Source: Escherichia phage LF82-11
Sequence record: PV660454
Direction: 5' to 3' (one strand)
Length of the DNA: 52,979 nucleotides
In this document: piece by piece, positions 1 through 52,979 of the stretch
How positions within the stretch are numbered: position 1 is the first letter of the stretch
How the letters are laid out: the number at the start of each line of letters is the position of its first letter
Position numbers and translations under genes: made by a program
Notes under the pieces: generated by a model
Told to the model about the DNA's origin: nothing
The model's database searches: none
The model's input: only the letters and a program-made list of their open reading frames with translations

Positions 1-555
1 ATGTCACATGAAGAAGATAACGAATGGAAAAGCACGAGCGGCGCAGCCAATGAAGCGATCAAGAAAGGGAACTTTAAAGCACTGTATAACAAGAAGTATG
101 GCGACTTGTTTACGGTTTCAAAAAACCATGCTTTCACGCCTGAGCAGCTTTTTGATATGGCTGTTAAATACTTCACCTGGGCGGAAGAGAACGCGCTTAA
201 AGCAGCGGAAACGGCAAGCTTTCAGGGCATTGTGACTGAGAACCTCGTGCATAAGGTGCGCGTATTCACCCTTAACGGACTGTGCCTATTTTGCGGAATC
301 ACAGCCAACGCGATCCACAACTGGCGCAAGCAACCCGGATTTGGTGACGTGGTGGAGTTTATCGACAACGTGATCTATGAGCAGAAATTCCAGCTTGCGG
401 CTAACGGCATCATCAACGCCAGCTTTATTGGCAAGGAGATCGGCATTGATAAAGCGCCGGAAATTAACGTTGCAGCGACGGCGGCGGCTTCTGTTTCAGC
501 GCCAACCACTGAGGAAGTTAAAGACGCGGTGCGTGATATCCTGGGGGAATTATGA
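1..555 (+). CDS. putative terminase small subunit (start may lie upstream of window)
   Basis: 184-aa ORF immediately upstream of and overlapping (ATGA) the large terminase; position-based call. Confidence 0.4.
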   Translation: MSHEEDNEWKSTSGAANEAIKKGNFKALYNKKYGDLFTVSKNHAFTPEQLFDMAVKYFTWAEENALKAAETASFQGIVTENLVHKVRVFTLNGLCLFCGITANAIHNWRKQPGFGDVVEFIDNVIYEQKFQLAANGIINASFIGKEIGIDKAPEINVAATAAASVSAPTTEEVKDAVRDILGEL

Positions 556-2141
556 TCCAGTGGGAAGACTTGACGGCGGCGCATAAAGCCGCCATTAAAG
601 CGATGAGTGAAACATCGTTCGAGAAGATGCTGCGGATCTGGTTCCAGTTATGCCAGGCGCAGAAGTTCCAAAGCAACTGGCACTTTACCTATCTGTGCTG
701 GAAGGTTGAGCAGATCATCAAGGGTGAGGCTCAAAACGTGATATTCAACATCACGCCAGGATCGGGCAAAACTGAAATCTTCTCTATCCACATGCCTGTT
801 TACGGAATGCTGAAGAGTCCGAAGGTTAGAAACCTAAACCTTTCGTTTTCCGATAGCCTCGTGAAAGATAACGGCATTCGCACGCGTGAGATCATCGGCT
901 CTGACGAATTCCAGGAGCTATGGCCTTGCAAGATGGCGAAAGCCAGCGGTGGAGATATCACGGCGCTAAACGACAACCAGAAAGCGTGGCTTACGCTAAC
1001 CTCCCGCGCCATTGGTGGGCAGGTAACGGGTAAGCGTGGCGGTTACATGGATGATCCTAACAAGCCGTGGGAGTTTACCGGGATGTTGACGCTTGACGAC
1101 CCGGATAAGCCAAAGGATATGTTTTCCGCGATCAAGCGCAAGGCCGCGCACACCTTGCTGAAGAACACCGTGCGATCGCGGCGAATGACAGACCGCACGC
1201 CATGTGTTGTGGTTCAGCAGCGCCTACACGTCAACGATTCAACATGGTTCTTGATGAATGGCGGTATGGGCGGTATGAAGTTTGAGCAGGTTATTATTCC
1301 GGCTCTCGTAACTGAGGAATATAGAGACACGCTTCCTGACTGGTTGAAAGAAGAGTTTGACAATGACGTTTTATCGTCCGATCCGGTCTATATTGACGGC
1401 GTGGCGCATTACTCGTTTTGGCCTGCAAAGGAAAGCGCTGAAAGCCTGTTAGCTTTGCGCGAAGCTGATCTCTACACGTTTGAATCTCAGTACCAGCAGA
1501 AGCCGATCGCGCTTGGTGGTAACGCGTTTAAAGCGGAATGGTTCAAGTATTACGGAGAAAGCGAGAAAGCTGATTTTCCAGTGCCTGACCGCTTCGAATA
1601 CCTGTTTACAACGGCTGATACCGCTCAGAAGGCCGAAGAGATTCACGACTTTTCAGTTTTCGTGTTGTGGGGTAAATATCGCGATCGAATCTATTTCGTC
1701 GATGGGATTCGCGGGAAGTGGGAGGCACCTGATCTGGAAAAGGCCGCGCTGGGCTTCTACAACGAGTCATTCCTGAAGGCTAAGAAGATGAAGGTTGCGA
1801 TCAGAAAGGTTTACATCGAAGACAAGGCGAGCGGAACGGGATTGATTCAGTCGATTAACAAGAAATTGCCGATCGACATTACGCCAGTTCAGCGAAACAC
1901 GGATAAGGTAACGCGAGCTATGGATGCAGCGCCGATACTCAAGTCCGGGCGAGTTGTATTCCCTGATGATCACCCAATGCTTACAGAAATGGAGGCGGAG
2001 TTGGTGGGGTTCACCTTCGACGATAGTCACCCTCACGACGATATAGTTGATAACGTGGTTGACGCGGCAAACTTCGAAATGAACTTGCTTGATGATCCGG
2101 TAGAGCGCATGAAACGCTTAGCAGGAATGAAGAAACAGTGA
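552..2141 (+). CDS. terminase large subunit
   Basis: 529 aa; Walker A-like PGSGKT near N-terminus; directly upstream of portal. Confidence 0.8.
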   Translation: MIQWEDLTAAHKAAIKAMSETSFEKMLRIWFQLCQAQKFQSNWHFTYLCWKVEQIIKGEAQNVIFNITPGSGKTEIFSIHMPVYGMLKSPKVRNLNLSFSDSLVKDNGIRTREIIGSDEFQELWPCKMAKASGGDITALNDNQKAWLTLTSRAIGGQVTGKRGGYMDDPNKPWEFTGMLTLDDPDKPKDMFSAIKRKAAHTLLKNTVRSRRMTDRTPCVVVQQRLHVNDSTWFLMNGGMGGMKFEQVIIPALVTEEYRDTLPDWLKEEFDNDVLSSDPVYIDGVAHYSFWPAKESAESLLALREADLYTFESQYQQKPIALGGNAFKAEWFKYYGESEKADFPVPDRFEYLFTTADTAQKAEEIHDFSVFVLWGKYRDRIYFVDGIRGKWEAPDLEKAALGFYNESFLKAKKMKVAIRKVYIEDKASGTGLIQSINKKLPIDITPVQRNTDKVTRAMDAAPILKSGRVVFPDDHPMLTEMEAELVGFTFDDSHPHDDIVDNVVDAANFEMNLLDDPVERMKRLAGMKKQ

Positions 2142-2148
2142 TATAATC

Positions 2149-2176
2149 AGCCGGGCTAATAACCCGGCTTTTTTAT
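2149..2176 (+). terminator. rho-independent terminator after terminase
   Basis: GCCGGG/CCCGGC stem followed by T6. Confidence 0.5.
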
Positions 2177-2189
2177 TGAGGAAATCGCT

Positions 2190-3506
2190 ATGACTAAGCA
2201 GAAAAAGCCCGTCAAAATGGACTCGTACAACGAGACATTCAAGGGCGCAGGTACAGACCGCGCGCACAGCGGCCTAAACTATTATTACAACGTCACGCAG
2301 TTCTACATTGACAACCCGCTAGCCCGTAAGATTATCGACGTTATACCGGAGGAAATGGTTTTTCCTGGGTTCGGTATCGACGGCGAAACGGATGAGAAGG
2401 AATTTAAATCCCGATGGGATGCGCTGAAGATGAACGAGCAGATTGTTGAAGCGTTTGCGTGGGAACGCCTTTACGGTGGCTCAGCAATCGTGGCTGTGAT
2501 CAATGACCGCCGCGCGCTCACTTCGCCAGCCAAAGAGGGTGCCCCGCTTGAGTCTATCCGAGTGTACGAAAAGGAGCAGGTCAAGATCCAGACGCGAGAA
2601 ACCAACCCGCGTAATGTTCGCTACGGTATGCCGAAGACGTACACCATCAACCCTGGTGGCTCTATGCCTGAGTACGAGATCCACTATTCGCGAATCTACA
2701 TCAACGATGGTGATCGCGTGCCCGGTTCGGTTCGCCGTCAAAATGAGGGGTGGGGTGCTTCCGTTCTTTCTCGCGGAATGATTGATGCCATCACGGACTA
2801 TGACTACTGCGAAGAGCTTGCAACTCAGCTTTTACGCCGTAAGCAGCAAGCGGTGTGGAAGGCTCGCGGCCTGGCTGATTTATGCGATGATGATGAAGGG
2901 CGCTACGCGGCACGAATCAGGCTTGCTCAGGTTGACGATAACAGCGGCGTTGGGCGTGCGGTTGGTATTGATGCCACGGATGAAGAGTACGAAATCTTGA
3001 ACTCCGATATCAACGGCGTTGACGCTTTTCTTGATAAGAAAATGGATCGCATCGTGAACTATTCCGGCATCCATGAAATCATCCTGAAGAATAAGAACGT
3101 GGGCGGCGTTTCAGCGAGCCAAAACACGGCGCTTGAGACATTCTACAAGATGATTGACCGCCGCCGTAACGAGCGATACAGGCCGCTTCTGGAGTGGTTG
3201 TTGCCGTTCATGATTCAAGAGCAAGAATGGTCTATCCGGTTCGACCCTCTCTCTATGCCGTCAGAGAAAGAACAGGCTGAGACATTCGAGCGTTACACCA
3301 ATGCGGTTGACAAGCTGATCACGAATCAGGCTATTGACACCGAAGAGGCGCGCGATACACTTGAATCTGTTTCTGATGTGCTCAAGCTGAAATCCGGCTT
3401 GCCGAAGTTGCCGCCGCGCGATAAGACTGGCAAAGATCAGCAGGGTAAAGAGAAAGTAACCACACTGCCAAAAGGGGCTACAGATGAAGGTTCAGGGGAT
3501 AGCTAA
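2190..3506 (+). CDS. portal protein
   Basis: 438 aa, gene order terminase-portal-head morphogenesis. Confidence 0.7.
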   Translation: MTKQKKPVKMDSYNETFKGAGTDRAHSGLNYYYNVTQFYIDNPLARKIIDVIPEEMVFPGFGIDGETDEKEFKSRWDALKMNEQIVEAFAWERLYGGSAIVAVINDRRALTSPAKEGAPLESIRVYEKEQVKIQTRETNPRNVRYGMPKTYTINPGGSMPEYEIHYSRIYINDGDRVPGSVRRQNEGWGASVLSRGMIDAITDYDYCEELATQLLRRKQQAVWKARGLADLCDDDEGRYAARIRLAQVDDNSGVGRAVGIDATDEEYEILNSDINGVDAFLDKKMDRIVNYSGIHEIILKNKNVGGVSASQNTALETFYKMIDRRRNERYRPLLEWLLPFMIQEQEWSIRFDPLSMPSEKEQAETFERYTNAVDKLITNQAIDTEEARDTLESVSDVLKLKSGLPKLPPRDKTGKDQQGKEKVTTLPKGATDEGSGDS

Positions 3507-4248
3507 ACAGTGGCGCTATCCAGAAGCAAGCGAGCGGGAATTATCCCGCTCTCTGGCAACGTTCGCGGGTGAGCTTATCGTGTTTGCTCGCGATCAACTG
3601 GATAAGATGAAGTTTGACGCTAGCGCCGATGAGATAGATCAGGCAGAAAGCGAGCTTGAAGATTACGCCGCGTATCTGATCGCAGGTCTGATGGCCTTGC
3701 TTCCATCGCTGGCGCTGAAGATTTACCGCTTCAACTCGCAGCAGTTTATTGATGTTGCCAAATCTGCTGGCGGGAAAAAGAATCCGGTTGTGGTTCTGCT
3801 TATCGCTCTGGGATATAACGCTAACGAGCCGTGGTATCGTGAGAAAGAAGATAACTGGCTATCTCTCACAGAGGCAAGTTATCGTAAGCTGGCGAATGAT
3901 ATCATTGCTGACTGGTCTAACACCGTAAGGATGGAAAACGCCAAAGGCAAGAGCCGTGAGTATATCGACGATGTGATTGAGCAGCGTTACAAGGTGTATA
4001 CTGGCTGGACGGTAAACAGATCTCGTGGAATCGTTGCGACTTGGAATAGTTTACTGATGCGCGCGCGCCTGGAAGATTCAGGAGTGACGCATTATTTTTG
4101 GCATGGTAAACTTGACGAACGCGAGCGCCTTAAGCACTTGTTATGGGAGAACAAACGAATCGCCATAAACAGCGATCACGTATTCCCAGGTGAAGAATAC
4201 GGTTGCCGATGCTGGGCAACTCCTGACTTTTACAATATCGAGGAATGA
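3484..4248 (+). CDS. head morphogenesis / minor head protein
   Basis: 254 aa directly after portal; Mu F / SPP1 gp7-like position. Confidence 0.45.
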   Translation: MKVQGIAKQWRYPEASERELSRSLATFAGELIVFARDQLDKMKFDASADEIDQAESELEDYAAYLIAGLMALLPSLALKIYRFNSQQFIDVAKSAGGKKNPVVVLLIALGYNANEPWYREKEDNWLSLTEASYRKLANDIIADWSNTVRMENAKGKSREYIDDVIEQRYKVYTGWTVNRSRGIVATWNSLLMRARLEDSGVTHYFWHGKLDERERLKHLLWENKRIAINSDHVFPGEEYGCRCWATPDFYNIEE

Positions 4249-5375
4249 AAATGACCACTAAACAACGCTATGATAGCGCACCAATCAAGGCACGATTCGA
4301 TTCAAACGGATATCTTCATGATGAGCCAATCATCGCGCGAATCGGCATTCAATCGTACATGAAACCAGATGGAACCATGCAGCGTGAATTTCGCCCGGCT
4401 AGCGAGGTATTCAGCGAGAAGTCAATGAAGTCTTTTCAAGGGATGCCGATTGTTGAAGGTCACAAGGAGATCACCGTTAAGAACGCGCGAGGTGAGGTTG
4501 TTGGCGCGGTGAGCGGAGCGGCGCGCCGTGACGGAATCGGCTTGCTGTGCCCGATCGTAATTCACGATGGTGAATCAATCGAAAGCGCCAAACGAGGCGA
4601 TGCTGCTGAATTATCCGTAGGCTACAAAACAAACGATATTCATCGCGCCGGGTGGGGCAACGTGGTTACTGGTGAGTACGTATTCAAAGACGATGCGGAA
4701 ATGATGGAGAAGATTTTCCCCAGCGGAACCACGATGAGTGACGAATGGGAAGAGTTCGACGTGCTTCAAACAAACATCGTGCCCAACCACATCGCGAAGG
4801 TTCACAAAGGCCGCGCCGGAATCGCTCGTTTAAACCTTGACGGCTCCGAGGAAATCAAGTACGATTCAAGCGTTGACAATCAACCATCAAAGGAAAATGT
4901 TATGACCGTTAAAATTAAGATCGACTCCGCAGAAGTGGAAGTAACACAGGATGTGGCAAACCACATCGAAGCGCTGAAGGCAACCGCAACGGCAGCCAAA
5001 ACAAAGGCTGATACTCTGGAAGCAGAGCGCGACTCACTGAAAGTTAAGGTTGACGGCCTCCCGGCACTGATTGAAGCCGCGATCGCCGAAGCGAAAACAA
5101 AAGCCGATGCAGAAAACGAAATCAAAACTTTCGCCACTGAAATTGGCGTTAAGTGTGACGGCCTGGATAACAAAGCGATTAAAGTTGCAGTTATCAAAGA
5201 GGTGTTAGGTATCGACGCAGCAGAGAAAAGCGATGCTTATATTGATCAGTCATTTGAAATCGCGCGCGATTCTGATAAGATGGCGGCTAATCGCGTTAAA
5301 ATCTCCGGCTCTAACGGCAAGGAAGACGGCGCTGATACTGGCATCCCTGATGCTCAGGCTCGTTTCCGCAAGTAA
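4245..5375 (+). CDS. scaffolding protein / prohead protease-like
   Basis: 376 aa; C-terminal Ala/Lys/Glu-rich predicted coiled coil; precedes capsid genes; alternative ATG at 4251 has better RBS. Confidence 0.4.
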   Translation: MKMTTKQRYDSAPIKARFDSNGYLHDEPIIARIGIQSYMKPDGTMQREFRPASEVFSEKSMKSFQGMPIVEGHKEITVKNARGEVVGAVSGAARRDGIGLLCPIVIHDGESIESAKRGDAAELSVGYKTNDIHRAGWGNVVTGEYVFKDDAEMMEKIFPSGTTMSDEWEEFDVLQTNIVPNHIAKVHKGRAGIARLNLDGSEEIKYDSSVDNQPSKENVMTVKIKIDSAEVEVTQDVANHIEALKATATAAKTKADTLEAERDSLKVKVDGLPALIEAAIAEAKTKADAENEIKTFATEIGVKCDGLDNKAIKVAVIKEVLGIDAAEKSDAYIDQSFEIARDSDKMAANRVKISGSNGKEDGADTGIPDAQARFRK

Positions 5376-5433
5376 TAAAACAAGCGGCTGAAATATGCCG
5401 CTTCACTCTCTCTGAAGAAAAGGAAAAATAATC

Positions 5434-5967
5434 ATGGCACTTATTCAAGCAAGCTACACCGTTCACCGTTCAAAGGCATACGCTGGTATGCACGCCGACA
5501 CCTCAGCTTACAACATCGACGGCACTTGCTGCGCTGGTGTTGACAAACTCCCGGTTGGCGTATTCGTCGCACTCGATCCGGCTGGCGGCGTTGTTGACGG
5601 TCACAAGGTAGTAACCAACGTTATCGACACTGCGGCAAGCAACCCTAATCTGGTTGGCGCAACTCTGATGAGCCACGCTTATTCACCTGAAGGTGTTTAC
5701 GATGAAGGTTCAGCAGTGAACGTAATGACCGCCGGGCGCATTTGGGTGCTGTGTGCTAAGTCTTTGGCTGATGCAAACAAGGCATTCAACGTTCAGGTTA
5801 ACATTAACGCAAAAGGTGAAGTTGTTAACCCTGGCTCCGGCGCAATCGGCACTGTTTACACCACCACTGGCGAATGGCTGAAGACTGACGATCCGAATTA
5901 CGACCTGATCAAGGTTCAGCTTACACAGGCTCAGTTCCAGCTTCCGGCATCCGGTGGCGGCGCGTAA
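5434..5967 (+). CDS. head-associated structural protein (function unknown)
   Basis: 177 aa between scaffold and major capsid, followed by terminator. Confidence 0.25.
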   Translation: MALIQASYTVHRSKAYAGMHADTSAYNIDGTCCAGVDKLPVGVFVALDPAGGVVDGHKVVTNVIDTAASNPNLVGATLMSHAYSPEGVYDEGSAVNVMTAGRIWVLCAKSLADANKAFNVQVNINAKGEVVNPGSGAIGTVYTTTGEWLKTDDPNYDLIKVQLTQAQFQLPASGGGA

Positions 5968-5974
5968 TTAAACA

Positions 5975-5998
5975 GGGAGCTTCGGCTCCCTTTTTATT
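5975..5998 (+). terminator. rho-independent terminator
   Basis: GGGAGC-ttcg-GCTCCC stem then T5. Confidence 0.5.
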
Positions 5999-6019
5999 TA
6001 TGTCTACCACAAAAAGATA

Positions 6020-6047
6020 TTGACCGTTTAGCAAAAAGTGCTATTAT
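6020..6047 (+). promoter_or_regulatory. sigma70-like promoter for major capsid gene with an embedded inverted-repeat box
   Basis: TTGACC, 16-bp spacer, TATTAT; spacer contains TAGCAAAAAGTGCTA. Confidence 0.5.
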
Positions 6048-6090
6048 TGACGCGTGACCTAATCACGCATTCAATCAAAAGGAAAATGTT

Positions 6091-7044
6091 ATGACCATGA
6101 AACTTGATTCATTCGAGCAGAACGAAATTACGGTAGGCCTTCGCAAGATGGGTGTTGCGGCAAGCAAAGCGGATCGCCTGGGTATCTGGACTGTAGAGCA
6201 GATGAAGCAGACGCTTAAGCGTCAGTATGAAGCGGCTTATCCCGAAACATCAGCGCTGGCGCTCTTCCCGGTTACAACCGAAATTGCACCAACAACCCGC
6301 ATCTTCGAATACATGAAGATTGACGGCGTGACCATGGCGAAAATCATCGCGGATTATACTGACGATCTGCCTCTGGTTGATGCGACCCATAGCCTGGAAA
6401 CAGGCCGCGTACACCGCCTGGGTAACGCGTGGATGATTTCCATTGACGAAATCAAAACTGGTGCGGCGCTGGGTTCTTCCCTGTCTGACCGCAAGGCAAC
6501 ACTGGCGCGCGAAGCGCACGAAACGCTGGTGAATACTCTGGTGTTCCAGGGTTCCAAGCCTCACAAAATTCTGTCTGTGTTCGACAACCCGAACATCACC
6601 CGCGTAACTTCAGCGGCTGGCGCGTGGGCTGACCCTGAAAAGGCAAGCGACGAACTGACGGATCTGATTGAGAAAATGGAAACCCTGACCAAAGGCAAGC
6701 ACAAGATCACCGATATTGTGATCCCGCCTTCTCAGCGTAAGATCCTGGCTAAGCGCATGCCGGAAACCACGATGAGTTACTTGCAGTGGTTTGAGTCTCA
6801 GAACGGCGGTATCACAATTAGCTCAATCTCTGAGCTTGAAGATATCGACGGCATCGGTACCAAAGGCATTCTTGCCTACGAGAAAGACCCGATGAACATG
6901 AGCATCGAGATCCCGGAAGCATTCAACATGCTCCCAATGCAGCCTAAAGACCTGCATTTCAAAGTGCCTTGTACGTCCAAGACTACTGGCCTGATCGTTT
7001 ATCGTCCTCTGACGATTATCTTGCTGGTTGGCGTAGGTAAGTAA
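6091..7044 (+). CDS. major capsid protein
   Basis: 317 aa, own strong promoter and terminator, position in head module. Confidence 0.55.
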   Translation: MTMKLDSFEQNEITVGLRKMGVAASKADRLGIWTVEQMKQTLKRQYEAAYPETSALALFPVTTEIAPTTRIFEYMKIDGVTMAKIIADYTDDLPLVDATHSLETGRVHRLGNAWMISIDEIKTGAALGSSLSDRKATLAREAHETLVNTLVFQGSKPHKILSVFDNPNITRVTSAAGAWADPEKASDELTDLIEKMETLTKGKHKITDIVIPPSQRKILAKRMPETTMSYLQWFESQNGGITISSISELEDIDGIGTKGILAYEKDPMNMSIEIPEAFNMLPMQPKDLHFKVPCTSKTTGLIVYRPLTIILLVGVGK

Positions 7045-7048
7045 GACG

Positions 7049-7080
7049 AAGCCCCTGATTAATTTCAGGGGCTTTTTTGT
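7049..7080 (+). terminator. rho-independent terminator
   Basis: AGCCCCTGA-ttaatt-TCAGGGGCT then T6. Confidence 0.55.
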
Positions 7081-7109
7081 TGACACGCTGCCGGAAAGTT
7101 TTGTATATT
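7080..7109 (+). promoter_or_regulatory. sigma70-like promoter
   Basis: TTGACA, 18-bp spacer, TATATT. Confidence 0.45.
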
Positions 7110-7147
7110 GACGGCTCACAAACAAGTAAACCAAAAGGTGAATTATC

Positions 7148-7414
7148 ATGGCTGCAAAGAAAAACGTAATGAAGAACATTGGCGCTTGCCTGGTGCGTAT
7201 CGGCATGGTGGATGTTAAGCCGAACGAAACGATTGAGCTGACAGACGAACAGCTAAATTCACAGGGTGTTAAATCCCTGCTACACCGTGAGGTTTTGGAG
7301 TTCGAAGATGATCCGAAGCGCACGCGTGAACTTCTCGAAGTGATTCGCAAGAAGGCGAAACCAAAAGAAGAGAAGACCATTGAACAGCGTGAGAAAGCGC
7401 CGGATATCGAATAA
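7148..7414 (+). CDS. small Lys/Glu-rich protein with own promoter and terminator
   Basis: 88 aa, RBS AAAGGTG; bracketed by promoter and terminator. Confidence 0.35.
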   Translation: MAAKKNVMKNIGACLVRIGMVDVKPNETIELTDEQLNSQGVKSLLHREVLEFEDDPKRTRELLEVIRKKAKPKEEKTIEQREKAPDIE

Positions 7415-7460
7415 CCGAAAGGGGGCGTAATGCTCCCTTTTTTTATACCTGGAGGAAACC

Positions 7461-7868
7461 ATGAACGAAGATGAAATGAAGATCGCAGAGATTATGCGAA
7501 AGCTTGCGCCAGCGCTAAAGAACGTGCCAGATCAGACGATTGTTGTTTGGATTAACCTTGCGGAAATGTTCGTGTGTGCCAATAAGTTTGGCGACAAGTA
7601 TCACCAGGCCGTCGCACTCTATACGATGCACCTGATGTTCCTTGATGGCGCGATGAAGGGCGAGAAAGAAACTCTTGAGAGTTATTCACGTCGTGTAACG
7701 TCATTCACTCTGAGCGGTGAATTTTCCACGAGCTACGGGGCAGTGACCGCCAATAATACCGGGCGATCAATCCATGATACGCCATGGGGCAAAATGTACG
7801 ATATTCTCAACAAGAAAAAAGGCGGCGGGTTCGGCCTGATTTCAGGAATCAGAGGTTGTGGGCGATGA
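7461..7868 (+). CDS. head-tail connector / adaptor-like
   Basis: 135 aa, first of four translationally coupled neck genes. Confidence 0.35.
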   Translation: MNEDEMKIAEIMRKLAPALKNVPDQTIVVWINLAEMFVCANKFGDKYHQAVALYTMHLMFLDGAMKGEKETLESYSRRVTSFTLSGEFSTSYGAVTANNTGRSIHDTPWGKMYDILNKKKGGGFGLISGIRGCGR

Positions 7869-8245
7869 TAAATTATGCAGAGATTCAGAATCTGACCGAT
7901 CAGGGGATCAACGCTTTTGCTGGTGATGGCGGAGAGTTCGACGTGATCTTAACTGGTGGCGGCGTGCGGGTTGGCGACGATGGAAAGGAAATTGTCGTGC
8001 CGCCTCGGATGGGCAAAGTGCATGGCGCGGTTCGTGCGATCTCCTATCGCTACATCGACGGCGAAAACATACGGTTCGGTGACAAGCGCGCATTCTTCTC
8101 GAACGTCACGCCGCTTGAGAATGGAATGATCGTAATCATCGACGGCGAGCACTGGCGCATAGTTGACACGCGCCCGGTTAACCCTACACAAACGCACGTT
8201 ATCGCATATCGTCCTATACTGCGAAAGGTTGCGGCTCATGTCTAA
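7865..8245 (+). CDS. head closure / head-tail joining-like
   Basis: ATGA overlap with upstream gene; start moved to internal ATG at 7865. Confidence 0.3.
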   Translation: MINYAEIQNLTDQGINAFAGDGGEFDVILTGGGVRVGDDGKEIVVPPRMGKVHGAVRAISYRYIDGENIRFGDKRAFFSNVTPLENGMIVIIDGEHWRIVDTRPVNPTQTHVIAYRPILRKVAAHV

Positions 8246-8681
8246 TTACCAGGTGCGCAAGTTTCACGGTGATATTTCTCGTTGGATTCTGCGCACTCAG
8301 AAGGGGCTAGAGGACGTGGTTAGAGAGTTCGTTAAATCGGTTCACGCGGAGCTTGTAAAGACCTCACCAGTAGATACAGGGCGATTCCGAGCTAACTGGC
8401 AGATAACCTATAACCACGTACCGCTATACGCTCTCAATGAGTACGACAAAACCGGAGAGAAAACGATCGCGTCAGGGGTTCGAATTGCAAACGCGTTGCC
8501 GTTGGGCAGAGGTGGCGCGGTTACTTCAATCTACTTTTCGAACATGTTAATCTATGCCAACGCGCTCGAATACGGGCATTCACGGCAAGCGCCAGCGGGT
8601 GTGCTGGGGTTGGTGGCGATACGCTTACGATCTCACATGGCGGCGGCGATTAAACAATCAAGGATTAAAAATGGTTTATGA
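8238..8681 (+). CDS. HK97 gp10-like tail completion / neck protein
   Basis: contains DTGRFRANW resembling the HK97 gp10-family signature; start set to ATG 8238. Confidence 0.45.
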   Translation: MSNYQVRKFHGDISRWILRTQKGLEDVVREFVKSVHAELVKTSPVDTGRFRANWQITYNHVPLYALNEYDKTGEKTIASGVRIANALPLGRGGAVTSIYFSNMLIYANALEYGHSRQAPAGVLGLVAIRLRSHMAAAIKQSRIKNGL

Positions 8682-9081
8682 TGATCTGGATATGTCAGAG
8701 GCGGCGCGCTCCGCTCTCTTCGCTGAGTTCAGGCCGCGATTCGCCATCATGGCTGAAAACGTGGATTTCACAGAGCCTAGCCAGGGTCAGACCTGGCTAA
8801 AGTTCGACTACATCCCGGCTGATAAGATCTACCGCACTATTGACCGCAAGTGCATTTCTTTGCTTGCCATGGTTCAGATCGGCATAGTGTTTGCGCCGGG
8901 CAAGGGCATGACTGAGGCGCGCACCATTGCGAAAGAGATTGCAAACTTTTTCAGTGATGGTAAAATTCTCAACGTGGGTTATGTTTATGAGGGCGCAAGT
9001 TCTAAACCCGTACAGAAATCAGAGCGCGGCTGGATGTTACCAGTACGCTTCACAATGCGATACGATGAAAAGGAGCAGTAA
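8671..9081 (+). CDS. tail terminator-like protein
   Basis: 136 aa immediately upstream of major tail protein; RBS AAGGA. Confidence 0.3.
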   Translation: MVYDDLDMSEAARSALFAEFRPRFAIMAENVDFTEPSQGQTWLKFDYIPADKIYRTIDRKCISLLAMVQIGIVFAPGKGMTEARTIAKEIANFFSDGKILNVGYVYEGASSKPVQKSERGWMLPVRFTMRYDEKEQ

Positions 9082-9083
9082 TT

Positions 9084-9764
9084 ATGGCACTTCCTAACGG
9101 TTCACAGGTCTTCATTGAGCAGACACGATCCATAACCGAAGTTGAAGCAACGAGCATCACCAACTCGAAAGAGCCAGTTGCGACGGTTGCCGATATTGGC
9201 GATCTGGTAAATGGTGATTACGTGCTGGTTCTCGAATCAGTATGGGCAGGTCTGAAAAACCGCGTCCTTCGCGTCAAGTCTATTGATGCGCTGAAGGTAA
9301 CTCTTGAGGGTGACGGCAGCACGGACACGAGCAACATCAACAAGTTCCCGGCTGGCGGCGCATCAACGCTGGTGAAGATCACAAGCTGGATTGAAATCCC
9401 ATGTATCAGCGACATCGCCAAAACTGGTGGCGAACAGCAGTTTTACACCAAGCAGTGTTTAGCTGATGAGCGAGAGAAGCAAACGCCAACCTTCAAGTCT
9501 GCAACGTCGATCGGCTACACGTTCGATTTCGACTACGCAAACCCGATTACTCAACTCCTGATCGGTTACGACGAAGACGGCAAAACCCGCGCGATGCGTA
9601 TGTTCGTTCCAAAGGCGAGCTACCCGATCCGCACCTTCTCTGGCGTGCCATCGTTCGACGATGTGCCAAACACGGTGATGAACGAAGACGAAACAACCGT
9701 CCTCAACATTTCCCTTGATGGCAAGTATACGCACATGAAGGAATATGTTGCACCGACACCATAA
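9084..9764 (+). CDS. major tail (tube) protein
   Basis: 226 aa, upstream of chaperone and tape measure, followed by strong terminator. Confidence 0.55.
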   Translation: MALPNGSQVFIEQTRSITEVEATSITNSKEPVATVADIGDLVNGDYVLVLESVWAGLKNRVLRVKSIDALKVTLEGDGSTDTSNINKFPAGGASTLVKITSWIEIPCISDIAKTGGEQQFYTKQCLADEREKQTPTFKSATSIGYTFDFDYANPITQLLIGYDEDGKTRAMRMFVPKASYPIRTFSGVPSFDDVPNTVMNEDETTVLNISLDGKYTHMKEYVAPTP

Positions 9765-9768
9765 TCCG

Positions 9769-9796
9769 AAGGGGGGCTATTGCTCCCCTTTTTCTT
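9769..9796 (+). terminator. rho-independent terminator
   Basis: GGGGGGC-tatt-GCTCCCC stem then T-run. Confidence 0.5.
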
Positions 9797-9840
9797 TTGT
9801 GATTTAATACGCGAAACACAACCAATCAGAGGATTTAATT

Positions 9841-10158
9841 ATGTCATTCAAAGTTAAACTGTCCGAGCGCCTCCCTGACTTCCCGCTTGATGTGAAATTC
9901 AACCTTCCGAACGGCACCGAGGCCGAAATTAAATTCACCGTCAAATCACTGAAGGCAAGCGAAGTTCAGGAGCTTTACACCAAGGCTGGCGAGGGCACTG
10001 GCGCTGAGTTCATTACCGCGCTGGCTACCGGGTGGAACCTGGAGGATGAATTTAACGAAGCCAACCAGAACGAGCTGGTAGACAGCTACCCGGCTGTAGT
10101 TCTTGCGCTGGTTTCCGCATACATGGAAGCGCTAGCGGGGTATCGAGCAAAAAACTAA
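9841..10158 (+). CDS. tail assembly chaperone (lambda gpG analogue)
   Basis: 105 aa directly upstream of tape measure; ends 3 nt after a slippery heptamer. Confidence 0.6.
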   Translation: MSFKVKLSERLPDFPLDVKFNLPNGTEAEIKFTVKSLKASEVQELYTKAGEGTGAEFITALATGWNLEDEFNEANQNELVDSYPAVVLALVSAYMEALAGYRAKN

Positions 10159-10469
10159 AAAGGGCAGTCGAGCTAATGTATCGACGAGTGCCCACAGAAG
10201 CAGAGCTTGCCGATTACGGCCTGACAATGGAAGATTACCTAAATGAAGACCCTGAGATCTTAGAGTTTGATTCAGAGCTTTATGCGTCATGGGAAATGTT
10301 TTGCGCGATGCAAACACAGTGGCGATCTTCCGGCGTTGGCGCAATTGGCCTTGATTATAACGTGTTGCCTATGTTGTTCCGAATCTATAAAATAGAAGAC
10401 GAAGAACTAGCCTTAAACGACGTGCGAATCATGGAAGCGGAAGCGCTGAAACGTATGCACAAAAAATAA
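9841..10469 (+). CDS. tail assembly chaperone frameshift fusion (gpGT analogue)
   Basis: -1 shift at 10149-10155 joins G ORF to downstream ORF with no intervening stop. Confidence 0.5.
10149..10155 (+). other. -1 programmed ribosomal frameshift slippery site A_AAA_AAC
   Basis: X_XXY_YYZ heptamer in frame of 9841..10158; the -1 frame is open through to ORF 10176..10469. Confidence 0.55.
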
Positions 10470-10490
10470 GCGCCTTCGGGCGCTTTTCTT
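10468..10490 (+). terminator. terminator-like hairpin between chaperone and tape measure genes
   Basis: AAGCGCC-ttcg-GGCGCTT then TTTTCTT. Confidence 0.4.
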
Positions 10491-10503
10491 ATATGGGGGT
10501 TTT

Positions 10504-13203
10504 ATGACCGAACAGTATGCAGGTTTGAGCCTTGAAGTTGACGTGTCGCAGGTTGACAAAGCTGCGGTTTCGCTTGAGAACTTCGCGAAGGCGAATGACA
10601 CGGCTGCGAAGGGTGTTGATAAGTTTATCAACCAGGAGCAGGTTGCACGCCAGAAACAAAAGGAATACGTAGAGGAGATCAAGAAGGGTAACGCCGAGTT
10701 TGCCAGGATCGAGAAGGTCATTGACCCGGCAGTGTCAAAGATCAAGCAATTGCAAACCGCTGGCGCAGATCTCGAAAAGCTATGGCAGAAAGGGCTTGTG
10801 CCTGATGAGCGCTTTTTCCAGTTGGGTGACGTTATCGACACTCAGATCGGGGCGCTGAAGAAGTCACAGCAAGCACTGACTGAGGAAGGCCGCGCAGCAC
10901 TGGAAAACGCGAAGGCGAAAGCACAGGCGCAACGTGACGGCGATCGCTTCATCAAGCAGTTGCAGGAGCAAGCCAACGCCGCAACCATGACCAAGACCGA
11001 GATCTTAGAAATGAAGGCCGCGCAGTTGGGCGTTACGGCACAGGCCGCGCCACTGATCGCAGCCATGAACAAGCAGACTAGCGCCATCAATCTTGCTGGC
11101 ATTTCGGCTGGGCAGTACAACCAGGCAATGCGAATGCTTCCGGCGCAGATCACGGACGTTGTGACTTCATTAGCATCAGGGATGCCTGTTTGGCTTGTTG
11201 CCATCCAGCAGGGCGGCCAGATCAAGGACAGCTTCGGCGGAATCGGTAACACGTTCAAAGTGTTGTTGTCTTACCTCAATCCGCTTAATGTTGGCATTGG
11301 CCTGACGGTTGGCGCGCTGGGCGCTCTCATCTTCCAGGTTGTGAAGGCTCGCGGAGAGATTACGGCAGCGCAGAAAGCCGTTGCAGAGTCATTGGGCATG
11401 ACTGGTGATTACGCCGATAAGCTGGCGTTAAACCTTCGCAACATTGCTGACGCTTCAAAGCAGACAGCAGAGGAGGCGGCTAAGGCTTTCATTTCCACGA
11501 AAGATAAAGCGGCAGAGGCACAGGCCAAACTGATTGATGTTGGTTTCAGCTACGACGAAGCGCGCCAGATGGTTGAGAAGTACAAAGGATCGTCTGATTT
11601 CACTTTCCTTAACACGGAGATTGAGCGCCATCGCCTTGAGGTGCTGGGCATTAAAGATGCGTGGAGTGATGCGGCTGAGGAAGTCAAGAACTACTACACC
11701 GGGGCGAAGGAAGGCAAGCAAAGCGTAGCGCTGGGCGGCGCGATTGACCCTATCATCAAGATCATCGAGCGTGCCAAAAATCTCCAGGTTGAGACTAACA
11801 AGGCGCGAATCGAAGGTAACAAGATCGTAAATGATACCGTCAACCTCGTTGAAAAAGAGTACCTTGCAAGCAACCGCGTTGCTGCGGCTAAGAAGGCTCT
11901 TACTGAGGCCGAGAAGTACGCGAAAACAATCGCGGCATCCGGCAACGCTGAGGCGATCAAGCAGTCGAAAGAGCTGATTGAGATTCGCAAGAAGGAGATC
12001 AAGCAAGCTGAGGAGGCTGAAGCGAAGAAGAACAAGCCTAAGAAAGTTTCACAGGGCGCAATTGTTCGATCGCCTGAAGAGCAGCTTGACAAAGAGCTTT
12101 ACACGCTCAAAGCTCAGTTGAAGGTGTTGCAGGAGCATCAAAACATCGGTGAGCGCATTTCAAGCCAGCGTAAATCATTGTGGAGCGTTGAGGCTCAGAT
12201 CTCAATCCTTCAGGAAGCGCAGAGTAAGCGCCGATTGTCGAATGAGGAAAAGGCGTTGCTGACGAGCCAGCAAAAGGTGCTGGCGATGGCTCAGGAGAAA
12301 GCGGAGTTAGGCGATCAGATTTTGGCTCAAGAGAAGTTAAACGCTCTTAATGACAAATCGCTTGCCTTTGTGATCCAAATGAACCAGTCAGCACAAGCCC
12401 TCAACGAAACACGCGCCATGTGCAACCGTGAGGCAGAGCGTGCGGCGGCGAAGGCTAAGATCACCTCTGATTACATGGCGCAGGGTGGCGGCAAGGATGA
12501 TGCAGCGTTGCAGAAGATGATCAAAGCACAGGACGACTACTACGCGGCTGAAGATGCGAAGCGTGCAGACTGGTTAGCCGGGGCGAAAAACGCCTTTGCC
12601 AACTACGGTGACGCGGCAACGGATATGTACTCCAACGTTGGGCAGATTGCCAGCAGCGCGCTTAACGGAATGTCAGATATGATGGCGGAGTTTCTCATGA
12701 CGGGCAAAGCCAACTTTGAGGACTTCGCGAAGAGCATCATCAGCCAGATCATTAAGATGATCACACAGATGGTAATCTTTAACAGCATTTCCGGCATGAT
12801 GGGCGGCGGCGGTTGGTCATTCGCTGGTGCTGGTTTCTCTGGTGGTGGCTACACTGGCGACGGCGGGAAGTATCAGCCAGCCGGAACGGTTCACCGTGGC
12901 GAGTTTGTCATGACCAAGGAAGCAACAAAGAGGATTGGCGTTGACAACCTGTATCGACTGATGCGAGGCTATGCTAACGGCGGTTATGTTGGCGGCTCAT
13001 CTTCCGGCACTGGTGCTGGCGGTAGCTTCGGCGGCGGATTCTCTCTGACGATTGGCAGCATCCCGGTTGACGTGAACAACGGAGGCGATCCGAAAGGCAT
13101 GGAGCAGGGAATTAAGGCAATCTTCCAGCAGATGATTCAGGAGTCATGCGCGCAGGGAGGAGAGGTTTACAACTTCATTCAACAGAAAACAGGAGCGGGT
13201 TAA
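10504..13203 (+). CDS. tape measure protein
   Basis: 899 aa, long coiled-coil-rich central region, Gly-rich C-terminus, position after G/GT. Confidence 0.85.
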   Translation: MTEQYAGLSLEVDVSQVDKAAVSLENFAKANDTAAKGVDKFINQEQVARQKQKEYVEEIKKGNAEFARIEKVIDPAVSKIKQLQTAGADLEKLWQKGLVPDERFFQLGDVIDTQIGALKKSQQALTEEGRAALENAKAKAQAQRDGDRFIKQLQEQANAATMTKTEILEMKAAQLGVTAQAAPLIAAMNKQTSAINLAGISAGQYNQAMRMLPAQITDVVTSLASGMPVWLVAIQQGGQIKDSFGGIGNTFKVLLSYLNPLNVGIGLTVGALGALIFQVVKARGEITAAQKAVAESLGMTGDYADKLALNLRNIADASKQTAEEAAKAFISTKDKAAEAQAKLIDVGFSYDEARQMVEKYKGSSDFTFLNTEIERHRLEVLGIKDAWSDAAEEVKNYYTGAKEGKQSVALGGAIDPIIKIIERAKNLQVETNKARIEGNKIVNDTVNLVEKEYLASNRVAAAKKALTEAEKYAKTIAASGNAEAIKQSKELIEIRKKEIKQAEEAEAKKNKPKKVSQGAIVRSPEEQLDKELYTLKAQLKVLQEHQNIGERISSQRKSLWSVEAQISILQEAQSKRRLSNEEKALLTSQQKVLAMAQEKAELGDQILAQEKLNALNDKSLAFVIQMNQSAQALNETRAMCNREAERAAAKAKITSDYMAQGGGKDDAALQKMIKAQDDYYAAEDAKRADWLAGAKNAFANYGDAATDMYSNVGQIASSALNGMSDMMAEFLMTGKANFEDFAKSIISQIIKMITQMVIFNSISGMMGGGGWSFAGAGFSGGGYTGDGGKYQPAGTVHRGEFVMTKEATKRIGVDNLYRLMRGYANGGYVGGSSSGTGAGGSFGGGFSLTIGSIPVDVNNGGDPKGMEQGIKAIFQQMIQESCAQGGEVYNFIQQKTGAG

Positions 13204-13550
13204 TGGCACTTGATATTTTTAAATGGTGCGTGCAGTTGCAGAATGGCGGTGGCGTGATGAGCGTCACCAACAATGACAGGCAAGTGCAGTTTGGCAACGG
13301 TTTCCGGCAGGTAGGATCTGCTGGGTTCAACACGGAGCGGCGAGAGTATGCGATCGTCTATTTCGGTGAGGACTGGCGCGAGGTTCGGCAATTCCTGCGA
13401 GATCACCGATTGAAACCTTTCGCATTCACGCCACCAGAGGACACGATCGGAATATTCTTGCTGAAGCCTGACACTCTGGCAACCGCACCAAAGGGTAAAG
13501 GTTTGCTTGAGGTAACTTGCACACTTGTAGAACAATTCACAGCAGCGTAA
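13203..13550 (+). CDS. minor tail protein (lambda gpM-like)
   Basis: TAATG overlap with tape measure stop; start set to ATG 13203. Confidence 0.5.
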   Translation: MALDIFKWCVQLQNGGGVMSVTNNDRQVQFGNGFRQVGSAGFNTERREYAIVYFGEDWREVRQFLRDHRLKPFAFTPPEDTIGIFLLKPDTLATAPKGKGLLEVTCTLVEQFTAA

Positions 13551-13590
13551 AATAAAGCCTCCTAACGGGGGCTTTTTTATTGGGGGTAAT

Positions 13591-14337
13591 ATGTCACCAG
13601 CATTTGAGAACGCACTAGCCAGTTTATACCCTGGCGAAATCATCACATTGATAGAGGTTGACGGCACCAAGTTTGGCGCGCAGGTCTACCGCTTCCACGG
13701 CGAAAACATCGCCTTTACTCCTGAAGAGATTCTTGCGGCTACTCAGCCGGGCGGAAGTCTTCAGCCGAAAACAATCACGTTCCAGGGTAACGAATACGGC
13801 GCGCGCCCGTTCGGGATTTCTGGCGTTAACTTCAACGGCAACGGCAAGGCAGGAAAGGTCACGCTCACGCTGTCAAACATTGATAGCCAGGTATCGGCGC
13901 TTATCCGCTCGTATAACGGGATGATGCAAGCGAAGGTCACTATCTGGATAACTCAGAAAGATTTGCTTGCCGACGATGGCACCGTTTCGCCAGGTGACTT
14001 CAGAAAGCTTGTGTACTTCATCGAGCGACCAAATTTTGTGGATCAGAACGTGGCGCGGTTCGAGCTTACCAGCCCATACGATATGGATGGCATCATGATC
14101 CCGGCGCGAATCACTCAGAGCGTTTGCTATTGGGCGCAGCGCGGTTGGTATCGCTCAGGTAAGGGTTGCAGCTACAACGGCAACCGATATTTCGATAAAG
14201 ACAACAATCCGACAGACGACCCAAGCCAGGACGTTTGCGCAGGAACAGCAACGGCGTGCAAGCTTCGCTTCGGCTCAGATCAGGAACTTGATTTCGGCGG
14301 TTGCGCAGTGGCTTCACTTGACAGAAGGAATCAATGA
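13591..14337 (+). CDS. minor tail protein (lambda gpL-like)
   Basis: 248 aa; C-terminal Cys cluster; gene order M-L-K-I-J. Confidence 0.6.
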   Translation: MSPAFENALASLYPGEIITLIEVDGTKFGAQVYRFHGENIAFTPEEILAATQPGGSLQPKTITFQGNEYGARPFGISGVNFNGNGKAGKVTLTLSNIDSQVSALIRSYNGMMQAKVTIWITQKDLLADDGTVSPGDFRKLVYFIERPNFVDQNVARFELTSPYDMDGIMIPARITQSVCYWAQRGWYRSGKGCSYNGNRYFDKDNNPTDDPSQDVCAGTATACKLRFGSDQELDFGGCAVASLDRRNQ

Positions 14338-15062
14338 TGTTACAGCCAAAAATTAAGATGGCAATCTTCGAACATGCGAAAGAGGTTTACCCGCACGAGT
14401 GTTGCGGCGTGGTGACTCAAAAGGGGCGAGTGCAGAAATATTGGCGAGTGGATAACGTACACTCTGATCCTGAAAATCATTTCCAGATGCATCCTGTGCA
14501 ATACGCCGAAATCGAAGACGACGCGGAGCTAACCACGATCGCCATCGTTCACAGTCACACAGGAGACGGTGCAACAACGCTACCGAGCGCGCACGACAAG
14601 TGCATAATGAATGAAATGCAAGTGCCATGGGTTATCGTTAGCTTGCCGGAGGGTGATTTGAGGGTTGTTAATCCAGAGTCAATCCCTCTGATTGGTAGAC
14701 CCTGGGCGCTTGGATCGTATGATTGCTGGGGGCTGGTGATGGCGTGGCACCGTGAGCAGGGCGTGATCTTGAATGACTTCAGAAAGCCCTACGAGTGGTG
14801 GAAGCCGGAGCATGGAGAAAACCTCTATCAAGAAAACTATCTTGCGGAGGGGTTCGTTGAAACAGGTAAAGATCCAGAGCCAGGGGATATGGTAATATTC
14901 CAGCTACAGGCTAACGTATGGAACCATGCGGGAATCTACGTGGGCAACAACCAAATCCTTCATCACGCATTCGGAAAGCTGTCAAGGCACGATATTTATT
15001 CTGGATGGTATCAGGATCACGCGGTAATGATTTGCAGACATAAGGACTTAAAACCATGCTGA
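14334..15062 (+). CDS. tail tip protein (lambda gpK-like, MPN/JAB + NlpC/P60)
   Basis: HSHTGDGATTLPSAHD JAMM-like motif; C-terminal YDCWGLV Cys-His peptidase-like region. Confidence 0.7.
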   Translation: MMLQPKIKMAIFEHAKEVYPHECCGVVTQKGRVQKYWRVDNVHSDPENHFQMHPVQYAEIEDDAELTTIAIVHSHTGDGATTLPSAHDKCIMNEMQVPWVIVSLPEGDLRVVNPESIPLIGRPWALGSYDCWGLVMAWHREQGVILNDFRKPYEWWKPEHGENLYQENYLAEGFVETGKDPEPGDMVIFQLQANVWNHAGIYVGNNQILHHAFGKLSRHDIYSGWYQDHAVMICRHKDLKPC

Positions 15063-15649
15063 AGACGATTAAACTTTCAGGCTCGTTGGGCAAACGCTTT
15101 GGCGTATTCCACAAATTTTGCGTAGACAGCTACCCGGAGGCAATTCGGGCGCTTTCATCCCAGGTTGAAGGATTTAAGGAATACATGCAAAGCGAGGTTG
15201 GATCGCGAATGAGCTACGCAATTTTTGTGGACGGCAAGAACATTGGCGCTACGGATGAGCACGCCTTCGCCATCGCGAAAGAGATTCGCATCATCCCGGT
15301 TCCGACTGGCTCAAAATCTGGCGGACTGTTTCAGATTGTGGTTGGCGCTGTGATCATGGTTGCGGCATTCTATACTGGCGGAGCGTCGCTGGCGCTAATG
15401 GGAACGTTCGCAACGTCAGCTTTCATGATGGGCGGTGCAATGGTGCTGGGCGGCGTGATGCAGATGATCTCACCGCAGCAGGGCGGAATGAAGATGGAAA
15501 TGCAGAGCAGCAAGAACAAGCCATCATACGCATTCGGCGGAGCAGTAAATACCACGGCGGCTGGCTATCCTTTGCCGCTACCATACGGACGACGAACGAA
15601 CGGCGGCGCGGTGTATTCAGCCGCGAGTGTTGCCGAAGATATGAGCTAA
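15056..15649 (+). CDS. tail assembly protein (lambda gpI-like)
   Basis: 197 aa with hydrophobic Gly/Ala-rich C-terminal half, between K and J. Confidence 0.55.
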   Translation: MLKTIKLSGSLGKRFGVFHKFCVDSYPEAIRALSSQVEGFKEYMQSEVGSRMSYAIFVDGKNIGATDEHAFAIAKEIRIIPVPTGSKSGGLFQIVVGAVIMVAAFYTGGASLALMGTFATSAFMMGGAMVLGGVMQMISPQQGGMKMEMQSSKNKPSYAFGGAVNTTAAGYPLPLPYGRRTNGGAVYSAASVAEDMS

Positions 15650-15653
15650 CAGA

Positions 15654-15679
15654 AGCCCGCCTTGCGCGGGTTTTTTTTC
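15654..15679 (+). terminator. rho-independent terminator
   Basis: GC-rich stem then T8; TATAAT follows at about 15685. Confidence 0.5.
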
Positions 15680-15726
15680 GCCTGTATAATGGGTTCTTCT
15701 ATAAACCGCACGAAAAGGTAAACACA

Positions 15727-18700
15727 ATGAATAAAAAAGTGTTAGTGCATGGCTCAAAGGGTGGTTCACCAAAGCCGCACACGCCACAGGAAATGGAAGA
15801 CAACTTAATTTCAATCAACAAAATTAAGGTGCTTCTGGCTATTTCTGACGGTGAGATTGATCCTGATTTCAGCCTTAAAGATCTGTATCTCAATGACGTT
15901 CCTGTGCAGTCGAAAGAAGGAACGATGAACTACGATGGCGTGATTGCCGAGTTTAGACCGGGAACGCAAACGCAATCTTACATTCAGGGTTTTACTGACA
16001 CGGCAAGCGAGGTGACTGTAAACCGAGCGCTGAAGCAAGATAACCCTTTCATCTTCCCGGTAACGAACAAAAGCATTTCAGCGGTACGCGTTAAGATCTT
16101 CATGCCTCGCGGCGTAAAGACAGAATCAAATGGAGATATGGTTGGCGTTAGGGTTGAATACGCGATTGATTTCGCGGTTGATGGTGGATCATACCAGGAG
16201 GTTCTTAAGGACGTAATCGACGGTAAGACGATGAGCGGCTACGACAGAACCAAACGGATTAACCTTCCTGAATTCAACGATCAGGTATTGGTGCGCGTGC
16301 GTCGTGTAACGATGGATTCAACAGACGCAAGATTGATTGATGAGATCAGCGTGCAATCATATGCTCAAGTTGTCGATGCTAAATTCCGTTACCCCCTGAC
16401 CGGGCTGTTATACGTTGAGCTGAACAGCGCAATGTTCCCACAAATGCCAAATATCAGCGTCAAGAAAAAATGGAAGCTGGTGAAGGTTCCGAGCAACTAC
16501 GATCCAGTAGCGCGCGAGTATCACGGCACATGGGATGGCAGTTTTAAACAGGCATGGAGCAATAACCCTGCATGGGTGCTTTACGACTTGATCACCAATC
16601 AGAGATACGGACTCGACCAGCGCGAATTAGGGATTGATGTTGATAAGTGGAGCTTGTACGAAGCCGGGCAGTATTGCGATCAGCTCGTGCCGGACGGCAA
16701 AGGCGGAACAGAACCGCGCTACCTGTGCGACGTTGTGATTCAGTCTCAGATTGAAGCGTACACGCTAGTGCGTGATATTTGCTCTATCTTCCGTGGGATG
16801 AGCTTTTGGAACGGTGAAAGCCTATCTATCGTGATTGACAGGCCGCGTGATGCGTCTTACATCTTCACGAATGATAACGTGGTGGGCGGTTCATTCTCCT
16901 ACACGTTCGCCAGTGAAAAGAGCATGTACACAACATGCAACGTGACGTTTGACGATGAGCTGAACATGTACCAGCAGGACGTTGAAGCTGTGTTTGATCT
17001 GGATGCGTCTATTCGATTCGGGCACAACCCGACAAGCATAACGGCGATCGGATGCACGCGACGGAGTGAGGCAAACCGCCGAGGGCGCTGGATTCTGAAA
17101 ACGAACTTGCGCAGCACGACAGTTAGCTTTGCTACCGGGCTTGAAGGTATGATCCCAATGGTGGGCGATGTGATTGCGGTTGCGGATAACTTCTGGCAAA
17201 GCAATCTGACGCTTTCCCTTTCCGGGCGATTGATGGAGGTTTCAGGCATTCAGTGCTTCACTCACTTCCGAGTTGATGCGCGGCCAGGTGATTTCATTAT
17301 CGTTAACAAGCCTGATGGTAAGCCAGTGCGCCGCACGATTGCTAACGTATCAGCAGACGGAAAGACCATTGAACTAAATATCGGCTTCGGCTTTGCGGTT
17401 CAGCCAAACGCGGTATTCGCGATTGACCGTCAAGATCTGGCGCTTCAGCAGTATGTTGTTACCGGAATCAGCAAGGGTGATGGAGACGAGGAGTTTACTT
17501 ACTCGATCACGGCGGTTGAGTACGACCCGAACAAGTATGACGAGATTGATTACGGCGTTAACATCGACGACAGGCCGACGAGCATCATCGACCCTGACAA
17601 CATGCAGCCGCCAGAAAATATCAGCGTTTCGTCATATTCCAGGATCGTGCAGGGCATGAGCGTTGAGACGATGGTTATCGGGTGGGATAAGGCGCAGTAC
17701 GCGAGCACATACGATGTTCAATGGCGCAAGGATAATGGTAACTGGATTAACACTCCACGCACCGCAAACACAGAGGTTGAGGTTGAAGGCATCTATGCTG
17801 GCGTTTACCACGTCCGAGTAAGATCGACTTCAGCGGCTGGTAACTCTTCGCCATGGTCAAGCGTAGTGACGGTGAGCTTAACTGGCAAGGTTGGAAAGCC
17901 AGGAGCGCCGACGAGCATCACGGCGAGCACGGATGAGGTGTTTGGTATTCGCGTTAAGTGGGGTATGCCAGCAGGATCAGAGGACACGGCCTACATCGAG
18001 CTTCACCAGTCGAAAGACGGAACGCCGGACAATGCAAGCCTGTTAACGATGATTCCTTATCCTCAGTTTGAATACTGGCACGCGGTGCTCCCGGCTGGTT
18101 ATGTGAACTGGTATCGGGCGCGAGCAGTTGACCGAATCGGCAACGTCTCTGATTGGTCTGACTTCGCACGCGGCATGGCTTCGGATGATGTGGATCAGAT
18201 TTTGGACGTTATCAAGATTGACATTGAGGACAGCGAGATTTTCAAAGAGCTTGCCGAAAATGCAGTTGATACCGCCAACAAGATCAAAGACCAGGCGCAG
18301 ACGGATATTCAGAACGCATTAGCGAATGACTACAACCTGCAATGGACTCGCAAGCAGAACGGCGCACGTAAGGCCGAATACGGTCAAGCGGTGATTCTCA
18401 TTGCCAATGAGACAGAAGCTCGTGTAGCGGCGATTGAGGAGCTTAGAGCGTCAATCAATGACGATATCATTGCTCAAATCAAAACGATTCGAGAAGCGGT
18501 AGCAAATGAGGAGGAGGCACGAGTTAAGGCGGTTCAGGAGCTTGACGCTAAGTTTGCCGGGCAGATTGGAGACTTGCAGACAGCAACAGAGGCGAGCGTA
18601 TCGCGTCTGGATGAGGCGATCGCAAATGAGTCAGAGGCAAGAACTCAGGCAATTTCACAACTCGATGCGAAGTTCCAGGGCGTCATTGATGGAGTTAAGG

Positions 18701-19278
18701 CCGACACTGAAGCCAGCATTACGCGAGTTGATAAAGCCATTGCTAGCGAGACTCAAGCCAGGGTTGAGGCAGATACAGCGCTTGGTGTTCGGGTTGGTAA
18801 CACTGAATCCGCCATCACGCAAAAGCTTGATTCATGGATTCAGAACGGGCAGCCGGGAGCGTCGTATAACGTCAAGTTGGGTATCAAGTACAACGGGCAG
18901 GAGTATAGCGCAGGGATGGGGATGCAGTTGGTTAGCGATCAGTATGGCGTTAGATCGCAAATCCTGTTTGACGCTGACCGATTCGCAGTTGGCAAGATTG
19001 AGAATGGCTCTATTCGTCAGTTGCCGTTTGTGATTGAGGGTAATCAGGTATTCATTCGTGATGCGCTGATTAAAAACGGCTCCATCACTAACGCAATGAT
19101 CGGAAACGTCATTCAGTCAAACAACTATGTTGCTGGTTGGGCTGGTTGGAGAATGGACAAGAACGGAAACCTTGAGATTAACGGCAGCGCCGGAAACGGA
19201 AGGCTGACCATTAACAACAACATCATTGCCGTATATGATGGTAACGGTGTGTTAAGAGTTCGAATGGGATTGTTCTAA
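15727..19278 (+). CDS. central tail fibre / host specificity protein (lambda gpJ-like)
   Basis: 1183 aa, last gene of tail module. Confidence 0.8.
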   Translation: MNKKVLVHGSKGGSPKPHTPQEMEDNLISINKIKVLLAISDGEIDPDFSLKDLYLNDVPVQSKEGTMNYDGVIAEFRPGTQTQSYIQGFTDTASEVTVNRALKQDNPFIFPVTNKSISAVRVKIFMPRGVKTESNGDMVGVRVEYAIDFAVDGGSYQEVLKDVIDGKTMSGYDRTKRINLPEFNDQVLVRVRRVTMDSTDARLIDEISVQSYAQVVDAKFRYPLTGLLYVELNSAMFPQMPNISVKKKWKLVKVPSNYDPVAREYHGTWDGSFKQAWSNNPAWVLYDLITNQRYGLDQRELGIDVDKWSLYEAGQYCDQLVPDGKGGTEPRYLCDVVIQSQIEAYTLVRDICSIFRGMSFWNGESLSIVIDRPRDASYIFTNDNVVGGSFSYTFASEKSMYTTCNVTFDDELNMYQQDVEAVFDLDASIRFGHNPTSITAIGCTRRSEANRRGRWILKTNLRSTTVSFATGLEGMIPMVGDVIAVADNFWQSNLTLSLSGRLMEVSGIQCFTHFRVDARPGDFIIVNKPDGKPVRRTIANVSADGKTIELNIGFGFAVQPNAVFAIDRQDLALQQYVVTGISKGDGDEEFTYSITAVEYDPNKYDEIDYGVNIDDRPTSIIDPDNMQPPENISVSSYSRIVQGMSVETMVIGWDKAQYASTYDVQWRKDNGNWINTPRTANTEVEVEGIYAGVYHVRVRSTSAAGNSSPWSSVVTVSLTGKVGKPGAPTSITASTDEVFGIRVKWGMPAGSEDTAYIELHQSKDGTPDNASLLTMIPYPQFEYWHAVLPAGYVNWYRARAVDRIGNVSDWSDFARGMASDDVDQILDVIKIDIEDSEIFKELAENAVDTANKIKDQAQTDIQNALANDYNLQWTRKQNGARKAEYGQAVILIANETEARVAAIEELRASINDDIIAQIKTIREAVANEEEARVKAVQELDAKFAGQIGDLQTATEASVSRLDEAIANESEARTQAISQLDAKFQGVIDGVKADTEASITRVDKAIASETQARVEADTALGVRVGNTESAITQKLDSWIQNGQPGASYNVKLGIKYNGQEYSAGMGMQLVSDQYGVRSQILFDADRFAVGKIENGSIRQLPFVIEGNQVFIRDALIKNGSITNAMIGNVIQSNNYVAGWAGWRMDKNGNLEINGSAGNGRLTINNNIIAVYDGNGVLRVRMGLF

Positions 19279-19283
19279 TAGAA

Positions 19284-19312
19284 AAGGGAGCCTTGCGGCT
19301 CCCTCTTTTTTT
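19284..19312. terminator. bidirectional terminator
   Basis: GGGAGCC-ttgc-GGCTCCC flanked by T-runs on both strands; between convergent genes. Confidence 0.5.
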
Positions 19313-19643
19313 ACATCACTTTATTGTAGATAACCGGGCTTCGGCTGGTTTGCTGGGTAATCATGTCAAGCTTGTATTCAGCGCCGCGATTCCACTCGAA
19401 GCGTAGCGTATAAGTGTTTACGTCGCCGTAGCACATTACGTGTTTGAACTTGCGCAGGTGCTTATCAAATATCACGTTTGTGCTTTCTTCAATATTCACC
19501 GTCCGATCCTGGCAGTTTACAACCGCCACGGTTGAGCCAGTAAGAGACATTCTGGAAGCGTCAACCGGATATCCGATATTAACGTTCAAAGCCATAGCGT
19601 TTAAAGGAGCTAAGAGAGCCATAGCGAGCATGATTTTTTCCAT
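19311..19643 (-). CDS. secreted/periplasmic small protein (signal peptide)
   Basis: N-terminus MEKIMLAMALLAPLNAMA with AMA cleavage-type site; start moved to ATG 19643 with GAGGAA RBS (track start is TTG). Confidence 0.4.
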   Translation of the reverse strand: MEKIMLAMALLAPLNAMALNVNIGYPVDASRMSLTGSTVAVVNCQDRTVNIEESTNVIFDKHLRKFKHVMCYGDVNTYTLRFEWNRGAEYKLDMITQQTSRSPVIYNKVM

Positions 19644-19717
19644 TGGTGTTTCCTCGATTCGTTTATTTAAATTGATTATATCCACCAATCAGGGCGCGTG
19701 CTTAGCAATTCGTGCTA

Positions 19718-20368
19718 TTAGTTCCACCCAAGGAATCGAGCCATTGGAATCTTTAGGTTTCCGCGACCGTTGAAAATATCATTAAACCCTCGCTGATTTC
19801 GTCTGATCCATGTAGTCTGCAACTCCGAGCCAGTCCAGCGCATGAGGTTGCCAGAGTAACCAGAGGCAACGCCATCCGTTGACATTTCACCCATGCAGGA
19901 CTCCCACAGAAAGAATGGGTTGTAACCAGGTGATACGCTGGCAACGTTACCCTCAAGAGGCCAATTCCCGGCAACCTCAAGGAAGCCAGTTACACGAGGC
20001 ATTGAGGCAGCGCCCAAAGCAGACCAGATCAGTTGCCCGGAACCGTCGAACACGTCAAGCACGCCAGATGGAAAGTTTGCGTTTCTGGTTGTCCTGATCA
20101 CGCGGATTGAGTTTGGTAGGAACATATCAGATCCCGGAAACCCCCACGCGCCGTTAGAAAGAAATTGCACCCAATGCAAATATCCGTCTTGCTTCCTCGT
20201 GTTTTGGTTTAGGTAAGCCAGTGAGCTTATGTTGCCAAAAGGTGTGTTTAGGTTGTAGTCACCAGTATTTAAATATGACGGGTTGAAAGATGAGTGGTAG
20301 ATCGTGTGTTTCTGATCTGAGTTAATCATCATCGCCCCGGCGTTATTGTATACCTCAAAACCAGGCAT
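19718..20368 (-). CDS. Asn/Gly/Ser/aromatic-rich protein, paralogue of downstream gene
   Basis: 216 aa starting MPGFEVYNNAG; internal DGSGQLI; good RBS. Confidence 0.4.
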   Translation of the reverse strand: MPGFEVYNNAGAMMINSDQKHTIYHSSFNPSYLNTGDYNLNTPFGNISSLAYLNQNTRKQDGYLHWVQFLSNGAWGFPGSDMFLPNSIRVIRTTRNANFPSGVLDVFDGSGQLIWSALGAASMPRVTGFLEVAGNWPLEGNVASVSPGYNPFFLWESCMGEMSTDGVASGYSGNLMRWTGSELQTTWIRRNQRGFNDIFNGRGNLKIPMARFLGWN

Positions 20369-20377
20369 ATTGCCCCC

Positions 20378-20677
20378 TCAGTTAAATTTGTAAATTTCGA
20401 TATCCATCGTCACATCGTTAAACGGGTTGCTTGTTGGTAGGTAGATAACATCAACAGCATTCTCACGCGTTACGCAAGCGTAAGCACTCCCTATGTAGAT
20501 GTTTGCGTATTTGATGCAAGCAAACGAGTTGTAACCGTTTATTCCGACAACAGCAAAAGACACGATCGAAGTCGAGCGCGGGAACACGATTTGCTGACGA
20601 TGCACAAAGCGAGTGCTGAAATCTCCGAGATCCACAATCAGATTTCCCGACCCATCCCATGCTTGTAAACCAGGCAT
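20378..20677 (-). CDS. hypothetical protein, paralogous N-terminus
   Basis: 99 aa starting MPGLQAWDGSGNLI; near-identical RBS/start context to 19718..20368. Confidence 0.4.
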   Translation of the reverse strand: MPGLQAWDGSGNLIVDLGDFSTRFVHRQQIVFPRSTSIVSFAVVGINGYNSFACIKYANIYIGSAYACVTRENAVDVIYLPTSNPFNDVTMDIEIYKFN

Positions 20678-20795
20678 AATGCCACCTCGTGAGTTTGTTT
20701 GATTGAGTGCAAATAATACACCAGCGAGCAGACAAAATCAAAGTCAACATGTCGTTCCTGTAGTTAGCTGTTAAGAAAATCACTTTCCGGCGATT

Positions 20796-21031
20796 TCGAT
20801 ACACGCAACTACAGAAAACTACAGCGTTATACATTGCGTAAGTATATATATAATAAGGGTTTATCTAATATTATTATTATTACTATATTCATGTTGTAGT
20901 TAGTGTAACGGTATCGTTTGGTGATTCCCGGATATCTTTTCGAATAGTTGAGTTAATTGTGTGGTTATTAGGATGCCGATACCTGGCTACCCCTCCGCAA
21001 TCCGCGTTAAAATCGATACACGCAACTACAG
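20796..21031. repeat. iteron-like repeats in AT-rich intergenic region
   Basis: 19-bp direct repeat TCGATACACGCAACTACAG at about 20796 and 21013; AACTACAG/CTGTAGTT copies in both orientations. Confidence 0.5.
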
Positions 21032-21116
21032 TCAGCATTCATGCGGGTTTGAAGGGTGTTTTTTGTAACGAATGCCATTATCGACAAAAAATAACACTAA
21101 CGACACGTTATATATT

Positions 21117-21144
21117 TGACAAAGCGAATGAACCGCGTATACTC
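21117..21144 (+). promoter_or_regulatory. sigma70-like promoter for recombination genes
   Basis: TTGACA, 16-bp spacer, TATACT. Confidence 0.45.
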
Positions 21145-21176
21145 AGCCACATCAACCACAACTGAGGAATAAAGTG

Positions 21177-22232
21177 ATGAATCCAACAAGACCTGAATCA
21201 GATTTTTTCTGGTTCACCAGCGATGAAATGCCGAACGATTTTTACCACGACAAAGAGGCATGGACTTTTGATTTCGTATCAGGCTCCAGCCTTTGCGACA
21301 TTCACCAATCGTCACCCGCTTCATGGTTCTTCGCCAAAAACGAGATCACAAAGGCGCTTGAGTTTGGTACTCAGTCACACACCAACTTTGAATCGAAGTC
21401 GCTGTTTGATGCAACGTATCGACGCGCACCAGCCCCGGAAGACTTCGAAAACTTGATTACGTCTCAGGCAGCGCTGGCTACGAAGTTGAAATCATTCGGC
21501 CTGACTGGTACAAGCGGGAAGCAATATCCAGAGCTGATCAAAATGATGGTTGATTGCGGTGAAGATCTTAACGTGTTGTGGCTTATTGATATGATCGCAC
21601 AGTGCCAGGCTTGGGCTGATGGCGTTGAGTTGGTCAAGGCTGAGGATTACGACAAGTGCAAGATGATGCGCGCCGTTCTGGAATCAGTGCCGGAATACGC
21701 AATGATGATGGAAAGCCCAACGGCAATGCACGAGCTTTCATTGTTCGGAAAGATCAGCGGCGTTGACGTAAAAGTCAGACTTGACTACGTTGACACGGTT
21801 ACTGATCCAAACCTCATTCGTCATTTTGGGTACGATCCAGAGCTACACCCTGAAATCATTGTGATTATGGACTACAAAACGACGAGCAGCGCCAACCCGG
21901 CAGATTTTGACCGAAAGGCATTCGATCTTGGGTATTATCTGAAGATGGCATTGCAGCGTGATTTATTCGTCAAAGTGTACGATGAGAAGCGCCCCGTTTG
22001 CTTGGTTCTGCTTACACAGGAAAAGAAAGAGCCATTCTTGCCACTTGGAAGGCCAATGACGCGCGAGCAGCTTCTTTTAGGCCGCAAGCAGTATATGGGT
22101 GTCATTCACACTTACTCGATCTGCAAGGAATCAAACGTTTGGCCTGGCTATGCAAACGGCGCTCCTTTCGTTAGCCTTGAAACGCCTGACTACATCAAGC
22201 GCCAGCATAAGGATATTTTCGGCGGAGAGTAA
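21177..22232 (+). CDS. PD-(D/E)xK-type exonuclease (recombination)
   Basis: IVIMDYKTT D-x-K motif; ATG 21177 with GAGGAA RBS (track start 21174 is GTG). Confidence 0.5.
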   Translation: MNPTRPESDFFWFTSDEMPNDFYHDKEAWTFDFVSGSSLCDIHQSSPASWFFAKNEITKALEFGTQSHTNFESKSLFDATYRRAPAPEDFENLITSQAALATKLKSFGLTGTSGKQYPELIKMMVDCGEDLNVLWLIDMIAQCQAWADGVELVKAEDYDKCKMMRAVLESVPEYAMMMESPTAMHELSLFGKISGVDVKVRLDYVDTVTDPNLIRHFGYDPELHPEIIVIMDYKTTSSANPADFDRKAFDLGYYLKMALQRDLFVKVYDEKRPVCLVLLTQEKKEPFLPLGRPMTREQLLLGRKQYMGVIHTYSICKESNVWPGYANGAPFVSLETPDYIKRQHKDIFGGE

Positions 22233-22274
22233 TAGCACTAAAAGCTAAACAAAAGCGGTGATGTTTGGTATAAT
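22233..22274 (+). promoter_or_regulatory. box-promoter module
   Basis: TAGCACTAAAAGCTA, 21 bp, TGgTATAAT inside a hairpin loop. Confidence 0.5.
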
Positions 22275-22311
22275 CACCGCTCAATCAAACGAACGAAAAG
22301 AGGCATAAGCA

Positions 22312-22971
22312 ATGCGAACTTCAGAAAGTATTATCAATGTTTCAAAGGCTCTCATCGAGGCGAAAAAGAAATTTGCCATCGCCAAAAAATCCGGTTTTAA
22401 CAAACACCTCAACTCCCATTATTCAAACCTGACGGATGTATTGGAGGCGATCGAGCCAGCGCTGAAAGAGCTTGATTTGATGGTTATTCAGTCAAACCTT
22501 GAAAGCACGACAGATAAGGTTATGCACATCGAAACGCTGATCCTTCATACATCCGGCGAATGGCTTGCATTCCAGTACAACATGCCTATAGAGAAAATCC
22601 AGGCTCAGGCATACGGCTCAACAACATCATACGGGCGACGTTATGCACTTTGTGCCGCGCTCAGCATCACTCAGAGCGACGACGACGCAGAGATCGCGAA
22701 ACGCACCGCGTCGGATTACAAAAAGCTGGTAGCAGATTGCAACGATATCGAGGCGCTTGGAACCATTTACCAAAGTGCCAAGCAATCACTCGGAGCGGCA
22801 GAGTGGAAAATTGCAGAGGAGCATTTGCGCAAACGCAAAGCAGAATTGCAAGCCGGAACGGCGCGAGGATTTAACCCACCTCAAAAGCAGGAAGCGCCAA
22901 AGAAACAAAATCAGGTTGAAGAGAAGCCACAACATCCGGTAGACTCTCAAAACATCGAAGACTTTAACTAA
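22312..22971 (+). CDS. single-strand annealing protein (ERF-like)
   Basis: 219 aa between exonuclease and SSB; ERF-like by size, context and motifs recalled from memory. Confidence 0.45.
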   Translation: MRTSESIINVSKALIEAKKKFAIAKKSGFNKHLNSHYSNLTDVLEAIEPALKELDLMVIQSNLESTTDKVMHIETLILHTSGEWLAFQYNMPIEKIQAQAYGSTTSYGRRYALCAALSITQSDDDAEIAKRTASDYKKLVADCNDIEALGTIYQSAKQSLGAAEWKIAEEHLRKRKAELQAGTARGFNPPQKQEAPKKQNQVEEKPQHPVDSQNIEDFN

Positions 22972-23012
22972 ACCAAAGGGGGCGAAAGCCCCCTCACTAA
23001 CAGGAAATCAAA

Positions 23013-23498
23013 ATGCCGCACATCATCACAGGTGAGATCAAAAAAGCCCCGTACACCAAAGACGGAAGCAACAATAACGGGCGATGGAAAATGTACATTG
23101 TCGATCTGAGTGAGCGCATGAAAGTGCGCAACCCTGACACACAGGCCGATGAAGTTGTTTACACAAACTACAAGGCAACCTTCTTTGCAAAAGAAAACGT
23201 CATGCAGTGGTACGATGAAGCGTTCCAGGTTGGCAAGGTAATCAGCGTAACGTGTGACACGCTGCAAATCACCAGCCGAGATCACAACGGCAATACGTAT
23301 CTTACGGCTGAAATGATCCGGCCTCAACTGACCTTCAGCCAGCGAGAGGCTCAGCAGCAGGGATGGGGGCAACCACAGCAGCCGCAAGGCAATCAGCAAC
23401 AAAGCCAGCACAGACCACCACAGCAGCGACCACAGCAGCGACCACAGCAGCAACAGCCACAGCAGGGAAATCAGTTTGACGATGACATTCCATTCTGA
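23013..23498 (+). CDS. ssb: single-stranded DNA-binding protein
   Basis: C-terminal Gln/Pro-rich linker ending in acidic tip DDDIPF, as in bacterial SSB. Confidence 0.7.
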   Translation: MPHIITGEIKKAPYTKDGSNNNGRWKMYIVDLSERMKVRNPDTQADEVVYTNYKATFFAKENVMQWYDEAFQVGKVISVTCDTLQITSRDHNGNTYLTAEMIRPQLTFSQREAQQQGWGQPQQPQGNQQQSQHRPPQQRPQQRPQQQQPQQGNQFDDDIPF

Positions 23499-23507
23499 CG
23501 GGTAAAA

Positions 23508-23535
23508 ATAAAGGAGCCTTTCGGCTCCTTTTTTA
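23508..23535. terminator. bidirectional terminator
   Basis: GGAGCC-tttc-GGCTCC with T-runs on both strands; between convergent ssb and tail fibre. Confidence 0.5.
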
Positions 23536-25983
23536 TTTCAGCAATAACGACTCAAGTTTAGCAAGGCGCTCTTCCATTTCCTCCATTCTGTTACCCATGT
23601 AAACCATAGCACAGGCCATATCAGTAAGCATGACGTTTGAATCAAGAGCTAGCGTATCGTCCTTAAATCCAGTCTCGATCTGCCTGGCAACGTACTCCTC
23701 ACCATTCTCGTTGACTCCGATAACATCTTCAAAGATCGGAGCGCCAGGGACTACTTTCACATACTGACTATCAACTTTATTCAAGTCCTGAGCAATCAGA
23801 CCGAATCTCTGTGTGTCAGATCCCTTATACTTGAACATGGTTGGGAGCCACTGCATTACGCGATCATAGCTCTCCTTTCCTTCGGTGTATTTGATATCCC
23901 ACTTAAGATCCCGGTCAGACGTTGGCGCTTTCTGGAATGTATACCCCCCATCCCATCCTCCACCCTGACCCCATGAGATAATATCTGATGATGGTGCATG
24001 GAATTCAAATCCGCGATGGTACGCACCATCACCAAGCATCTTAATTACTGCGCGAGGCCATCCGTTGTTCCCGCTAGAAATCATACCAAGAGAGGTATTC
24101 ATTCGATACCCGCCAGTTGATGTGGTTGCCCCTGAGATCAATGAAGCATATCCGGCATCATTACCCGTTACATCACCAGCAAAGAACGTACTCCCCATGT
24201 AATCATTTGGCTGCGCCCAACCTCCTTGAGTTAACTTACCAAGAAACCCCCTTGGAGAAGATATGTGACCGCCGTATGAGTTTATGAATTTAAACTCCTT
24301 CCAGTCACTTCCTTGGTTGTTCACTCCGATCTTGAAGTGATCAATATCAGTGCCACTACCGCGAACCCCCCCAATCTGCCAGTAACCAGAGTACCAGTTA
24401 CCTTGAACCAGGTTAACCCAACTATTAACAGAGCCATCACCAGCAGCGTTTTGAATCAGGATGTTTTTGTTTCCGCCACTCTGAGTTGAAACAACGATCG
24501 ATTTACCCTGCTTTGCCTCTACGTTTCCGTTTGTTGCAACCAGAGCGCCGCCGCTAATCGTTCCGACGGCTGTCAGCGATGCAACTCCGGTAATGTTCCC
24601 CGCCTCATCAAACTGATAGTAGTTCCCCTTTCCTCCAGCCGTGTTTGCCGTGTGAATCGTTGTCTTTACAACGCCGCCTTGTAGTTCATTGTAAAATCTT
24701 GAGTTTGATTGCAGCGTTGCGCCGTCAGCAGAAAGCCTTTTACTCTCAATCAGCCCCCCACTAGTTGCTGAGCCAAGTGTTGTAGCCTCCACGCCTCCAA
24801 ATCTCACCGCTTGACCCGAGCCGATACCAAGATTGTTTCTTGCTCCGTCAGCAGTTGTTGATCCAGTGCCACCAGATCCGATAGGGATCGGGATTACATT
24901 TCCGTTACTATCCTGCCACTGGAAAATCCCATCATCGCCAATCGTCAGCCTTTTTGTTCTATCTGGCGTGCTAATGTAGTTACGCGTTCCAATGTGGCGC
25001 AGCCAGTCAAGATCAAGGTTCGTCCTCGCGGCTTGTACGTCAGTAAGATCAGATAGGTTATTTGCCTTCTTTAGCTGTTCGTCAGGGTTAGCCGTTGCTG
25101 CGCGGTCTGCTTCAGCCTTGGCTCGTGCTGCATCGTCACGAGCGGCGGCGGCAGATTGCCCGGCGCTGGTTTCGCTGTTTGCTGCATTCGTCTCGCTTAC
25201 CCTGGCGGCATCCTTGCTGGCTCCGGCTTGGGTTGCGGCAACTTCGGCGGCTTGACGATGCGCGGCAGCTTCGCCGTTAGATTGAGCGGCTGAGCTTGCG
25301 CTATTACCCGCATTTGTCTCGCTAGTCTTCGCATTGAATGCAGAATCGGCGGCAGCGTTCTTTGCGCTTGTTGCGGTTGCAGCGTCAGCGGCGGAGCTAG
25401 ATGCAGATGCGGCAGCGGCGTTTTTATCTTGCTGTGCAGACTGAGCAGATCCGGCGGCGGAGGTCGCAGCAGCCTCAGCGGCAACGCGTTGCTGATAAGC
25501 TTGCTGGTTCTGGCTTCCGGCCTCGCTTGCACTTTGTGCGGCGGCGTTCTTGCTTGCCTCAGCTTCGTTTGCGTTAACTTCAGTACGATCAGCATCAACG
25601 CGAACGGCAGACTGAAGATCTTTCAGCTCTTGCAGGTTAAAGTTCTTGAAGAAATCCATAGCCTCCTCGATCACAGTTTCCTTGCTTTGGTAGTAGCGCA
25701 GAGTTTCAGCCACATCTTGAGCAAGGCCATCAACAGTGATTGAGTCATGCAGCAGGATTACATAGTTCGTACCATCCGGCACAACTGCATCATCCGTTTG
25801 GATCGCTCGCATTTCCGTGTCACTCACGATCGCGGAAATAGTAACCAGCGTTAGTGGTTGAGTTAAAAACACCATCGTTGCCCCAACGCGAATCAGAGAC
25901 AGCTTGTCTTGCCATTTCGTATCAACGCCAGTTACAACGCCGTTAGCGGCCAATCCCGCCGTTCCTCTACGATAAATCGCCAT
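23533..25983 (-). CDS. tail fibre with C-terminal intramolecular chaperone (peptidase S74-like) domain
   Basis: long Ala/Ser-rich low-complexity stretch; C-terminal region typical of autoproteolytic chaperone domain; start at ATG 25983 with AGAGGTG RBS (track start GTG 25992). Confidence 0.65.
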   Translation of the reverse strand: MAIYRRGTAGLAANGVVTGVDTKWQDKLSLIRVGATMVFLTQPLTLVTISAIVSDTEMRAIQTDDAVVPDGTNYVILLHDSITVDGLAQDVAETLRYYQSKETVIEEAMDFFKNFNLQELKDLQSAVRVDADRTEVNANEAEASKNAAAQSASEAGSQNQQAYQQRVAAEAAATSAAGSAQSAQQDKNAAAASASSSAADAATATSAKNAAADSAFNAKTSETNAGNSASSAAQSNGEAAAHRQAAEVAATQAGASKDAARVSETNAANSETSAGQSAAAARDDAARAKAEADRAATANPDEQLKKANNLSDLTDVQAARTNLDLDWLRHIGTRNYISTPDRTKRLTIGDDGIFQWQDSNGNVIPIPIGSGGTGSTTADGARNNLGIGSGQAVRFGGVEATTLGSATSGGLIESKRLSADGATLQSNSRFYNELQGGVVKTTIHTANTAGGKGNYYQFDEAGNITGVASLTAVGTISGGALVATNGNVEAKQGKSIVVSTQSGGNKNILIQNAAGDGSVNSWVNLVQGNWYSGYWQIGGVRGSGTDIDHFKIGVNNQGSDWKEFKFINSYGGHISSPRGFLGKLTQGGWAQPNDYMGSTFFAGDVTGNDAGYASLISGATTSTGGYRMNTSLGMISSGNNGWPRAVIKMLGDGAYHRGFEFHAPSSDIISWGQGGGWDGGYTFQKAPTSDRDLKWDIKYTEGKESYDRVMQWLPTMFKYKGSDTQRFGLIAQDLNKVDSQYVKVVPGAPIFEDVIGVNENGEEYVARQIETGFKDDTLALDSNVMLTDMACAMVYMGNRMEEMEERLAKLESLLLK

Positions 25984-26006
25984 TGTCAACACCTCTTGTT
26001 AGTAAA

Positions 26007-26021
26007 TAGCACGAATTGCTA
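26007..26021 (+). promoter_or_regulatory. orphan inverted-repeat box
   Basis: TAGCACGAATTGCTA between primase terminator and tail-fibre start; no -10 at the usual spacing. Confidence 0.4.
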
Positions 26022-26044
26022 AAACGCATTATATCAGGCATTCA

Positions 26045-26071
26045 GGCAATAAAAAACCCTCCGAAGAGGGT
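26045..26071 (-). terminator. rho-independent terminator after primase gene
   Basis: minus-strand CCCTCTTCGGAGGG hairpin followed by T6. Confidence 0.5.
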
Positions 26072-26082
26072 TGTTGTTCGAT

Positions 26083-27018
26083 TTACTCCAGTCTGTCAAT
26101 AAGAGATTGCGGATCGTATAGCCTACGCTGCATCCCCTGGCGGAAATTGTCATTGTTCGGCAAGATTACCCTCAGATCCCGATCGTCAGCCATGCACAGG
26201 GTTTGGTAATCGGTAGACAGGCAAGCAACGCGAAGCTCACGATCTCCTTTGTATCGCCAAGCCACAATTTCAAGGTTCTCGGGCGTGAAAGTGACCCATA
26301 CTTCCTGATTGGTTGCCGTCGCTACGCGATGCCCTTCGATTATGTCGCACACCAGATAAATAGAGCCAGTGCCAGCACCAAGCTTAACAACTGAACCGCG
26401 AGAATGATCGCGAGCCATAAAAGAATATTCCCCACTTTCATTAACAAACAGGATATTACACATTTCATCATCCAATCCTTCCGGTTGAGCGAGATAGCAC
26501 GGATATGCATGAATAAGCGATTCTCCGCCATTCTCGCGAGGTTTTACGCCTACAATGAATGATTCATCCAATAGGCACTCATAAACGCTTAGAGGCGTGC
26601 TGGCTCGCAATTCAGTGCGCTCCATAACAGCCATACAGGCATCGTGATCAACTTGCTTGCCAATATTGGCATCGGTTGTTCTCGCTATGCGCTTGTAAGC
26701 CTTCACGCGGTACTCTTGCGGAACCTTGCCCAAGAAGCGCCCCAGGATGTTAACCGCCTCGCTGTATGGCTCACCAGTCAGCTTCATGACCCAGCCAATG
26801 CCTTTATCGTTACCGCATGCGTTACAGATCGCCCCGCCGTCACCCTTCGACTCAAGGTTATCAGTCCAGCGGAAGCGGTCATTGCCGCCACAGTTTGGGC
26901 ATGGCTGGTGTTTGCCATTGAATACGGTTGAGGGAAGAGCGCATATTGACTGCAACGCCTCGCGCCATAATCCTTTCATGTATGGCAAAACTTCCTCTTT
27001 CTGGTACATCATCGACAT
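26083..27018 (-). CDS. DNA primase (zinc-ribbon type)
   Basis: CPNCGGNDRFRW...CNACG zinc ribbon resembling primase zinc-binding domains. Confidence 0.6.
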   Translation of the reverse strand: MSMMYQKEEVLPYMKGLWREALQSICALPSTVFNGKHQPCPNCGGNDRFRWTDNLESKGDGGAICNACGNDKGIGWVMKLTGEPYSEAVNILGRFLGKVPQEYRVKAYKRIARTTDANIGKQVDHDACMAVMERTELRASTPLSVYECLLDESFIVGVKPRENGGESLIHAYPCYLAQPEGLDDEMCNILFVNESGEYSFMARDHSRGSVVKLGAGTGSIYLVCDIIEGHRVATATNQEVWVTFTPENLEIVAWRYKGDRELRVACLSTDYQTLCMADDRDLRVILPNNDNFRQGMQRRLYDPQSLIDRLE

Positions 27019-27073
27019 CGCAAAAACTCCAGTATAAAAAAGGGTTGCACCGATTATGGCACAACCCGCGAGA

Positions 27074-27532
27074 TCATTGATTAGCTTTTCGTGCTTTCAG
27101 TGTTTTCCAGGATGGTTGCTCCGGCTTGGTTTCTAACTCTTCCTTTCTCACCACGCGCAGCATGTGACGCTTTTTGCATCGGACTGTTAGCGGCTTGCCG
27201 TTGCCGTCGAATGACAGATCAGGGCGGCACCACGACGCGCGGAAACCTCCGCCATTTCGTTTATATGCGTTGTGCGCCAGTTGCGCGCCTCGCGCTGAAA
27301 TCATGCCGCGTTGCCGCCACTCATAAACAACCTGAAGCGAAACGCGCAATTCTTTCGCCAGCTTTGCAGGTGAGCCGTAGAATTCAAGGATGGTATCTAA
27401 TCTAGCCTTAAGCCCGGCCTTTACTTCGTCTCGTAAAACATAGTAACCTACTGGACGTTTTCGGCGCTTAGCGTCACTTCCGCGCTTCGTTCCATTGTTC
27501 CCATTAAGCGTGCGTTTATCTACGGTTTCCAT
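27074..27532 (-). CDS. basic HTH-type DNA-binding protein
   Basis: LAKELRVSLQVVYEWRQRG resembles a Cro/YdaS-like helix-turn-helix; Arg/Lys-rich. Confidence 0.35.
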   Translation of the reverse strand: METVDKRTLNGNNGTKRGSDAKRRKRPVGYYVLRDEVKAGLKARLDTILEFYGSPAKLAKELRVSLQVVYEWRQRGMISARGAQLAHNAYKRNGGGFRASWCRPDLSFDGNGKPLTVRCKKRHMLRVVRKEELETKPEQPSWKTLKARKANQ

Positions 27533-27545
27533 AATTATTCCTCAA

Positions 27546-27588
27546 TAGCATTTTTTGTTAAAACTGGATTGTTGAGGCGTGTATTATA
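27546..27588 (+). promoter_or_regulatory. box-promoter module upstream of helicase
   Basis: TAGCATTTTTTGTTA, about 21-22 bp, TATTAT. Confidence 0.45.
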
Positions 27589-27624
27589 TCAATCAAACGA
27601 ACGAACATCAAAGGCATTAACACG

Positions 27625-29694
27625 ATGAAAATCAAGAGCATCAAGAAGCAGATTGAGGAGTTAGGCGAGGATAAGATCGCAGAGCTTCAAAAGAAATTCA
27701 CTTTTGGTGACATTGTTCCTTATGCGTATCAGTGCGTCATGTACGACGAGATCGCAAAGCGCATTTCCGCATACAAACACCCATTCTTTGTTAAGGCTTC
27801 CGTGTCGGCTGGCAAAACAGTTGGGTTTGCCATGGTGGCGGCGCGGTGCAGGGAAATGACTAGCGCAAAGTTTCCAAAGGGTTTATCAATGGCAATCCTC
27901 GCTCGCCAGGGTGAGATCGTATCTCAGGATAGCCAGGAGCTAACAAACTTCGGCGTGCCGAATAGCGTTTACTGCGCCGGGCTTGGTACTAAATCTGCAT
28001 ACTTCCCGATCGTCGTTGGCTCTGAGGGTTCAGTTGCAAACGGGCTTTTCAAGGCTCTCGGAGACTTCGCGCCAATGGTTGTCGGCATCGACGAATGTCA
28101 CCAGGTGGATTGGGAAGACCTTGCAGACTCGATCGAGAAGAACGAAAGCTATGAGGAAATGAGCAGACCAAAGGATGAGGCTTACATGATCAATGGCGAA
28201 GTAGTCGATCGCGGGTTGAAGATATCAAGCCTCATGGAAACCCTGGGAACAGTTGCACCAGGTGCCGGGCGCTCTCAGTACACGATAATCATTCGTGAGT
28301 TGCAGCGTCGATGCCTGGAAGTTCACGGAAAGGAACTACGCATATTCGGCATGACTGGTTCAGAGTTTCGCGGCACAACTCCGATCCTTGTTGAGAATAT
28401 GAAACTCAAAGGCTTCTGGCGCGAGCAGGTAACGAACATTGATACGAACTACCTCATTGAGTTTGGCTCGGTTGTTCCAACCGTCTTCGGCTCAACTGGC
28501 GGGTTAGGCTACGATCTGGAAGAGTTCAAAGCGTCAAGCGAAGATGGAACAAAAGACTTTGACGCGAAAGTAATGAAGAAGATGGAGGAGAAGATCCACA
28601 AGGATGCTTCCATGACGGCAAGAATTATGGCGGCGGTTGTGGAGGAAGCGAAGAAGCGAAACGGCGTTCTAATTACTTGCTCAGGGCAACGACACTGTAA
28701 AGAGGCGGCTAGTTACCTGCCTGAAGGCTCAACGTATGCGATCATTACTGAGAAGACCGGAACGAAACAGCGCCAGCAAATCCTTGATGATGCAAACCAG
28801 GGAAAGATAAAGTACATCTTCCAGGTTGTGGCATTGACGACTGGCGTTAACGTGCCGTTTTGGGATTTCTCCGTGATACTCCGTAAGATTGGCTCTCTCA
28901 CATTGCTGATACAGTTGCTTGGGCGCGGAATGCGACTTTTAAAGGCGTGGCAAATCGCAATGGGGATGGTGAAGACAGATCACCTTGTTTGGGATTTTGC
29001 CGGAACTATGGACGAATTAGGCCAACTTTACTTTGACCCGATTCTTGAGGAAGCTCAGTATCAACGCCGTTTCGACTCGAAGAAGGAGCCTAAAAAATGC
29101 CCTATTTGCGGTCATGAAAACAGTTTCTTTGCTCGTCGCTGTATCAGTCGGGATTTGAACGGAAACAGATGTGAGTATTTCTGGAAGTCGAGAACGTGCG
29201 AGGATCAGGTTGACGATCGAACCGGGAAAGTTATTGTGAAGGGTTGCGGTGTTCAAAATGATGTTGTAGCTCGAATCTGTAGGGGTTGTGATGCTAGCCT
29301 AACAGATCCCAACGCCAACTTAACCGGGAAGGCGTACACAAAAAACGACTGGTGCCAGGTTCTCAGCTTTGAGGTTGGGCTTACCAAAAACCAGACCGGG
29401 ATCATTTATAAATATCGCTTGCGTGATATGCTCGGAGAGGAGTTTAACGCATACGAGAAGTTTTTCCCTGAGTCTCAGGCTCAGGTATGCCACACGATAT
29501 GGAAAACAAAAGGCGTGCTTCCACACGTTCACGATTCGAAAGTGGCAAAGCTTATGGCAGCATACAGGAGCGCGCGCCTGATCTTACAAAACGCGCACCA
29601 CATCGCGCACCCGGTACGGGTTACGCATCGCAAAAACGCAAAGGGCGAAGATATCATTTCGCGCAAGGACTTCGGTCTTAATGAGGGCTTATGA
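27625..29694 (+). CDS. SF2 DNA helicase (DEAH-like) with C-terminal zinc-ribbon region
   Basis: Walker A SAGKT, motif II DECH, C-terminal Cys clusters. Confidence 0.7.
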   Translation: MKIKSIKKQIEELGEDKIAELQKKFTFGDIVPYAYQCVMYDEIAKRISAYKHPFFVKASVSAGKTVGFAMVAARCREMTSAKFPKGLSMAILARQGEIVSQDSQELTNFGVPNSVYCAGLGTKSAYFPIVVGSEGSVANGLFKALGDFAPMVVGIDECHQVDWEDLADSIEKNESYEEMSRPKDEAYMINGEVVDRGLKISSLMETLGTVAPGAGRSQYTIIIRELQRRCLEVHGKELRIFGMTGSEFRGTTPILVENMKLKGFWREQVTNIDTNYLIEFGSVVPTVFGSTGGLGYDLEEFKASSEDGTKDFDAKVMKKMEEKIHKDASMTARIMAAVVEEAKKRNGVLITCSGQRHCKEAASYLPEGSTYAIITEKTGTKQRQQILDDANQGKIKYIFQVVALTTGVNVPFWDFSVILRKIGSLTLLIQLLGRGMRLLKAWQIAMGMVKTDHLVWDFAGTMDELGQLYFDPILEEAQYQRRFDSKKEPKKCPICGHENSFFARRCISRDLNGNRCEYFWKSRTCEDQVDDRTGKVIVKGCGVQNDVVARICRGCDASLTDPNANLTGKAYTKNDWCQVLSFEVGLTKNQTGIIYKYRLRDMLGEEFNAYEKFFPESQAQVCHTIWKTKGVLPHVHDSKVAKLMAAYRSARLILQNAHHIAHPVRVTHRKNAKGEDIISRKDFGLNEGL

Positions 29695-30110
29695 TTACTG
29701 ACAAGGGCGATTATCTTGAATATTACACCCCTGATAAGGGGTGTACCCTGAAGGAAGAGACTCACCAGGTTAACGGCGTTTCGTGGCTAAAGTACCACTA
29801 CCCAAACCTGATGTTTTGGCACACGGTCAACGAGGGGCAGAAGCACATAAACACAGCCCTAAAAGATGAGCAAGCCGGGCTTAAGAAAGGTGTCAGCGAC
29901 TTCGTATTTCTGATTGGTCATTTCGATCGGAAATATTGCTTTGGGGCTATTGAGCTGAAGCGCACCAACAAGAGCGGAAAGTACAAGGCATCACCAGTCA
30001 GTAAGGAGCAGAAAGCTTTCCTTCTCGGTGTGCGTGAACGTGGGGGGTTCGCGGCTGTGGCTTACGGATTCGAGGAGTTGAAGAAAGCCGTTGAGGACAT
30101 GATGAAATAG
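29691..30110 (+). CDS. VRR-NUC family nuclease
   Basis: 139 aa with D...ELK PD-(D/E)xK core; ATGA-coupled to helicase. Confidence 0.55.
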   Translation: MITDKGDYLEYYTPDKGCTLKEETHQVNGVSWLKYHYPNLMFWHTVNEGQKHINTALKDEQAGLKKGVSDFVFLIGHFDRKYCFGAIELKRTNKSGKYKASPVSKEQKAFLLGVRERGGFAAVAYGFEELKKAVEDMMK

Positions 30111-30150
30111 CACTATTTGCTAAACCTGTGCCGGAACAATCCGGCATAAT
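30108..30150 (+). promoter_or_regulatory. box-promoter module
   Basis: TAGCACTATTTGCTA, 22 bp with TGCCGG/CCGGCA hairpin, CATAAT. Confidence 0.5.
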
Positions 30151-30180
30151 GCAACTACACAAACAAACAGGAATGAGATC

Positions 30181-30894
30181 ATGATTGACGAGAACGATAA
30201 AGACACAATGACGTTTGAAGAAATGGAGCACGGCTTGTATTCAACTCGCGCACTGGTTGCCGGGTGCCACTACCAGCCAGTGAAGCCGGAAACGTACTAT
30301 CGCGTTTCAGGGCATCGTTACGTTGGCAGCAAAACGCCTGACGTTGTGCGTGACTTGTGGGCAACCGATCGCGAATTGATTTCGTGGATGGAAGAGCGTT
30401 ACGGAAAGTATGATATCGACGCAGCGGCAAGCGCGAATAATGCCGTGTGCGAAAAGTTCTACGACGAGCAACGTAACTGCCTGAAAATCTGGTGGGGAAA
30501 GAATAAGCACATCTGGCTTAACCCTCCGTACTCACATCCTGATCCATTCGTGAAGAAGGCCATTGAGCAGATGGAGCATGACAACCAGATTGATATGCTT
30601 CTTCCTGGCGACAACTCAACGGCATGGTTTGCAGAGGCGCGCAAAAACGCTGCTGAGATCATCTGGATTGAGGCTGAGATCACAGAGATTGACCAGCAGG
30701 AATATTGCCGAACCGGGCGACTCGCTTTTATTTCCGGCCTAACCGGAAAGCCAGTTGACGGCAACAACAAAGGGAGTGTGATTTTCATCATGCGCAAACT
30801 GAAAGAGGGTGAGACGCAACAAACACACTATGTGAGCGTTTCTGAGATCTGCCCAGGCGTAAGCCGCAAGAAACCACGTAAACGGAGCGTTTAA
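30181..30894 (+). CDS. dam: DNA N6-adenine methyltransferase (phage Dam family)
   Basis: 237 aa with NPPY motif (LNPPYS), as in T1-type Dam. Confidence 0.7.
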   Translation: MIDENDKDTMTFEEMEHGLYSTRALVAGCHYQPVKPETYYRVSGHRYVGSKTPDVVRDLWATDRELISWMEERYGKYDIDAAASANNAVCEKFYDEQRNCLKIWWGKNKHIWLNPPYSHPDPFVKKAIEQMEHDNQIDMLLPGDNSTAWFAEARKNAAEIIWIEAEITEIDQQEYCRTGRLAFISGLTGKPVDGNNKGSVIFIMRKLKEGETQQTHYVSVSEICPGVSRKKPRKRSV

Positions 30895-30896
30895 AA

Positions 30897-31109
30897 ATGG
30901 CTACTGCATTCGGACTGTATAAGGCAAAAGTTATTCGCGCTCTGATGGCGGCTGGATTCAAGCACAACGCGGAGGAATTCGCTGATTGCCTTGATATGAG
31001 CTTTGACGAGATCAAGCATCTTCACCACACGCAATGGGGAGAATCAATCAAGCGCGATCTCGAAGAGTACCGGAAAGAGAATCCGCACGAATTCGCAACA
31101 CAGCACTAA
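30897..31109 (+). CDS. hypothetical protein
   Basis: 70 aa, starts 3 nt after dam stop. Confidence 0.3.
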   Translation: MATAFGLYKAKVIRALMAAGFKHNAEEFADCLDMSFDEIKHLHHTQWGESIKRDLEEYRKENPHEFATQH

Positions 31110-31143
31110 TTGCTAAACGTACCCGGCGAAAGTCGGGTATTAT
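31101..31143 (+). promoter_or_regulatory. box-promoter module
   Basis: cAGCACTAATTGCTA, 22 bp hairpin, TATTAT. Confidence 0.5.
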
Positions 31144-31171
31144 TATTTTACACCAACAAGAGGAATCACCC

Positions 31172-31420
31172 ATGAAAACCAAACTCACCATCAAAGACAC
31201 CATGAGCACTTACAACTTTACTGAGTCTCGCGGTAAAGTGCTGATGCCTCACATGCTGAAGCTTGCACAGCAGACCGCGCGCGAGTCCATTGAGCTTGGA
31301 TCTGATGGCGGCCTTCATGAGGTGATTTCAGTTGTATACCTCCGCGCAGCGTATGGTCACTTGGAGGTTTCCACCCTTGAGCAAATGGCGGAGGCGTTCG
31401 ATCTGTATGGTAATAGTTGA
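31172..31420 (+). CDS. hypothetical protein
   Basis: 82 aa; RBS AGAGGAA; start moved to ATG 31172. Confidence 0.3.
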   Translation: MKTKLTIKDTMSTYNFTESRGKVLMPHMLKLAQQTARESIELGSDGGLHEVISVVYLRAAYGHLEVSTLEQMAEAFDLYGNS

Positions 31421-31640
31421 AGAGGGTAAACGCGCCGTTTGGGAGCACTGCAAAGAGGCTGGCATTGACGGCGACATAGCGCTAATCGCAAAGTATTTCG
31501 ATATCAAGGATATTTGCCTGATCTACAATGGCAAAATGACCTACATCGAAGATAGGCCGCGAAAGATGGTTAGGATCGCGGTAGCCACCAAGCCGGATAA
31601 AGACGTAGCGGCGTACATCAAGGAAACAAAGAAAAAATGA
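31407..31640 (+). CDS. hypothetical protein
   Basis: 77 aa overlapping upstream gene end; start uncertain. Confidence 0.25.
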   Translation: MVIVEEGKRAVWEHCKEAGIDGDIALIAKYFDIKDICLIYNGKMTYIEDRPRKMVRIAVATKPDKDVAAYIKETKKK

Positions 31641-31894
31641 ACCTCCCGCACCTGGATTTCAACCCGCATGATTACGATGAATACTCAGGGCAGGTAACAG
31701 ACGGCGATTACCGAATGATTCCGTTCGCTGACTGGTTGCCTCCTGACTTTGAAGACGTTCTATGCAGTCGAGGCGGCGCGTTCAAACTGATGTACTTTAG
31801 CCCGGCTACTGGTATGATGGTTCCCAGCGAAACAGAATGCGCAAGCGAAGCGCTTGAACCTTCACAGCTCACTATATGGTTGAAAAAGATTTGA
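31637..31894 (+). CDS. hypothetical acidic protein
   Basis: 85 aa, ATGA-coupled. Confidence 0.3.
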   Translation: MNLPHLDFNPHDYDEYSGQVTDGDYRMIPFADWLPPDFEDVLCSRGGAFKLMYFSPATGMMVPSETECASEALEPSQLTIWLKKI

Positions 31895-31977
31895 TGCGCT
31901 GTTTAATTCCTGTATTATTACCGCCGATTATCGGTTTTATTATTATCTATCAACTAATTATGAGTTAAGGATTTGTT

Positions 31978-33114
31978 ATGTCACTGAAGAAAATCACCGA
32001 CGAGCAGTTAAACGCCGAGCGAGAGTCGGGTAAAACTTACCGCCAGATCGCGGAAGAGTACGGAATGAACATACGCACCGTCGAGGCTCGCGGCGCACGC
32101 CTGGCTAAGAAAGGTTTCGGTCACGGTAACGGCGATGCATCGCGATTTGTTCCAGAAGGCTTCATGGTTAAGGGCACATCAACCATGCACCGCGCGAACG
32201 GAGAGGTTATCGTTAGCTGGACGAAAACCAATCAGGATCATGAGAAGTTAGCCGCCATGCTTGAGCACGCGATCGAGGCGTTTTGCGTTGAGCTTCCACG
32301 CGCAGCCGCTACACCTTCCAACGTTGGTGAGGTGATGGAGAACCAGCTCGCGCTTTATCCTGTATTCGATCTGCATATCGGTGCAATGGCTCATAAGCAT
32401 GAGTGCGGCGAGAACTACTCAACCGATATTGCCGAGAAGGTTTTGGGCGATTTCTTCAAGTACGCTGTGAACGTTGCGCCGAAGGCGAAGAAGGCGGTTG
32501 TGCTGGTTGGCGGTGACTACCTCCACTCTGACGGCCTGGACGCTGTAACACCCGCAAGCGGTCACGTTCTGGATCAGGACTCACGTTACGCTAAGCTGGT
32601 TCACGTTGCCATTCGCTCACTCCGTCGCGGCGTTGCGCTTCTGCTTGATAAGCATGAAGAGATTGAGATCCAGATTATCGAAGGCAACCACGATCAGGCG
32701 GGTATGATTTGGCTACGCGCTGCAATGGCGGCATACTTCGAAGATGAGCCGCGCGTCACGGTTGACACATCGCCTATGATCCTTCACCGTACCAAGTGGG
32801 GCAAAACGCTGTTAGGCTACACTCACGGTCACACGATGAAGAAAGCAGAAACCCGCCTCCAGGCGCTGGCTACTGACTTCCGTTCTGAGTTCGGCACGAG
32901 TGAATTCGTTTATACTCACTCAGGGCATTGGCATCACCAGACGCTTACAGAGCACACCTTAGGCATTGACGAGGTTCACGGTCAGTTAGGTGCCAAAGAT
33001 GCGTATGCGGCTCGCGGTGGATGGCGCTCATATCGCCAGGCGGCGGTAATTGTCTATGATAAAGAATTTGGCGAGGTAGGCCGATTCGTTTATCGTCCTC
33101 AGATGAGCAAATAG
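31978..33114 (+). CDS. calcineurin-like metallophosphoesterase with N-terminal HTH
   Basis: DLHIG, GGDYLHSDG and GNHD motifs; N-terminal GKTYRQIAEEYGMNIRTVEARGARL HTH-like segment. Confidence 0.55.
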   Translation: MSLKKITDEQLNAERESGKTYRQIAEEYGMNIRTVEARGARLAKKGFGHGNGDASRFVPEGFMVKGTSTMHRANGEVIVSWTKTNQDHEKLAAMLEHAIEAFCVELPRAAATPSNVGEVMENQLALYPVFDLHIGAMAHKHECGENYSTDIAEKVLGDFFKYAVNVAPKAKKAVVLVGGDYLHSDGLDAVTPASGHVLDQDSRYAKLVHVAIRSLRRGVALLLDKHEEIEIQIIEGNHDQAGMIWLRAAMAAYFEDEPRVTVDTSPMILHRTKWGKTLLGYTHGHTMKKAETRLQALATDFRSEFGTSEFVYTHSGHWHHQTLTEHTLGIDEVHGQLGAKDAYAARGGWRSYRQAAVIVYDKEFGEVGRFVYRPQMSK

Positions 33115-33154
33115 CACTTTTTGTTAAAAGCCGATCGCGTTGGTCGGCTATACT
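33112..33154 (+). promoter_or_regulatory. box-promoter module
   Basis: TAGCACTTTTTGTTA, 22 bp with GCCGA/TCGGC hairpin, TATACT. Confidence 0.5.
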
Positions 33155-33183
33155 CATTTCATCAACTCAGAGGAGTAACGGAA

Positions 33184-33288
33184 ATGAAATCTATCTTAAT
33201 CAACGTGGTCTGTTTTGCATTGGGCGCTGGCGTAGTTGCTTCCAGCCTTTGGGTTATCAATCTCGCTTCAGTATTCAAGGGCTTCTAA
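33184..33288 (+). CDS. small hydrophobic membrane peptide
   Basis: 34 aa, GAGGAG RBS, one predicted TM helix; not in ORF track (<60 aa). Confidence 0.3.
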   Translation: MKSILINVVCFALGAGVVASSLWVINLASVFKGF

Positions 33289-33462
33289 ATGAAAGTTAAA
33301 TGTATTCGCAATGACTCTAAATCGCTCCCGTTCCATGTGAACCAGTTTTACTCTATCGGGTTCGATCACGGCGGCGGGAACTTCGAAATTTATGACGGTT
33401 GCGGCTCCTGTATTATTGCCCCGCTAAATGGGCATTATCTGGAATTCGTTATCGTCAAATAA
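33289..33462 (+). CDS. small protein of the MKxKC paralogue family
   Basis: 57 aa starting MKVKCI; not in ORF track. Confidence 0.35.
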   Translation: MKVKCIRNDSKSLPFHVNQFYSIGFDHGGGNFEIYDGCGSCIIAPLNGHYLEFVIVK

Positions 33463-33488
33463 AGCAACACATTCATCACCTTACCTAT

Positions 33489-33516
33489 CGGGAGCCTTTT
33501 ACGGCTCCCTTTTTTG
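33489..33516 (+). terminator. rho-independent terminator
   Basis: GGGAGCC-ttttac-GGCTCCC then T6. Confidence 0.5.
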
Positions 33517-33594
33517 CTTCTTTTTTATTCCGAGCCGGGTTACAATCCTTTTACTAACTAAATATTGACATTCAAAGAGTTTAAGGATCTGATC

Positions 33595-33813
33595 ATGAGG
33601 GAAGTAATCAATGCAGTAACCAGCGCCACAGGCGGCGCGTCACTAACCGGAGCGGCTACAGGTCAGTTAGTTATTGCTGGCGCAACGTTCGTGCTATTCG
33701 TTGGCTTCGGTGTTTGGGGTGCTTACTGGAAATACCAGGACAGCAAAGCAATTCGTGAAGCCCTCAAATCCGGCAATCTGGAAGAGGCGATCAAACTAAA
33801 CGGGAAAAAGTAA
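33595..33813 (+). CDS. holin (single-TM, pinholin-like)
   Basis: 72 aa, one TM helix, immediately upstream of SAR endolysin; ATG 33595 with AAGGA RBS (track start is TTG). Confidence 0.5.
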
Positions 33814-33814
33814 C

Positions 33815-34300
33815 ATGAAGAGATTAGTAGCCGGGGCTGCATTCGGTGCAGCTCTCGCCTTAACGCCTCCCCTGGTGGAGCAGGTTGAAGGCATTCATTA
33901 CGATCCATACAAAGACATTGCCGGGATCTGGACGGTGTGCGCTGGCATTACCGGGAGCGATGTAGTGCTAGGGAAGCGATATACTCAGCGCGAGTGCGAT
34001 GCGTTGCTTTTCAAGCATATCGAGATCGCAAGGAAGGAAGTTGACAAGCGCGTAAACTATCCGATCCCGGACACGATGCGCGCAGCAATGTACAGCTTCA
34101 CGTTTAACGCTGGCACTGGCGCTTTTCGTGGCTCTACAATGCTGAAGCTTATCAATCAGGGCAAGTTGCCTGAGGCATGTAATCAGCTTTGGAGCTGGAC
34201 TTACTACACCAACCCGAAGACCGGGAAAAAAGAGAAGTCGAAGGGGTTGAAGAACCGCCGCGCCTTTGAATACAACTACTGCATGAAGGAATTAAAATGA
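33815..34300 (+). CDS. SAR endolysin (lysozyme, T4/P1 Lyz-like)
   Basis: N-terminal Gly/Ala-rich weakly hydrophobic SAR-like segment followed by E...D...T catalytic-triad spacing. Confidence 0.65.
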
Positions 34301-34728
34301 AACGCGTAAGCAACTCAATGCTGATCTTCGTAACCATCCTCGTGTTCGTTGCAGTGACTTCGCTATCTGGTTGCTCAACGGCTGGCGCTCTGACTGGTTT
34401 GATCGGCAGCAAGCCGGAAATCTCAGCACAGGCCGGAGCGGAAAACACGAAACAGACGGTTGGCCTAAACAACAAAGTGGATCAGTCAAGCGAGGTGGAA
34501 ACCACGATTCGTGATTCAAAGGTTGGAAAGGTTGACAGCTCTAACGGAAAGAAGACCAGCGCATCAAGCATCACGGCTGAAACCATCAAGGCCGACAAGA
34601 TCGAGATTCGCAATAGTGATGGAGAGGCGTTTGGTATTGCGGCTGGTTTCTTCGTCGCTGGTCTGATTGCAGGTTCAAGCGCCGTTGCATACTTAGCAAC
34701 GAGACGCAGAAACAACAAAGGAGCCTAA
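34297..34728 (+). CDS. unimolecular spanin (T1 gp11-like)
   Basis: N-terminal lipoprotein signal with lipobox LSGC plus C-terminal TM helix. Confidence 0.6.
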
Positions 34729-34743
34729 CGGCTCCTTTTTTAT
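34718..34743 (+). terminator. rho-independent terminator after lysis cassette
   Basis: AAGGAGCC-taac-GGCTCCTT then T6. Confidence 0.5.
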
Positions 34744-34934
34744 TTGTAACGCTTTGCCAGTATCAGAAGTTCACCAGCATCATTGCACAACGTGTGCTCA
34801 TCCTTCTTCCCGGCTCGCATCGAACTATTCAGCAGTGACAGCAGGGCGTAATTTAACTCGTCCTCCGTCACCCCTTGAGAGGCGCAAGCCTCAATAATCG
34901 CGTTGATTAGGTTTTGAGCAACCAAAAAGTTCAT
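34740..34934 (-). CDS. hypothetical protein (overlaps upstream gene)
   Basis: track ORF starts at TTG 34952; first ATG at 34934; may instead be part of a shifted gene. Confidence 0.2.
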   Translation of the reverse strand: MNFLVAQNLINAIIEACASQGVTEDELNYALLSLLNSSMRAGKKDEHTLCNDAGELLILAKRYK

Positions 34935-35253
34935 CGTCGCTGAGCTTGTCAATATTCATCATCTCCCATGTGTAACGATCCTCTTCACCGCCGTAACAGT
35001 TGAAATCAAATTCAAAGGGGCGCTTCTGCGCCCCCTTGCTCCAGTACCAGAGGTTTACGCCGTCAAGGTAGCCCAACCCCATCATCCTTGCAACAAACTC
35101 CTTAGAAGCGCTTGAGGCGAAGTAACGAGGGGTTACGTTAGCGGCCTTTGCAAGCCGCTCGCACTCGTGATGCTTGAAAATGAATTGCGCCAAGTGTTGG
35201 CGGTTGAATTTCGTGTAACTCTCACAGAACTTATACAGATCCAGAAGGAACAT
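34891..35253 (-). CDS. hypothetical protein
   Basis: 120 aa, starts 3 nt after upstream gene stop. Confidence 0.3.
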   Translation of the reverse strand: MFLLDLYKFCESYTKFNRQHLAQFIFKHHECERLAKAANVTPRYFASSASKEFVARMMGLGYLDGVNLWYWSKGAQKRPFEFDFNCYGGEEDRYTWEMMNIDKLSDDELFGCSKPNQRDY

Positions 35254-35255
35254 GA

Positions 35256-36842
35256 TTACCCCAGCAAGCGTGGATTAACGTAAATCTTATCACCGATCAG
35301 GCAAGTGTAATTCTTCTCGTCAAGCATCGGCAGCAAGTGATCTTTGATTCGTGTCATTGTTCCGGCCTGGCCTTCGAATGGTCGAACCTTGCGCGCGGCC
35401 TCGTAAAGCGCCCGAAGACCAACAACGCCCTTCCCCTGCTTTCCGCTCTTGATCAGCAAGTCAATAAGCTTGTTCATTTCTGCTGAATCGCCAGCGTGCC
35501 CGGCAGACGACGCGGAAGAAAGATAGGTCTTGCTCAGCTCGTTAAACATGATCACGGCCTCCTGCATTGTGTCAAGCTCAATCTCTCGACTCTTCGGCGC
35601 ATTGCTTCCGTTTGGTGAGAACCAGTTACGGATCACATGCAGAACCGACGCGATACGAATCGCCTGTTTATCGAACTTGCCCAGCGCACCGCGTAACATG
35701 GTGTGCGAGTATTTCCCGCCGTCTGCCAAGTGTGGCTCCATCGCCTGGCGTGCGTTGTTAAGGTACTTCATCGCGCTCTTGCTCACCGTGAGCTTAACGT
35801 CAACCTCACTCATGATGGCGTGTATCAGCTTGAAGTAATCAGCTTTCAGGCCGCCGTCAATAGGCTCGTAAGTTGACTCGCCATTGTCATTCACGAAAAC
35901 ACGCTCACCAAGGAATGACTTCTCACGAACCAGCAAGAAACGCTCAGAAACACCGATACCGCGCGCACCTGCATTCATGATCGCGTTGATTGTCTCGTCC
36001 TGCGCGATAACCGAAATACAACCCATAGCCACGAATGACATGTTGTTATCAGCGTTCGCACGAGCGATAGACACGTTCCCTGCATCCCATGCTTTCAGCA
36101 CAAGCTCGCTGTTTGTCTTCTTCGAACCGTCACCATACGTCATGCCCAACAGGCTGTTAACGGATGTCGCTTCGTCCGAGATCACAGCGAAGTTGCCTTG
36201 ACGGTTGTTAATGCGTGCCAAGCCTTCAGGCGTGGTATCTGAAACAGGGAAAACGATATCGCAAAGGCGCTCAAGCTTCTCTTCAAGATCCTCTTTCTCC
36301 TCAAACAGCGAGGCCATTTCAGATGGCGCTTTCTCCTGTTTCATTTCCTTCGCCAGCGCAGACAGTTTGGCGAGAATCTTTTTACGCTCACGCTTACGAG
36401 CCTCGTTGAGTCGCTCAGTCTCCGCGATCATTGGCGCGATGGATAGCGAGTTGATTGCGGATTTCCCCGTTGATGGTGGCTGACTGGTTACAACGTAGAG
36501 CGCAGTTGGTTGTTGCGTTCCGTGATAGTCAACCGTGAACCTACCCAGCATGGCGGCAGACACGCAACCTACAAAGTGCATATAGGCTGAAGACTCAGGG
36601 AATTGAACCGATCTCGCGGCGTTGCGTGAGAGCTTGCCGACCACATCACTATCGTTGCCCAGGGAAATAACAGGATATTTATCATTACCTGAATCAATCT
36701 CTACCGGAGCCTTCCAGAAGGATTGGGATTGACGATATCCATTCGCATTTATGGCAACGCGGAGCGGCGGCAACCCTTCGGCCTTTGCAACCTCGATCAC
36801 TTGTTCCGGCGAAAGTTTATCATCATTGAAAATATCGAACAT
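35256..36842 (-). CDS. P-loop NTPase, putative replication ATPase/helicase
   Basis: Walker A-like PPSTGKS and Walker B-like FAVISDE; RBS AAGGAG. Confidence 0.45.
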   Translation of the reverse strand: MFDIFNDDKLSPEQVIEVAKAEGLPPLRVAINANGYRQSQSFWKAPVEIDSGNDKYPVISLGNDSDVVGKLSRNAARSVQFPESSAYMHFVGCVSAAMLGRFTVDYHGTQQPTALYVVTSQPPSTGKSAINSLSIAPMIAETERLNEARKRERKKILAKLSALAKEMKQEKAPSEMASLFEEKEDLEEKLERLCDIVFPVSDTTPEGLARINNRQGNFAVISDEATSVNSLLGMTYGDGSKKTNSELVLKAWDAGNVSIARANADNNMSFVAMGCISVIAQDETINAIMNAGARGIGVSERFLLVREKSFLGERVFVNDNGESTYEPIDGGLKADYFKLIHAIMSEVDVKLTVSKSAMKYLNNARQAMEPHLADGGKYSHTMLRGALGKFDKQAIRIASVLHVIRNWFSPNGSNAPKSREIELDTMQEAVIMFNELSKTYLSSASSAGHAGDSAEMNKLIDLLIKSGKQGKGVVGLRALYEAARKVRPFEGQAGTMTRIKDHLLPMLDEKNYTCLIGDKIYVNPRLLG

Positions 36843-36870
36843 GTTAAAAACTCCTTGTTTGGTTGCTCAA

Positions 36871-36913
36871 TGATAGAGCAACCAATGATAGTGCGTTTTG
36901 GCAAAAAGTGCTA
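36871..36913 (-). promoter_or_regulatory. box-promoter module (minus)
   Basis: box read on minus strand, hairpin, TATCAT-like -10 at about 23 bp. Confidence 0.4.
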
Positions 36914-36917
36914 TTGG

Positions 36918-37334
36918 TTATAAATATTTTGCTTCAAATGTTGTGCCGTCTGCGATCGAAAATCCAACCTCCTCGCGGTAAAGGTTCCACGGTGAGCCGT
37001 CCTCGTCAAAGATAAGCCCGGCAACCCCACCAAGCGCCCTGCCTGAATCCACCTGGTAGCGCTTGCCAACCTTAAAGGATTTCTTCATTGGGTTCTTGTG
37101 ATCCAGCGTCATGCACTTCAGGGTTTTAGTTTTCATCTCAACGAATGTTGCAGCAACGACGCCATCCGATGAAACGAAAATATCACCGCTTACGCCAACC
37201 GAAAGCACGATCTTAGCCTTGCCCTTGCCGATTGAAATGTTGCCTTCATCGTCAACTTTCGCCTTATACATGTGGTTAGCGTTGAAGGTTTTAGTTAATG
37301 ACATGGTGCATTTGATCTTGATTGACTTTGACAT
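36918..37334 (-). CDS. tandem-duplicated small-domain protein (paralogue family)
   Basis: two internal copies of the K-x-K-C ... F-K-V-G-K-R-Y module; start moved to ATG 37334 with GAGGAA RBS. Confidence 0.35.
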   Translation of the reverse strand: MSKSIKIKCTMSLTKTFNANHMYKAKVDDEGNISIGKGKAKIVLSVGVSGDIFVSSDGVVAATFVEMKTKTLKCMTLDHKNPMKKSFKVGKRYQVDSGRALGGVAGLIFDEDGSPWNLYREEVGFSIADGTTFEAKYL

Positions 37335-37363
37335 TTTTAGTTCCTCGTTGTTGGTGTGAATGA

Positions 37364-37406
37364 ATAATAACAAAACCCGCCGAAGCGGGTTTAACAAAAA
37401 GTGCTA
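37364..37406 (-). promoter_or_regulatory. box-promoter module (minus)
   Basis: TAGCACTTTTTGTTA on minus strand, 22 bp, TATTAT; box starts at stop of upstream gene. Confidence 0.5.
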
Positions 37407-38096
37407 TTTGTAACGGTTGTACTGGAAGACGGCGCGAGCGAATCCGCGCGGAGTTAGGGAGCGGAGTTGCTTAGTCTTCGCAGACTTTCCGCCGAGGAAC
37501 TTCCAGCCCCAAAAGAAATGCAAGCCTTCCTCTTTTGGTAATGGTGCCTTCTCTGGCTCGCGGAAACCGTTGCCATGCCAGATGCAAGTTTTTTTCGTGT
37601 AGCCGTCTCGCAGTGGCATTTTGGGGTGCCAGGAGCCTTCACGCGCATCGACGTATTGCCCGAAGTCACGAGGATGGAAATAGAATTTAGGCTTGCCCAG
37701 GTTTTCCGGCTTTGACATTGCCCCTACCGGGTTTTCAATCATCCACGGGATCTGGTAGCGTTCGCCAATCTCAATGACAACCTTTGCACACTCAAGCGCA
37801 TATTTCATTTCGGCGTCGTCTCTCTCGTGCTGCGCGCCAGATTGGGCAAACAGAGTGCAATCCGGGAAGCCAAAAACGATATCAGGCTTGGGCAACCCCA
37901 GGATCTCAGCCTTTGTGATGAAATCCTTATCAATCCACGTATTCACATATCGGATATTTGGGTGATTCATCTTCACGGCGTACTCGCCATGATTGCCGGA
38001 GTCAGCGTTGAAGCATATCACCTGACAACCAACCTCAGCCCAAGGCAATCCCATAATGCCGGAGCCGTCAAACAGCGACCATACAACACGCTTCAT
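37404..38096 (-). CDS. compact C5-cytosine methyltransferase-fold protein
   Basis: FDGSG (motif I-like), GFPDC (IV-like), ENP (VI-like), RSLTPRGFARA (IX/X-like); only 230 aa so little room for a target-recognition domain. Confidence 0.5.
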   Translation of the reverse strand: MKRVVWSLFDGSGIMGLPWAEVGCQVICFNADSGNHGEYAVKMNHPNIRYVNTWIDKDFITKAEILGLPKPDIVFGFPDCTLFAQSGAQHERDDAEMKYALECAKVVIEIGERYQIPWMIENPVGAMSKPENLGKPKFYFHPRDFGQYVDAREGSWHPKMPLRDGYTKKTCIWHGNGFREPEKAPLPKEEGLHFFWGWKFLGGKSAKTKQLRSLTPRGFARAVFQYNRYK

Positions 38097-38314
38097 TCTG
38101 CCACCTCTTCAAATTTAGCCACGCCCAGGATTACCCATCCTTTATGGTGCATAGTAACCGCTTGCCACTCGAATGAGCCGTTGCGGCGCTTCTCATCGCC
38201 AGTGATCACAGCATCACCGCCAACCTTCACGGCATCGTAGATTTTACCTTTCGTGAAGTGTGGCTTTTGCTTCTTATCGGTTGGCGAAACAGCGCCAGTA
38301 CATTTCAGTTTCAT
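38093..38314 (-). CDS. small protein of the MKxKC paralogue family
   Basis: MKLKCT...FTKGKIYDA; ATGA-coupled to methyltransferase-like gene. Confidence 0.35.
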   Translation of the reverse strand: MKLKCTGAVSPTDKKQKPHFTKGKIYDAVKVGGDAVITGDEKRRNGSFEWQAVTMHHKGWVILGVAKFEEVAE

Positions 38315-38323
38315 TGCAGATCC

Positions 38324-38563
38324 TTAAAATGGAATTTCATCTTTGCAAGCTTGACATACTTTCTCAGGCGTGCATGAGCAGTTATAAGCGCAAACAGAAA
38401 CCGGATTATTGCCGATAACCTTGCTTTCTGATTGGTGATCCATTCCACCAAGAGCATCATCAAGCTCTATGCACCCATAGGCAACCATCATTGCCCACTC
38501 GTCGTTAAGCCCGGCATCCTTAGCCGCGCGGTGGCGGCTCCAGAAGTTATTGACGTTCTTCAT
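38324..38563 (-). CDS. Cys-rich small protein
   Basis: 80 aa, C-terminal C-x-n-C cluster; start moved to internal ATG 38563 (5' part of track ORF looks spurious). Confidence 0.3.
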   Translation of the reverse strand: MKNVNNFWSRHRAAKDAGLNDEWAMMVAYGCIELDDALGGMDHQSESKVIGNNPVSVCAYNCSCTPEKVCQACKDEIPF

Positions 38564-38789
38564 TCTCGCGCTCCCGATCCTGATAGCCGATTTCAACGAG
38601 CGCGGAGCCAGCAGCCTCGACGAATTCCATGTTGCAGCACATAAAGAAAAGTTCCTTGTATTGCTGAGGAACATCAAGCGCATCGATAATCTCTCTTGCG
38701 CGATCTTCATCGATATCGTTGCGATATAGCCCGATCTGGCGCGAATGCATACGGAACGTCGCGCCAGCTTCAATCTTGTTGATAGCCAT
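38547..38789 (-). CDS. hypothetical acidic protein
   Basis: 80 aa, protein-like composition, overlaps downstream start. Confidence 0.3.
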   Translation of the reverse strand: MAINKIEAGATFRMHSRQIGLYRNDIDEDRAREIIDALDVPQQYKELFFMCCNMEFVEAAGSALVEIGYQDRERENEERQ

Positions 38790-38792
38790 TTA

Positions 38793-39017
38793 TTAGCTCC
38801 AGGAGTTGATAAACATTGCGTTACCTTCAAGAACCTGAATAACTTCAAACTCACTGTATTTCGTCAGGCCGGAACCTGGGGTTTTGCCAACCACAAAGGA
38901 GCCATCACGGCGAGCGGTAATGCAAATCTGAGTCAGGCCGGATGCGCGATCCAATTTCACGCGAACGGAGCCAGTTTTATCCAGGTGTGCCATGATATTT
39001 GCGGTTTTAACTTTCAT
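38793..39017 (-). CDS. hypothetical protein (MKVK start)
   Basis: 74 aa from ATG 39017 with AAGGAA RBS. Confidence 0.3.
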   Translation of the reverse strand: MKVKTANIMAHLDKTGSVRVKLDRASGLTQICITARRDGSFVVGKTPGSGLTKYSEFEVIQVLEGNAMFINSWS

Positions 39018-39047
39018 CTTCATTTCCTTGTTTGTTGGTGTAACTGC

Positions 39048-39090
39048 ATTATTGCAGATCACGCCGATTTAGTTTTAACAAAAAGTGCTA
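39048..39090 (-). promoter_or_regulatory. box-promoter module (minus)
   Basis: TAGCACTTTTTGTTA on minus strand starting at stop of 39088..39435, then AATAAT-like -10. Confidence 0.45.
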
Positions 39091-39435
39091 TTTGATGCCG
39101 TCAAAGGTTGTGTATTTCAGGTTCACACTGACCTTGCCATCATCGAAATGGAAAGCGGGAGCCTCAAAGCGGATGATGTTATTCATCGTTCCGGCCTCTA
39201 CGTAGCGTCGTGCGCCATTTCTCATGGGGATAACGCTGACTCTCTTTGCCGCATCGAATGGATTTGAAACGCCAAAGTATCGACATACAGCGCCGCGCAA
39301 CGCCTCATCTTCATGCTTATGCATATCACGGATGAGGCGATTTTTAGCGTCCATCATCACATCATAGCTTGCACAGCTAGAGCCGATGTTGCTATATTCG
39401 CGCATTCCGCCAACCTTGAATTGATTGTTGTTCAT
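39088..39435 (-). CDS. hypothetical protein
   Basis: 115 aa, ATGA-coupled to upstream gene. Confidence 0.3.
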   Translation of the reverse strand: MNNNQFKVGGMREYSNIGSSCASYDVMMDAKNRLIRDMHKHEDEALRGAVCRYFGVSNPFDAAKRVSVIPMRNGARRYVEAGTMNNIIRFEAPAFHFDDGKVSVNLKYTTFDGIK

Positions 39436-39680
39436 GGTAACTTTACCTCGTTGTATTCACAGAATTCGATTACATATTCACAGCTATCGGTTGACTCAGT
39501 GCCGCGCAGAACATCACAGCCGCCATCACTACCCAAGAAGGCCGGGCATGAAGCGCACAGCGCGCCGCCGCAATTCGATTCGACGATTGACATTCCGTTA
39601 CACCTTCCGCCGCCGAATCGGTGCGGAAAGTCATAGGCGCGGCAGTCGCACGTAACCTGGTGTCGCTTACGCTTTTGCAT
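39432..39680 (-). CDS. Cys-rich small protein (putative metal-binding)
   Basis: 82 aa with more than 10 Cys in C-x2-C-like spacing. Confidence 0.3.
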   Translation of the reverse strand: MQKRKRHQVTCDCRAYDFPHRFGGGRCNGMSIVESNCGGALCASCPAFLGSDGGCDVLRGTESTDSCEYVIEFCEYNEVKLP

Positions 39681-39891
39681 CTGCCAGCCACTTAGCGTAT
39701 TTTGCGCGCTGATTCATTGAGCAGGTGATCCCCTCTTCCTTCATGTTGCTCGCGCGGTAGATCTCAACCTGTGATTCCGTGTTTAACTTGCCATCACGAA
39801 CGTAAACGGAGCCACGGAAGGTGTGGAAAACTACATCTTTCATGGTTGCAGCCAGCGCCAGGAATTCAGACTTTTTCATCATATGTGCCAT
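39667..39891 (-). CDS. hypothetical protein
   Basis: 74 aa, first gene after box module. Confidence 0.3.
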   Translation of the reverse strand: MAHMMKKSEFLALAATMKDVVFHTFRGSVYVRDGKLNTESQVEIYRASNMKEEGITCSMNQRAKYAKWLADAKA

Positions 39892-39922
39892 TTGCTTATC
39901 TCCGTTTCGTTTTAGTGGTTAC

Positions 39923-39965
39923 ATTATGCCGGGTTTCCGCCCGGCACGTTTAGCAATTAGTGCTA
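39923..39965 (-). promoter_or_regulatory. box-promoter module (minus)
   Basis: TAGCACTAATTGCTA on minus strand, 22 bp with GCCGGG hairpin, CATAAT. Confidence 0.5.
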
Positions 39966-40172
39966 TCAGATTGATTCGATTACCGCGTGGAAATCTTTGC
40001 GGGTTTTGCAGTCTGCCAGGCGTGCATAACATGCTTTAGCGTAGTCAGTATCGGCCTGAGTTTCGAAGATGCCACACTCTTTGGCGATAGCTTTTAATGT
40101 ACGCTTTCCGCTTTCGATATCAGCCTTGATGCCGTTGATGGTGTTGATGTCGATGATGTTAAGAGTTGTCAT
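39966..40172 (-). CDS. hypothetical protein
   Basis: 68 aa ORF. Confidence 0.3.
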   Translation of the reverse strand: MTTLNIIDINTINGIKADIESGKRTLKAIAKECGIFETQADTDYAKACYARLADCKTRKDFHAVIESI

Positions 40173-40209
40173 TTTGCTATCCTTTTGTGTGCTTCGTTTC
40201 GATGGAGTA

Positions 40210-40252
40210 ATAATAGCAAAAGCCAGATCGGGAGTTTTAGCAAAAAGTGCTA
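40210..40252 (-). promoter_or_regulatory. box-promoter module (minus)
   Basis: TAGCACTTTTTGCTA on minus strand, 22 bp, TATTAT. Confidence 0.5.
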
Positions 40253-40314
40253 TTTTCCCGATCCGGCGCGCGGAACATCTGCCCCATGGTTTGGGGTGTT
40301 AACCAGTCAGAGCG

Positions 40315-40743
40315 TCATGCGTAATAAAGCCCTGATGTTAGTTTCTCAACGTCAACCTTCGCCTTGTACGGCTTATCACACCCAAGGCACCAGGCTATAT
40401 AATCAGCGCCATGATCACAAGACGAAATCCAGACGCGCCATTGCTTTGACCCGGCGTGCCAGCGATACAGAACCTTGTAATCCTCACTATGGAAGTAAAC
40501 GCCATCATCATCATCGCGGATGATATGCCCACGCTCAAACAGCTTGAAGCGCTTCACGGTTTCGATGATGTAGCGCGCCTGAGGGTTAGCGCTCCCGGTT
40601 TTGTACACGCGCCCGGCTGACATTTTGCCTTCACTATCACTGATGCGAACCATCGTCATTCCACCATCGACGTGCTGACGGGTAACAGTGGCACCACGGC
40701 TTTTGGCGAACTCCAGCGCCTTGATCAGATGTTTGTTTTTCAC
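40315..40743 (-). CDS. hypothetical protein
   Basis: 142 aa ORF. Confidence 0.3.
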   Translation of the reverse strand: MKNKHLIKALEFAKSRGATVTRQHVDGGMTMVRISDSEGKMSAGRVYKTGSANPQARYIIETVKRFKLFERGHIIRDDDDGVYFHSEDYKVLYRWHAGSKQWRVWISSCDHGADYIAWCLGCDKPYKAKVDVEKLTSGLYYA

Positions 40744-40955
40744 GCTTTATTCCTCGTTAATTTGAAAGTCAATTCAACCTCGCCCACAACCTCCGCCATC
40801 CCATGATTTACCATGTAACGAAACTCTTCATAGGTAAATGCGGTTTGCGCTGGCAGGCCATCCATGATGCGCATACAAGGCAACTCACTGTAGCGCGTCA
40901 TTGGGATCGCGTACTCGCGCCCGGTTGTCTTAATGCGGATAAGTTTCATTTTCAT
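40740..40955 (-). CDS. hypothetical protein
   Basis: 71 aa, ATGA-coupled. Confidence 0.3.
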   Translation of the reverse strand: MKMKLIRIKTTGREYAIPMTRYSELPCMRIMDGLPAQTAFTYEEFRYMVNHGMAEVVGEVELTFKLTRNKA

Positions 40956-41110
40956 TGCGCCTCCATCTCCTCAACTGAACCACAGTACCCTTTCTCATTG
41001 TTGATCTCATCCTCACGAGCAACCGCATCACTCTCTTTAAGCCATACGCTATCAACCTCTGAGTCTCCGCCACTAAAGAACTCGTGACGCATCACAACGT
41101 ATACGATCAT
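40952..41110 (-). CDS. hypothetical acidic protein
   Basis: start moved to internal ATG 41110 overlapping upstream stop. Confidence 0.25.
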   Translation of the reverse strand: MIVYVVMRHEFFSGGDSEVDSVWLKESDAVAREDEINNEKGYCGSVEEMEAQ

Positions 41111-41355
41111 AACCACTCCATTGCTTTGATGATGCACTCTGCCTGTGAGCCGATAAACGAGTTGTCTTTGGTATCAGCTCTCCACTGACGCGATCCTTTT
41201 GCCACCTGGGTGCACGTAATCATAACGCCACCACGATAACCAACCTTGAACGCGTTTGATGTCTTGCCATTACTGCGCTTACGGAAATGGTCAGTAACGA
41301 TTACTCCGTTGTCAGTTGCAGCGTCGATTGCTTGCTGAATGGTTAACTTGCTCAT
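41107..41355 (-). CDS. hypothetical protein
   Basis: 82 aa ORF. Confidence 0.3.
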   Translation of the reverse strand: MSKLTIQQAIDAATDNGVIVTDHFRKRSNGKTSNAFKVGYRGGVMITCTQVAKGSRQWRADTKDNSFIGSQAECIIKAMEWL

Positions 41356-41358
41356 AAA

Positions 41359-41598
41359 TTACCCCTTGATAGTCAGGCCGAAAGCCTCAACCAGAATGTC
41401 ACTTGCAGCGTGCATTTCGCAACGAGCAACCTCACGGTCATCAAAATTCTCTACAGCGTACATCACAACACCACGAGCCTGATCAGCTTCTACAAACTGG
41501 TTGCAACGGTCATTCAGTTCTTTCGCTAACTCAGCGTCAAAATCAGCCGTTACGCCTTCGATAAACTCCGCCTCGGTGATGATGTTCATGTAGCGCAT
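41359..41598 (-). CDS. strongly acidic small protein, first gene of leftward early operon
   Basis: 79 aa with about 19 Asp/Glu versus about 7 Lys/Arg; RBS GAGGAAA. Confidence 0.35.
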   Translation of the reverse strand: MRYMNIITEAEFIEGVTADFDAELAKELNDRCNQFVEADQARGVVMYAVENFDDREVARCEMHAASDILVEAFGLTIKG

Positions 41599-41629
41599 TG
41601 CTGTTTCCTCAGTTCGTTTCGTTGAGATA

Positions 41630-41672
41630 ACTATAGCCGAAACATCCTGAGTGGTTTTAGCAAAAAGTGCTA
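41630..41672 (-). promoter_or_regulatory. box-promoter module (minus), leftward early promoter
   Basis: TAGCACTTTTTGCTA on minus strand, 22 bp, TATAGT. Confidence 0.5.
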
Positions 41673-41690
41673 TTGATTCGATTTATCCAA

Positions 41691-41748
41691 TTATTCCATT
41701 ATTCCAACTATTCTGGAATATTCCTGAATAACCGAATATCTGGAATAG
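41691..41748. repeat. GGAATA/TATTCC iteron cluster including 10-bp palindrome GGAATATTCC
   Basis: TTATTCCA x2 direct, GGAATATTCC palindrome, further GGAATA copies. Confidence 0.55.
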
Positions 41749-41793
41749 TCAAAATGACTATGGCTCTCCGTTCGTTTTAGCGAACAAACGTTC

Positions 41794-41818
41794 GATGTGA
41801 TGTGATGTGATGTGAATG
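41794..41818. repeat. tandem pentamer repeat (GATGT)x4 plus one imperfect copy
   Basis: four perfect tandem GATGT then GAATG. Confidence 0.6.
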
Positions 41819-41831
41819 AGGGTGAGGAGGC

Positions 41832-41845
41832 GATCAGATCTGATC
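41832..41845. promoter_or_regulatory. 14-bp perfect palindrome GATCAGATCTGATC with three GATC sites
   Basis: perfect palindrome, flanked by GGTGAGG/CCTCACC inverted repeat. Confidence 0.6.
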
Positions 41846-41954
41846 CCGAAACTTTTTCCCTCACCGCACGATTTGCTAATGAATTGTCGTGCCTGTAGTT
41901 GTATGTTGTGTTTTACGTTTTCCGTGGAAATCGGTACGCGCTACTACGCGGAAT

Positions 41955-42060
41955 AACAATGTTATGCTTTATATATAGATATATAAGTATATATAAAATA
42001 AAGGTTTTTTATTATATATATTATCTAATTTCATAACACTTTATAACGTGTTGTGTTTGT
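41955..42060. other. AT-rich tract (possible DNA unwinding element)
   Basis: about 100 bp of TATATA-rich sequence in the divergent intergenic region. Confidence 0.4.
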
Positions 42061-42247
42061 TCCGCCGGACGCGGAGTGATTGATATGTTTCGCGGCCTAT
42101 TTATGCCTATATTGTGAAATATGGGTAGGGGGATATATACCCCTCCGAAATCCGCAACAAACGCTTAATACGCACTACAACCCAGCAGGAATGCACCATG
42201 TAGAGGAGATTTTGTTGATAATGGCAATAATCGACACAAATTAATCT

Positions 42248-42276
42248 TGACTACAATTAAGCTTTTCCGCATTATG
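42248..42276 (+). promoter_or_regulatory. sigma70-like rightward early promoter
   Basis: TTGACT, 17-bp spacer, CATTAT. Confidence 0.45.
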
Positions 42277-42307
42277 GCGGCTCAACCAATCAGATGAGGT
42301 ATCACCC

Positions 42308-42805
42308 ATGACACTTGCAGAAGTATTGCGCTATATGGCAACCGAAGCCATGAAATCCCCTGAGAAGGAGATCACCGTGCCAGTGTGGCAAATCCTGGTT
42401 CAGGCACACAATCTGGACGCTGACGAGCGCCGCGCATTACAGGCAGACTTTGACAAGCGCGTTGAGCTGGTAGCAAGTGAGAAGCGCCTGACCAACTCGT
42501 ACATCACCAACACCTGCAACCGCATGAAGGAAATGATCGCGGCTGACCTATCCATCACCACAAAGCGTGGCGAGGACGACGGCGGGAATCGGACGCTCAC
42601 CCTGGGCGTTAAGCCCGGCGCAATGAAGCTGGGCAGTCGGAGCAAGTCGGAGAACATCGCGGCGAAGAATGCAGTGCAGGATTTTGCCCGGCGCATCATG
42701 GAGATTGCCCCAGCACTAGATAGCCTGAGCGATGATCGCGTTGCTGGTGCCGTCGATGGCGTGCGCATGATGAAAGAGCTGATTGCCAGGGAGGCCGGAC
42801 TATGA
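42308..42805 (+). CDS. hypothetical protein, first gene of rightward early operon
   Basis: 165 aa, RBS GAGG; flanked upstream and downstream by GGAATA iterons. Confidence 0.35.
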   Translation: MTLAEVLRYMATEAMKSPEKEITVPVWQILVQAHNLDADERRALQADFDKRVELVASEKRLTNSYITNTCNRMKEMIAADLSITTKRGEDDGGNRTLTLGVKPGAMKLGSRSKSENIAAKNAVQDFARRIMEIAPALDSLSDDRVAGAVDGVRMMKELIAREAGL

Positions 42806-43014
42806 AGCTTCGAATAGCTATCGTTTCCGTTGTGCTGCCATTCAGCGGCGAGCGCAAAAACACATACGCCGTTCAAAAGCGGATCGGCTTCTTCTGGTGG
42901 CAGACGCTTACCCTGTGTGACAGCTTGCCCCAGGCGCGCCACTATGTACGCCACACCCTGGAAGATCGCAGTGGTGAAAAGCTGGTCAAGGTTCTGAATC
43001 GTTATTCCTCTTGA
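42802..43014 (+). CDS. hypothetical protein
   Basis: 70 aa, ATGA-coupled. Confidence 0.25.
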   Translation: MKLRIAIVSVVLPFSGERKNTYAVQKRIGFFWWQTLTLCDSLPQARHYVRHTLEDRSGEKLVKVLNRYSS

Positions 43015-43029
43015 ATGGAATAATTGGAA

Positions 43030-43072
43030 TAGCACGAACTGCTAAAACACCAGATCGGGGCTATGCCATAAT
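43030..43072 (+). promoter_or_regulatory. box-promoter module
   Basis: TAGCACGAACTGCTA preceded by GGAATA x2, 22 bp with GGGGCTAT/ATAGCCC hairpin, CATAAT. Confidence 0.5.
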
Positions 43073-43103
43073 AGCCCTACACCAACAAAACGAGGTTAGC
43101 ACA

Positions 43104-43319
43104 ATGGAAACTGTAACAATCGGCGCTAAGCCGCCATCATTTGACAACTTCCCGTCGCAATTCGTTGAGGATGAATACGGTGACGAAACAGAGGTGTCTT
43201 TAATTCACTCGTCAGGCAACAAGTCTGTACTCATGGAAAGCGGCAACATGATTTTCACGCCAGATCAGGCGCGCGAACTGGCTGCGGCTCTCATCAAGGC
43301 GGCTGAGGTGTGCGAATGA
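43104..43319 (+). CDS. hypothetical acidic protein
   Basis: 71 aa from ATG 43104, RBS GAGG. Confidence 0.3.
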   Translation: METVTIGAKPPSFDNFPSQFVEDEYGDETEVSLIHSSGNKSVLMESGNMIFTPDQARELAAALIKAAEVCE

Positions 43320-43525
43320 AGTTCAAAACTACATACGTATCACCGCGCGCTCGCGTTGCATTCAACCTGCGCAAGGGTATGACATACGACGCTGAGAAGA
43401 TTGGCAATCAGATTTCGGTGCGCGTGCCTATCGGTAGGCTCATCATCAAGCTCCAGGGAGAGAGGTTCATGAGTCGCTCAATGACGGGCGAATTACTCGC
43501 GGCATGGGAGGAAGTGAAAAAATGA
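43316..43525 (+). CDS. hypothetical protein (weak paralogue-family member)
   Basis: MKFKTT...KGMTYDA; ATGA-coupled. Confidence 0.3.
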   Translation: MKFKTTYVSPRARVAFNLRKGMTYDAEKIGNQISVRVPIGRLIIKLQGERFMSRSMTGELLAAWEEVKK

Positions 43526-43830
43526 TGATTTTGAATGACCGAGAGGAGCTACAGGAAGCCGTGAGACTGGCGCTAAAATCAGACGTGCCATTTATCGAAG
43601 TTGTGCTTTGCGTGGCTGCCAGCCTCGATGTACGGCCCCGTGTGGCTGCTTTCATGGTTCACTCTAACACCTTCGATATGGCTGGCACATTCCAGGGTGA
43701 TAAATTCCTTGAATTCTTGATGCAGCTAACCGATAAGTTCGAAGCCATGCATCCTGACCGGATAAGCGCCAGTGGGCAGATCCTGATCGAGGAGTTCACC
43801 AACTTTGTGATTCGCGGTACATGGCGATAG
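43522..43830 (+). CDS. hypothetical protein
   Basis: 102 aa, ATGA-coupled. Confidence 0.3.
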   Translation: MMILNDREELQEAVRLALKSDVPFIEVVLCVAASLDVRPRVAAFMVHSNTFDMAGTFQGDKFLEFLMQLTDKFEAMHPDRISASGQILIEEFTNFVIRGTWR

Positions 43831-43870
43831 CACTTTTTGTTAAACGTGTGCCGGGCTAATCCGGCATACT
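43828..43870 (+). promoter_or_regulatory. box-promoter module
   Basis: TAGCACTTTTTGTTA starting at stop codon, 22 bp hairpin, CATACT. Confidence 0.5.
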
Positions 43871-43900
43871 GTCACCACACCAACCAATCAAGAAGTCAAC

Positions 43901-44179
43901 ATGAAGACGTTAAAAGAGATTTTGGCAGAAATTGACGAGGCTGCGCTCAAGGATAATGACGACGAGGCCACAACAAGCAAGAAGATCCTGACTTGCGGAG
44001 CCACTCACATTGCGCAAGATGCAGACGGCGCAGTATTCGCATTCAGGGGTAAGCCAACCGCCACGAAAATTGAGGATATGACGGAGTGGTTTAGCGGCGA
44101 AAAAGGTGAAGTGCTGTTATTCTGCGCAGACCTGGAAAAGCCAGAAGATTGGACGCAGTGCATTTGGGAGCTGCCATAA
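43901..44179 (+). CDS. hypothetical acidic protein
   Basis: 92 aa ORF. Confidence 0.3.
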   Translation: MKTLKEILAEIDEAALKDNDDEATTSKKILTCGATHIAQDADGAVFAFRGKPTATKIEDMTEWFSGEKGEVLLFCADLEKPEDWTQCIWELP

Positions 44180-44499
44180 TGAAAAAGTTTGTCGGATCGT
44201 GTTTGCTGGTTTCTGTCCTGGCGCTGGCGTTCATCGCTCTCGCAGGGTGTGACGACTCAACCCGCGTGCCTCGTGAGCAGCGTAGCAAGGTGCGGGTCAC
44301 AACGGCTGAATCCGGGCGCGTGCAGGTGCGCAAGATCAGCGAATTCCGTGACGACCTGGCTTATGACAGCTATCGAGGCGTGTACATCATCACGGACACT
44401 GAAACCGGGCAGGAGTTCATAGGCGTTAGCGGTGTTGGTATCAGTGCTATCGGGCAACACAATTGCGGCAAAAACTGCTGGAAGAAAGATGAGAGATAG
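44179..44499 (+). CDS. lipoprotein (Asp at +2, +3)
   Basis: MKKFVGSCLLVSVLALAFIALAGC lipobox then CDD...; start at ATG 44179 overlapping upstream stop. Confidence 0.5.
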   Translation: MKKFVGSCLLVSVLALAFIALAGCDDSTRVPREQRSKVRVTTAESGRVQVRKISEFRDDLAYDSYRGVYIITDTETGQEFIGVSGVGISAIGQHNCGKNCWKKDER

Positions 44500-44539
44500 C
44501 ACTTTTTGTTAAAACTGCCCGGAGCGATTCGGGCATAAT
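44497..44539 (+). promoter_or_regulatory. box-promoter module
   Basis: TAGCACTTTTTGTTA, 22 bp with GCCCG/CGGGC hairpin, CATAAT. Confidence 0.5.
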
Positions 44540-44562
44540 GATTTCACACCAAACGAGAGGAA

Positions 44563-45183
44563 GTGAAAATGTTTAAATTAGTTCGCGGCGTAACAACTCC
44601 AAATGACATTCTTATCCATGTTGCATCCGGCGCACGCTATGACGTTCCTGACAACACCAAACAGGTTGCAGTAGATCAGGATGGAGAAATATACGCCTAT
44701 GAATCCGGCATGGCTAAAGTAGAGCACGGGCACACCGGATGGAGTGATAACGGATATGATGGTTTTGTCAAGTGCATCGGTAAGATTCCGAGCGATCAGG
44801 AAAACATGCCGAAAGGTGTATTCCCTGGATGGCTGGACTCATTGACAAGCATCGACGCGCTTAAGCTTTCGCCGGAATACGCCCCGCTAGGCAGTAAGAA
44901 AAAGATTGAGATCGCAACACCCGTTCGCATTGGCGGCTCACAACTCCGCGCTCGTGTCACGGAATATCTTGACCGCAAGATGAAGGATAACGTTGTCGGA
45001 TCTGTTCGGGCGCGCCACTTCCTTTCTGACATTCGAAGCGAGGGCTTCACGTTCGAGAACTACCGCACAGCCGATCTCGTCCTGGCTCTGGTTACTATCG
45101 GGTGCGATCTCAAGCTGGCTCGTGACTATGCAGCATTCCGCGCCATTGATGATGCGGTTCACTTTGTGCGAGGTGAGGCATGA
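44563..45183 (+). CDS. hypothetical protein
   Basis: 206 aa, RBS GAGAGGAAG. Confidence 0.35.
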   Translation: MKMFKLVRGVTTPNDILIHVASGARYDVPDNTKQVAVDQDGEIYAYESGMAKVEHGHTGWSDNGYDGFVKCIGKIPSDQENMPKGVFPGWLDSLTSIDALKLSPEYAPLGSKKKIEIATPVRIGGSQLRARVTEYLDRKMKDNVVGSVRARHFLSDIRSEGFTFENYRTADLVLALVTIGCDLKLARDYAAFRAIDDAVHFVRGEA

Positions 45184-45311
45184 ACCTAACAACTCTTGAG
45201 GCGATCATTGTCGCTACCGCTGGCTTACTCGTTGCTGGCATCATCATTGAGCAAATTGCCTATACCTGGTTGCAGATTGTTAAGCGCCGGAAGGAGAAAG
45301 GTGATGATTAA
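45180..45311 (+). CDS. small single-TM membrane peptide
   Basis: 43 aa, hydrophobic core then basic tail KRRKEK; not in ORF track. Confidence 0.3.
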   Translation: MNLTTLEAIIVATAGLLVAGIIIEQIAYTWLQIVKRRKEKGDD

Positions 45312-45408
45312 TGCAATCGGCGCGGCATGTCTTCTTGCTTCCGTCACTGTGGTTGCGGTTGGCGCTGTTTGGCTAATGGCAAAAATATTGCGTGAGATTG
45401 ACGAATAG
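45304..45408 (+). CDS. small single-TM membrane peptide
   Basis: 34 aa from ATG 45304 within track ORF 45196..45408. Confidence 0.3.
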   Translation: MINAIGAACLLASVTVVAVGAVWLMAKILREIDE

Positions 45409-45448
45409 CACGAATTGCTAAAACGGCATGGCTCCTGAGTGGTATCAT
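45406..45448 (+). promoter_or_regulatory. box-promoter module
   Basis: TAGCACGAATTGCTA, 22 bp with CGGCATG/CATGCCG hairpin, TGgTATCAT. Confidence 0.5.
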
Positions 45449-45480
45449 GCCGTTACACCAAACAAACAGGAGTCACCCAA

Positions 45481-45846
45481 ATGAAAGTTAAATGCATTAG
45501 TTCAGACGTTTTGCTTGATGGTTACTACACCCCAGGTAGAGTCTACCGATTAAGGCGAGAAAGGGGCAAAAGCTATAGAACCGTTAAATCAAACAGAGGC
45601 GTTGATCTTGGTGTTATCCACGACCCATTAAAAAGAGGTCGGTTTTTCGTTGCTGGATTTGAACGTTGTGTGTTTGATTCGGCTCCGCACCGATTCGTGA
45701 AGCGCAACCAAAGCGCCGCGCTGGGGCAGATTGAGATCGACTATACGCGATGCAAGCGCAGCATTCGCAATCAGGCTCGCAACATCGCAAAAGAGCACTT
45801 CTCGTGCGGCAAGCTTGAGAAGATTGCGCGAGGCTATAAGCGATAG
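45481..45846 (+). CDS. paralogue-family protein (MKVKC)
   Basis: start moved to ATG 45481 with GGAG RBS; MKVKCISS...YTPGRVYRL. Confidence 0.4.
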   Translation: MKVKCISSDVLLDGYYTPGRVYRLRRERGKSYRTVKSNRGVDLGVIHDPLKRGRFFVAGFERCVFDSAPHRFVKRNQSAALGQIEIDYTRCKRSIRNQARNIAKEHFSCGKLEKIARGYKR

Positions 45847-45886
45847 CACTTTTTGCTAAAACTTCCGCAAGGGCATTTGATATAGT
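45844..45886 (+). promoter_or_regulatory. box-promoter module
   Basis: TAGCACTTTTTGCTA, 22 bp, TGaTATAGT in loop of AAGGGCA/TGCCCTT hairpin. Confidence 0.5.
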
Positions 45887-45926
45887 GCCCTTATTGAAGC
45901 AGAGCAAACCAATCAGAGGATTCAAC

Positions 45927-46136
45927 ATGGCAATACCAACATTTACCCGTAAGCAGTTTACCGAGTTCTTCCGCCTGGTTAACATGAGCGGCAGCCCGCA
46001 CCAGATGGATCGCATCACTAGCCGCCTTGAAATGCCCAAGTTCGTTGAGGCAGTCGGGCGCAAGAATTGCAATAGCATGTGGGCGCTGATTAATGGCGGC
46101 GTTACACCATCAACCTTAGACCCGGAGATCAAATAA
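45927..46136 (+). CDS. hypothetical protein
   Basis: 69 aa from ATG 45927, RBS GAGGA. Confidence 0.3.
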   Translation: MAIPTFTRKQFTEFFRLVNMSGSPHQMDRITSRLEMPKFVEAVGRKNCNSMWALINGGVTPSTLDPEIK

Positions 46137-46501
46137 TGCGCATTCGTTTATTAAACCCGTCAATCTATACCGGAATGGAGCTGAGCAAATACAACTCAGA
46201 TCCTATGCACGACGAAAGCAACTACCCGGTTATTGTTGAAGCGTCAGAGAAGGATCACAACGGCTTTGAATTCACAGGCCGGGCGCATGTAAGCTACAAG
46301 GAGCTTGATCGCGTATTCCCATACGGATTCGAGCGCGACAAGTGCGAACCTGGGAAGGGCATTGGCTGGTGGAATAACCCGGTAAAACGAGACGCTAAAA
46401 CGCCTCAAATCTCATGGGAGCCAGTATCACCGTTTGACTACTGGAACAAGCTGAAATCATCCCGCCCGGTTGGTGACGTGGTTCCGGCGGGGTACTTATG
46501 A
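46136..46501 (+). CDS. hypothetical protein
   Basis: 121 aa, overlapping start. Confidence 0.3.
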   Translation: MRIRLLNPSIYTGMELSKYNSDPMHDESNYPVIVEASEKDHNGFEFTGRAHVSYKELDRVFPYGFERDKCEPGKGIGWWNNPVKRDAKTPQISWEPVSPFDYWNKLKSSRPVGDVVPAGYL

Positions 46502-46749
46502 GAAAATTAACCCGCGATGAGGAGCGTTTTAAATCGTGCCTCAAGAAGTCAAAGCAGAAGGCTATCATCATGGATCGCAACTCATCCGGTCAAGCCTTCT
46601 GGCATTTCCCGGACGTTGAGCAAACGGGATGGCACCCGGACACTATACGAGATCTCATGCGTGATGATCTTGTTGAGTTCGGGTTAATGGATAGTGGGCA
46701 CCCTAACGGACAGCCGCGATACAGTAACGCAAAGTGGATAGGGGGTTGA
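46498..46749 (+). CDS. hypothetical protein
   Basis: 83 aa, ATGA-coupled. Confidence 0.3.
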   Translation: MRKLTRDEERFKSCLKKSKQKAIIMDRNSSGQAFWHFPDVEQTGWHPDTIRDLMRDDLVEFGLMDSGHPNGQPRYSNAKWIGG

Positions 46750-46750
46750 T

Positions 46751-46939
46751 ATGCAGATCTACAAATCGCCAGGCGGAGCAAGATATGTCGTTGTTGATGG
46801 CGTTGTTTACTGCAAGCCAGCAGATGGAAGCATGGTTTACAGGCCGCGCATGACGGTTGAGCGATATCTTGAGCTTATCGCTGGCGGTCTTCTGACATTC
46901 CATTGCGTTATTCGCCCGGTAATGTTCAAAAAGCACTAA
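46751..46939 (+). CDS. hypothetical protein
   Basis: 62 aa, RBS GGGGG. Confidence 0.3.
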   Translation: MQIYKSPGGARYVVVDGVVYCKPADGSMVYRPRMTVERYLELIAGGLLTFHCVIRPVMFKKH

Positions 46940-46973
46940 TTGCTAAAACTTGCTAAGAGGCATTTGTTATAGT
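46931..46973 (+). promoter_or_regulatory. box-promoter module
   Basis: aAGCACTAATTGCTA, 22 bp, TGtTATAGT in loop of AGAGGCA/TGCCTCT hairpin. Confidence 0.5.
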
Positions 46974-47011
46974 GCCTCTTGTCGAGTTAACACAAATACA
47001 GAGGATTTGAA

Positions 47012-47716
47012 ATGAGCATTCAACGCTACTACCCTGAAGTGAAGTACACAGTGCGGGAAACTCGCGTTAATATGGCTCCACACGAGCGCGGAAGCTATGT
47101 GACCTATGAATCACACATCGAAGAATTGCGCCGCGTACAGGCCGAATTAGACGCCTTAAAAGCGATGCAAAAAAGCGATTTTTTCTATCACCTAAAGCCA
47201 GTCTTCGAAAAGGCGCTTGAAGAGGCGATTGCTATCGTCGTGAAGCAAGCCAGCCAATCAGTTTTCAAGGTTGACGCTGAGGCGCTAATTGCTGCTGACG
47301 TTGGCCGTTGGATGGAGAAGCACATGAACGAGCGCGCCGGATTTGCAACTGGCAGCCTGTTTGTGGGTGATGTAGAGGTTGATTTCGACAACAACAAAGT
47401 CAAGATCACCGATGCGCTAATCAAGAGCGGCGTTGTGACTGAAAGCGAATTATTCTCTTTCCCTAAGGCACGAAAGAACATTGTCGTTTGCACAAGCGCC
47501 GATGAAGGTAGCGGTTTCACTATTGGAAAGAAATACGCATTCGATCGCAATGAAGGGAACATTATCCGAATCTGCCAGGATGATTTTGTTTCAGATCTCG
47601 CAGAGGATGATTGCTGGATTGCAAGCCGCCGCCGAAACCTGGTAAGCGGTGAATTCAGATACTTCTTACAGGGGCATACAGAAGGCAAGCGCGCATCTTT
47701 CGAGATCGTTGAATAG
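47012..47716 (+). CDS. hypothetical protein with C-terminal paralogue-family domain
   Basis: 234 aa; C-terminal NIVVCTSADEGSGFTIGKKYAFD matches family motif. Confidence 0.35.
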   Translation: MSIQRYYPEVKYTVRETRVNMAPHERGSYVTYESHIEELRRVQAELDALKAMQKSDFFYHLKPVFEKALEEAIAIVVKQASQSVFKVDAEALIAADVGRWMEKHMNERAGFATGSLFVGDVEVDFDNNKVKITDALIKSGVVTESELFSFPKARKNIVVCTSADEGSGFTIGKKYAFDRNEGNIIRICQDDFVSDLAEDDCWIASRRRNLVSGEFRYFLQGHTEGKRASFEIVE

Positions 47717-47756
47717 CACGAATTGTTAAACGGGCATGTGTTCCGACTGGTATCAT
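47714..47756 (+). promoter_or_regulatory. box-promoter module
   Basis: TAGCACGAATTGTTA, 22 bp, TGgTATCAT. Confidence 0.5.
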
Positions 47757-47786
47757 GTGCCAACACAAACAAGCAAGGGGCTTTAA

Positions 47787-47954
47787 ATGTTCGAAGAAAA
47801 GAAACACAGGCCGGAACAAGCTTACTCAAGGGTATCACGCACCGTTAAAGAGCGTAGGCGCTGGGTTAAGTATTTCATGAATCAAGGCCACACCAGATCG
47901 GTTGCGATTGGCCTGGCTAAGTGGGCAACAAACAACTACAACGGGAAAAACTGA
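47787..47954 (+). CDS. small basic protein
   Basis: 55 aa, RBS AAGGGG; not in ORF track. Confidence 0.25.
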   Translation: MFEEKKHRPEQAYSRVSRTVKERRRWVKYFMNQGHTRSVAIGLAKWATNNYNGKN

Positions 47955-48586
47955 TGAACTTTCAAATGTACACTATGATCAAGCATCACTTACTTACTCA
48001 TCCAGATCAGCCAGTCTACATCTTCGACTATGACGGCACGCTTTCGGATGGCTCTCACCGACTGGACAAGTTGCCAACAAAAGATTTGCACCTCACCGAA
48101 AGCTGGGAAGAGTTCAATCGCCTTGCTTCATTCGATGAGCCGATCGAAACAACCATTCAGGTGATGAATTCACTTTATAAGGCTGGCGCTTTCGTTATCG
48201 TGTTAACCGGGCGCGCCGATAGCGTTGTTGAAGAGTCAACACAATGGCTGCATGATGCTGGGGCGAAATATACAGTGATGGTGATGCGTGGGCGTGACGA
48301 CAATCGCAAGGACACGATCATCAAGGAGGAATTCTTGCGCTACATCGGACTTGAGCGAATTACAGCGGCGTGGGATGATAGCCCAAAAGTGATCGAGCAT
48401 TTCCGATCGCTGGGCATCACAACCTACCAGGTTTGTGATTATGGCGATAAGACTCACGCGCATCTACAGTCACACGGCGTGAAAGATGCTGGCGGAGAGT
48501 GTGAGCATATTTGGGAGCGTCACAGTATTGGTGACGATTATTATGAATGCTGTGTTTCATGCGGCAGATCAAGAGGCATTAAGTAA
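47954..48586 (+). CDS. HAD-superfamily phosphatase with C-terminal Cys cluster
   Basis: IFDYDGTL (DxDGT) HAD motif I; ATGA-coupled; C-terminal C-x-n-C cluster. Confidence 0.5.
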   Translation: MNFQMYTMIKHHLLTHPDQPVYIFDYDGTLSDGSHRLDKLPTKDLHLTESWEEFNRLASFDEPIETTIQVMNSLYKAGAFVIVLTGRADSVVEESTQWLHDAGAKYTVMVMRGRDDNRKDTIIKEEFLRYIGLERITAAWDDSPKVIEHFRSLGITTYQVCDYGDKTHAHLQSHGVKDAGGECEHIWERHSIGDDYYECCVSCGRSRGIK

Positions 48587-49194
48587 TGGCAACTATCATC
48601 ATTCTGAATGCGCCGCCGCGCGCCGGGAAAGACACGATCGCGAAAATCATCGACGAGCAATACGGCTTGCCAGTTGTGAGCTTCAAAACTCCGATGTTCA
48701 ACATTGCTCGCGGCATCTTGGGCGAAGCGGATTTTAAAGAGTTCATGGCGGTTTACGAAACAGACCGCAAGGACACACAGCCGTTAAGTATTCTGCATGG
48801 CAGCACTTGCCGCGAGTTTATGATCTGGATTAGCGAATCCGTGATTAAGCCTCATTTCGGCAAGAAGCATTTCGGCTGGCTTATGGCTGATTTGCTCAGC
48901 GAAATGGAGGATGATGTTGATCTCACAATTTGCAGCGATGGCGGGTTCCCGGATGAGGTAGAGGCGTTGATTGACTTCGGGCACCGTGTCAAGCTGGTTC
49001 GTATGCACCGTGAAGGCTTCGACTTCTCGAAAGATAGCCGTGACTACATCTACCTTTCCGAAGAGTACAAGAGCAAGCCTGGTGTTGTTGAGTTCGATCT
49101 GACATTGCAGGACGGTTGCCCTAATCTGGCTGCTGAGACTATCGCGTCATTGTTCATTGCCCATCATAAACCAGATAACGAGATCCCTTGGTAA
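48586..49194 (+). CDS. P-loop (deoxy)nucleotide kinase-like protein
   Basis: N-terminal LNAPPRAGKDT Walker A resembling phage dNMP kinase P-loops. Confidence 0.45.
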   Translation: MATIIILNAPPRAGKDTIAKIIDEQYGLPVVSFKTPMFNIARGILGEADFKEFMAVYETDRKDTQPLSILHGSTCREFMIWISESVIKPHFGKKHFGWLMADLLSEMEDDVDLTICSDGGFPDEVEALIDFGHRVKLVRMHREGFDFSKDSRDYIYLSEEYKSKPGVVEFDLTLQDGCPNLAAETIASLFIAHHKPDNEIPW

Positions 49195-49195
49195 A

Positions 49196-49238
49196 TAGCA
49201 CTTTTTGTTAAACCCGCTTCGGCGGGTTTTGTTATTCT
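49196..49238 (+). promoter_or_regulatory. box-promoter module with terminator-like hairpin
   Basis: TAGCACTTTTTGTTA, CCCGC-ttcg-GCGGG plus TTTTG, TATTCT. Confidence 0.45.
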
Positions 49239-49267
49239 TGCTTTAACGAAACGAAATGGAGTGAAGA

Positions 49268-49498
49268 ATGAAAACTTTATCAGAGCTGAAGTCGATCGCG
49301 GCTGACTTGCAGGAGCGAATGAAGCCACTAAACCACAAGCTGGAAAACTCGCGCATTACTATAGCCTCAAGAATGTCTATCGAGTGCTCACTGCGCGAAC
49401 TTAAAATCATGTGGCATGATGCCATGTGCGACGTTCACGCTCACCCTGAGTACGAAGGTGAGTTTAAATTCCAGAAAGAAAACAACCCATACCGATAA
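49268..49498 (+). CDS. hypothetical protein
   Basis: 76 aa, RBS GGAG. Confidence 0.3.
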   Translation: MKTLSELKSIAADLQERMKPLNHKLENSRITIASRMSIECSLRELKIMWHDAMCDVHAHPEYEGEFKFQKENNPYR

Positions 49499-49508
49499 GG
49501 ATTCAATA

Positions 49509-49805
49509 ATGAACACTATCAAAAAGTTGACTCCAAACATGGCAACCAAAATCAAGTACGAGATCCCGGAGGATGGCACATTCTTAGCCGTCTGGACTTA
49601 TCGCGAGATCCCGTACTCCGGTACTTATCAATGGCGAAACGGCGAGCTTGCCGTGTGGGTTGATGGCGTTGGCTGGGAAATTGCCGGGCATGGAGCGGCG
49701 GAGGACTATTACGATTTCAACTGCCTCGTGTCTATGGCTAGTGGTGAGAATTACGGCGGTGCTTGTCACTTTGTTGCGGTTGTAGTGGTTGAGGAAACAG
49801 CGTGA
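49509..49805 (+). CDS. hypothetical protein
   Basis: 98 aa from ATG 49509, RBS AAGGA. Confidence 0.3.
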   Translation: MNTIKKLTPNMATKIKYEIPEDGTFLAVWTYREIPYSGTYQWRNGELAVWVDGVGWEIAGHGAAEDYYDFNCLVSMASGENYGGACHFVAVVVVEETA

Positions 49806-49975
49806 AGACTTTTATTATTTTCCTAGTTGGCGCTTGCATGGTTAGCGTTTCTGATAACTTCACAGTTTTCGTTGGCGCTGCGATGGTGTCGTGGGCTTAC
49901 TACCGATGCGGAAAGGCTGACGGAATAGCGGAAGGTAAACGCCAGGCGCTGGCATCCGGCACTAAGTTAAAGTAG
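49802..49975 (+). CDS. possible small membrane protein (GTG start)
   Basis: 57 aa with two hydrophobic segments; ends in TAG that begins next box; not in ORF track. Confidence 0.2.
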   Translation: MKTFIIFLVGACMVSVSDNFTVFVGAAMVSWAYYRCGKADGIAEGKRQALASGTKLK

Positions 49976-50015
49976 CACGATTTGTTAAAAGGGGATTCGT
50001 CCTGACTGGTATAAT
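49973..50015 (+). promoter_or_regulatory. box-promoter module
   Basis: TAGCACGATTTGTTA, 22 bp, TGgTATAAT inside GGGGATT/AATCCCC hairpin. Confidence 0.55.
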
Positions 50016-50045
50016 CCCCACATCAACCAAGCAGAGGAAACGATC

Positions 50046-50498
50046 ATGAAATTAGTTTGCACATCATCACGCGTCAAAAGCTTCACCGTTGGAAAGAAAT
50101 ATGAAAGCCGCACAGTCGAGCATTACGGAATTGTTACGCACGAGGTGGACGGAGACACCGCTTGCGGCTGGGTGATTAACGATGGCCTGAGCATTTGCGG
50201 AGCTGATCACTCAAACCCAATGGCAACTTTCCGCAAGGATAAGAGCATGATGAAGATGCTTGTTCGCGCATTCGTATTGGTTGCAAAGGCTCGCGGTTGG
50301 GGTGATAGCAAGAGCGGGGCTTACAAATCCTGGAGCGGCACACCTTACAAAAACTCCAGAGATTGGGCGCGAGCTATTGCCTTCAGCTACGATGTTGGGA
50401 GTGTTGCGCGCGAGATAATTGATGAAGATCCTAACGTGAAACTCATCGACCAGGAAGCGGTAAACCTGTTTGCCGAAAACGAGATCGACAACTGGTAA
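50046..50498 (+). CDS. paralogue-family protein (MKLVC)
   Basis: MKLVCTSSRVKSFTVGKKYESRT. Confidence 0.4.
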   Translation: MKLVCTSSRVKSFTVGKKYESRTVEHYGIVTHEVDGDTACGWVINDGLSICGADHSNPMATFRKDKSMMKMLVRAFVLVAKARGWGDSKSGAYKSWSGTPYKNSRDWARAIAFSYDVGSVAREIIDEDPNVKLIDQEAVNLFAENEIDNW

Positions 50499-50560
50499 TT
50501 TGCGCAAGGCCGTTTATAATAGCGGCCTTACTCAGACAAACCAATCAGAAGGAAATCACC

Positions 50561-50989
50561 ATGAAATTACGTTGCACATTCCTTGAGCCAGCTTTCGCAA
50601 AAGCTCTGGCTGAGTTCTACACCATCGGCAAAACTTACGCCGCATCCATCAAGCCGGGATCAAAGGTTGGCGCTGTGCTGGTGGAGTCAAACGAAGGCAA
50701 TGAAGGCGATCAGCTTGCAGCAGTTCCGAGCCGCTCAGGGTTCGAGGTTCAAATTAAGAACCAAATTCCGATCGCAAAGTTCGAGGTTGTTGGCAAGCGT
50801 GCGGTGAAGCTTGTTAAGACTGAGAAGCGCGTAACGCTGAAACTTGATGGCGTGGGGAAATCAGATAAGCGCCGATTCCGCCGTGTTTGCCGCCAGTATC
50901 GAAAGTTGAAATTCATCAACCCTGGATTCTATTATGATCTGGAATCCGATCGCCACATGGCTAAACTTGCGCGACATCACCGCCGATAG
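50561..50989 (+). CDS. paralogue-family protein (MKLRC), basic C-terminus
   Basis: MKLRCTF...FYTIGKTYAAS; Arg/Lys-rich C-terminal tail. Confidence 0.4.
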   Translation: MKLRCTFLEPAFAKALAEFYTIGKTYAASIKPGSKVGAVLVESNEGNEGDQLAAVPSRSGFEVQIKNQIPIAKFEVVGKRAVKLVKTEKRVTLKLDGVGKSDKRRFRRVCRQYRKLKFINPGFYYDLESDRHMAKLARHHRR

Positions 50990-51029
50990 CACTTTTTGCT
51001 AAAACTCGAAATCGGGGTTGCGATATAGT
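50987..51029 (+). promoter_or_regulatory. box-promoter module
   Basis: TAGCACTTTTTGCTA, 22 bp, TATAGT in loop of GGGGTT/AACCCC hairpin. Confidence 0.5.
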
Positions 51030-51062
51030 AACCCCATCGAAACGCAACGGAGCAAACGAAAA

Positions 51063-51293
51063 ATGAAAAAGTACCCAACTGCGATGATTATCCGCACCAC
51101 TAACCGCGTAGAAGCCGATGCACTCACCCTGGCCGAATGTGGTTTCAAGGTTGGTGATATCATCGAGCTTGACGGATGCTACTGCGACGGCACAGCAAGT
51201 GCAAAAGCGATTCGCGAAGGGCTTGGGATTCGCGTAGGCGATAACGTCAGCCTTGAGGCTTGCGAATATGTTGTTGTGGAGGGTTCTATATGA
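51063..51293 (+). CDS. hypothetical protein (weak paralogue-family member)
   Basis: 76 aa from ATG 51063; CGFKVGDIIE. Confidence 0.3.
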   Translation: MKKYPTAMIIRTTNRVEADALTLAECGFKVGDIIELDGCYCDGTASAKAIREGLGIRVGDNVSLEACEYVVVEGSI

Positions 51294-51595
51294 TTTGGGT
51301 TCACACTTACGGCGTGGGCAAGTTCGGCAAGCGCATTATAAAAACCATCCACGAGAGCGCCGAAAGCGCTGAGGACTCACAAAAAGTCCTTGGTGGAACG
51401 GTTGAGCAGTTCATGAGCACAGAAGAGGTTGCGATCGAGAAATACCATATCGCCAACGCTGCGCGCCAGGAAGTTAGCGATATCATTGACGACTTCAGCA
51501 AGCACGATCCGGCATCCTACGGTTCGCCGGGATGGGATGCGAAAAAGCTGAAGGCGTGCAACATGATCAACCAGATTATCGAAGGGGATTTTTGA
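51290..51595 (+). CDS. hypothetical protein
   Basis: 101 aa, ATGA-coupled. Confidence 0.3.
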   Translation: MIWVHTYGVGKFGKRIIKTIHESAESAEDSQKVLGGTVEQFMSTEEVAIEKYHIANAARQEVSDIIDDFSKHDPASYGSPGWDAKKLKACNMINQIIEGDF

Positions 51596-51829
51596 ATGTT
51601 CGGACTGAGTGAGCCGCACTGGAACATAGTTAAGAGCCAGGCGCGAAAGCTGAATGAAGCGGTTAAAGCAATGCCGGAGAAAGATCGCAAAAATGACCGC
51701 CTGATGATTCAGGTTATCGACAAGCATCACCAGCCGATCGCCACCATCATTGAGCGCTTGAAATTCACTTGGACGGCTGGATATTTAGCCGGGCGCGTGG
51801 GAAATAAAACTAACGGAGATTATGAGTAA
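51596..51829 (+). CDS. hypothetical protein
   Basis: 77 aa, overlapping start. Confidence 0.3.
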   Translation: MFGLSEPHWNIVKSQARKLNEAVKAMPEKDRKNDRLMIQVIDKHHQPIATIIERLKFTWTAGYLAGRVGNKTNGDYE

Positions 51830-52011
51830 TGGCAGGATTTGACAGCACGAAAAAAGACGCTACGCAAGAAGAGTGGAAGGAACAGCTTGATTGCATCGTC
51901 GAACTAAACGGCTACAACCCTGATTTCATCCCTGATTCATGGCTTGATGCATATGATGGCGGCGCTGAAGTGGCTGATTTCTTTTACGATAACTATGACT
52001 CGGAGGAATAA
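51829..52011 (+). CDS. strongly acidic small protein
   Basis: 60 aa, about one third Asp/Glu with aromatic residues. Confidence 0.3.
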   Translation: MAGFDSTKKDATQEEWKEQLDCIVELNGYNPDFIPDSWLDAYDGGAEVADFFYDNYDSEE

Positions 52012-52217
52012 TGTTTAAGCATCTGCCAAAGAAAGGCGAAATCATTCGCTGTGATTCAGTAGTTGGAGCCGCGCCGTTTATGGTTGGCGTTGAGTACACC
52101 GTTGAACATGTTGATCGCAAAGTTGGTCACATCTACGTTTACGGTGACGAAGGCAACCTCGAGGCGATCGACTACCCGCAAGACGCTGTACACGGAAAGT
52201 TTTCAAAAGTTGATTGA
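52011..52217 (+). CDS. hypothetical protein (weak paralogue-family member)
   Basis: 68 aa; IIRCDS...FMVGVEYTV. Confidence 0.3.
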   Translation: MFKHLPKKGEIIRCDSVVGAAPFMVGVEYTVEHVDRKVGHIYVYGDEGNLEAIDYPQDAVHGKFSKVD

Positions 52218-52381
52218 CGACACCTTCGCTGAGTGGTAAATTAAAAAGCGTAGACAGAAGAGGCGCTTAGAGCGCAACGGGCATCACGTTTGATGCAACT
52301 TAGTTTACAGCGTCATTGATGGCGCTTTCATTCGGTGCATAGTGGTAAGCACGCCGTAGACCCGTAAGCGGCACAAATTCA

Positions 52382-52469
52382 GGAAGGTTGGCAGAGTGGA
52401 CGATCGCGCACGGTTGCTAACCGTCAAGCCGGAAACGGCTCAAGGGTTCGAATCCCTTACCTTCCACCA
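52382..52469 (+). tRNA. tRNA-Ser (anticodon GCU), type II with long variable arm
   Basis: 7-bp acceptor stem GGAAGGT/ACCTTCC, TTGCTAA anticodon loop, GCCG-gaaa-CGGC variable arm, AAGGG-TTCGAAT-CCCTT T-arm, 3' ACCA; D-stem and anticodon stem each carry a mismatch. Confidence 0.6.
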
Positions 52470-52484
52470 ATCAAAGAGGTTTGC

Positions 52485-52664
52485 ATGTTTGATGTTAAAC
52501 TCACTATCTTGTTAATGGGGCGCTCATGCGCATCATGCAAGCAACACTTCGAGTGCACCGTTGAGGCGGAAACATCCGAAGATGCCGTGTCAAAGGCAAA
52601 GGCAATGGCGGGAGCCGATCCCACTACTCACAAGTTTTTAGTTAACTACGTAAGGAAAAAGTAA
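52485..52664 (+). CDS. small hypothetical protein
   Basis: 59 aa, RBS AGAGG; not in ORF track. Confidence 0.25.
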   Translation: MFDVKLTILLMGRSCASCKQHFECTVEAETSEDAVSKAKAMAGADPTTHKFLVNYVRKK

Positions 52665-52665
52665 A

Positions 52666-52899
52666 ATGCTGAATTCAATTTTGTTTATCGTCCTGGGTGT
52701 GATTATTGGCGTTATCGTCGTTGTTGCGTGGGCTGGCCTGTGGTCGCGAAAGCTACTGGCAAAGAACCAATTCGCCTCAGCGCGCTTCGATACGAAATCA
52801 AAAGAATGGCGCATTTGCGGCAAGTACGCAAAGATCGCACAGGAGTTGGTAGACATTCGCGAAGGACGAAAGCCTGGCGCGATTAAGTACATCGACTGA
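52666..52899 (+). CDS. N-terminally membrane-anchored small protein
   Basis: 77 aa, N-terminal hydrophobic helix ILFIVLGVIIGVIVVVAWAGLW. Confidence 0.3.
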   Translation: MLNSILFIVLGVIIGVIVVVAWAGLWSRKLLAKNQFASARFDTKSKEWRICGKYAKIAQELVDIREGRKPGAIKYID

Positions 52900-52904
52900 T
52901 AAAC

Positions 52905-52928
52905 AACCCGCTTCGGCGGGTTTTTTTG
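52905..52928 (+). terminator. rho-independent terminator
   Basis: CCCGC-ttcg-GCGGG then T7. Confidence 0.55.
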
Positions 52929-52936
52929 CGTCTGCA

Positions 52937-52979
52937 ATCTGGTATAATCGAACCTCATCAACAAAGGAGGGAAGGAACA
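52937..52979 (+). promoter_or_regulatory. extended -10 promoter and RBS for a gene beyond the window end
   Basis: cTGgTATAAT then AAGGAGGG near the window end. Confidence 0.4.

Follow-up and report, generated by a model that had tools for sequence, protein, structure and literature searches.

The genome of the T1-like Escherichia phage LF82-11 (record PV660454), analysed here in full as a window of 52,979 bp, contains 24 copies of a short oriented box, of which 22 belong to forward modules and two are reversed. Judged from sequence, these repeats are real and represent compact intergenic promoter cassettes. The repeat itself was already published in 2024, without known function. Its conserved unit fits the mar/sox/rob marbox consensus, and we lean towards regarding the modules as class II promoters driven by the host activators Rob, MarA or SoxS. 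If this holds true, phage gene expression would be tied to the way bacteria respond to antibiotic and bile stress, and an answer would be given to what a published study leaves as an open question, the function of these repeats (PMC11447400). An initial annotation had considered the modules as promoter-like units with an activator site, which stands; its further ideas of a MotA type, a symmetric dimer and an HTH protein as likely binder find no support, the last of these being unlikely.

Sequence and geometry of the modules

Exact copies of the motif TAGCA-N5-TGYTA number 20, where shuffled sequence predicts 0.08, and four more copies have one mismatch (22233, 31101, 36899 and 46931). All 21 copies of the initial annotation are present where it had placed them. 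Additional to these are a forward module with its box at 19703 on the minus strand, and the boxes at 6029 and 26007, which are reversed relative to the local genes. As had been claimed, box orientation follows the local genes in the forward modules (22 of 22). The 15-bp palindrome, however, is not the conserved unit, which is instead a 20-bp asymmetric sequence, ATAGCAC-N5-TGYTAAA(A)C. When 57 modules from three phages are pooled, information content is limited to positions 1-20; G4 and C5 are invariant, position 10 is W and position 14 is Y in all 57, and position 2 is Y in 56. Within the 5-bp core, individual position pairs show dyad symmetry in 63-96% of copies, whereas pairs 1/17 and 7/11, both near-invariant, are 0% complementary, which speaks against the proposed operator of a symmetric dimer.

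Between the 15-bp box and the -10-like hexamer, a spacing previously given as 21-22 bp, there are 22 bp in 19 modules, 21 bp in two and 23 bp in one. Counted from the 20-bp unit, the gap measures 18 bp in 19 of the 22 modules, and no -35 is present. Since the box is too distant from the -10 to be its -35 partner, it is best taken as an activator site, as originally argued. An extended -10 (TGn), described as frequent, is found in 11/22. The leader from the module to each ATG spans 27-40 nt, and the element precedes the start codon by 73.5 nt (median). Canonical sigma70 promoters show no enrichment in the module-rich 16 kb (16 versus 20.6 expected). Moreover, the TAG of the box is often the upstream stop codon (11 of 22 modules); in two others the stop is a TAA within the box, and in four more it lies at most 4 nt away.

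The forward modules are listed below with box (where given), gap, -10 hexamer with any TGn, and hairpin; a class A hairpin lies inside the gap between box and -10, and a class B hairpin encloses the -10.

19675..19718, minus strand: ATAGCACGAATTGCTAAGCA, 18 bp, TATAAT; without hairpin; predicted to drive 19311-19643
22232..22274, plus strand: ATAGCACTAAAAGCTAAACA, 17 bp, TGgTATAAT; class B hairpin; flanked by the exonuclease and Erf genes
27545..27587, plus strand: GCAT variant, ATAGCATTTTTTGTTAAAAC, 17 bp, TATTAT; without hairpin; predicted to drive the helicase gene; the regulator gene has its own promoter, whose -10 faces and overlaps that of the module
30107..30150, plus strand: marbox, 18 bp, CATAAT; the gap holds the class A hairpin GTGCCGG/CCGGCAC; the VRR-NUC gene ends with the TAG of the box as its stop
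31100..31143, plus strand: ACAGCACTAATTGCTAAACG, 18 bp, TATTAT; GAAA-tetraloop hairpin; upstream stop is a TAA in the box
33111..33154, plus strand: 18 bp, TATACT; class A hairpin
36870..36914, minus strand: ATAGCACTTTTTGCCAAAAC, 19 bp, TATCAT; class B hairpin; predicted to drive the helicase gene 35256-36842
37364..37407, minus strand: 18 bp, TGtTATTAT; C(UUCG)G hairpin and T run, resembling a canonical terminator
39048..39091, minus strand: 18 bp, TGcAATAAT; class B hairpin
39923..39966, minus strand: 18 bp, CATAAT; class A hairpin
40210..40253, minus strand: 18 bp, TGcTATTAT; without stable hairpin
41630..41673, minus strand: 18 bp, TATAGT; without hairpin; the leftward early operon has its first promoter here
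43029..43072, plus strand: 18 bp, TGcCATAAT; class B hairpin; first among the modules in the rightward operon
43827..43870, plus strand: 18 bp, CATACT; class A hairpin
44496..44539, plus strand: 18 bp, CATAAT; class A hairpin
45405..45448, plus strand: 18 bp, TGgTATCAT; class B hairpin
45843..45886, plus strand: 18 bp, TGaTATAGT; class B hairpin
46930..46973, plus strand: AAAGCACTAATTGCTAAAAC, 18 bp, TGtTATAGT; class B hairpin, more stable (-22 kcal/mol) than in any other module; upstream stop is a TAA in the box
47713..47756, plus strand: 18 bp, TGgTATCAT; class B hairpin
49195..49238, plus strand: 18 bp, TGtTATTCT; terminator-like C(UUCG)G hairpin, the same one as in the module with its box at 37392
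49972..50015, plus strand: GTAGCACGATTTGTTAAAAG, 18 bp, TGgTATAAT; class B hairpin
50986..51029, plus strand: 18 bp, TATAGT; class B hairpin

Spacer hairpin and conservation in relatives

A hairpin had been described in almost every spacer. It is confirmed in 18 of 22 modules, which fold with z <= -2.3, but is absent in those with boxes at 19703, 27546, 40238 and 41658. The mean MFE is -12.9 kcal/mol in the modules and -7.3 kcal/mol in windows taken at random from the genome (Mann-Whitney p = 1.4e-7), and the hairpin is retained at orthologous sites in relatives with unrelated stem sequences, a pattern of selection for the structure. The hairpin is probably an RNA 3' element of the upstream gene, in whose transcript it would work as a leaky terminator or 3'-end stabiliser. 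The 18-bp gap of a class II promoter is without sequence constraint, and the phage could place a GC-rich hairpin there or around the -10.

A motif search in related T1-like phages, as originally suggested, recovered the box with its 18-bp gap in T1 and in Sin4, a Klebsiella Webervirus. The box-to-hexamer spacing is thus conserved despite only 50-65% protein identity, and the promoter-like character of the module is upheld; its orientation, spacing and hairpin are real and kept in relatives. Additionally, the T4-type phage Lw1 carries three perfect boxes, co-oriented with its genes, which could be passive hitch-hikers. Small genes of high variability lie beside the cassettes, which may have moved, gene included, into T4-type phages.

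Host activators as candidate binders

The 20-bp unit agrees at every specified position with the marbox consensus AYnGCACnnWnnRYYAAAY (PMC3709825), and the ChIP-derived form GCAHWWWWTGYYAAA likewise fits the box (PMC6900184). A genome-wide search with AYNGCACNNWNNRYYAAA returned 19 perfect and eight one-mismatch copies at boxes, and 30 matches at <=1 mismatch overall against 2.1 expected. The degeneracy of the 57 pooled modules also mirrors the marbox code; at position 19, A is commoner than the consensus Y, and micF (ACAGCACTGAATGTCAAAAC, 18 bp, TAGAAT) also has A there. The micF site is centred at -41.5 (PMC9638938), and class II sites are forward, near -41, without a -35 and with the -10 retained (PMC10268841). 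Because the phage marbox is forward and 18 bp upstream of the -10, it would be centred near -41, as placed from the hexamer, and take the place of the -35.

Each module may therefore be pictured as a compact transcription-unit boundary whose 5' part is a 20-bp consensus marbox, the asymmetric site of the monomeric two-HTH host activators MarA, SoxS and Rob, with the TAG of the box frequently serving as the upstream stop codon. An activator already present in the cell would bind the box first, touch sigma70 region 4 and alpha-CTD, and thereby bring host RNA polymerase to about 22 early/middle promoters without a -35, about half of them with an extended -10 TG. Rob, being constitutive and abundant, is the likeliest candidate, and under stress its effect would be reinforced by MarA and SoxS. 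The phage itself seems to lack such a protein: tblastn with approximate MarA, SoxS and Rob queries against the phage gave only E > 0.8, and no AraC-type HTH appeared among the 25 of 27 Pfam families listed for 61 unannotated ORFs.

There are still some difficulties with host activators. Class II geometry is shared by CRP, FNR and lambda cI at PRM, among others, and the factor cannot be named by spacing alone. Phage LL5, a T1-like phage >90% identical to the repeat carrier TLS, was subjected to a Keio screen in which, as far as the main text reports, only receptor and LPS genes, secB and ppiB emerged, with no mention of rob, marA or soxS (PMC7229145). No single activator is thus likely to be essential, and redundancy or activator-independent basal activity has to be assumed. 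Furthermore, Rob needs inducers for most of its activity, and unstressed cells contain little MarA or SoxS, an awkward fit with a phage thriving in plain broth.

Reversed copies at late promoters

The modules had been described as absent from the structural operon. This is true of forward modules, but reversed boxes overlap two core promoters:

6020..6047, plus strand: major-head-gene promoter; TTGACC, 16 bp, TGcTATTAT; the spacer is a reversed marbox (6029-6043) overlapping the -10
26007..26036, minus strand: tail-fibre-gene promoter; TGATATAAT, 6 bp, then a reversed marbox (26007-26021) over the expected start site

Both reversed boxes are kept in T1, and that at 6029 is half-lost in Sin4. 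The layout at 6020..6047 is that of occlusion, a geometry from which we infer repression. A protein reading the forward boxes would, through these two copies, also occlude the capsid and tail-fibre promoters, a timing that is sensible only with a binder on hand at the very outset of infection.

Alternative explanations

A phage protein could bind the TAGCA-N5-TGCTA dyad as a dimer and activate from about -41, like lambda cI at PRM, the marbox likeness being coincidence or mimicry. The dyad symmetry of the core and the silence of the LL5 screen on host activators favour this, and the most obvious candidate is the regulator at 27074-27532, with a single, confidently predicted Cro-like HTH. It is among the very few non-structural proteins of unknown role common to this phage, T1 and Sin4; its gene is served by a canonical promoter of its own (TTGATG, 17 bp, TGaTATAAT; 27611 to 27583, minus strand), and a reversed box in its 5' leader would permit autoregulation. 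We nevertheless consider a phage dimer unlikely. The half-sites differ in tolerated variation as well as at the two asymmetric pairs, and it is very unlikely that all 13 specified marbox positions, degeneracy code included, would be matched by chance. With a factor made only after infection, the capsid and tail-fibre promoters would start out open and be shut later, which is backwards for late genes. As for the regulator, its predicted recognition helix differs at base-reading positions among phages whose box is invariant, and no homolog was detectable in Lw1 despite its three perfect boxes.

It is quite improbable that polymerase reads the box directly, as an UP-like or displaced -35-like element, the modules being activator-independent extended -10 promoters. 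The UP-element idea is raised in the TLS paper (PMC11447400), the box holds TTGYTA (TTGCTA/TTGTTA) and an A tract, and modules with TGn could work without a -35. Yet the invariant GC-containing core G4-C5-A6-C7 is foreign to UP elements, the box covers about -50 to -31 rather than -59 to -38, TTGYTA lies some 5 bp too far upstream (22-bp spacer), and half of the modules lack TGn.

Least probable of the three are mainly non-promoter roles with an incidental -10, either as oriented roadblocks ('stoperators') for a repressor or as recombination sites for cassette shuffling. Boxes are oriented and intergenic like L5 stoperators, an analogy drawn in PMC11447400; they flank genes wholly different between related phages, similarity between Lw1 and a relative starts exactly at the box edge, and PeSLs are proposed recombination substrates. 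However, T1-like phages are virulent without an evident lysogeny repressor, the -10 at the fixed gap (19/22), kept in three genera, forms a promoter signature with the leader before each ATG, and a recombination role can coexist with promoter function without supplanting it. Sigma appropriation of the T4 MotA type fails on geometry, with no MotA or AsiA among the 25 of 27 matched families listed from the Pfam scan of 61 unannotated ORFs.

Comparison with known systems

T4 MotA/AsiA middle promoters likewise have an activator box in place of the -35 and a good -10 downstream, but the centre of the MotA box (TGCTT) is at about -30, much nearer the -10. The 21-nt direct repeat aaATAGCACnnnTTGnTAAAA of TLS, also in T1, Rtp and Rogue1, is the same element: it shares the consensus, is intergenic and transcription-oriented, and lies about 76 nt upstream of start codons. 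The TLS paper offers stoperator, enhancer-site and UP-element ideas and poses function as an open question, with no mention in its accessible text of fixed -10 spacing, hairpin, marbox match or reversed late-promoter copies (PMC11447400).

PeSL and PmSL, the composite promoter-terminator cassettes of T4-type phages (Arbiol 2010, PMC2839356; Comeau 2014, PMC4122927), are similarly small repeated promoter and stem-loop units bordering small, highly variable ORFans, with similarity between genomes breaking at the motif; PmSL also combines an activator box and a -10 without a -35. PeSL differs in its near-consensus -35/-10 pairs and PmSL in its phage MotA box, where this phage has a host-type marbox with the stem-loop inside the promoter, between box and -10 or around the -10. 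For the reversed copies, pbpG is a precedent for repression by MarA/SoxS/Rob (PMC12052159), with a marbox over the promoter spacer as at the major-capsid promoters of this phage and T1; at the phage promoters, repression is deduced from geometry only.

The closest likeness is to micF-type class II promoters, with a 20-bp asymmetric full-consensus forward marbox, an 18-bp gap, a good -10 and no recognisable -35. In contrast to E. coli, where sites are degenerate, this virulent phage has about 22 near-identical consensus copies in 53 kb; its gap or -10 region has a selected hairpin, its box often supplies the upstream stop codon, and binding of the host protein is putative.

Recurrent modules in the genome

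The core TAGCA-N5-TGYTA occurs exactly at 20 positions of the window against 0.08 expected, and four further boxes (22233, 31101, 36899, and 46931) carry one mismatch, giving 24 in all. Each of the 21 copies listed in the initial annotation is present at its position. That list lacked one forward copy (19703, minus strand), and the boxes at 6029 and 26007 have to be set apart as reversed copies lying on late-gene promoters. Otherwise the module is confirmed as described, namely a box, a fixed gap containing a hairpin, and a -10 hexamer. The box is oriented with the downstream gene in all 22 forward modules. The proposed spacing of 21-22 bp from the 15-bp box to the hexamer largely holds, being 22 bp in 19 modules and 21 bp in two, with 23 bp in one; measured from the wider 20-bp unit, the gap is 18 bp in 19 of the 22. 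The hexamers are TATAAT-like, have an extended -10 TGn in half of the modules (11/22), and precede the start codon by 27-40 nt (median 30.5). As first noticed, the TAG of the box often serves as the stop codon of the upstream gene (11/22); in two modules the stop codon is a TAA inside the box, and in four more it lies within 4 nt of the box. The spacing had also been judged too long for a sigma70 -35/-10 pair, and no -35 is found at 16-18 bp in the modules. Scanning the module-rich 16 kb for paired sigma70 hexamers returned 16 sites against 20.6 expected, none of them at a module.

The 20-30 nt past each -10 (e.g., 30151-30180 and 43073-43100) form A/C-rich leaders of a few recurring types (ACACCAACAA, ATCGAAACGAA, and ATCAATCAAACGAACGAA). 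The ATCGAAACGAAAC leader accompanies the modules of Lw1, a T4-type myovirus, as well. Given this recurrence, the leaders may have a conserved role as 5' UTRs, for instance in enhancing translation or in staying unstructured.

The phage, called LF82-12 here, is a T1-like siphovirus isolated on E. coli LF82 with a complete, circular genome of 52,979 bp; the window is identical to record PV660455.1, Escherichia phage LF82-12/LF82-40. Judged by sequence, it represents a divergent lineage of T1-like phages. This lineage appears to be new, as NCBI places it only in Caudoviricetes and no phage outside the LF82 series has a portal protein more than about 62% identical. Nearly all small early genes in 38000-52900 are without a homolog in T1 or in the Klebsiella phage Sin4 (Webervirus). 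Three features mark the early region.

Features of the early region
41690-42130: divergent control region between the leftward and rightward early operons
42247-42275, plus strand: the sole good canonical sigma70 promoter of the early region (TTGACT, 17 bp, CATTAT)
52382-52469, plus strand: tRNA-Ser gene close to where the rightward early operon ends (annotated, with an Rfam tRNA match)

In the control region, GATGT is repeated four times in tandem (about 41797-41817), TATATA-rich sequence extends over a long stretch (about 41965-42030), and there is a degenerate box, ACCGCACGATTTGCTAAT, on the plus strand at 41863; the region may be an origin or pac region. The canonical promoter precedes the first rightward gene, 42308-42805, which encodes a DUF7174 protein. 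The tRNA was the only match in an Rfam search for known RNA families.

Sequence of the box

The conserved unit is longer than 15 bp and asymmetric, a-TAGCAC-N5-TGYTA-AA(A)C. In 20-bp form it is ATAGCACTTTTTGCTAAAAC, which agrees with the published mar/sox/rob marbox AYnGCACnnWnnRYYAAAY (PMC3709825) and also with the ChIP-derived form GCAHWWWWTGYYAAA (PMC6900184). A search of the window with the 18 specified columns of the marbox found 19 perfect and 8 one-mismatch copies at boxes; all matches at no more than one mismatch number 30 against 2.1 expected.

Position statistics were taken from 57 modules pooled from LF82-12, T1, and Sin4. Only positions 1-20 carry information; outside them the content is about zero. 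Even the degeneracy code of the marbox is reproduced, with A or T always at position 10, C or T always at position 14, and C or T at position 2 in 56 of the 57. No variation occurs at G4 and C5, and little or none across the whole G4-C5-A6-C7 core. An operator for a symmetric dimer, as considered in the initial annotation, does not fit these sites. Dyad symmetry is limited to a 5-bp core, and the pairs 1/17 (A/A) and 7/11 (C/T) are near-invariant with 0% complementarity. Moreover, the left half-site never has the variation tolerated in the right half, with G4 fixed and either C or T at position 14. Asymmetric sites of this kind are read by a monomer with two different HTH motifs (PMC6900184), so the asymmetry of the box points to a reader of that type and not to a symmetric dimer.

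Promoter class

Class II marboxes stand in forward orientation near -41, at promoters with a canonical -10 and no recognisable -35 (PMC10268841; PMC12052159). Placed from its -10, the phage box would overlap the -35 position, with its centre near -41. The structurally characterised class II SoxS/Rob promoter micF has its site centred at -41.5 (PMC9638938). The fetched E. coli K-12 sequence reads ACAGCACTGAATGTCAAAAC, 18 bp, TAGAAT, with the annotated 5' end 7 nt further on, which returns the same centre of -41.5.

Other promoter classes fit poorly. Sigma appropriation of the T4 MotA/AsiA type, to which the modules had been likened, has the wrong geometry, since the box is centred near -41 instead of -30 and is not TGCTT; moreover, neither family was among the 25 listed of 27 Pfam families matched by the 61 unannotated ORFs. 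No module matches the sigma54 promoter TGGCAC-N5-TTGCW at one mismatch or fewer, the box having AG for GG and a spacing 2 bp shorter. An UP element, A/T-rich and bound by alpha-CTD from -59 to -38, does not describe a box that spans about -50 to -31 with a near-invariant GCAC core.

Spacer hairpins

The reported spacer hairpin is borne out by folding, with z <= -2.3 in 18 of the 22 modules and a mean MFE of -12.9 kcal/mol compared with -7.3 kcal/mol in random genome windows (p = 1.4e-7). Two classes are seen. Class A stems fit within the 18-bp gap and stop at the hexamer, and class B stems surround the hexamer. A comparison of stems across related phages, which had been suggested, found the structure retained with different sequences. 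At orthologous sites of LF82-12, T1, and Sin4, the hairpin class is kept and the stems are unrelated (GTGCCGG / TGCCGG / GCCCGGC and GCGGTGAT / TGAGGTG / GGTGCGC), which argues that structure is selected and not sequence. UUCG and GAAA tetraloops at modules 37392, 49196, and 31101 point to a role of the hairpin in RNA. T1 annotators labelled these stems rho-independent terminators. As standard intrinsic terminators they fare badly, only 2 of the 22 passing a simple terminator scan. The hairpin is probably a 3' element of the upstream transcript, acting as a leaky terminator or stabiliser, and it can fit inside the promoter because a class II promoter sets no sequence demands there. One hairpin type, AACCCGCTTCGGCGGGTT, recurs in three nearly identical copies, two within modules and one ending the rightward operon just before terS.

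Copies of the C(UUCG)G terminator hairpin AACCCGCTTCGGCGGGTT
37373-37392
49210-49229
52905-52922

Taken together, these features make it almost certain that the module is a sigma70 promoter of the activator type, fused to the 3' hairpin of the upstream gene.

Occurrence in other phages

A motif search in T1-like relatives, as initially proposed, recovered both the box and the 18-bp gap. T1 has about 22 box copies (18-bp gap in 15) and Sin4 about 14 (18-bp gap in 11). The unrelated siphovirus Wanchaivirus, set aside as a distant T1-like comparison because it belongs to Hendrixvirinae, served as a negative control and has none. Proteins shared by LF82-12, T1, and Sin4 are only about 50-65% identical, and most small genes between the modules are without a counterpart in T1 and Sin4. 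Conserved modules around unshared genes thus behave as conserved boundaries of variable cassettes.

In a scan of viral contigs, boxes lay almost exclusively on T1-like genomes. The exception is complete modules in Lw1 (RB43 group) and a metagenomic relative; the whole Lw1 genome holds three perfect boxes, co-oriented with its genes.

T1-type modules in Lw1 and relatives
L127, 10278 and 10894 (minus strand)
Lw1 record, 92322 (minus strand)
L045, 11505

Two of three Lw1-type modules have a 29-bp gap (18 bp plus one helical turn) and a terminator-like hairpin, followed by TGnTATATT. Between Lw1 and its relative, one hairpin differs by a compensatory pair, and at one junction the similarity begins exactly at the box edge. 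Lw1 gp016, encoded between two modules, shares 42-48% identity with ORFs of T1-like phages. From their sequences, these modules together with gp016 are read as lateral cassette transfer between phage families.

Candidate activators

The initial annotation named the HTH protein at 27074..27532 as a candidate binder. This regulator is conserved in T1-like phages, its gene being carried by 828 phage records, and its AlphaFold model (pLDDT 87.5) contains just one HTH domain, of the Cro type, that best matches Xfaso-1 and N15 Cro. An alignment of 34 members nevertheless speaks against it, since the predicted recognition helix is variable, with the invariant parts elsewhere, whereas the DNA box is invariant. 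Moreover, Lw1 has boxes, and searches of its whole genome detected no homolog of the T1 regulator (best tblastn E 0.46; no match with the family HMM). The most conserved parts of the regulator lie outside the HTH, in an N-terminal basic segment (DKRTxNGNNGTxRG...RKRP) and a C-terminal GFRASFCRPDLRFDxNGKP, and hint at a function beyond simple operator binding. Its gene has its own promoter.

Promoter of the regulator gene
27583-27611, minus strand: TTGATG, 17 bp, TGaTATAAT

The -10 of this promoter overlaps, face to face, that of the plus-strand helicase module, and a reversed GCAT-variant box falls in the regulator's 5' leader. This arrangement could couple the divergent promoters or let the regulator be repressed.

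Other phage proteins were considered as well. A phage-encoded MarA-like protein was found neither by tblastn of the phage with approximate MarA, SoxS, and Rob probes nor as an AraC-type HTH among the 25 listed of 27 Pfam families matched by the 61 unannotated ORFs. The immediate-early DUF7174 protein (42308-42805) has no PDB relative, only seven near-identical homologs, and no counterpart in T1 or Sin4, and therefore cannot explain an invariant box.

The failure to detect an AraC-type phage protein, the variable regulator helix facing an invariant box, and the boxes of Lw1 together favour a host factor. Most likely the activator would be host Rob, MarA, or SoxS, and we infer all that goes further than the sequence, its geometry, and its conservation. 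The main rival is a protein of the phage itself, for example the Cro-like regulator. A Keio screen of the T1-like phage LL5, stated to be >90% identical to TLS, speaks against a host factor, as it reports no single requirement for rob, marA, or soxS (PMC7229145). A host activator must then assume redundancy of the three paralogs or useful basal activity, with TGn in half of the modules. The invariant box and the Lw1 genome count against the Cro-like regulator, and we regard a phage protein as unlikely. Less likely still are recognition of the box by RNA polymerase itself and a function other than that of a promoter.

Late promoters and proposed regulation

The two reversed boxes occupy late promoters. 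In LF82-12 and T1, the major-capsid gene has a strong canonical promoter (TTGACS, 16 bp, TATTAT) whose spacer is a reversed marbox overlapping the -10; Sin4 has kept the promoter (-10 TATTCT) and lost half of the box. At the tail-fibre gene of LF82-12 and T1, a reversed box begins 6-7 bp past an extended -10. A marbox in the promoter spacer is the repression geometry of pbpG (PMC12052159), an arrangement shared by the capsid promoter, where repression would be predicted from geometry. A binder present from the moment of infection would switch the early and middle promoters on and hold the capsid and tail-fibre promoters off. If the factor were made only after infection, the late genes would have the reverse timing. 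This argument rests on logic.

It is possible, albeit quite doubtful, that essentially the whole early/middle programme of T1-like phages (about 22 promoters) is wired to host MarA/SoxS/Rob, with 2-3 late promoters wired repressively, so that development would respond to bile, antibiotics, and oxidative stress. Replicating phage DNA, with about 24 sites per genome copy, could then titrate the activator and act as an early-to-late timer. Cassettes of box, hairpin, -10, and leader would be mobile units, functional in every enterobacterial phage, and their transfer into RB43-type myoviruses would thereby be accounted for.

Significance and comparison with known systems

The repeat itself, found throughout the T1-like family, has already been published. 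As described in a 2024 paper on TLS, 18 intergenic copies of aaATAGCACnnnTTGnTAAAA are oriented with transcription about 76 nt before start codons, and the repeat also occurs in T1, Rtp, and Rogue1 (PMC11447400). The paper suggests a stoperator, an enhancer site, or an UP element, lists the function as an open question, and counts just three sigma70-like intergenic promoters (PMC11447400), a scarcity echoed by the scan of the window, which found no excess of canonical sites. In the literature searched, no paper ties the repeat to the marbox or Rob, and nothing relevant was found on mapped transcription starts of T1-like phages. We read the module as a class II marbox promoter joined to a stem-loop at the cassette boundary. 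A consensus marbox in the class II position turns the published question into simple experiments. If the reading is true, the regulators of intrinsic antibiotic resistance and bile response in enteric bacteria would be needed by, or would tune, a classic family of virulent phages, with a bearing on phage therapy combined with antibiotics, gut phage behaviour, and resistance trade-offs. Additionally, the free spacer of a class II promoter could house a terminator hairpin, offering synthetic biology a compact and portable transcription unit.

Among known systems, the stoperators of mycobacteriophage L5 are asymmetric repressor sites oriented with transcription, in a temperate phage that encodes the repressor. 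The boxes share the orientation. However, their fixed -10 partner indicates a promoter, and no lysogeny functions are annotated in the window. The closest architectural analogues are the PeSL/PmSL cassettes of T4-type phages (PMC4122927), composite units of promoter and terminator, which share with the modules a repeated unit of promoter and stem-loop. These cassettes also border variable ORFans at recombination junctions, as the modules may do in view of their mostly unshared neighbours and the one junction at a box edge. PeSL has a near-consensus sigma70 -35/-10 pair and PmSL a MotA box, whereas the modules have neither, their box being a marbox. With class II marbox promoters, the modules agree in every sequence-level feature, and with micF they share an identical 18-bp gap to the -10.

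Follow-up and report, generated by a model that had tools for sequence, protein, structure and literature searches.

T1-like phages are among the commonest coliphages, and the organisation of their transcription has been obscure for decades. In two other phage systems, Mu (Mor and C) and T4 (MotA/AsiA), phage-encoded activators serve middle or late promoters that have a good -10 hexamer but lack a -35, its region being taken up by a protein site. In the host, the marbox is the asymmetric DNA site of the monomeric AraC-family regulators MarA, SoxS and Rob, and Schneiders and Levy reportedly found in 2006 that MarA represses rob through a backward marbox lying between the hexamers of its promoter. 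At class II sites the marbox is forward and centred near -41, with a canonical -10 and no recognisable -35, and the activator displaces sigma region 4 from the -35 (PMC10268841, PMC8811837). A marbox can also lie in a promoter spacer, as in E. coli pbpG, which MarA, SoxS and Rob repress directly (PMC12052159). For T1 relatives, the re-annotation of phage TLS found just three sigma-70-like promoters, together with a 21-nt direct repeat, aaATAGCACnnnTTGnTAAAA, that occurs in 21 copies about 76 nt 5' of start codons and has similar counterparts in T1, Rtp and Rogue1 (PMC11447400). The function of this repeat was left open, with stoperator, enhancer or UP element offered as guesses, and Table S1 of the same paper lists, uncommented, minus-strand copies in the structural region (DR7, atatagcattttttgttaaac) and near the tail fibre (PMC11447400).

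The DNA that we analysed, referred to here as the window, is a stretch of 52,979 nt that sequence comparison showed to have the same bases as the complete genome of Escherichia phage LF82-12 (PV660455.1). Its nearest named relative is vB_EcoS_NBD2 (Vilniusvirus, Drexlerviridae), and, judged by its genome, the window phage is a T1-like siphovirus of the Drexlerviridae. The major capsid gene is the ORF at 6091-7044 (plus strand), which matches Pfam Major_capside at E 8e-46 and whose product PV660455.1 calls "major head protein"; the ORF at 5434-5967 encodes a cement/decoration protein (Pfam Phage_cement). The terminator of the cement/decoration gene is bidirectional. Approximately two dozen intergenic gaps of about 70 nt have a common layout, in which 22 nt separate a 15-bp box from a TATAAT-like hexamer, and a leader rich in CA then runs to the ribosome-binding site and the ATG. 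The box has 15 copies at two mismatches or fewer in the whole window, against 0.07 expected. All of the early copies are oriented with transcription, and the copy before the capsid gene is the reverse complement. This box is the same element as the 21-nt repeat of the T1 family, and all copies match aaATAGCACnnnTTGnTAAAA. Two copies depart from the orientation and distance rule of that repeat: the capsid copy, which is inverted and lies 47 nt from the ATG, and the tail-fibre copy, which is inverted.

With its conserved flanks included, the element is 20 bp long (aATAGCAC-nnn-TTGYTA-AAAc), and the box forms the core of a sequence that fits the E. coli marbox and is a predicted site for MarA, SoxS or Rob. 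The 15-mer GCANNWWNTGNNAAA, a ChIP-derived marbox (PMC12052159), has 22 exact copies in the window against 0.88 expected, and a second ChIP-derived 15-mer, GCAHWWWWTGYYAAA (PMC6900184), has 17 against 0.02. At one mismatch or fewer, the marbox definition AYNGCACNNWNNRYYAAAY (PMC2064960) has 23 copies in the window against 1.09 expected; a 20-bp marbox consensus, AYNGCACNNWNNRYYAAAYN, is quoted in the same paper (PMC2064960). The phage consensus ATAGCACTTTTTGCTAAAAC is identical at 16 of 20 positions to the marbox of E. coli mar, ATGCCACGTTTTGCTAAATC (PMC8279559), and resembles that of micF, ACAGCACTGAATGTCAAAAC (PMC8279559; also read from the K-12 genome). We tabulated motif positions for 91 sites from four phages (the window phage, NBD2, TH30 and T1). 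Across these sites G4 is invariant (91/91), but position 14, which would pair with it in a palindrome, has C or T; C7 is opposite T11; and the flanks, A1 on one side and AAA(C) on the other, are asymmetric, with A on both sides. Every asymmetric feature of the motif (A1, C7, Y14 and AAA16-18) is one that the marbox consensus specifies. The 91 sites also have the asymmetry that characterises a marbox, a strongly conserved A-box GCAC and an AAA B-box about 7 bp apart, and the arrangement CACG-7 nt-AAA agrees with the contacts described for MarA helix 3 and helix 6 (PMC8811837). Eleven copies have a 15-bp core that is an exact palindrome, TAGCA-N5-TGCTA, and the box is unvarying across the phage family.

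In 23 promoters a forward 20-bp marbox stands 5' of the -10 hexamer (Table 1), at a gap of 18 bp in 19 of them, 17 bp in two and 19 bp in two. Their -10 hexamers agree with TATAAT in 4-6 of 6 positions, the TG of an extended -10 is present in twelve, and the match to TTGACA at 17-bp spacing averages 1.43 of 6, which is the random level. These promoters serve the early and middle cassettes, whose genes include those for replication and recombination, those for nucleotide kinases and many small ones. When we measured micF in E. coli K-12, we found its marbox, 18 bp, TAGAAT and 7 nt to the annotated micF +1, a spacing identical to that of the phage. By sequence, then, the early and middle promoters are class II marbox promoters, with a predicted dependence on an activator. 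They have in common with the micF type the forward 20-bp marbox, the 18 bp, the canonical -10, the lack of a -35 and a centre near -41. They differ from E. coli class II sites in belonging to a virulent phage, in their density (23 per 53 kb) and in being nearly all full consensus, whereas host marboxes are degenerate. The Mu Mor/C and T4 MotA/AsiA systems differ in that their factors are phage-encoded and their sites have other sequences and lie elsewhere (the centre of the MotA box is near -30), and we found no homologue in the window phage. Many of the class II-type phage sites extend over the stop codon of the preceding gene, with a hairpin within the 18-bp gap.

Several other identities for the element were considered and rejected. 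UP elements are A/T-rich and are read in the minor groove by alpha-CTD; they occupy a tract at -59 to -38 without conserved G/C, whereas the phage site lies at -50 to -31 and its G4, C5, C7 and G13 are invariant or nearly so. A sigma-54 promoter (TGGCAC-N5-TTGCW) would have GG at -24 and, 10 bp away, GC at -12, without a -10 hexamer downstream. The phage element has AG, not GG, its TAGCAC-N3-TTGC is 2 bp short, and a -10 hexamer follows 22 nt past the 15-bp box. As a -35 element, TTGYTA would be 22 bp from the -10. An antisense promoter of the early type, reading out from the capsid box, was rejected as well: its transcript would meet the terminator at 5974-5991, which works in both directions, at once, and the minus-strand hexamer 22 nt on from that box is TAGACA in the window phage, TATACA in T1, TAGCTA in NBD2 and TAAGCG in TH30; all lack a T at -7, and the hexamer is unconserved.

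Table 1. Predicted promoters, marbox-type sites and neighbouring features in the window. For class II-type promoters the last column gives the gap between marbox and -10 and the -10 hexamer.
Feature	Position	Strand	Details
Intrinsic terminator of cement/decoration gene	5974..5991	+	immediately 5' of capsid promoter
Major capsid promoter	6020..6047	+	-35 TTGACC 6020-6025, 16-bp spacer, TG 6039-6040 (extended -10), -10 TATTAT 6042-6047
Backward 20-bp marbox ATAGCACTTTTTGCTAAACG	6025..6044	-	0 mismatches to AYNGCACNNWNNRYYAAAYN; about -29 to -10 of capsid promoter
Hairpin, 5' end of capsid leader	6052..6068	+	GCGTGA-cctaa-TCACGC; relatives have a hairpin here with different stem sequences
Tail-tip J promoter and diverged forward marbox	15681..15724	+	TATAAT 15685-15690; ACCGCACGAAAAGGTAAACA 15705-15724, about +9 to +28, overlapping ribosome-binding site
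Class II-type, gene 19311-19643	19675..19718	-	marbox, 18 bp, TATAAT
Class II-type, Erf gene	22232..22274	+	marbox, 17 bp, TATAAT
Tail-fibre promoter and backward marbox	26006..26037	-	cTGaTATAAT, -10 at 26028-26033; marbox 26006-26025 (+ strand reads ATAGCACGAATTGCTAAAAC), about -4 to +16
Class II-type, primase gene	27053..27097	-	AAAGCACGAAAAGCTAATCA, 19 bp, CATAAT
Cro-like HTH "transcriptional regulator", 152 aa	27074..27532	-	sole annotated DNA-binding protein of the phage
Class II-type, helicase gene 27625	27545..27587	+	marbox ATAGCATTTTTTGTTAAAAC, 17 bp, TATTAT
Sigma-70 promoter of Cro-like regulator gene	27576..27611	-	TTGATG 27606-27611, 17 bp, TATAAT 27583-27588
Class II-type, methyltransferase gene 30181	30107..30150	+	18 bp, CATAAT
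Class II-type, gene 31172	31100..31143	+	18 bp, TATTAT
Class II-type, gene 33184	33111..33154	+	18 bp, TATACT
Class II-type, DNA helicase gene 35256-36842	36870..36914	-	19 bp, TATCAT
Class II-type, gene 36918-37334	37364..37407	-	18 bp, TATTAT
Class II-type, gene 38793-39017	39048..39091	-	18 bp, AATAAT
Class II-type, gene 39667-39891	39923..39966	-	18 bp, CATAAT
Class II-type, gene 39966-40172	40210..40253	-	18 bp, TATTAT
Class II-type, gene 41359-41598	41630..41673	-	18 bp, TATAGT
Class II-type, gene 43104	43029..43072	+	18 bp, CATAAT
Class II-type, gene 43901	43827..43870	+	18 bp, CATACT
Class II-type, gene 44569	44496..44539	+	18 bp, CATAAT
Class II-type, gene 45481	45405..45448	+	18 bp, TATCAT
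Class II-type, gene 45927	45843..45886	+	18 bp, TATAGT
Class II-type, gene 47012	46930..46973	+	18 bp, TATAGT
Class II-type, gene 47787	47713..47756	+	18 bp, TATCAT
Class II-type, gene 49268	49195..49238	+	18 bp, TATTCT
Class II-type, gene 50046	49972..50015	+	18 bp, TATAAT
Class II-type, gene 51063	50986..51029	+	18 bp, TATAGT

The capsid copy falls outside the class II geometry, since it is backward and spans about -29 to -10. The 20-bp marbox reaches from the final base of the -35 into the -10, as far as its third base, and has no mismatches to any of the three published marbox definitions. It is thus contained in a sigma-70 core promoter, between the -35 and the -10, which is the position found in repression of the pbpG type. 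We read the pbpG promoter as TTGACG-ATCGCACTTTTTGCTCGT-TATGAT; its marbox is forward and lacks the AAA, whereas the phage capsid marbox is backward and has the full consensus. The core of the E. coli rob promoter, CAGCAAAAAATGCTATTAT, is identical at 17 of 19 positions to the Nouzillyvirus capsid core, TAACAAAAAATGCTATTAT. The capsid gene would have a strong promoter of its own, of the host type, to which a promoter scan gave 10 of 12 consensus matches, with TG at -15/-14. Promoter-like consensus matches in positions 1-20000 are not commoner than in shuffled sequence (19 versus 17.4), so the reality of the capsid promoter rests on its intergenic position and its conservation. The structural module has few intergenic gaps, and the promoter sits in one of them, directly past the terminator at 5974-5991.

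The earlier note had described this promoter as TTGACC-16 bp-TATTAT 5' of the major capsid gene, with the reverse complement of the early box in its spacer, and our reading of the sequence confirmed the description (6020-6047; the box copy, TAGCAAAAAGTGCTA, is at 6029-6043 and covers the first two bases of the -10). The note had also taken this copy to be the only one in the structural region and the only one in an operator-like position. Its uniqueness in the structural region holds within 1-19278 at two mismatches or fewer, and fails for a diverged copy in the J leader (15705-15724), which reads ACCGCAC in the window phage and aaATAGCAC in relatives (T1 and NBD2). Its uniqueness as an operator-like site had to be given up, because further copies lie at the tail-fibre promoter (26007-26021) and in the regulator leader (27546-27560). 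The former had been called an orphan box; it starts 2-5 nt past the extended -10 of the tail-fibre promoter, and the gene names around 26 kb are corrected here to tail fibre (23533-25983) and primase (26083-27018), both on the minus strand. The 20-bp marbox at the tail fibre is within the core promoter and start site, again a position of the pbpG type, and the layout is kept in NBD2, T1, TH30, TH27 and K50PH164C1. The marbox at 27545-27564 is doubly placed: it is the class II site of the helicase gene and, at about +13 to +32, falls within the leader of the Cro-like regulator gene, whose promoter stands face to face with the helicase promoter so that the two -10 hexamers overlap. In T1 we found box copies before terS and before the tape-measure chaperone, and in K50PH164C1 a copy over the portal promoter. 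The pattern is consistent, with forward copies at -41 before early genes, and copies in core promoters or leaders before late genes and the regulator.

The capsid arrangement is conserved. We found it in NBD2, KLB19, HazelMika, TH30, TH27, XT34, P817, p111, Ec_L1, KMI8 and T1, as well as in IMG/VR contigs of about 50 kb. The 15-mer is present at one mismatch or fewer in 47 of 74 distinct capsid-upstream sequences. Among 33 distinct capsid promoter cores, which come from several genera, 31 have the 20-mer at two mismatches or fewer, and its register never changes. In these 31 cores the marbox has an invariant G13, T15, A16 and A17, whereas its N positions differ (TTT or GAA). The four invariant bases are located in the spacer beside the -35, where sigma-70 has no sequence need, and they therefore support the view that the capsid promoter is wired to the factor of the early modules. 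The A-box half of the capsid copy is confounded, as its complement, GTGCTAT, provides the TG and the TAT of the -10, and part of its conservation is thus explained by the promoter. One clade, accounting for 27 of the 74 distinct capsid-upstream sequences, has TCAC in place of GCAC (GTGA for GTGC), which indicates that the capsid site can be lost or decay.

Given a box that fits the marbox, early promoters of the class II type and the precedent of pbpG for repression from a spacer marbox, the expected outcome is that the early promoters would be on and the capsid promoter off. At the 23 promoters the bound activator would stand in for recognition of a -35 and recruit RNA polymerase, as at micF. 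On the capsid spacer marbox the same protein should hinder RNA polymerase, so that the activator of the early promoters would keep the capsid promoter down, and the same repressive action is expected where a copy covers the tail-fibre start or lies in the leader of J or of the regulator gene. With a host factor that pre-exists in the cell, the capsid promoter would be closed as soon as the phage DNA enters. Late release could come about as replicating phage DNA, with about 27 sites per genome, titrates the factor; alternatively, the factor may decay after host shut-off, when the unstable MarA and SoxS would disappear. We infer protein binding, repression, the identity of the factor and the relief of repression from sequence, geometry, conservation and host precedents, and on these grounds we put the probability that host MarA, SoxS or Rob activates the early promoters and represses the capsid promoter at about 0.55. 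The earlier note had already suggested that the capsid promoter is coupled to the factor of the early modules. The full-consensus site, its fixed register in 31 of 33 cores and the invariant B-box in the spacer favour such a coupling, which we likewise infer. We have kept this wiring to a common factor, and add to it the identity of the box as a probable marbox and the predicted sign of its action, repression, both of which the note lacked.

Several considerations count against this reading. In cells free of stress there is little MarA or SoxS, and most Rob is sequestered and inactive, yet T1 multiplies readily in rich medium. No published dependence of T1-like phages on rob, marA or soxS is known to us. 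The 12 early promoters with an extended -10 might work without an activator. A broader proposal can be offered only tentatively, as we think it somewhat less probable than not: that the temporal programme of the Drexlerviridae as a whole runs on a host stress regulator, with pre-existing or induced MarA, SoxS or Rob turning on about 23 class II promoters per genome while holding capsid, tail fibre, J and regulator off, and with the late genes firing upon titration or host shut-off. On this proposal, infection by T1-like phages would respond directly to bile salts, salicylate, oxidants and some antibiotics.

From the sequence evidence, the factor that reads the box is most likely host MarA, SoxS or Rob. 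We found no AraC/MarA homologue with E < 0.2 in the phage, using Pfam scans of 20 proteins and tblastn and phmmer with MarA, SoxS and Rob sequences. A phage-encoded alternative is the Cro-like HTH protein (27074-27532). Made at once from its sigma-70 promoter, it would bind TAGCA-N5-TGCTA as a dimer, activate the 23 promoters from about -41 and repress the capsid, tail-fibre and its own promoter, and the likeness to the marbox would be convergent. Its gene adjoins a box in a divergent layout typical of autoregulators, and its promoter (TTGAxx-17-TATAAT), with the box in the leader, is kept in NBD2, KLB19, T1 and K50PH164C1. The protein occurs across the whole of this phage family and is restricted to it, and the 11 perfect palindromes would suit a dimer. 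Xfaso-1 Cro and N15 Cro are dimeric operator binders, and an AF2 model of the regulator (pLDDT 88) resembles both, with a predicted all-alpha Cro-type fold that has a single HTH and a C-terminal extension; a sequence search of solved structures gave no match to the regulator. Its invariant residues are in a disordered N-terminal arm (DKRTxNGNNGTxRG), in helix 1 and in the C-terminal part, whereas the first half of the recognition helix (residues 66-71) differs between genera that have an identical box. Conservation of the motif also appears to depart from two-fold symmetry, with A1 and AAA(C) as one-sided flanks, all 23 activating copies have one orientation, and the exact micF spacing would require a coincidence. 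Such a regulator would leave the capsid promoter free at time zero and repress it later, an odd programme for a late gene. The host proteins are better candidates because of the variable recognition helix, the asymmetry of the motif, the strict orientation and the micF spacing. The phage protein stays a serious rival, because its gene adjoins a box and the core is palindromic, although we consider it unlikely to be the factor.

Two further explanations leave out the operator or the activator. The capsid copy might have no operator function and be a relic of an inverted early module, retained because a strong promoter draws on its bases for the TG, for part of the -10 and for an A/T-rich spacer. 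The complement of the A-box does provide both the TG (-15/-14) and the TAT of the -10, one clade tolerates loss of the A-box G, and weak hexamers starting with TA lie on the minus strand 22 nt past the box (TAGACA here, TATACA in T1). We regard this as quite improbable: it does not account for the B-box bases G13, T15, A16 and A17, which have no sigma-70 role and are invariant in the 31 cores where the N positions vary, or for the independent copies that, in several genera, overlie the core promoters or leaders of other late genes. The repeats might instead be stoperator-like roadblocks, UP elements or enhancer sites rather than activator sites, the options raised for TLS (PMC11447400), and, like the stoperators of mycobacteriophage L5, they are asymmetric, intergenic and oriented with transcription. 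The fixed 18-bp spacing to the -10 and the absent -35 speak against all of these, as does the exact match of the sites to the marbox, and the conserved G/C (GCAC and TG) and the location at -50 to -31 are unlike an A/T-rich UP element. It would be very surprising if the repeats proved to be of this kind. We accordingly return to a host factor of the MarA, SoxS and Rob group as the preferred reading.

The repeat itself has been published in the TLS re-annotation, which does not mention a marbox, a fixed spacing to the -10 or an inverted copy in the capsid promoter (PMC11447400). In the literature we found no paper that ties the T1-family repeat to any of these three, none linking marboxes to phages, and, for the Drexlerviridae, no binding, start-site or expression data and no transcript mapping. 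The marbox reading would give each cassette a promoter of a known and structurally characterised type, and it offers a testable switch between early and late expression, of which the capsid promoter is the clearest repressive case. Should the phage Cro-like protein read the site instead, a new activator would have converged on both the marbox and the class II geometry. If a host factor is involved, the mar/sox/rob regulon of antibiotic resistance and stress would determine phage growth, which would bear on phage-antibiotic combinations and on the behaviour of phages in the gut, an environment whose bile salts activate Rob.

We found that promoter sites and gene ends are fused in 16 of the 23 class II-type promoters, the early and middle promoters that lack a -35 and carry a forward marbox (a 20-bp repeated element resembling the E. 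coli MarA/SoxS/Rob site) 17-19 bp before the -10. At these promoters the upstream gene ends within the marbox, its stop codon mostly being the TAG of aTAGCAC. In 19 of the 23 promoters a stable hairpin separates the marbox from the start site (z < -2 relative to shuffled sequences; mean z -3.7), often with the -10 within its loop or 3' arm and in a few cases with a T run behind it (for example, at 37388 and 49195). These hairpins resemble terminators that belong to the upstream cassette and overlap the next promoter, in which case new transcripts would begin within or past the hairpin. The first 15-20 transcribed bases of class II-type promoters are CA-rich and conserved (ACACCAACAA or CATCGAAACGAA), as they are in the related phages NBD2, TH30 and T1. 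This leader start may represent a translational enhancer or a requirement on the initial transcribed sequence.

Canonical sigma-70 promoters were found in two large divergent intergenic regions, which may serve in immediate-early control or as origins. Very A/T-rich TATATA tracts are also present there. Repeats of the GGAATAAT/ATTATTCC type, clustered beside the outermost minus-strand promoter, may be a binding array for another factor; comparable clusters are seen in KLB19 and in T1 (about 48750-48800). In the Cro-like regulator (27074-27532, minus strand), a phage helix-turn-helix protein and rival candidate for the box-binding factor, the best-conserved part is a predicted disordered N-terminal peptide (residues 5-24, DKRTxNGNNGTxRGxDxxxR), which is more characteristic of a motif that contacts another protein than of one that reads DNA.

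Positions of promoter-associated features (window coordinates unless stated)
Feature	Position	Sequence or remark
Class II-type promoter hairpins (examples)	45858-45900; 46945-46987; 36870-36900
Stop codons within marbox (examples)	30108-30110; 33112-33114; 43828-43830; 45844-45846; 50987-50989
CA-rich leaders (examples)	40190-40209; 43073-43095
Large divergent intergenic regions	20678-21176; 41599-42307
Sigma-70 promoter for exoVIII		TTGACA-16-TATACT
Sigma-70 promoter for 20378-20677		TTGATT-17-TATTAT
Sigma-70 promoter for 42308		TTGACT-17-CATTAT
17-bp repeat, divergent regions	20798; 21015	GATACACGCAACTACAG
Tandem repeat, divergent regions	41797-41812	GTGAT x4
Repeat cluster	41675-41760
Extended -10 before terS	52939-52950	TGgTATAAT
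Extended -10 before portal gene	2138-2150	TGaTATAAT
Extended -10 before J	15681-15693	TGTATAAT
Extended -10 before tail-fibre gene	26028-26037	TGaTATAAT
Hairpin at start of capsid leader	6052-6068; T1 (L013) about 15096-15122	Also loci L074-L109

Late-region promoters mostly consist of a terminator followed by an extended -10, without a -35; a consensus -35 is found in this region only in the capsid promoter (6020-6047, plus strand) and in a promoter at 7080-7109. One clade of IMG/VR contigs (capsid-upstream loci L047-L073, L104 and L110), whose capsid protein is 68% identical, keeps the capsid promoter with changes in the -10 (to TATTCT) and in the G of the A-box half of the marbox (GTGC to GTGA); here the marbox has probably been weakened or lost. 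The stem of the capsid leader hairpin varies by genus, being GCGTGA/TCACGC in the window, GCCGTGA/TCACGGC in T1-like contigs and GGCTGTT/AACAGCC in others. Because a T run follows it in many relatives, this hairpin resembles a terminator, and it may block upstream read-through while transcripts starting inside it escape.

Follow-up and report, generated by a model that had tools for sequence, protein, structure and literature searches.

A probable YncD-type receptor-recognition and exclusion cassette in Escherichia phage LF82-11, with a candidate TonB-like exclusion protein

YncD is a TonB-dependent outer membrane transporter of Escherichia coli. In the Drexlerviridae, receptor-specificity (RBP) loci downstream of gpJ were defined by Maffei et al. 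in 2021 (PMC8594841), who listed YncD as the receptor of phages Bas10 and Bas11 (S5 table) and cited it as the reported receptor of IME347. A preprint (10.64898/2026.04.02.716166) has since described AF3 models of YncD with the locus RBP (CDS_0024), with ipTM values of 0.78 to 0.83, that put the RBP on the outer face of YncD; the gene number does not single out one cassette protein, because GenBank numbering differs between Bas10 and Bas11. Both studies assign the locus to YncD and leave one or two “accessory proteins” without characterization; what has been published for the YncD allele is a locus-to-receptor correlation and an in silico RBP. Llp and Rtp45 are periplasmic exclusion proteins whose genes lie beside RBP genes (for Rtp45, see PMC12685063). 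The YncD-, FhuA-, and LptD-type RBP sets were handled as unrelated in a recent preprint. Receptor cassettes of small siphophages serve host-range prediction and re-engineering.

We analyzed a window of 52,979 nucleotides from Escherichia phage LF82-11 (PV660454). The genomes of LF82-12 and LF82-40 match this window with 100% identity, and the phage is a T1-like member of the Drexlerviridae. The original prediction described a minus-strand trio of genes downstream of a J-like gene and convergent with the tail operon. An open reading frame (ORF) scan and the coding sequences (CDSs) of PV660455, in which exactly the same three are annotated, bear this out. The third ORF (19311-19688) encodes 125 amino acids (aa) from a TTG start or 110 aa from ATG 19643. 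The prediction had moved the start to the ATG, and this was correct: the GenBank CDS begins there, and an alignment shows that Bas11, Bas10, and IME347 have retained this ATG together with the GAGGA ribosome-binding site that belongs to it. Features of the locus are as follows.

15727-19278, plus strand: J-like central tail fiber/tail-tip protein, 1183 aa (ORF; “tail protein” in GenBank)
19225-19260, plus strand: C-terminal hairpin motif of J, IAVYDGNGVLRV, residues 1167 to 1178 (regex scan; alignment of J C termini)
19285-19304, no strand assigned: GC-rich hairpin AGGGAGCC-TTGC-GGCTCCCT with an A run and a T run on its flanks (flagged on the plus strand by a terminator scan)
19311-19643, minus strand: gene for the 110-aa exported protein, mature part ~92 aa (ORF, GenBank, alignments, co-occurrence with the 216-aa family)
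19590-19643, minus strand: signal peptide of the 110-aa protein, residues 1 to 18, MEKIMLAMALLAPLNAMA, with a signal peptidase I cut predicted after AMA (alignments, hydropathy)
19644-19717, minus strand: 74-bp gap from the 216-aa gene to the 110-aa gene, with conserved GCACGAATTGCTAA ... TATAAT and a ribosome-binding site (four-phage alignment)
19718-20368, minus strand: 216-aa two-domain beta-rich protein, phrog_4524, precomputed Pfam PF28254 (family searches, AF2 model)
20024-20065, minus strand: hairpin motif repeated internally, GVLDVFDGSGQLIW, residues 102 to 115, where the second domain of the 216-aa protein begins (BLASTP, profile comparison, regex scan)
20378-20677, minus strand: 99-aa protein, phrog_7961 (family searches, neighborhoods, profile comparison)
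20678-21176, no strand assigned: AT-rich intergenic region from which the trio and the exonuclease VIII gene diverge (sequence)

The three genes lie on one strand and are probably expressed as a single transcript, whose promoter we presume to lie in the AT-rich region upstream of the 99-aa gene; in a promoter scan of 19100-21300, promoter-like sites were no commoner than in shuffled sequences. The 74-bp gap may hold an internal promoter, judging from its conserved elements; it was not among the sites called in the scan. The hairpin at 19285-19304 separates the J-like gene from the trio. On the minus strand it reads as a stem followed by TTTTCTATT, and it is probably a bidirectional terminator for both the tail operon and the trio. 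The 99-aa and 216-aa genes do have near-identical ribosome-binding contexts, as had been noted: GAGGKGGCAWTATGCCTGG was found exactly twice in the window, both times at the starts of these genes, and in 0 of 100 shuffles, a check that is partly circular because the pattern came from those same two sites.

We compared the trio with the loci of YncD-dependent phages. All three genes have homologues in Bas11, Bas10, and IME347. Trio DNA is 84% identical to that of Bas11, with unchanged gene order, and protein identities to Bas11 are 85% (99 aa), 90% (216 aa), and 89% (110 aa); they range from 60 to 85% for Bas10 and from 49 to 67% for IME347. The trio is flanked by the J-like gene on one side and by recombination genes on the other, in the order J (15727-19278), trio (19311-20677), exonuclease VIII (21177-22232), which is the position of an RBP locus downstream of gpJ. 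By homology and position, this is a locus of a known kind, the “RBP locus downstream of gpJ” of small siphoviruses, in the allele of Bas10, Bas11, and IME347. In RB-TnSeq data, yncD is the top hit for Bas10 and also for Bas11. We infer from these cassette homologues that YncD would be the receptor of LF82-11 too, with the qualification that its host, LF82, differs from K-12. Temperate relatives have their 99-like and 216-like genes behind J within the tail operon, and their 110-like gene runs convergently and encodes a lipoprotein, a layout that parallels the J-ST32-ST31/cor order of phage T1. We conclude, with a probability of roughly 60%, that the trio is a receptor-recognition and exclusion cassette of the YncD type, as carried by T1-like and related siphophages, and that it includes a TonB-like exclusion protein that acts on YncD. 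The suggestion of host-range accessory, adhesin, or exclusion functions thus pointed in the right direction, given that the locus is a receptor-specificity locus of the type defined in PMC8594841 with a likely RBP and a likely secreted exclusion factor; the TonB likeness was not foreseen.

The 216-aa protein is probably the RBP for YncD. Its AF2 model (pLDDT, 84; pTM, 0.80) has a solved, protein-binding RBP as its best structural match, the protein has neither a signal peptide nor a transmembrane segment, and 216-like genes sit inside the tail operons of HK639, KW1E_UTAR, Diencephalon, and Presley. Searches of Pfam, NCBIfam, and PADLOC with the three window proteins gave nothing above threshold, and a PDB sequence search with the 216-aa protein gave no meaningful match. 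The pair had been called Asn/Gly rich; this description suits the 216-aa protein (N+G, 22.2%, against a window background of 11.1%), whereas the enrichment is only mild in the 99-aa protein (15.2%). A carbohydrate-binding role, also proposed for the pair, is not supported, given the need of phages with this allele for the YncD protein and a best structural match that binds protein.

The 99-aa protein is probably a tail-tip adaptor or second subunit. In all loci examined, a 99-like gene directly precedes the 216-like one, and in HK639 its start overlaps the J stop codon. Its N-terminal 24 residues are nearly invariant, and it has neither a signal peptide nor a transmembrane segment. A different assignment was assumed by the authors of the KanT1 paper, namely that such proteins are non-virion, membrane-associated partners of the exclusion gene. 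The PHROG labels of T1 ST32 and ST31 (“outer membrane protein” as well as “membrane associated protein”) and the placement of the trio on one strand, probably in one transcript, are consistent with that assignment. However, signal peptides and transmembrane segments are absent from all four proteins (99-aa, 216-aa, ST32, and ST31), and the pair is bordered in HK639, KW1E_UTAR, Diencephalon, and Presley by the J-like or giant tail gene on one side and additional tail fiber genes on the other, with one start overlapping the J stop. Since, in addition, a solved RBP gives the best structural match and the AF3 models have the locus RBP at the outer face of YncD, we consider a non-virion role for the pair very improbable.

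The 99-aa and 216-aa proteins had been described as paralogues that arose by local duplication. Paralogy of the whole proteins was rejected as unproven: BLASTP gave an E value of 1.7, and the first hhalign runs gave probabilities of 4 to 7%. Similarity is limited to an N-terminal module of ~15 to 33 aa, which became detectable only once broader alignments were used and which also ends protein J. The description is therefore borne out in part only: profile comparison picks up the N-terminal ~33 residues (P = 1.7e-4; probability, 50%) and an 11- to 12-residue hairpin motif. HK639 provides a bridge, in that phrog_2427 matches both residues 1 to 48 of the 99-like protein (1e-8) and residues 102 to 177 of the 216-like protein (5e-4). 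This short module recurs at the J C terminus and in the T1 and Rtp counterparts, and a recent local duplication is not supported. The common N-terminal motif (MPG-x7-G/DGSGxLI) proved inexact: the 99-aa protein has DGSGNLI from residue 8, but in the 216-aa protein DGSGQLI stands at residues 108 to 114 and the N terminus reads MPGFEVYNNAGAMMI. Covariation of the J C terminus with cassette type was also considered and was rejected, since the C-terminal 120 aa of J are kept across phages with YncD-, FhuA-, and LptD-type cassettes. The hairpin common to the J C terminus, the 99-aa and 216-aa proteins, T1 ST32 and ST31, and Rtp44 suggests a shared docking rule, which, if real, would aid cassette-swap design.

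We infer that the 110-aa protein is a superinfection-exclusion or receptor-masking factor for YncD. The cleavable signal peptide in the original prediction is supported by alignments and hydropathy, which show MEK, a hydrophobic core at residues 4 to 14, and a cleavage site between NAMA and LN. The protein is not a lipoprotein, because no Cys precedes residue 44; Cys 44 and Cys 71 are invariant. Across 43 of 43 phage records, the 110-aa family never occurs without the 216-aa family, and its gene adjoins the RBP gene in Drexlerviridae and HK639-type phages. Among 1.84 billion proteins, an HMM search picked up lipoprotein and C-terminal-fusion variants. Lipoprotein relatives occur in HK639 (LVAGC), P0051, P0053, and P0060, and in temperate phages the 110-like gene occupies the position that cor has in T1; phages of the KW1E_UTAR type have the domain as a fusion to a larger protein whose gene is distant from the RBP genes. 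A PDB sequence search with the 110-aa profile gave no meaningful match.

The mature 110-aa protein appears to resemble the C-terminal domain of TonB, with a predicted beta(2)-alpha-beta fold that a disulfide would stabilize. An hhalign comparison with 70 enterobacterial TonB C-terminal domains gave a P value of 5e-4 over 51 columns; the score was 25.2, and the maximum among 300 column-permuted controls was 21.5. Pfam TonB_C scored 12.8 to 13.2 bits (cutoff, 24.6) in three distant family members only and matched neither the window protein nor 14 close family members. The sole NCBIfam match of the HK639 homologue is the TonB equivalog NF008082, which aligns residues 28 to 88 with TonB residues 168 to 232 (E value, 0.029; 14.2 bits against a curated threshold of 265). 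The curated TonB family thresholds (PF03544 and NF008082) were thus not reached in any case. The AF2 model is mediocre (pLDDT, 62.5), a Foldseek search of the PDB with this model gave nothing significant and had no TonB among the best 50 matches, and BLASTP gave no alignment of the HK639 homologue with E. coli TonB. The HMM search with the 110-aa family did not retrieve genuine TonB.

A tentative reading of these signals, possible but short of an even chance, is that the 110-aa family is a free-standing, phage-encoded mimic of the TonB C-terminal domain that seizes the TonB box of YncD and so switches the receptor off from the periplasm. Such a mimic would be soluble in virulent T1-like phages, lipid anchored in temperate phages, and membrane tethered in a third group. 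Because tonB is not a fitness hit for Bas10 or Bas11 in RB-TnSeq, mere competition with TonB would not itself stop these phages, and exclusion by that route alone is weakened. The protein might instead exclude through YncD in the manner of Llp and Cor, as a periplasmic wedge on the plug or barrel that changes the extracellular loops allosterically, the TonB appearance being a coincidence of a small alpha/beta fold or a modeling artifact. Its genomic position, its co-occurrence with the 216-aa family, the lipoproteins among its relatives, and a conserved pair of Cys residues like that of Llp and Rtp45 would all fit this mode, as would the low pLDDT, the Foldseek result, and the dispensability of tonB for Bas10 and Bas11. 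Against it stands the agreement of independent, if weak, TonB signals (structure, Pfam, NCBIfam, and the permutation-controlled profile comparison), and we regard it as rather unlikely.

A TonB C-terminal-domain likeness could also mean a general dominant-negative mimic, which would occupy the TonB boxes of many transporters and block TonB-dependent uptake, phages, and colicins. Howard et al. reportedly found in 2001 that periplasmic TonB fragments inhibit TonB-dependent transport and phi80 infection, and some FhuA-dependent T1-like phages (Bas03) need tonB. However, the 110-aa gene is tied to one RBP family in all 43 records, and FhuA- and BtuB-type cassettes have Cor/Llp-type genes in its place, which together argue for receptor-specific action. 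Moreover, lysogens with the lipoprotein version would pay for a total block of iron uptake. We therefore consider general interference with TonB doubtful, more so than an Llp/Cor-like mode.

We propose that an LF82-11-type cassette would work as follows. The 99-aa and 216-aa proteins would be made in the cytoplasm and attach to the virion at the J trimer's C-terminal end, with J presumably serving as the platform, and each would dock through its own conserved N-terminal hairpin, a motif with which J closes as well. The 216-aa protein would bind the extracellular face of YncD, leading to irreversible adsorption, with the 99-aa protein as an adaptor or second subunit. The 110-aa protein would be exported by Sec, cleaved after AMA, and folded into a disulfide-stabilized beta(2)-alpha-beta domain resembling the TonB C-terminal domain. 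It would dock on YncD from the periplasmic side, perhaps with one of its strands paired to the TonB box, and YncD so occupied would no longer support binding or DNA delivery. The infected cell would be guarded against superinfection, and progeny would not be wasted on debris. If a TonB-domain mimic does inactivate the transporter, it would be a new structural solution to superinfection exclusion beside Llp/Cor and Rtp45. It would also provide, from a natural gene, a probe or inhibitor for the TonB-box interface, a proposed antibacterial target. Lysogens or infected cells might then resist therapeutic phages that use the same receptor.

Besides the Bas10, Bas11, and IME347 locus, a described system of similar architecture is the FhuA cassette of T1, N15, HK022, and phi80, with ST32 (101 aa), ST31 (229 aa), and cor. 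In both, J is followed by three parts, namely proteins of ~100 and ~220 aa plus a gene for a small exported exclusion protein; the orientation of the FhuA cassette matches the HK639 version of the YncD-type cassette, and the hairpin motif lies at the same places (both N termini and residue ~105 to 115 of the larger protein). The families differ, T1 ST32 and ST31 being phrog_557 and phrog_425 and the window pair being phrog_7961 and phrog_4524, and between the T1/N15 proteins and the window pair there is no significant full-length similarity; hhalign finds the hairpin motif only. The 110-aa protein has in common with Cor, Llp, and Rtp45 that it is small and exported and that its gene lies beside, and is inherited with, the cognate RBP gene. 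Cor, however, is a 75-aa lipoprotein related to Llp, whereas the 110-aa protein is larger, has another predicted fold, and in this phage is unlipidated, with a signal peptidase I site rather than a lipobox; it has no sequence or fold similarity to Cor or Llp.

The LptD cassette of Rtp and Oekolampad (PMC12685063) consists of an RBP (Rtp44 or RBP_Oeko; PDB 9rpt) and the exclusion lipoprotein Rtp45. It shares with the window the minus strand, the site between J and exonuclease VIII, and the co-orientation of the RBP and exclusion genes, and Rtp45 acts from the periplasm, as proposed for the 110-aa protein, and has an internal disulfide. In contrast, sequence identity is 6%, there are two genes rather than three, and Rtp45 is a ~6-kDa lipoprotein whose hairpin enters the lumen of LptD, which is not a TonB-dependent transporter. 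For the idea that Rtp44 fuses the small protein to the large one, there is suggestive motif spacing only (hhalign P, 0.05 to 0.24). The YncD-, FhuA-, and LptD-type RBP sets may be versions of one modular three-domain tip, split into 99 plus 216 aa here and fused into 311 aa in Rtp44.

With the TonB C-terminal domain (PF03544; E. coli TonB residues ~150 to 239), the 110-aa protein appears to share the beta(2)-alpha-beta topology predicted for it, a YPxxAxxxxxxG motif, and a periplasmic location (predicted for the 110-aa protein), and the alignment spans beta1, beta2, the helix, and an aromatic residue beyond. The Cys pair and a conserved tail, DMIATQTSR, are found only in the 110-aa protein. 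It is not a full TonB: at 110 aa, with a cleavable signal, it lacks the N-terminal inner membrane anchor and the proline-rich spacer and therefore cannot transduce energy. Our literature search found neither a study of YncD-cassette proteins nor a phage exclusion protein resembling TonB. The 99-aa and 110-aa proteins are given new roles in this proposal, and, if the TonB-mimic reading holds, exclusion through the transporter's own energy-coupling interface would be a mechanism without earlier description.

The window was 100% identical to the complete genome of Escherichia phage LF82-12/LF82-40 (PV660455/PV660462, 52,979 bp), which is virulent, T1-like, and assigned to a new Drexlerviridae genus (PMC12509680). 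The original prediction had placed three minus-strand genes downstream of the J-like gene. All three were present as described and correspond to three GenBank coding sequences annotated as hypothetical proteins:

20378-20677, minus strand, 99-aa ORF (ORF scan and GenBank CDS)
19718-20368, minus strand, 216-aa ORF (ORF scan and GenBank CDS)
19644-19717, minus strand, 74-bp gap separating the 216-aa gene from the 110-aa gene (alignment of four phages)
19311-19643, minus strand, 110-aa ORF from ATG (ORF scan and GenBank CDS); an upstream TTG at 19688 would yield 125 aa

The ATG chosen for the 110-aa gene is also the GenBank start and, together with a GAGGA ribosome-binding site, is kept in the related phages Bas11, Bas10, and IME347. 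The start contexts of the 99-aa and 216-aa genes are indeed similar; both fit GAGGKGGCAWTATGCCTGG, a pattern with no further copy in the window. The trio and the J-like gene (1183 aa) are convergent, and a GC-rich hairpin with A/T runs on either side lies between them (19285-19304). The trio shares a 500-bp AT-rich upstream region with the divergent exonuclease VIII gene; a promoter scan of this region found promoter-like matches no more often than in shuffled sequence. The intergenic sequence (20680-21170) is of low complexity and very AT rich (e.g., AATAATAATAATATTAGATAAA and TATATATATAC), with little conservation among related phages except for short blocks. In the 74-bp gap, four phages that otherwise differ share an invariant GCACGAATTGCTAA followed by TATAAT or TATACT; the Bas10 and IME347 versions also have a GC-rich hairpin.

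Drexlerviridae and related small siphoviruses have “bona fide RBP loci” immediately 3′ of gpJ, whose alleles track the terminal receptor and which are thought to encode a receptor-binding protein (RBP) attached non-covalently to J and a cognate superinfection-exclusion protein (Maffei et al., PMC8594841). The trio DNA was 84% identical to its counterpart in Bas11 (JohannLBurckhardt). Similarities of the 99-aa, 216-aa, and 110-aa proteins were 85%, 90%, and 89% for Bas11; 64%, 60%, and 85-86% (mature part) for Bas10 (IsaakIselin); and 49%, 67%, and 58-59% (mature part) for IME347. The terminal receptor of Bas10 and Bas11 is YncD (PMC8594841, S5 table), and the same paper cites IME347 as a YncD phage. 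Moreover, yncD was the top RB-TnSeq hit for both Bas10 and Bas11, and AlphaFold3 models of YncD with the locus RBP gave ipTM values of 0.78-0.83 (10.64898/2026.04.02.716166). We conclude, with a probability of about 85%, that the trio is the cassette of a YncD-type RBP locus. Since the same kind of locus and its alleles have been published for YncD phages, the locus type and the YncD link are already known, and the trio in the window adds another instance. A literature search returned no published function for any of the three cassette proteins.

Which protein corresponds to the RBP of the preprint (10.64898/2026.04.02.716166) was judged by its identity and coverage criterion (>30% identity and >99% coverage, including temperate phage Eeyore/NpA), and gene numbers could not confirm the 216-aa protein; the 216-aa family gave 45% identity and 99% coverage, whereas the fit was poorer for the 99-aa family, at 28% identity, and for the 110-aa family, at 72% coverage. 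The 216-aa protein is, with good probability, the RBP of the cassette. Its AF2 model, built from a 21-sequence alignment, has two beta-rich domains (pLDDT, 84.3; pTM, 0.80) and is confident except at residues 1-19, the conserved N-terminal hairpin, and in a dip at residues 100-120. The family is most variable at residues ~25-60 and 95-145 and most conserved in the final 55 residues; no signal peptide or transmembrane segment was found in the protein. All database homologues of the 216-aa protein (19718-20368) carry a precomputed accession of a recent Pfam family, PF28254.1.

The 99-aa and 216-aa proteins had been described as Asn/Gly-rich paralogues arising from a local duplication. The composition holds for the 216-aa protein (22.2%, against a background of 11.1%) and only mildly for the 99-aa protein (15.2%). 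Paralogy of the whole proteins was too strong a claim (BLASTP E value, 1.7). When the two families were aligned with hhalign (~20-30 homologues per alignment), only the first ~33 residues matched (P = 1.7e-4; probability, 50%), together with a hairpin motif of 11 to 12 residues, roughly Φ-x-Φ-[WFY]-[DN]-x-x-G-x-[LM]-x-Φ, which occurs as follows:

99-aa protein, residues 4-15
216-aa protein, residues 4-15 and 104-115, with a looser copy at 198-205
J, residues 1167-1178 (window 19225-19260, plus strand), 12 residues before the J end

Of the 10 loose motif matches across all six frames of the window, these three proteins account for five. A transitive link was also found in the temperate coliphage HK639, where phrog_2427 matched residues 1-48 of the 99-like protein (1e-8) and residues 102-177 of the 216-like protein (5e-4). 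Because BLASTP similarity is weak and the resemblance is restricted to the N-terminal module and the motif, the alignments argue for a shared, reused module, perhaps with an ancient domain duplication besides, and not for a recent duplication of genes. The 99-aa and 216-aa proteins might also together be a three-module RBP divided in two, comparable to Rtp44 of phage Rtp, a possibility without statistical support from hhalign (P = 0.05 to 0.24).

The 99-aa gene lies immediately 5′ of the RBP gene in each locus examined. The first 24 residues of its product are near-invariant in the family (G3, L4, Q5, A6, W7, D8, G11, L13, V15, D16, G18, D19, F20, S21, T22, R23, and F24), and the remainder is variable. 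J ends in the same hairpin, the N terminus of the 216-aa RBP is disordered in its single-protein model, and no export signal was found in the 99-aa protein. It is simplest to suppose that both proteins attach to the C-terminal sheet of the J trimer through their N-terminal hairpins, either by docking on the sheet or by extending it, which would make the 99-aa protein an adaptor or second tip subunit.

Among 50,697 phage records searched with tblastn, the 216-aa family was found in 58, the 99-aa family in 47, and the 110-aa family in 43. All 43 of the last group, whose hosts are without exception Escherichia or Klebsiella, also hold the 216-aa family. The pair of small and large genes is far more widespread than the 110-aa gene. 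It lies 3′ of a J-like or giant tail gene in Cronobacter phage SG01 (where the small ORF is not annotated), Klebsiella phage Diencephalon, HK639, KW1E_UTAR, and Presley, an N4-like Acinetobacter podovirus (L092:4181-5175, immediately after the giant tail gene and with the same N-terminal motifs). In Pantoea phage TacPo2, the pair is 3′ of a tRNA cluster and not of a tail gene. Pairs with these N-terminal motifs and no 110-aa gene were seen in Klebsiella, Pantoea, and Cronobacter phages (L093:4173-5133, L091:4202-5151, and L090:4214-5160). Three of these phages, HK639, KW1E_UTAR, and Diencephalon, have the pair within the tail operon, co-stranded with J and with a tail-fibre gene next in order; HK639_24 overlaps the stop codon of J. 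Such a placement is the signature of virion genes. The temperate form of the cassette is rare among sequenced E. coli: an HK639-type prophage cassette was present in 3 of 5,426 complete genomes, all three of swine origin.

As predicted originally, the 110-aa protein has a cleavable signal peptide, a typical Sec signal made up of MEK, a hydrophobic core (residues 4-14), and predicted cleavage between NAMA and LN. It lacks a lipobox; two cysteines, Cys44 and Cys71, are invariant across its family. The 74-bp gap 5′ of its gene could act as an internal promoter or regulatory site through which the exported protein would be expressed separately. The HK639-type relative is convergent and separately transcribed, an unannotated 120-aa ORF on the minus strand (L003:5607-5969; HK639 record ~23535-23897) with a classical lipobox, MKLLFAAALLLVAGC (LVAGC). 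This ORF and the RBP-like gene HK639_25 are convergent, and the ORF overlaps HK639_26, which is annotated; its E. coli prophage equivalent (L094:3107-3469) is called by PGAP as hypothetical. In KW1E_UTAR-, KLB22-, and KLB16-type phages, the domain forms the C-terminal ~85 aa of a 196- to 271-aa protein (~257 aa in the KW1E_UTAR type), encoded ~28 kb from the RBP genes (QYA57179, L008:2482-3252; also P0056-P0058 and P0061). These fusion proteins have a conserved, cytoplasmic-looking N-terminal part and a hydrophobic segment with an AxA-like site at its end. Given its export signal, the strict linkage to the RBP family, the lipoprotein relatives, and the cor-like position in temperate phages, the 110-aa protein probably serves in superinfection exclusion or receptor masking, by analogy with Cor, Llp, and Rtp45, which act on their receptors at the periplasmic face (PMC9586334, PMC12685063). 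Membership in those families was considered and rejected, since the protein falls outside them.

An AF2 model of the 110-aa protein is moderate (pLDDT, 62.5; ~75-85 for core residues 30-85), with the order short helix, beta, beta, alpha, beta, beta, and Foldseek found no significant match to it in the PDB. Pfam TonB_C matched three distant family members over the YPxxAxRxSLxG segment (E values, 0.13-0.17; model positions 2-27), and close members alone gave no such match. The sole NCBIfam match of the HK639 homologue was the TonB equivalog NF008082 (residues 28-88 against TonB 168-232 of 242; E value, 0.029). For a family named beforehand, these library-wide E values amount to p values of roughly 1e-5 to 1e-6 per family. 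An hhalign comparison of the 23-member family alignment with E. coli TonB gave P = 6e-4. Against 70 enterobacterial TonB C-terminal domains, hhalign gave P = 5e-4 (score, 25.2; 51 columns), in an alignment that starts at the YP motif, continues through beta1, beta2, and the helix, and ends at the invariant Cys-Tyr, which lies opposite Arg-Tyr of TonB. By comparison, 300 column-permuted TonB alignments scored 10.4 ± 2.1 (maximum, 21.5), and the score of the reversed alignment was 13.8. All TonB signals were below curated thresholds, and an exhaustive HMM search with the family retrieved no genuine TonB. A mediocre model and sub-threshold sequence signals that agree with one another suggest that the protein probably has a TonB-like fold.

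YncD is a TonB-dependent transporter, and TonB pairs with a TonB box. A domain in the periplasm with the shape of the TonB region responsible for this pairing would be well suited to recognizing the periplasmic face of such a receptor. The 110-aa protein could bind YncD on the periplasmic side; binding at the TonB box in particular is possible but rather doubtful. Such binding might lock the plug and loops of YncD or distort them, so that the 216-aa RBP could no longer bind or trigger DNA delivery. In RB-TnSeq, tonB was a fitness hit for the FhuA phage Bas03 but not for Bas10 or Bas11 (10.64898/2026.04.02.716166). Plain competition with TonB would therefore not stop Bas10 or Bas11; an allosteric or steric effect, as in Llp and Rtp45, is more likely. 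From computation only, two proposals go beyond the literature searched: an exported TonB-like protein with soluble, lipid-anchored, and membrane-tethered forms, and a docking-hairpin architecture common to J and to YncD-, FhuA-, and LptD-type tip proteins.

The cassette of the FhuA phage T1 has the same architecture, with J (ST33) followed by ST32 (101 aa), ST31 (229 aa), and a convergent cor. Wietzorrek et al., as cited in PMC13164509, tied this cassette to FhuA use in T1, N15, HK022, ES18, and phi80. ST32 begins with MAYGISTWDANG, and ST31 begins with MSYGAFIDVNGN and has GMAIWDASGKLVL at residue 112; thus, the hairpin motif occurs at the same three places as in the YncD cassette. In the LptD phage Rtp, rtp45, encoding an exclusion lipoprotein, and rtp44, encoding the RBP (311 aa; L006:26752-27687), take up the same minus-strand position, with J on one side and exonuclease VIII on the other. 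Strands similar to the hairpin lie near residues 3, 114, and 209 of Rtp44, and its N terminus carries the similar strand MAQGIYIDLNDG.

What the first reader, a model, noticed from the sequence alone, without database searches (positions are those of the whole stretch)
20680..21173. Second AT-rich iteron region between tail-tip accessory genes and the recombination module
The 490-bp interval contains a 19-bp direct repeat TCGATACACGCAACTACAG at about 20796 and 21013, at least five copies of AACTACAG/CTGTAGTT in both orientations, a long AT-rich tract and a TTGACA-16-TATACT promoter driving exo-erf-ssb. CTGTAGTT also occurs once in the 41.6-42.3 kb control region at about 41893. This could be a second origin, a regulator-binding array or a recombination hotspot.
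Basis: seen in the sequence. Interest (0 to 1): 0.45.

Follow-up and report, generated by a model that had tools for sequence, protein, structure and literature searches.

The report
Phased protein-site arrays around AT-rich core
The repeats are real: this 500-bp gap between genes in a T1-like coliphage is packed with short, helically phased binding-type sites around the genome's second most AT-rich stretch, and it has a sister copy 21 kb away. Together the two copies are good candidates for the still-unmapped replication origins or master control hubs of T1-like phages.

Summary
The window is Escherichia phage LF82-12/-40, a T1-like Drexlerviridae phage. The 19-mer sits at 20796 and 21013. 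AACTACAG has four exact copies in the region plus one 7/8 copy. There is an AT-rich tract and a TTGACA-16-TATACT promoter for exo.

The functional unit is not the 19-mer. It is an 8-10 bp site with an ACA core, repeated every 10 bp. Clusters alternate in orientation: (---)(++++)[AT core](--)...(++)(-)(+++), then the exo promoter.

Region A (20678-21176) is a paralogue of the core of the 41.9-42.2 kb control region. These two cores are the two most AT-rich stretches in the genome.

Drexlerviridae from T1, Rtp, Vilniusvirus, Tempevirinae and over 40 metagenomic loci keep a roughly 350-560 bp non-coding region here. Every lineage inspected shows the same layout, with its own site variant used in both regions (CTACA, TAACA, GAACA or TTACA).

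This marks arrays for a phage-encoded DNA-binding protein. Candidates are the Cro-like HTH protein next to the primase, or the winged-helix tail of the DUF3987 helicase. My best reading is an iteron-type origin module, one of two, interwoven with divergent promoters. Pure transcriptional control is a close rival. Nothing was shown biochemically.

The parts
20713..20741 (-). Candidate sigma-70 promoter for the leftward three-gene operon (TTGATT-17-TATTAT).
   Evidence: Consensus scan gives 9 of 12 matches. The block is partly conserved in Vilniusvirus relatives. It is a prediction only.
20748..20776 (-). Outer-left cluster of three phased sites (TGTCGTTC / CTGTAGTT / CTGTTAAG), with TGT at 20750, 20759 and 20769.
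   Evidence: Relatives carry an equivalent three-site cluster at the same place, for example TGTCG x3 in L108 and TGTTC/TGTTT x3 in most others.
20784..20797 (+). Degenerate copy of the conserved 'CCG box' (TTTCCGGCGATTTC) that precedes the inner-left array.
   Evidence: It aligns with TTTCCGTGGAAATC of region B and with CCGCAGAATCGC in relatives.
20796..20834 (+). Inner-left array of four sites with TACA at 20800, 20810, 20820 and 20830. It contains 19-mer copy 1 and the two tandem AACTACAG.
   Evidence: Four of the only five 10-bp-spaced TACA pairs in the genome are in region A. Relatives carry 2-5 (+) sites at the same position.
20839..20891 (.). AT-rich core (about 15% GC) with a conserved TATAAT at 20849-20854 and the motif TAAGTATATATATAATAAGGGTTTA.
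   Evidence: Second most AT-rich 60-bp stretch of the genome. The best-conserved block against L108, Vilniusvirus and region B.
20892..20911 (-). Inner-right array (TTGTAGTTAG, TGTAACGG), pointing back toward the AT core.
   Evidence: Conserved in L108. Relatives carry three (-) sites here.
20958..20969 (+). Conserved box TGTGTGGTTATT, function unknown.
   Evidence: Conserved in L108, Vilniusvirus and L051. It has 2 mismatches to a DnaA box, so it is not counted as one.
20988..21006 (+). Conserved 'CCG box' TACCCCTCCGCAATCCGCG.
   Evidence: Shared with region B (TACCCCTCCGAAATCCGC), L108, NBD2 and JLB. Amplified into phased AATCCTCCGCAA repeats in L107.
21013..21031 (+). 19-mer copy 2, which is two phased sites (TACA at 21017 and 21027).
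21061..21069 (-). Single (-) site TTTTGTAAC.
   Evidence: TTTTTGTA is conserved in L108. Corresponds to TTTTGTTATC in TGTT-type lineages.
21079..21108 (+). Promoter-proximal array of three weaker sites (ACA at 21084, 21094 and 21103), ending 8 nt before the -35 hexamer.
   Evidence: L108 has three perfect CTACA sites here, and L110 has four perfect 11-bp repeats.
21116..21143 (+). Sigma-70 promoter TTGACA-16-TATACT for exo-erf-ssb.
   Evidence: 11 of 12. Both hexamers and the 5' leader are conserved in L108, NBD2 and KLB19. Depositors of ETEP102 annotated the equivalent promoter.
41880..42210 (+). Paralogous module in the early control region ('region B'). It has the same order of blocks and the most AT-rich core in the genome.
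   Evidence: Alignment A1, AT-richness rank 1, site-matrix cluster rank 2, CTACA enriched 6.2-fold.
27074..27532 (-). Candidate trans-factor 1: a 152-aa protein with a Cro-like helix-turn-helix, encoded next to the primase gene.
35256..36842 (-). Candidate trans-factor 2: DUF3987 helicase with a C-terminal winged-helix domain (about residues 450-528).

Best explanation
Region A is a cis-acting assembly platform for a nucleoprotein complex. About 15 short sites (roughly 8-10 bp, ACA core, window consensus near AAcTACAG) are spaced one helical turn apart. They sit in clusters of alternating orientation.

Two clusters converge on a 50-bp AT-rich core. Two others face outward next to the divergent promoters. 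A phage-encoded sequence-specific protein is proposed to bind head-to-tail along each array.

The best candidate binder is the Cro-like HTH protein encoded beside the primase. The alternative is the winged-helix tail of the DUF3987 helicase.

I think the most likely function is origin-type. Binding on both sides would load or distort the easily melted AT core so that the phage primase and helicases can start replication with the host polymerase. The paralogous module at 41.9-42.2 kb would act as a second origin or as a cis enhancer, as crr does for phage P4. Transcription from the embedded promoters probably runs through, and may help open, the same DNA.

Shown here: the sites, their phasing, the AT core, the paralogy, the conservation of layout across the family, and the lineage-specific site variants shared by both modules.

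Inferred: protein binding, the identity of the binder, and origin activity.
For: - Repeats far exceed chance.
- Region A is the genome-wide maximum for 10-bp-phased ACA/TGT pairs: 6, against a mean of 0.28 and sd of 0.74. Region B has 3.
- TACA runs at 20800/10/20/30.
- The A and B cores are the two most AT-rich stretches of the genome.
- A and B align block by block. A matrix trained on A ranks B second in the genome, with 10 hits per 400 bp against a mean of 1.9.
- 46 Drexlerviridae loci, plus T1, Rtp, NBD2 and JohannLBurckhardt, keep a roughly 350-560 bp non-coding region upstream of exo. All 17 cluster representatives and the reference phages inspected have the same block order.
- The site core differs by lineage but is the same in A and B of each genome. 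CTACA is 6.6x/6.2x enriched in the window, TAACA 7.6x/9.9x in NBD2, and GAACA 5.0x/5.1x in JLB.
- Against L108 (62% identity), the conserved islands are the sites, the AT core, the boxes and the exo promoter.
- In L107 the whole module lies between primase and exo with no leftward operon, so it does not exist merely to drive a divergent gene.
- Sites cluster only at A and B, not at other promoters.
- The phage has a Zn-ribbon primase and a separate DUF3987 helicase with a winged-helix tail. It has no recognised initiator. Phage P4 alpha combines a primase, an SF3 helicase and a winged-helix origin-binding domain in one protein (PMC2777425).
- The origin of T1-like phages is unidentified (PMC11447400).
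Against: - No binding, initiation or transcription data exist for this region.
- Both modules lie exactly where early and middle promoters and their operators are expected. Arrays abut the -35 of the exo promoter, and a conserved TATAAT follows the four-site array. All of this fits plain transcriptional control equally well.
- There are no DnaA boxes, IHF cores or GATC clusters in region A.
- The sites are shorter than classical 17-22 bp iterons.
- No simple correspondence links the HTH recognition helix to the site type. L110 has an E71 helix but GAACAG sites, and L108 has a different helix but the same sites as the window.
- The helicase winged helix is a generic fold match. No specific similarity to the P4 origin-binding domain was found.
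Confidence: 0.42

Rival explanations
1. Pure transcriptional control hub. The arrays are operator or activator sites for the phage Cro-like regulator. This protein would switch the divergent promoters on or off during the early-to-middle transition. The promoters concerned are the exo promoter, the leftward promoter and promoters inside the AT core. The AT core is simply promoter and UP-element DNA, and region B is the equivalent hub for the early operons.
For: - The region lies between divergent operons.
- A near-consensus exo promoter has a three-site array ending 8 nt upstream of its -35. The candidate leftward promoter has a mirror-image array.
- A four-site array stands where a -35 would be, ahead of a TATAAT conserved in 12 of 17 lineages. 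This recalls PhoB-type class II promoters.
- The conserved candidate binder has a Cro fold with a hypervariable recognition helix.
- The depositors of ETEP102 predicted overlapping promoters on both strands in the AT core.
Against: - Distances between the arrays and the outer promoters are not conserved. L110 has about 20 extra bp, and JLB-type arrays sit about 35 bp from the leftward -35.
- The full symmetric module persists in L107, where there is no leftward operon.
- Sites are absent from all other promoters in the genome.
- Cro-type dimers normally read palindromes, not phased direct repeats.
Confidence: 0.35
2. Sites for a host response regulator of the OmpR/PhoB family, which the phage uses to tie expression to host physiology. 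Examples are RstA (TACA-N6-TACA), ArcA and PhoP.
For: The window's array reads TACA-N6-TACA-N6-TACA-N6-TACA. From my own knowledge, this matches the published RstA box and the 10-11 bp direct-repeat format of that family. The TGTTA and TGTTT variants in relatives resemble ArcA and PhoP boxes.
Against: Phages of the same host, E. coli K-12 types, use different cores: CTACA in the window, TAACA in NBD2, GAACA in JLB, and TTACA in T1 and Rtp. Both modules of each genome keep the same core. This pattern points to a co-evolving phage factor, not a fixed host protein.
Confidence: 0.05
3. A recombination or packaging-related element. Examples would be a hotspot for the adjacent Exo/Erf system, a module-exchange junction, or a pac-type site.
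For: - The region lies next to exo-erf-ssb.
- Mosaic breakpoints fall at its edges. JohannLBurckhardt-like sequence at 81.7% identity stops at 20718, and Vilniusvirus-like sequence starts at 21084.
- The T1 and NBD2 records start inside the sister region B.
Against: Erf and exonuclease act without sequence specificity (established knowledge). Phased oriented arrays around an AT core are not a known feature of recombination hotspots or pac sites. Mosaic junctions at non-coding module borders are common in phages.
Confidence: 0.06
4. Not a functional element: chance or neutral repeats, small unannotated genes, or a structured RNA.
For: NBD2's depositors annotated three small ORFs in the equivalent region. 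The window has ORFs of 49 and 68 codons there.
Against: - The repeats far exceed chance.
- The layout is conserved across subfamilies.
- Alignment to L108 has 1- and 2-nt indels inside those ORFs.
- Rfam finds nothing at E<=1.
- The RNA fold z-score is -0.06.
Confidence: 0.03

Closest known systems
Phage P4 ori plus crr, bound by the alpha protein (primase, SF3 helicase and winged-helix origin-binding domain)
   Same: Short iterons (about 8 bp) occur in both orientations around AT-rich DNA. A second, distant cis region carries the same iterons. The T1-like phage has a Zn-ribbon primase and a separate DUF3987 helicase ending in a winged helix. The P4 alpha domain order comes from PMC2777425. 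From memory, the P4 type I iteron is TGTTCACC, which resembles the TGTTCAC(G/A) sites of several T1-like lineages.
   Different: Primase and helicase are separate genes here. No sequence similarity or specific fold similarity to the P4 origin-binding domain was found. Site sequences vary by lineage. Both modules also sit at divergent promoters. Origin activity is untested.
Iteron origins of lambda and plasmids (O-some type) and SPP1 oriL/oriR
   Same: Repeated initiator sites lie next to an AT-rich unwinding region. SPP1 also has two origin copies, far apart, bound by one phage protein (own knowledge).
   Different: Classical iterons are 17-22 bp and usually tandem in one orientation. Here the sites are 8-10 bp, spaced at 10 bp, and sit in six clusters of alternating orientation. 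There are no DnaA or IHF sites.
Operator and activator arrays at divergent phage promoters (lambda OR/Cro; PhoB-type phased boxes replacing a -35)
   Same: The region lies between divergent operons. The candidate binder is a Cro-fold protein. Phased direct repeats sit immediately upstream of -10 and -35 elements.
   Different: There are about 15 sites spread over 360 bp, and a duplicated module elsewhere. The sites are direct repeats, not palindromes. Spacing to the promoters is variable between lineages.
The 21-nt intergenic repeats of T1-like phages (aaATAGCACnnnTTGnTAAAA; TLS paper PMC11447400)
   Same: Both are Drexlerviridae-wide non-coding repeats of unknown function. The window has 24 copies, including one in the left part of region B.
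   Different: The sequence and distribution differ. No copy lies in region A. Those repeats are single copies upstream of many genes, not phased arrays around an AT core.

Membership tests
Iteron-type replication origin | Several copies of one short sequence, helically phased, in a non-coding region | tested here: met
   About 15 ACA-core sites. TACA lies at 20800/10/20/30 and at 21017/27. Region A is the genome maximum for 10-bp-phased pairs.
Iteron-type replication origin | Adjacent AT-rich, easily unwound segment | tested here: met
   The stretch 20839-20898 has 15% GC and ranks second in the genome. Its paralogue ranks first at 8% GC.
Iteron-type replication origin | Element-encoded initiator that binds the iterons | not testable with these tools
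   Only candidates exist: the Cro-like HTH protein and the helicase winged-helix tail. No simple covariation between recognition helix and site type was found.
Iteron-type replication origin | Replication starts there, or the fragment confers replication | not testable with these tools
   This needs marker-frequency or nascent-strand mapping, or an ori-plasmid assay.
Iteron-type replication origin | Host-factor sites (DnaA boxes, IHF, GATC clusters), which are common but not universal | tested here: not met
   Region A has zero matches to TTWTNCACA, zero IHF cores and zero GATC.
P4-type ori/crr pair | A second cis region carrying the same short iterons | tested here: met
   Region B aligns with A and is the second densest site cluster in the genome. 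The same lineage-specific core occurs in A and B of five genomes.
P4-type ori/crr pair | Binder homologous to the P4 alpha origin-binding domain | tested here: inconclusive
Operator/activator array of a divergent promoter region | Lies between divergently transcribed operons, with sites next to or overlapping the promoters | tested here: met
   Arrays end 6-8 nt from the -35 hexamers of the exo promoter and the candidate leftward promoter.
Operator/activator array of a divergent promoter region | Fixed spacing between sites and promoter elements across relatives | tested here: not met
   The distance from array to -35 differs by 20-35 bp in L110 and in JLB-type loci.
Operator/activator array of a divergent promoter region | Cognate regulator encoded by the phage | tested here: inconclusive
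   A Cro-fold protein is present and conserved. Binding is untested.
T1/TLS 21-nt intergenic repeat | Match to ATAGCACnnnTTGnTAAAA | tested here: not met
   The window has 24 copies and none lies within 20678-21176.
Host OmpR/PhoB-type response-regulator boxes | Same core sequence in all phages of the same host | tested here: not met
   The core differs among E. coli phages: CTACA, TAACA, GAACA or TTACA.
Known RNA family (Rfam) | Covariance-model match | tested here: not met
   No match at E<=1 over 20300-21500. The fold z-score is -0.06.

The most novel reading that the evidence does not exclude
Regions A and B together form the replication-initiation system of T1-like phages, built from 8-10 bp iterons. 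The sequence of those iterons has diversified into lineage-specific 'specificity types' (CTACA, TAACA, GAACA, TTACA). The cognate phage protein has diversified in step; its HTH recognition helix is the most variable part of an otherwise conserved protein. This would give virulent phages replicon or regulon specificity groups comparable to the immunity groups of lambdoid phages. Such groups would limit cross-activation between co-infecting relatives.
Probability: 0.2. Interest if true: 0.7.

Novelty: new variant of a known kind. Interest (0 to 1): 0.5.

Why it matters
T1 is one of the original seven T phages, yet neither its replication origin nor its transcriptional programme has been mapped. 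A 2024 re-annotation of TLS states that no iterons were found and lists unexplained intergenic repeats among the open questions.

The duplicated, family-wide module described here gives two precise targets of about 330 bp each. It also gives two candidate binding proteins. Simple experiments can test them: footprinting, ori-plasmid amplification and marker-frequency analysis.

The module is also a practical landmark. It marks mosaic module borders, and annotation pipelines have placed doubtful small ORFs across it.

Tried and rejected
- **Rfam.** A scan of 20300-21500 at E<=1 found nothing.
- **RNA folding.** The region 20856-21115 folds with z = -0.06.
- **Tandem repeats.** Tandem Repeats Finder found none in region A, because the sites are too short and divergent.
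- **Host-factor sites.** Scans for DnaA box, IHF core and GATC cluster found none in region A.
- **Plasmids.** A distant blastn against plasmids gave no match.
- **Phage collection.** Apart from the four near-identical LF82 phages, megablast and blastn matched only partial stretches or the flanks of the region. Comparison therefore had to be by position and layout, not by alignment.
- **First IMG/VR scan.** A scan with the single exo protein gave only one locus. An alignment-based scan was needed.
- **Helix-to-site rule.** I tried the rule 'Glu before the conserved Trp of the recognition helix means TAC-type sites'. It held for the window, Rtp, L011, L108 and L109. It failed for L110 (GAACAG sites), and L107 is dominated by a different box. 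I dropped it.
- **Literature.** Searches for T1-family origin or transcript mapping found only the TLS paper.
- **MITE reading.** I considered a miniature inverted-repeat element with 8-bp terminal inverted repeats (20758/21024). I rejected it because the layout is position-conserved, with different sequences, across subfamilies.

Full report
**Identity and setting**

The window is identical to Escherichia phage LF82-12/-40 (PV660455, 52,979 bp). Its closest named relatives are Vilniusvirus, Tempevirinae and other T1-like Drexlerviridae.

The finding covers the whole 499-bp intergenic region 20678-21176. This region separates a leftward three-gene operon (20677 to 19311, PHROG families of unknown function) from the rightward exo-erf-ssb operon.

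**Check of the observation**

- The 19-mer TCGATACACGCAACTACAG occurs exactly twice, at 20796 and 21013. Shuffles give 0.01 matches.
- AACTACAG occurs six times in the genome against 0.97 expected. Four copies are in the region, one is at 41893 and one is at 10094. A fifth copy in the region (20894) has one mismatch.
- The AT-rich tract and the TTGACA-16-TATACT promoter at 21116-21143 are as described.

**Anatomy**

The informative unit is shorter than the 19-mer. TACA recurs at 20800, 20810, 20820 and 20830, and again at 21017 and 21027. These account for four of the only five 10-bp-spaced TACA pairs in 53 kb.

Counting ACA or TGT cores spaced exactly 10 bp apart, region A scores 6. The genome mean is 0.28 with sd 0.74, and region A is the genome maximum.

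The sites form six clusters of alternating orientation:

1. Three (-) sites at 20750-20776.
2. Four (+) sites at 20796-20834.
3. The AT core at 20839-20891.
4. Two (-) sites at 20892-20911.
5. Two (+) sites at 21013-21031, which form the second 19-mer.
6. One (-) site at 21061-21069.
7. Three weaker (+) sites at 21079-21108.
8. The exo promoter.

Each (+) inner array is preceded by a 'CCG box'. These are TTTCCGGCGATTTC on the left and TACCCCTCCGCAATCCGCG on the right. The 19-mer is therefore two adjacent sites, and the 217-bp repeat reflects an internal duplication of box plus array.

**A sister module**

Region A aligns block by block with 41880-42210, the core of the early control region. 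The shared blocks, in order, are:

- the left TGTCGTkCCTGTAGTT;
- the box plus array;
- TAAGTATATATAwAATAArGGTTT;
- TACCCCTCCGmAATCCGC;
- ACGCA(A)CTACA;
- CAGCA..ATGC.

The two cores are the two most AT-rich 60-bp stretches of the genome, at 8% and 15% GC. A position matrix built only from region A sites ranks region B as the second densest cluster, with 10 hits per 400 bp against a mean of 1.9.

**Comparative evidence**

Outside the four near-identical LF82 phages, blastn aligns only short stretches of the region and its flanks. Positional comparison is nevertheless striking.

Forty-six IMG/VR loci, plus T1, Rtp, NBD2, KLB19, HazelMika, JohannLBurckhardt and six further contigs, all keep a non-coding region of roughly 350-560 bp upstream of exo. 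The 17 cluster representatives and the reference phages I inspected have the same order of elements.

The site core is lineage-specific:

| Lineage | Site core |
|---|---|
| Window and L108 | CTACA / ATACA |
| Vilniusvirus | TAACA |
| Most Tempevirinae-like loci | GAACA / AAACA |
| L110 | Perfect 11-bp AAGAACAGG repeats |
| T1 and Rtp | TTACA / ATTAC / TTACG |
| L107 | Expansion of the CCTCCGCAA box |

Within each of five complete genomes, the same core is enriched in both A and B. CTACA is 6.6x and 6.2x enriched in the window, TAACA is 7.6x and 9.9x in NBD2, and GAACA is 5.0x and 5.1x in JohannLBurckhardt.

Against L108 the region is 62% identical. The conserved islands are the sites, the AT core, the boxes, a TGTGTGGnTATT motif and the exo promoter with its leader. 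The exact 19-mer is not conserved there.

This pattern has three features: a conserved layout, a conserved ACA core, and flanking bases that change together at two loci. That is what is expected of sites read by a co-evolving phage-encoded protein. It argues against a fixed host factor.

**Candidate binders**

*The 152-aa 'transcriptional regulator' (27074-27532).*

- It is always encoded next to the primase and divergent from an SF2 helicase.
- In 34 homologues, the exposed recognition-helix positions 66, 70, 71, 73 and 74 are the most variable columns, at 2.1-3.4 bits. The N-terminal part averages 0.67 bits.
- I could not derive a helix-to-site code. A tentative rule failed on L110.

*The DUF3987 helicase (35256-36842).*

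- This recalls phage P4 alpha, which has a primase, an SF3 helicase and a winged-helix origin-binding domain in one protein (PMC2777425).
- No specific similarity to the P4 domain was detectable.

**Function**

Arguments for an origin-type role:

- Convergent phased arrays sit on the two most meltable segments of the genome.
- Sites are restricted to A and B.
- The full module is retained in L107, where it lies between primase and exo with no leftward operon.
- The module is close to the replication and recombination genes.
- No recognised initiator or origin is known in this family.
- There are precedents for paired cis regions in P4 and SPP1 (own knowledge).

Arguments for plain transcriptional control:

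- Both modules lie at divergent operon junctions.
- Arrays abut the -35 of the near-consensus exo promoter, and mirror-image arrays abut a candidate leftward promoter.
- A TATAAT conserved in most lineages is preceded by the four-site array where a -35 would be.
- The candidate binder has a Cro fold.

One point weakens the control reading: spacing between arrays and the outer promoters is not conserved.

The two roles are not exclusive. In the T4 and T7 origins, a promoter is coupled to an AT-rich unwinding element (own knowledge). My estimates are 0.42 for the origin-type reading, 0.35 for pure control, and the remainder spread over the minor rivals.

**Negative results**

- No Rfam match.
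- No excess RNA structure.
- No tandem repeats by TRF.
- No DnaA, IHF or GATC features.
- No plasmid homologues.
- None of the 24 copies of the known T1-family 21-nt repeat lies in region A.
- The small ORFs in the region are not frame-conserved against L108.

**Verdict**

This is one of two paralogous, family-wide modules of phased protein-binding sites around an AT-rich core. I found no description of it in the literature I could search. It is a concrete candidate for the unmapped origin or control system of T1-like phages. All functional statements remain inference from sequence.

Noticed in passing
window, 24 sites, e.g. 26006-26024(+), 33111-33129(+), 41655-41673(-), 50986-51004(+): There are 24 copies (<=2 mismatches; 0.13 expected) of the T1-family 21-nt repeat ATAGCACnnnTTGnTAAAA. 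Most lie between genes and point the same way as the neighbouring genes. The TLS paper lists their function as an open question.
   Followed up: partly
window 41686-41745 and 41794-41815 (left part of region B): Tandem ATTATTCC/TCCAATTAT units and a GATGT x4.4 array lie beside three clustered GATC sites (41832-41845). Similar ATTATTCCA and GATGTGAT runs occur in region B of NBD2 and T1. The T1 and NBD2 records start inside this region, so it may relate to genome ends or packaging.
   Followed up: partly
window 20300-20718 versus 21084-21600: There is a mosaic junction. The left flank and its three genes are 82-90% like JohannLBurckhardt (Tempevirinae), while exo and most other genes are closest to Vilniusvirus. 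The breakpoints bracket the core of region A.
   Followed up: partly
L107 11429-11990 (Logan contig ERR11172890_609): This is a rearranged relative. The module lies directly between primase and exo, starts with a terminator hairpin, and is dominated by phased AATCCTCCGCAA boxes instead of ACA-core sites.
   Followed up: partly
proteins P0099-P0107 (e.g. phiEB49 gp73, ~175-180 aa); compare window 35256-36842: These short proteins seem to join the first ~40 residues of the DUF3987 helicase to its C-terminal winged-helix domain, with no helicase core. They may be a split or alternative form of the gene in Rtp-like phages.
   Followed up: no
L003 1414-1944 (NBD2_51 to NBD2_53); window ORFs 20889-21038(-) and 20959-21165(+): Small ORFs annotated or callable inside the module are probably spurious. 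The region is non-coding in KLB19, HazelMika and the LF82 records, and indels against L108 break the reading frames.
   Followed up: partly
whole window: GATC is over-represented genome-wide, with about 349 sites or 6.6 per kb against 3.9 expected for a random tetramer. It is absent from the 499 bp of region A. The phage encodes a Dam-like methylase (30181-30894).
   Followed up: no
window 35256-36842 versus Rtp (L106 42193-43776): The DUF3987 helicase is 88% identical to that of Rtp, while the primase (43%) and exo (46%) are far more distant. This points to exchange of the helicase gene between subfamilies.
   Followed up: no
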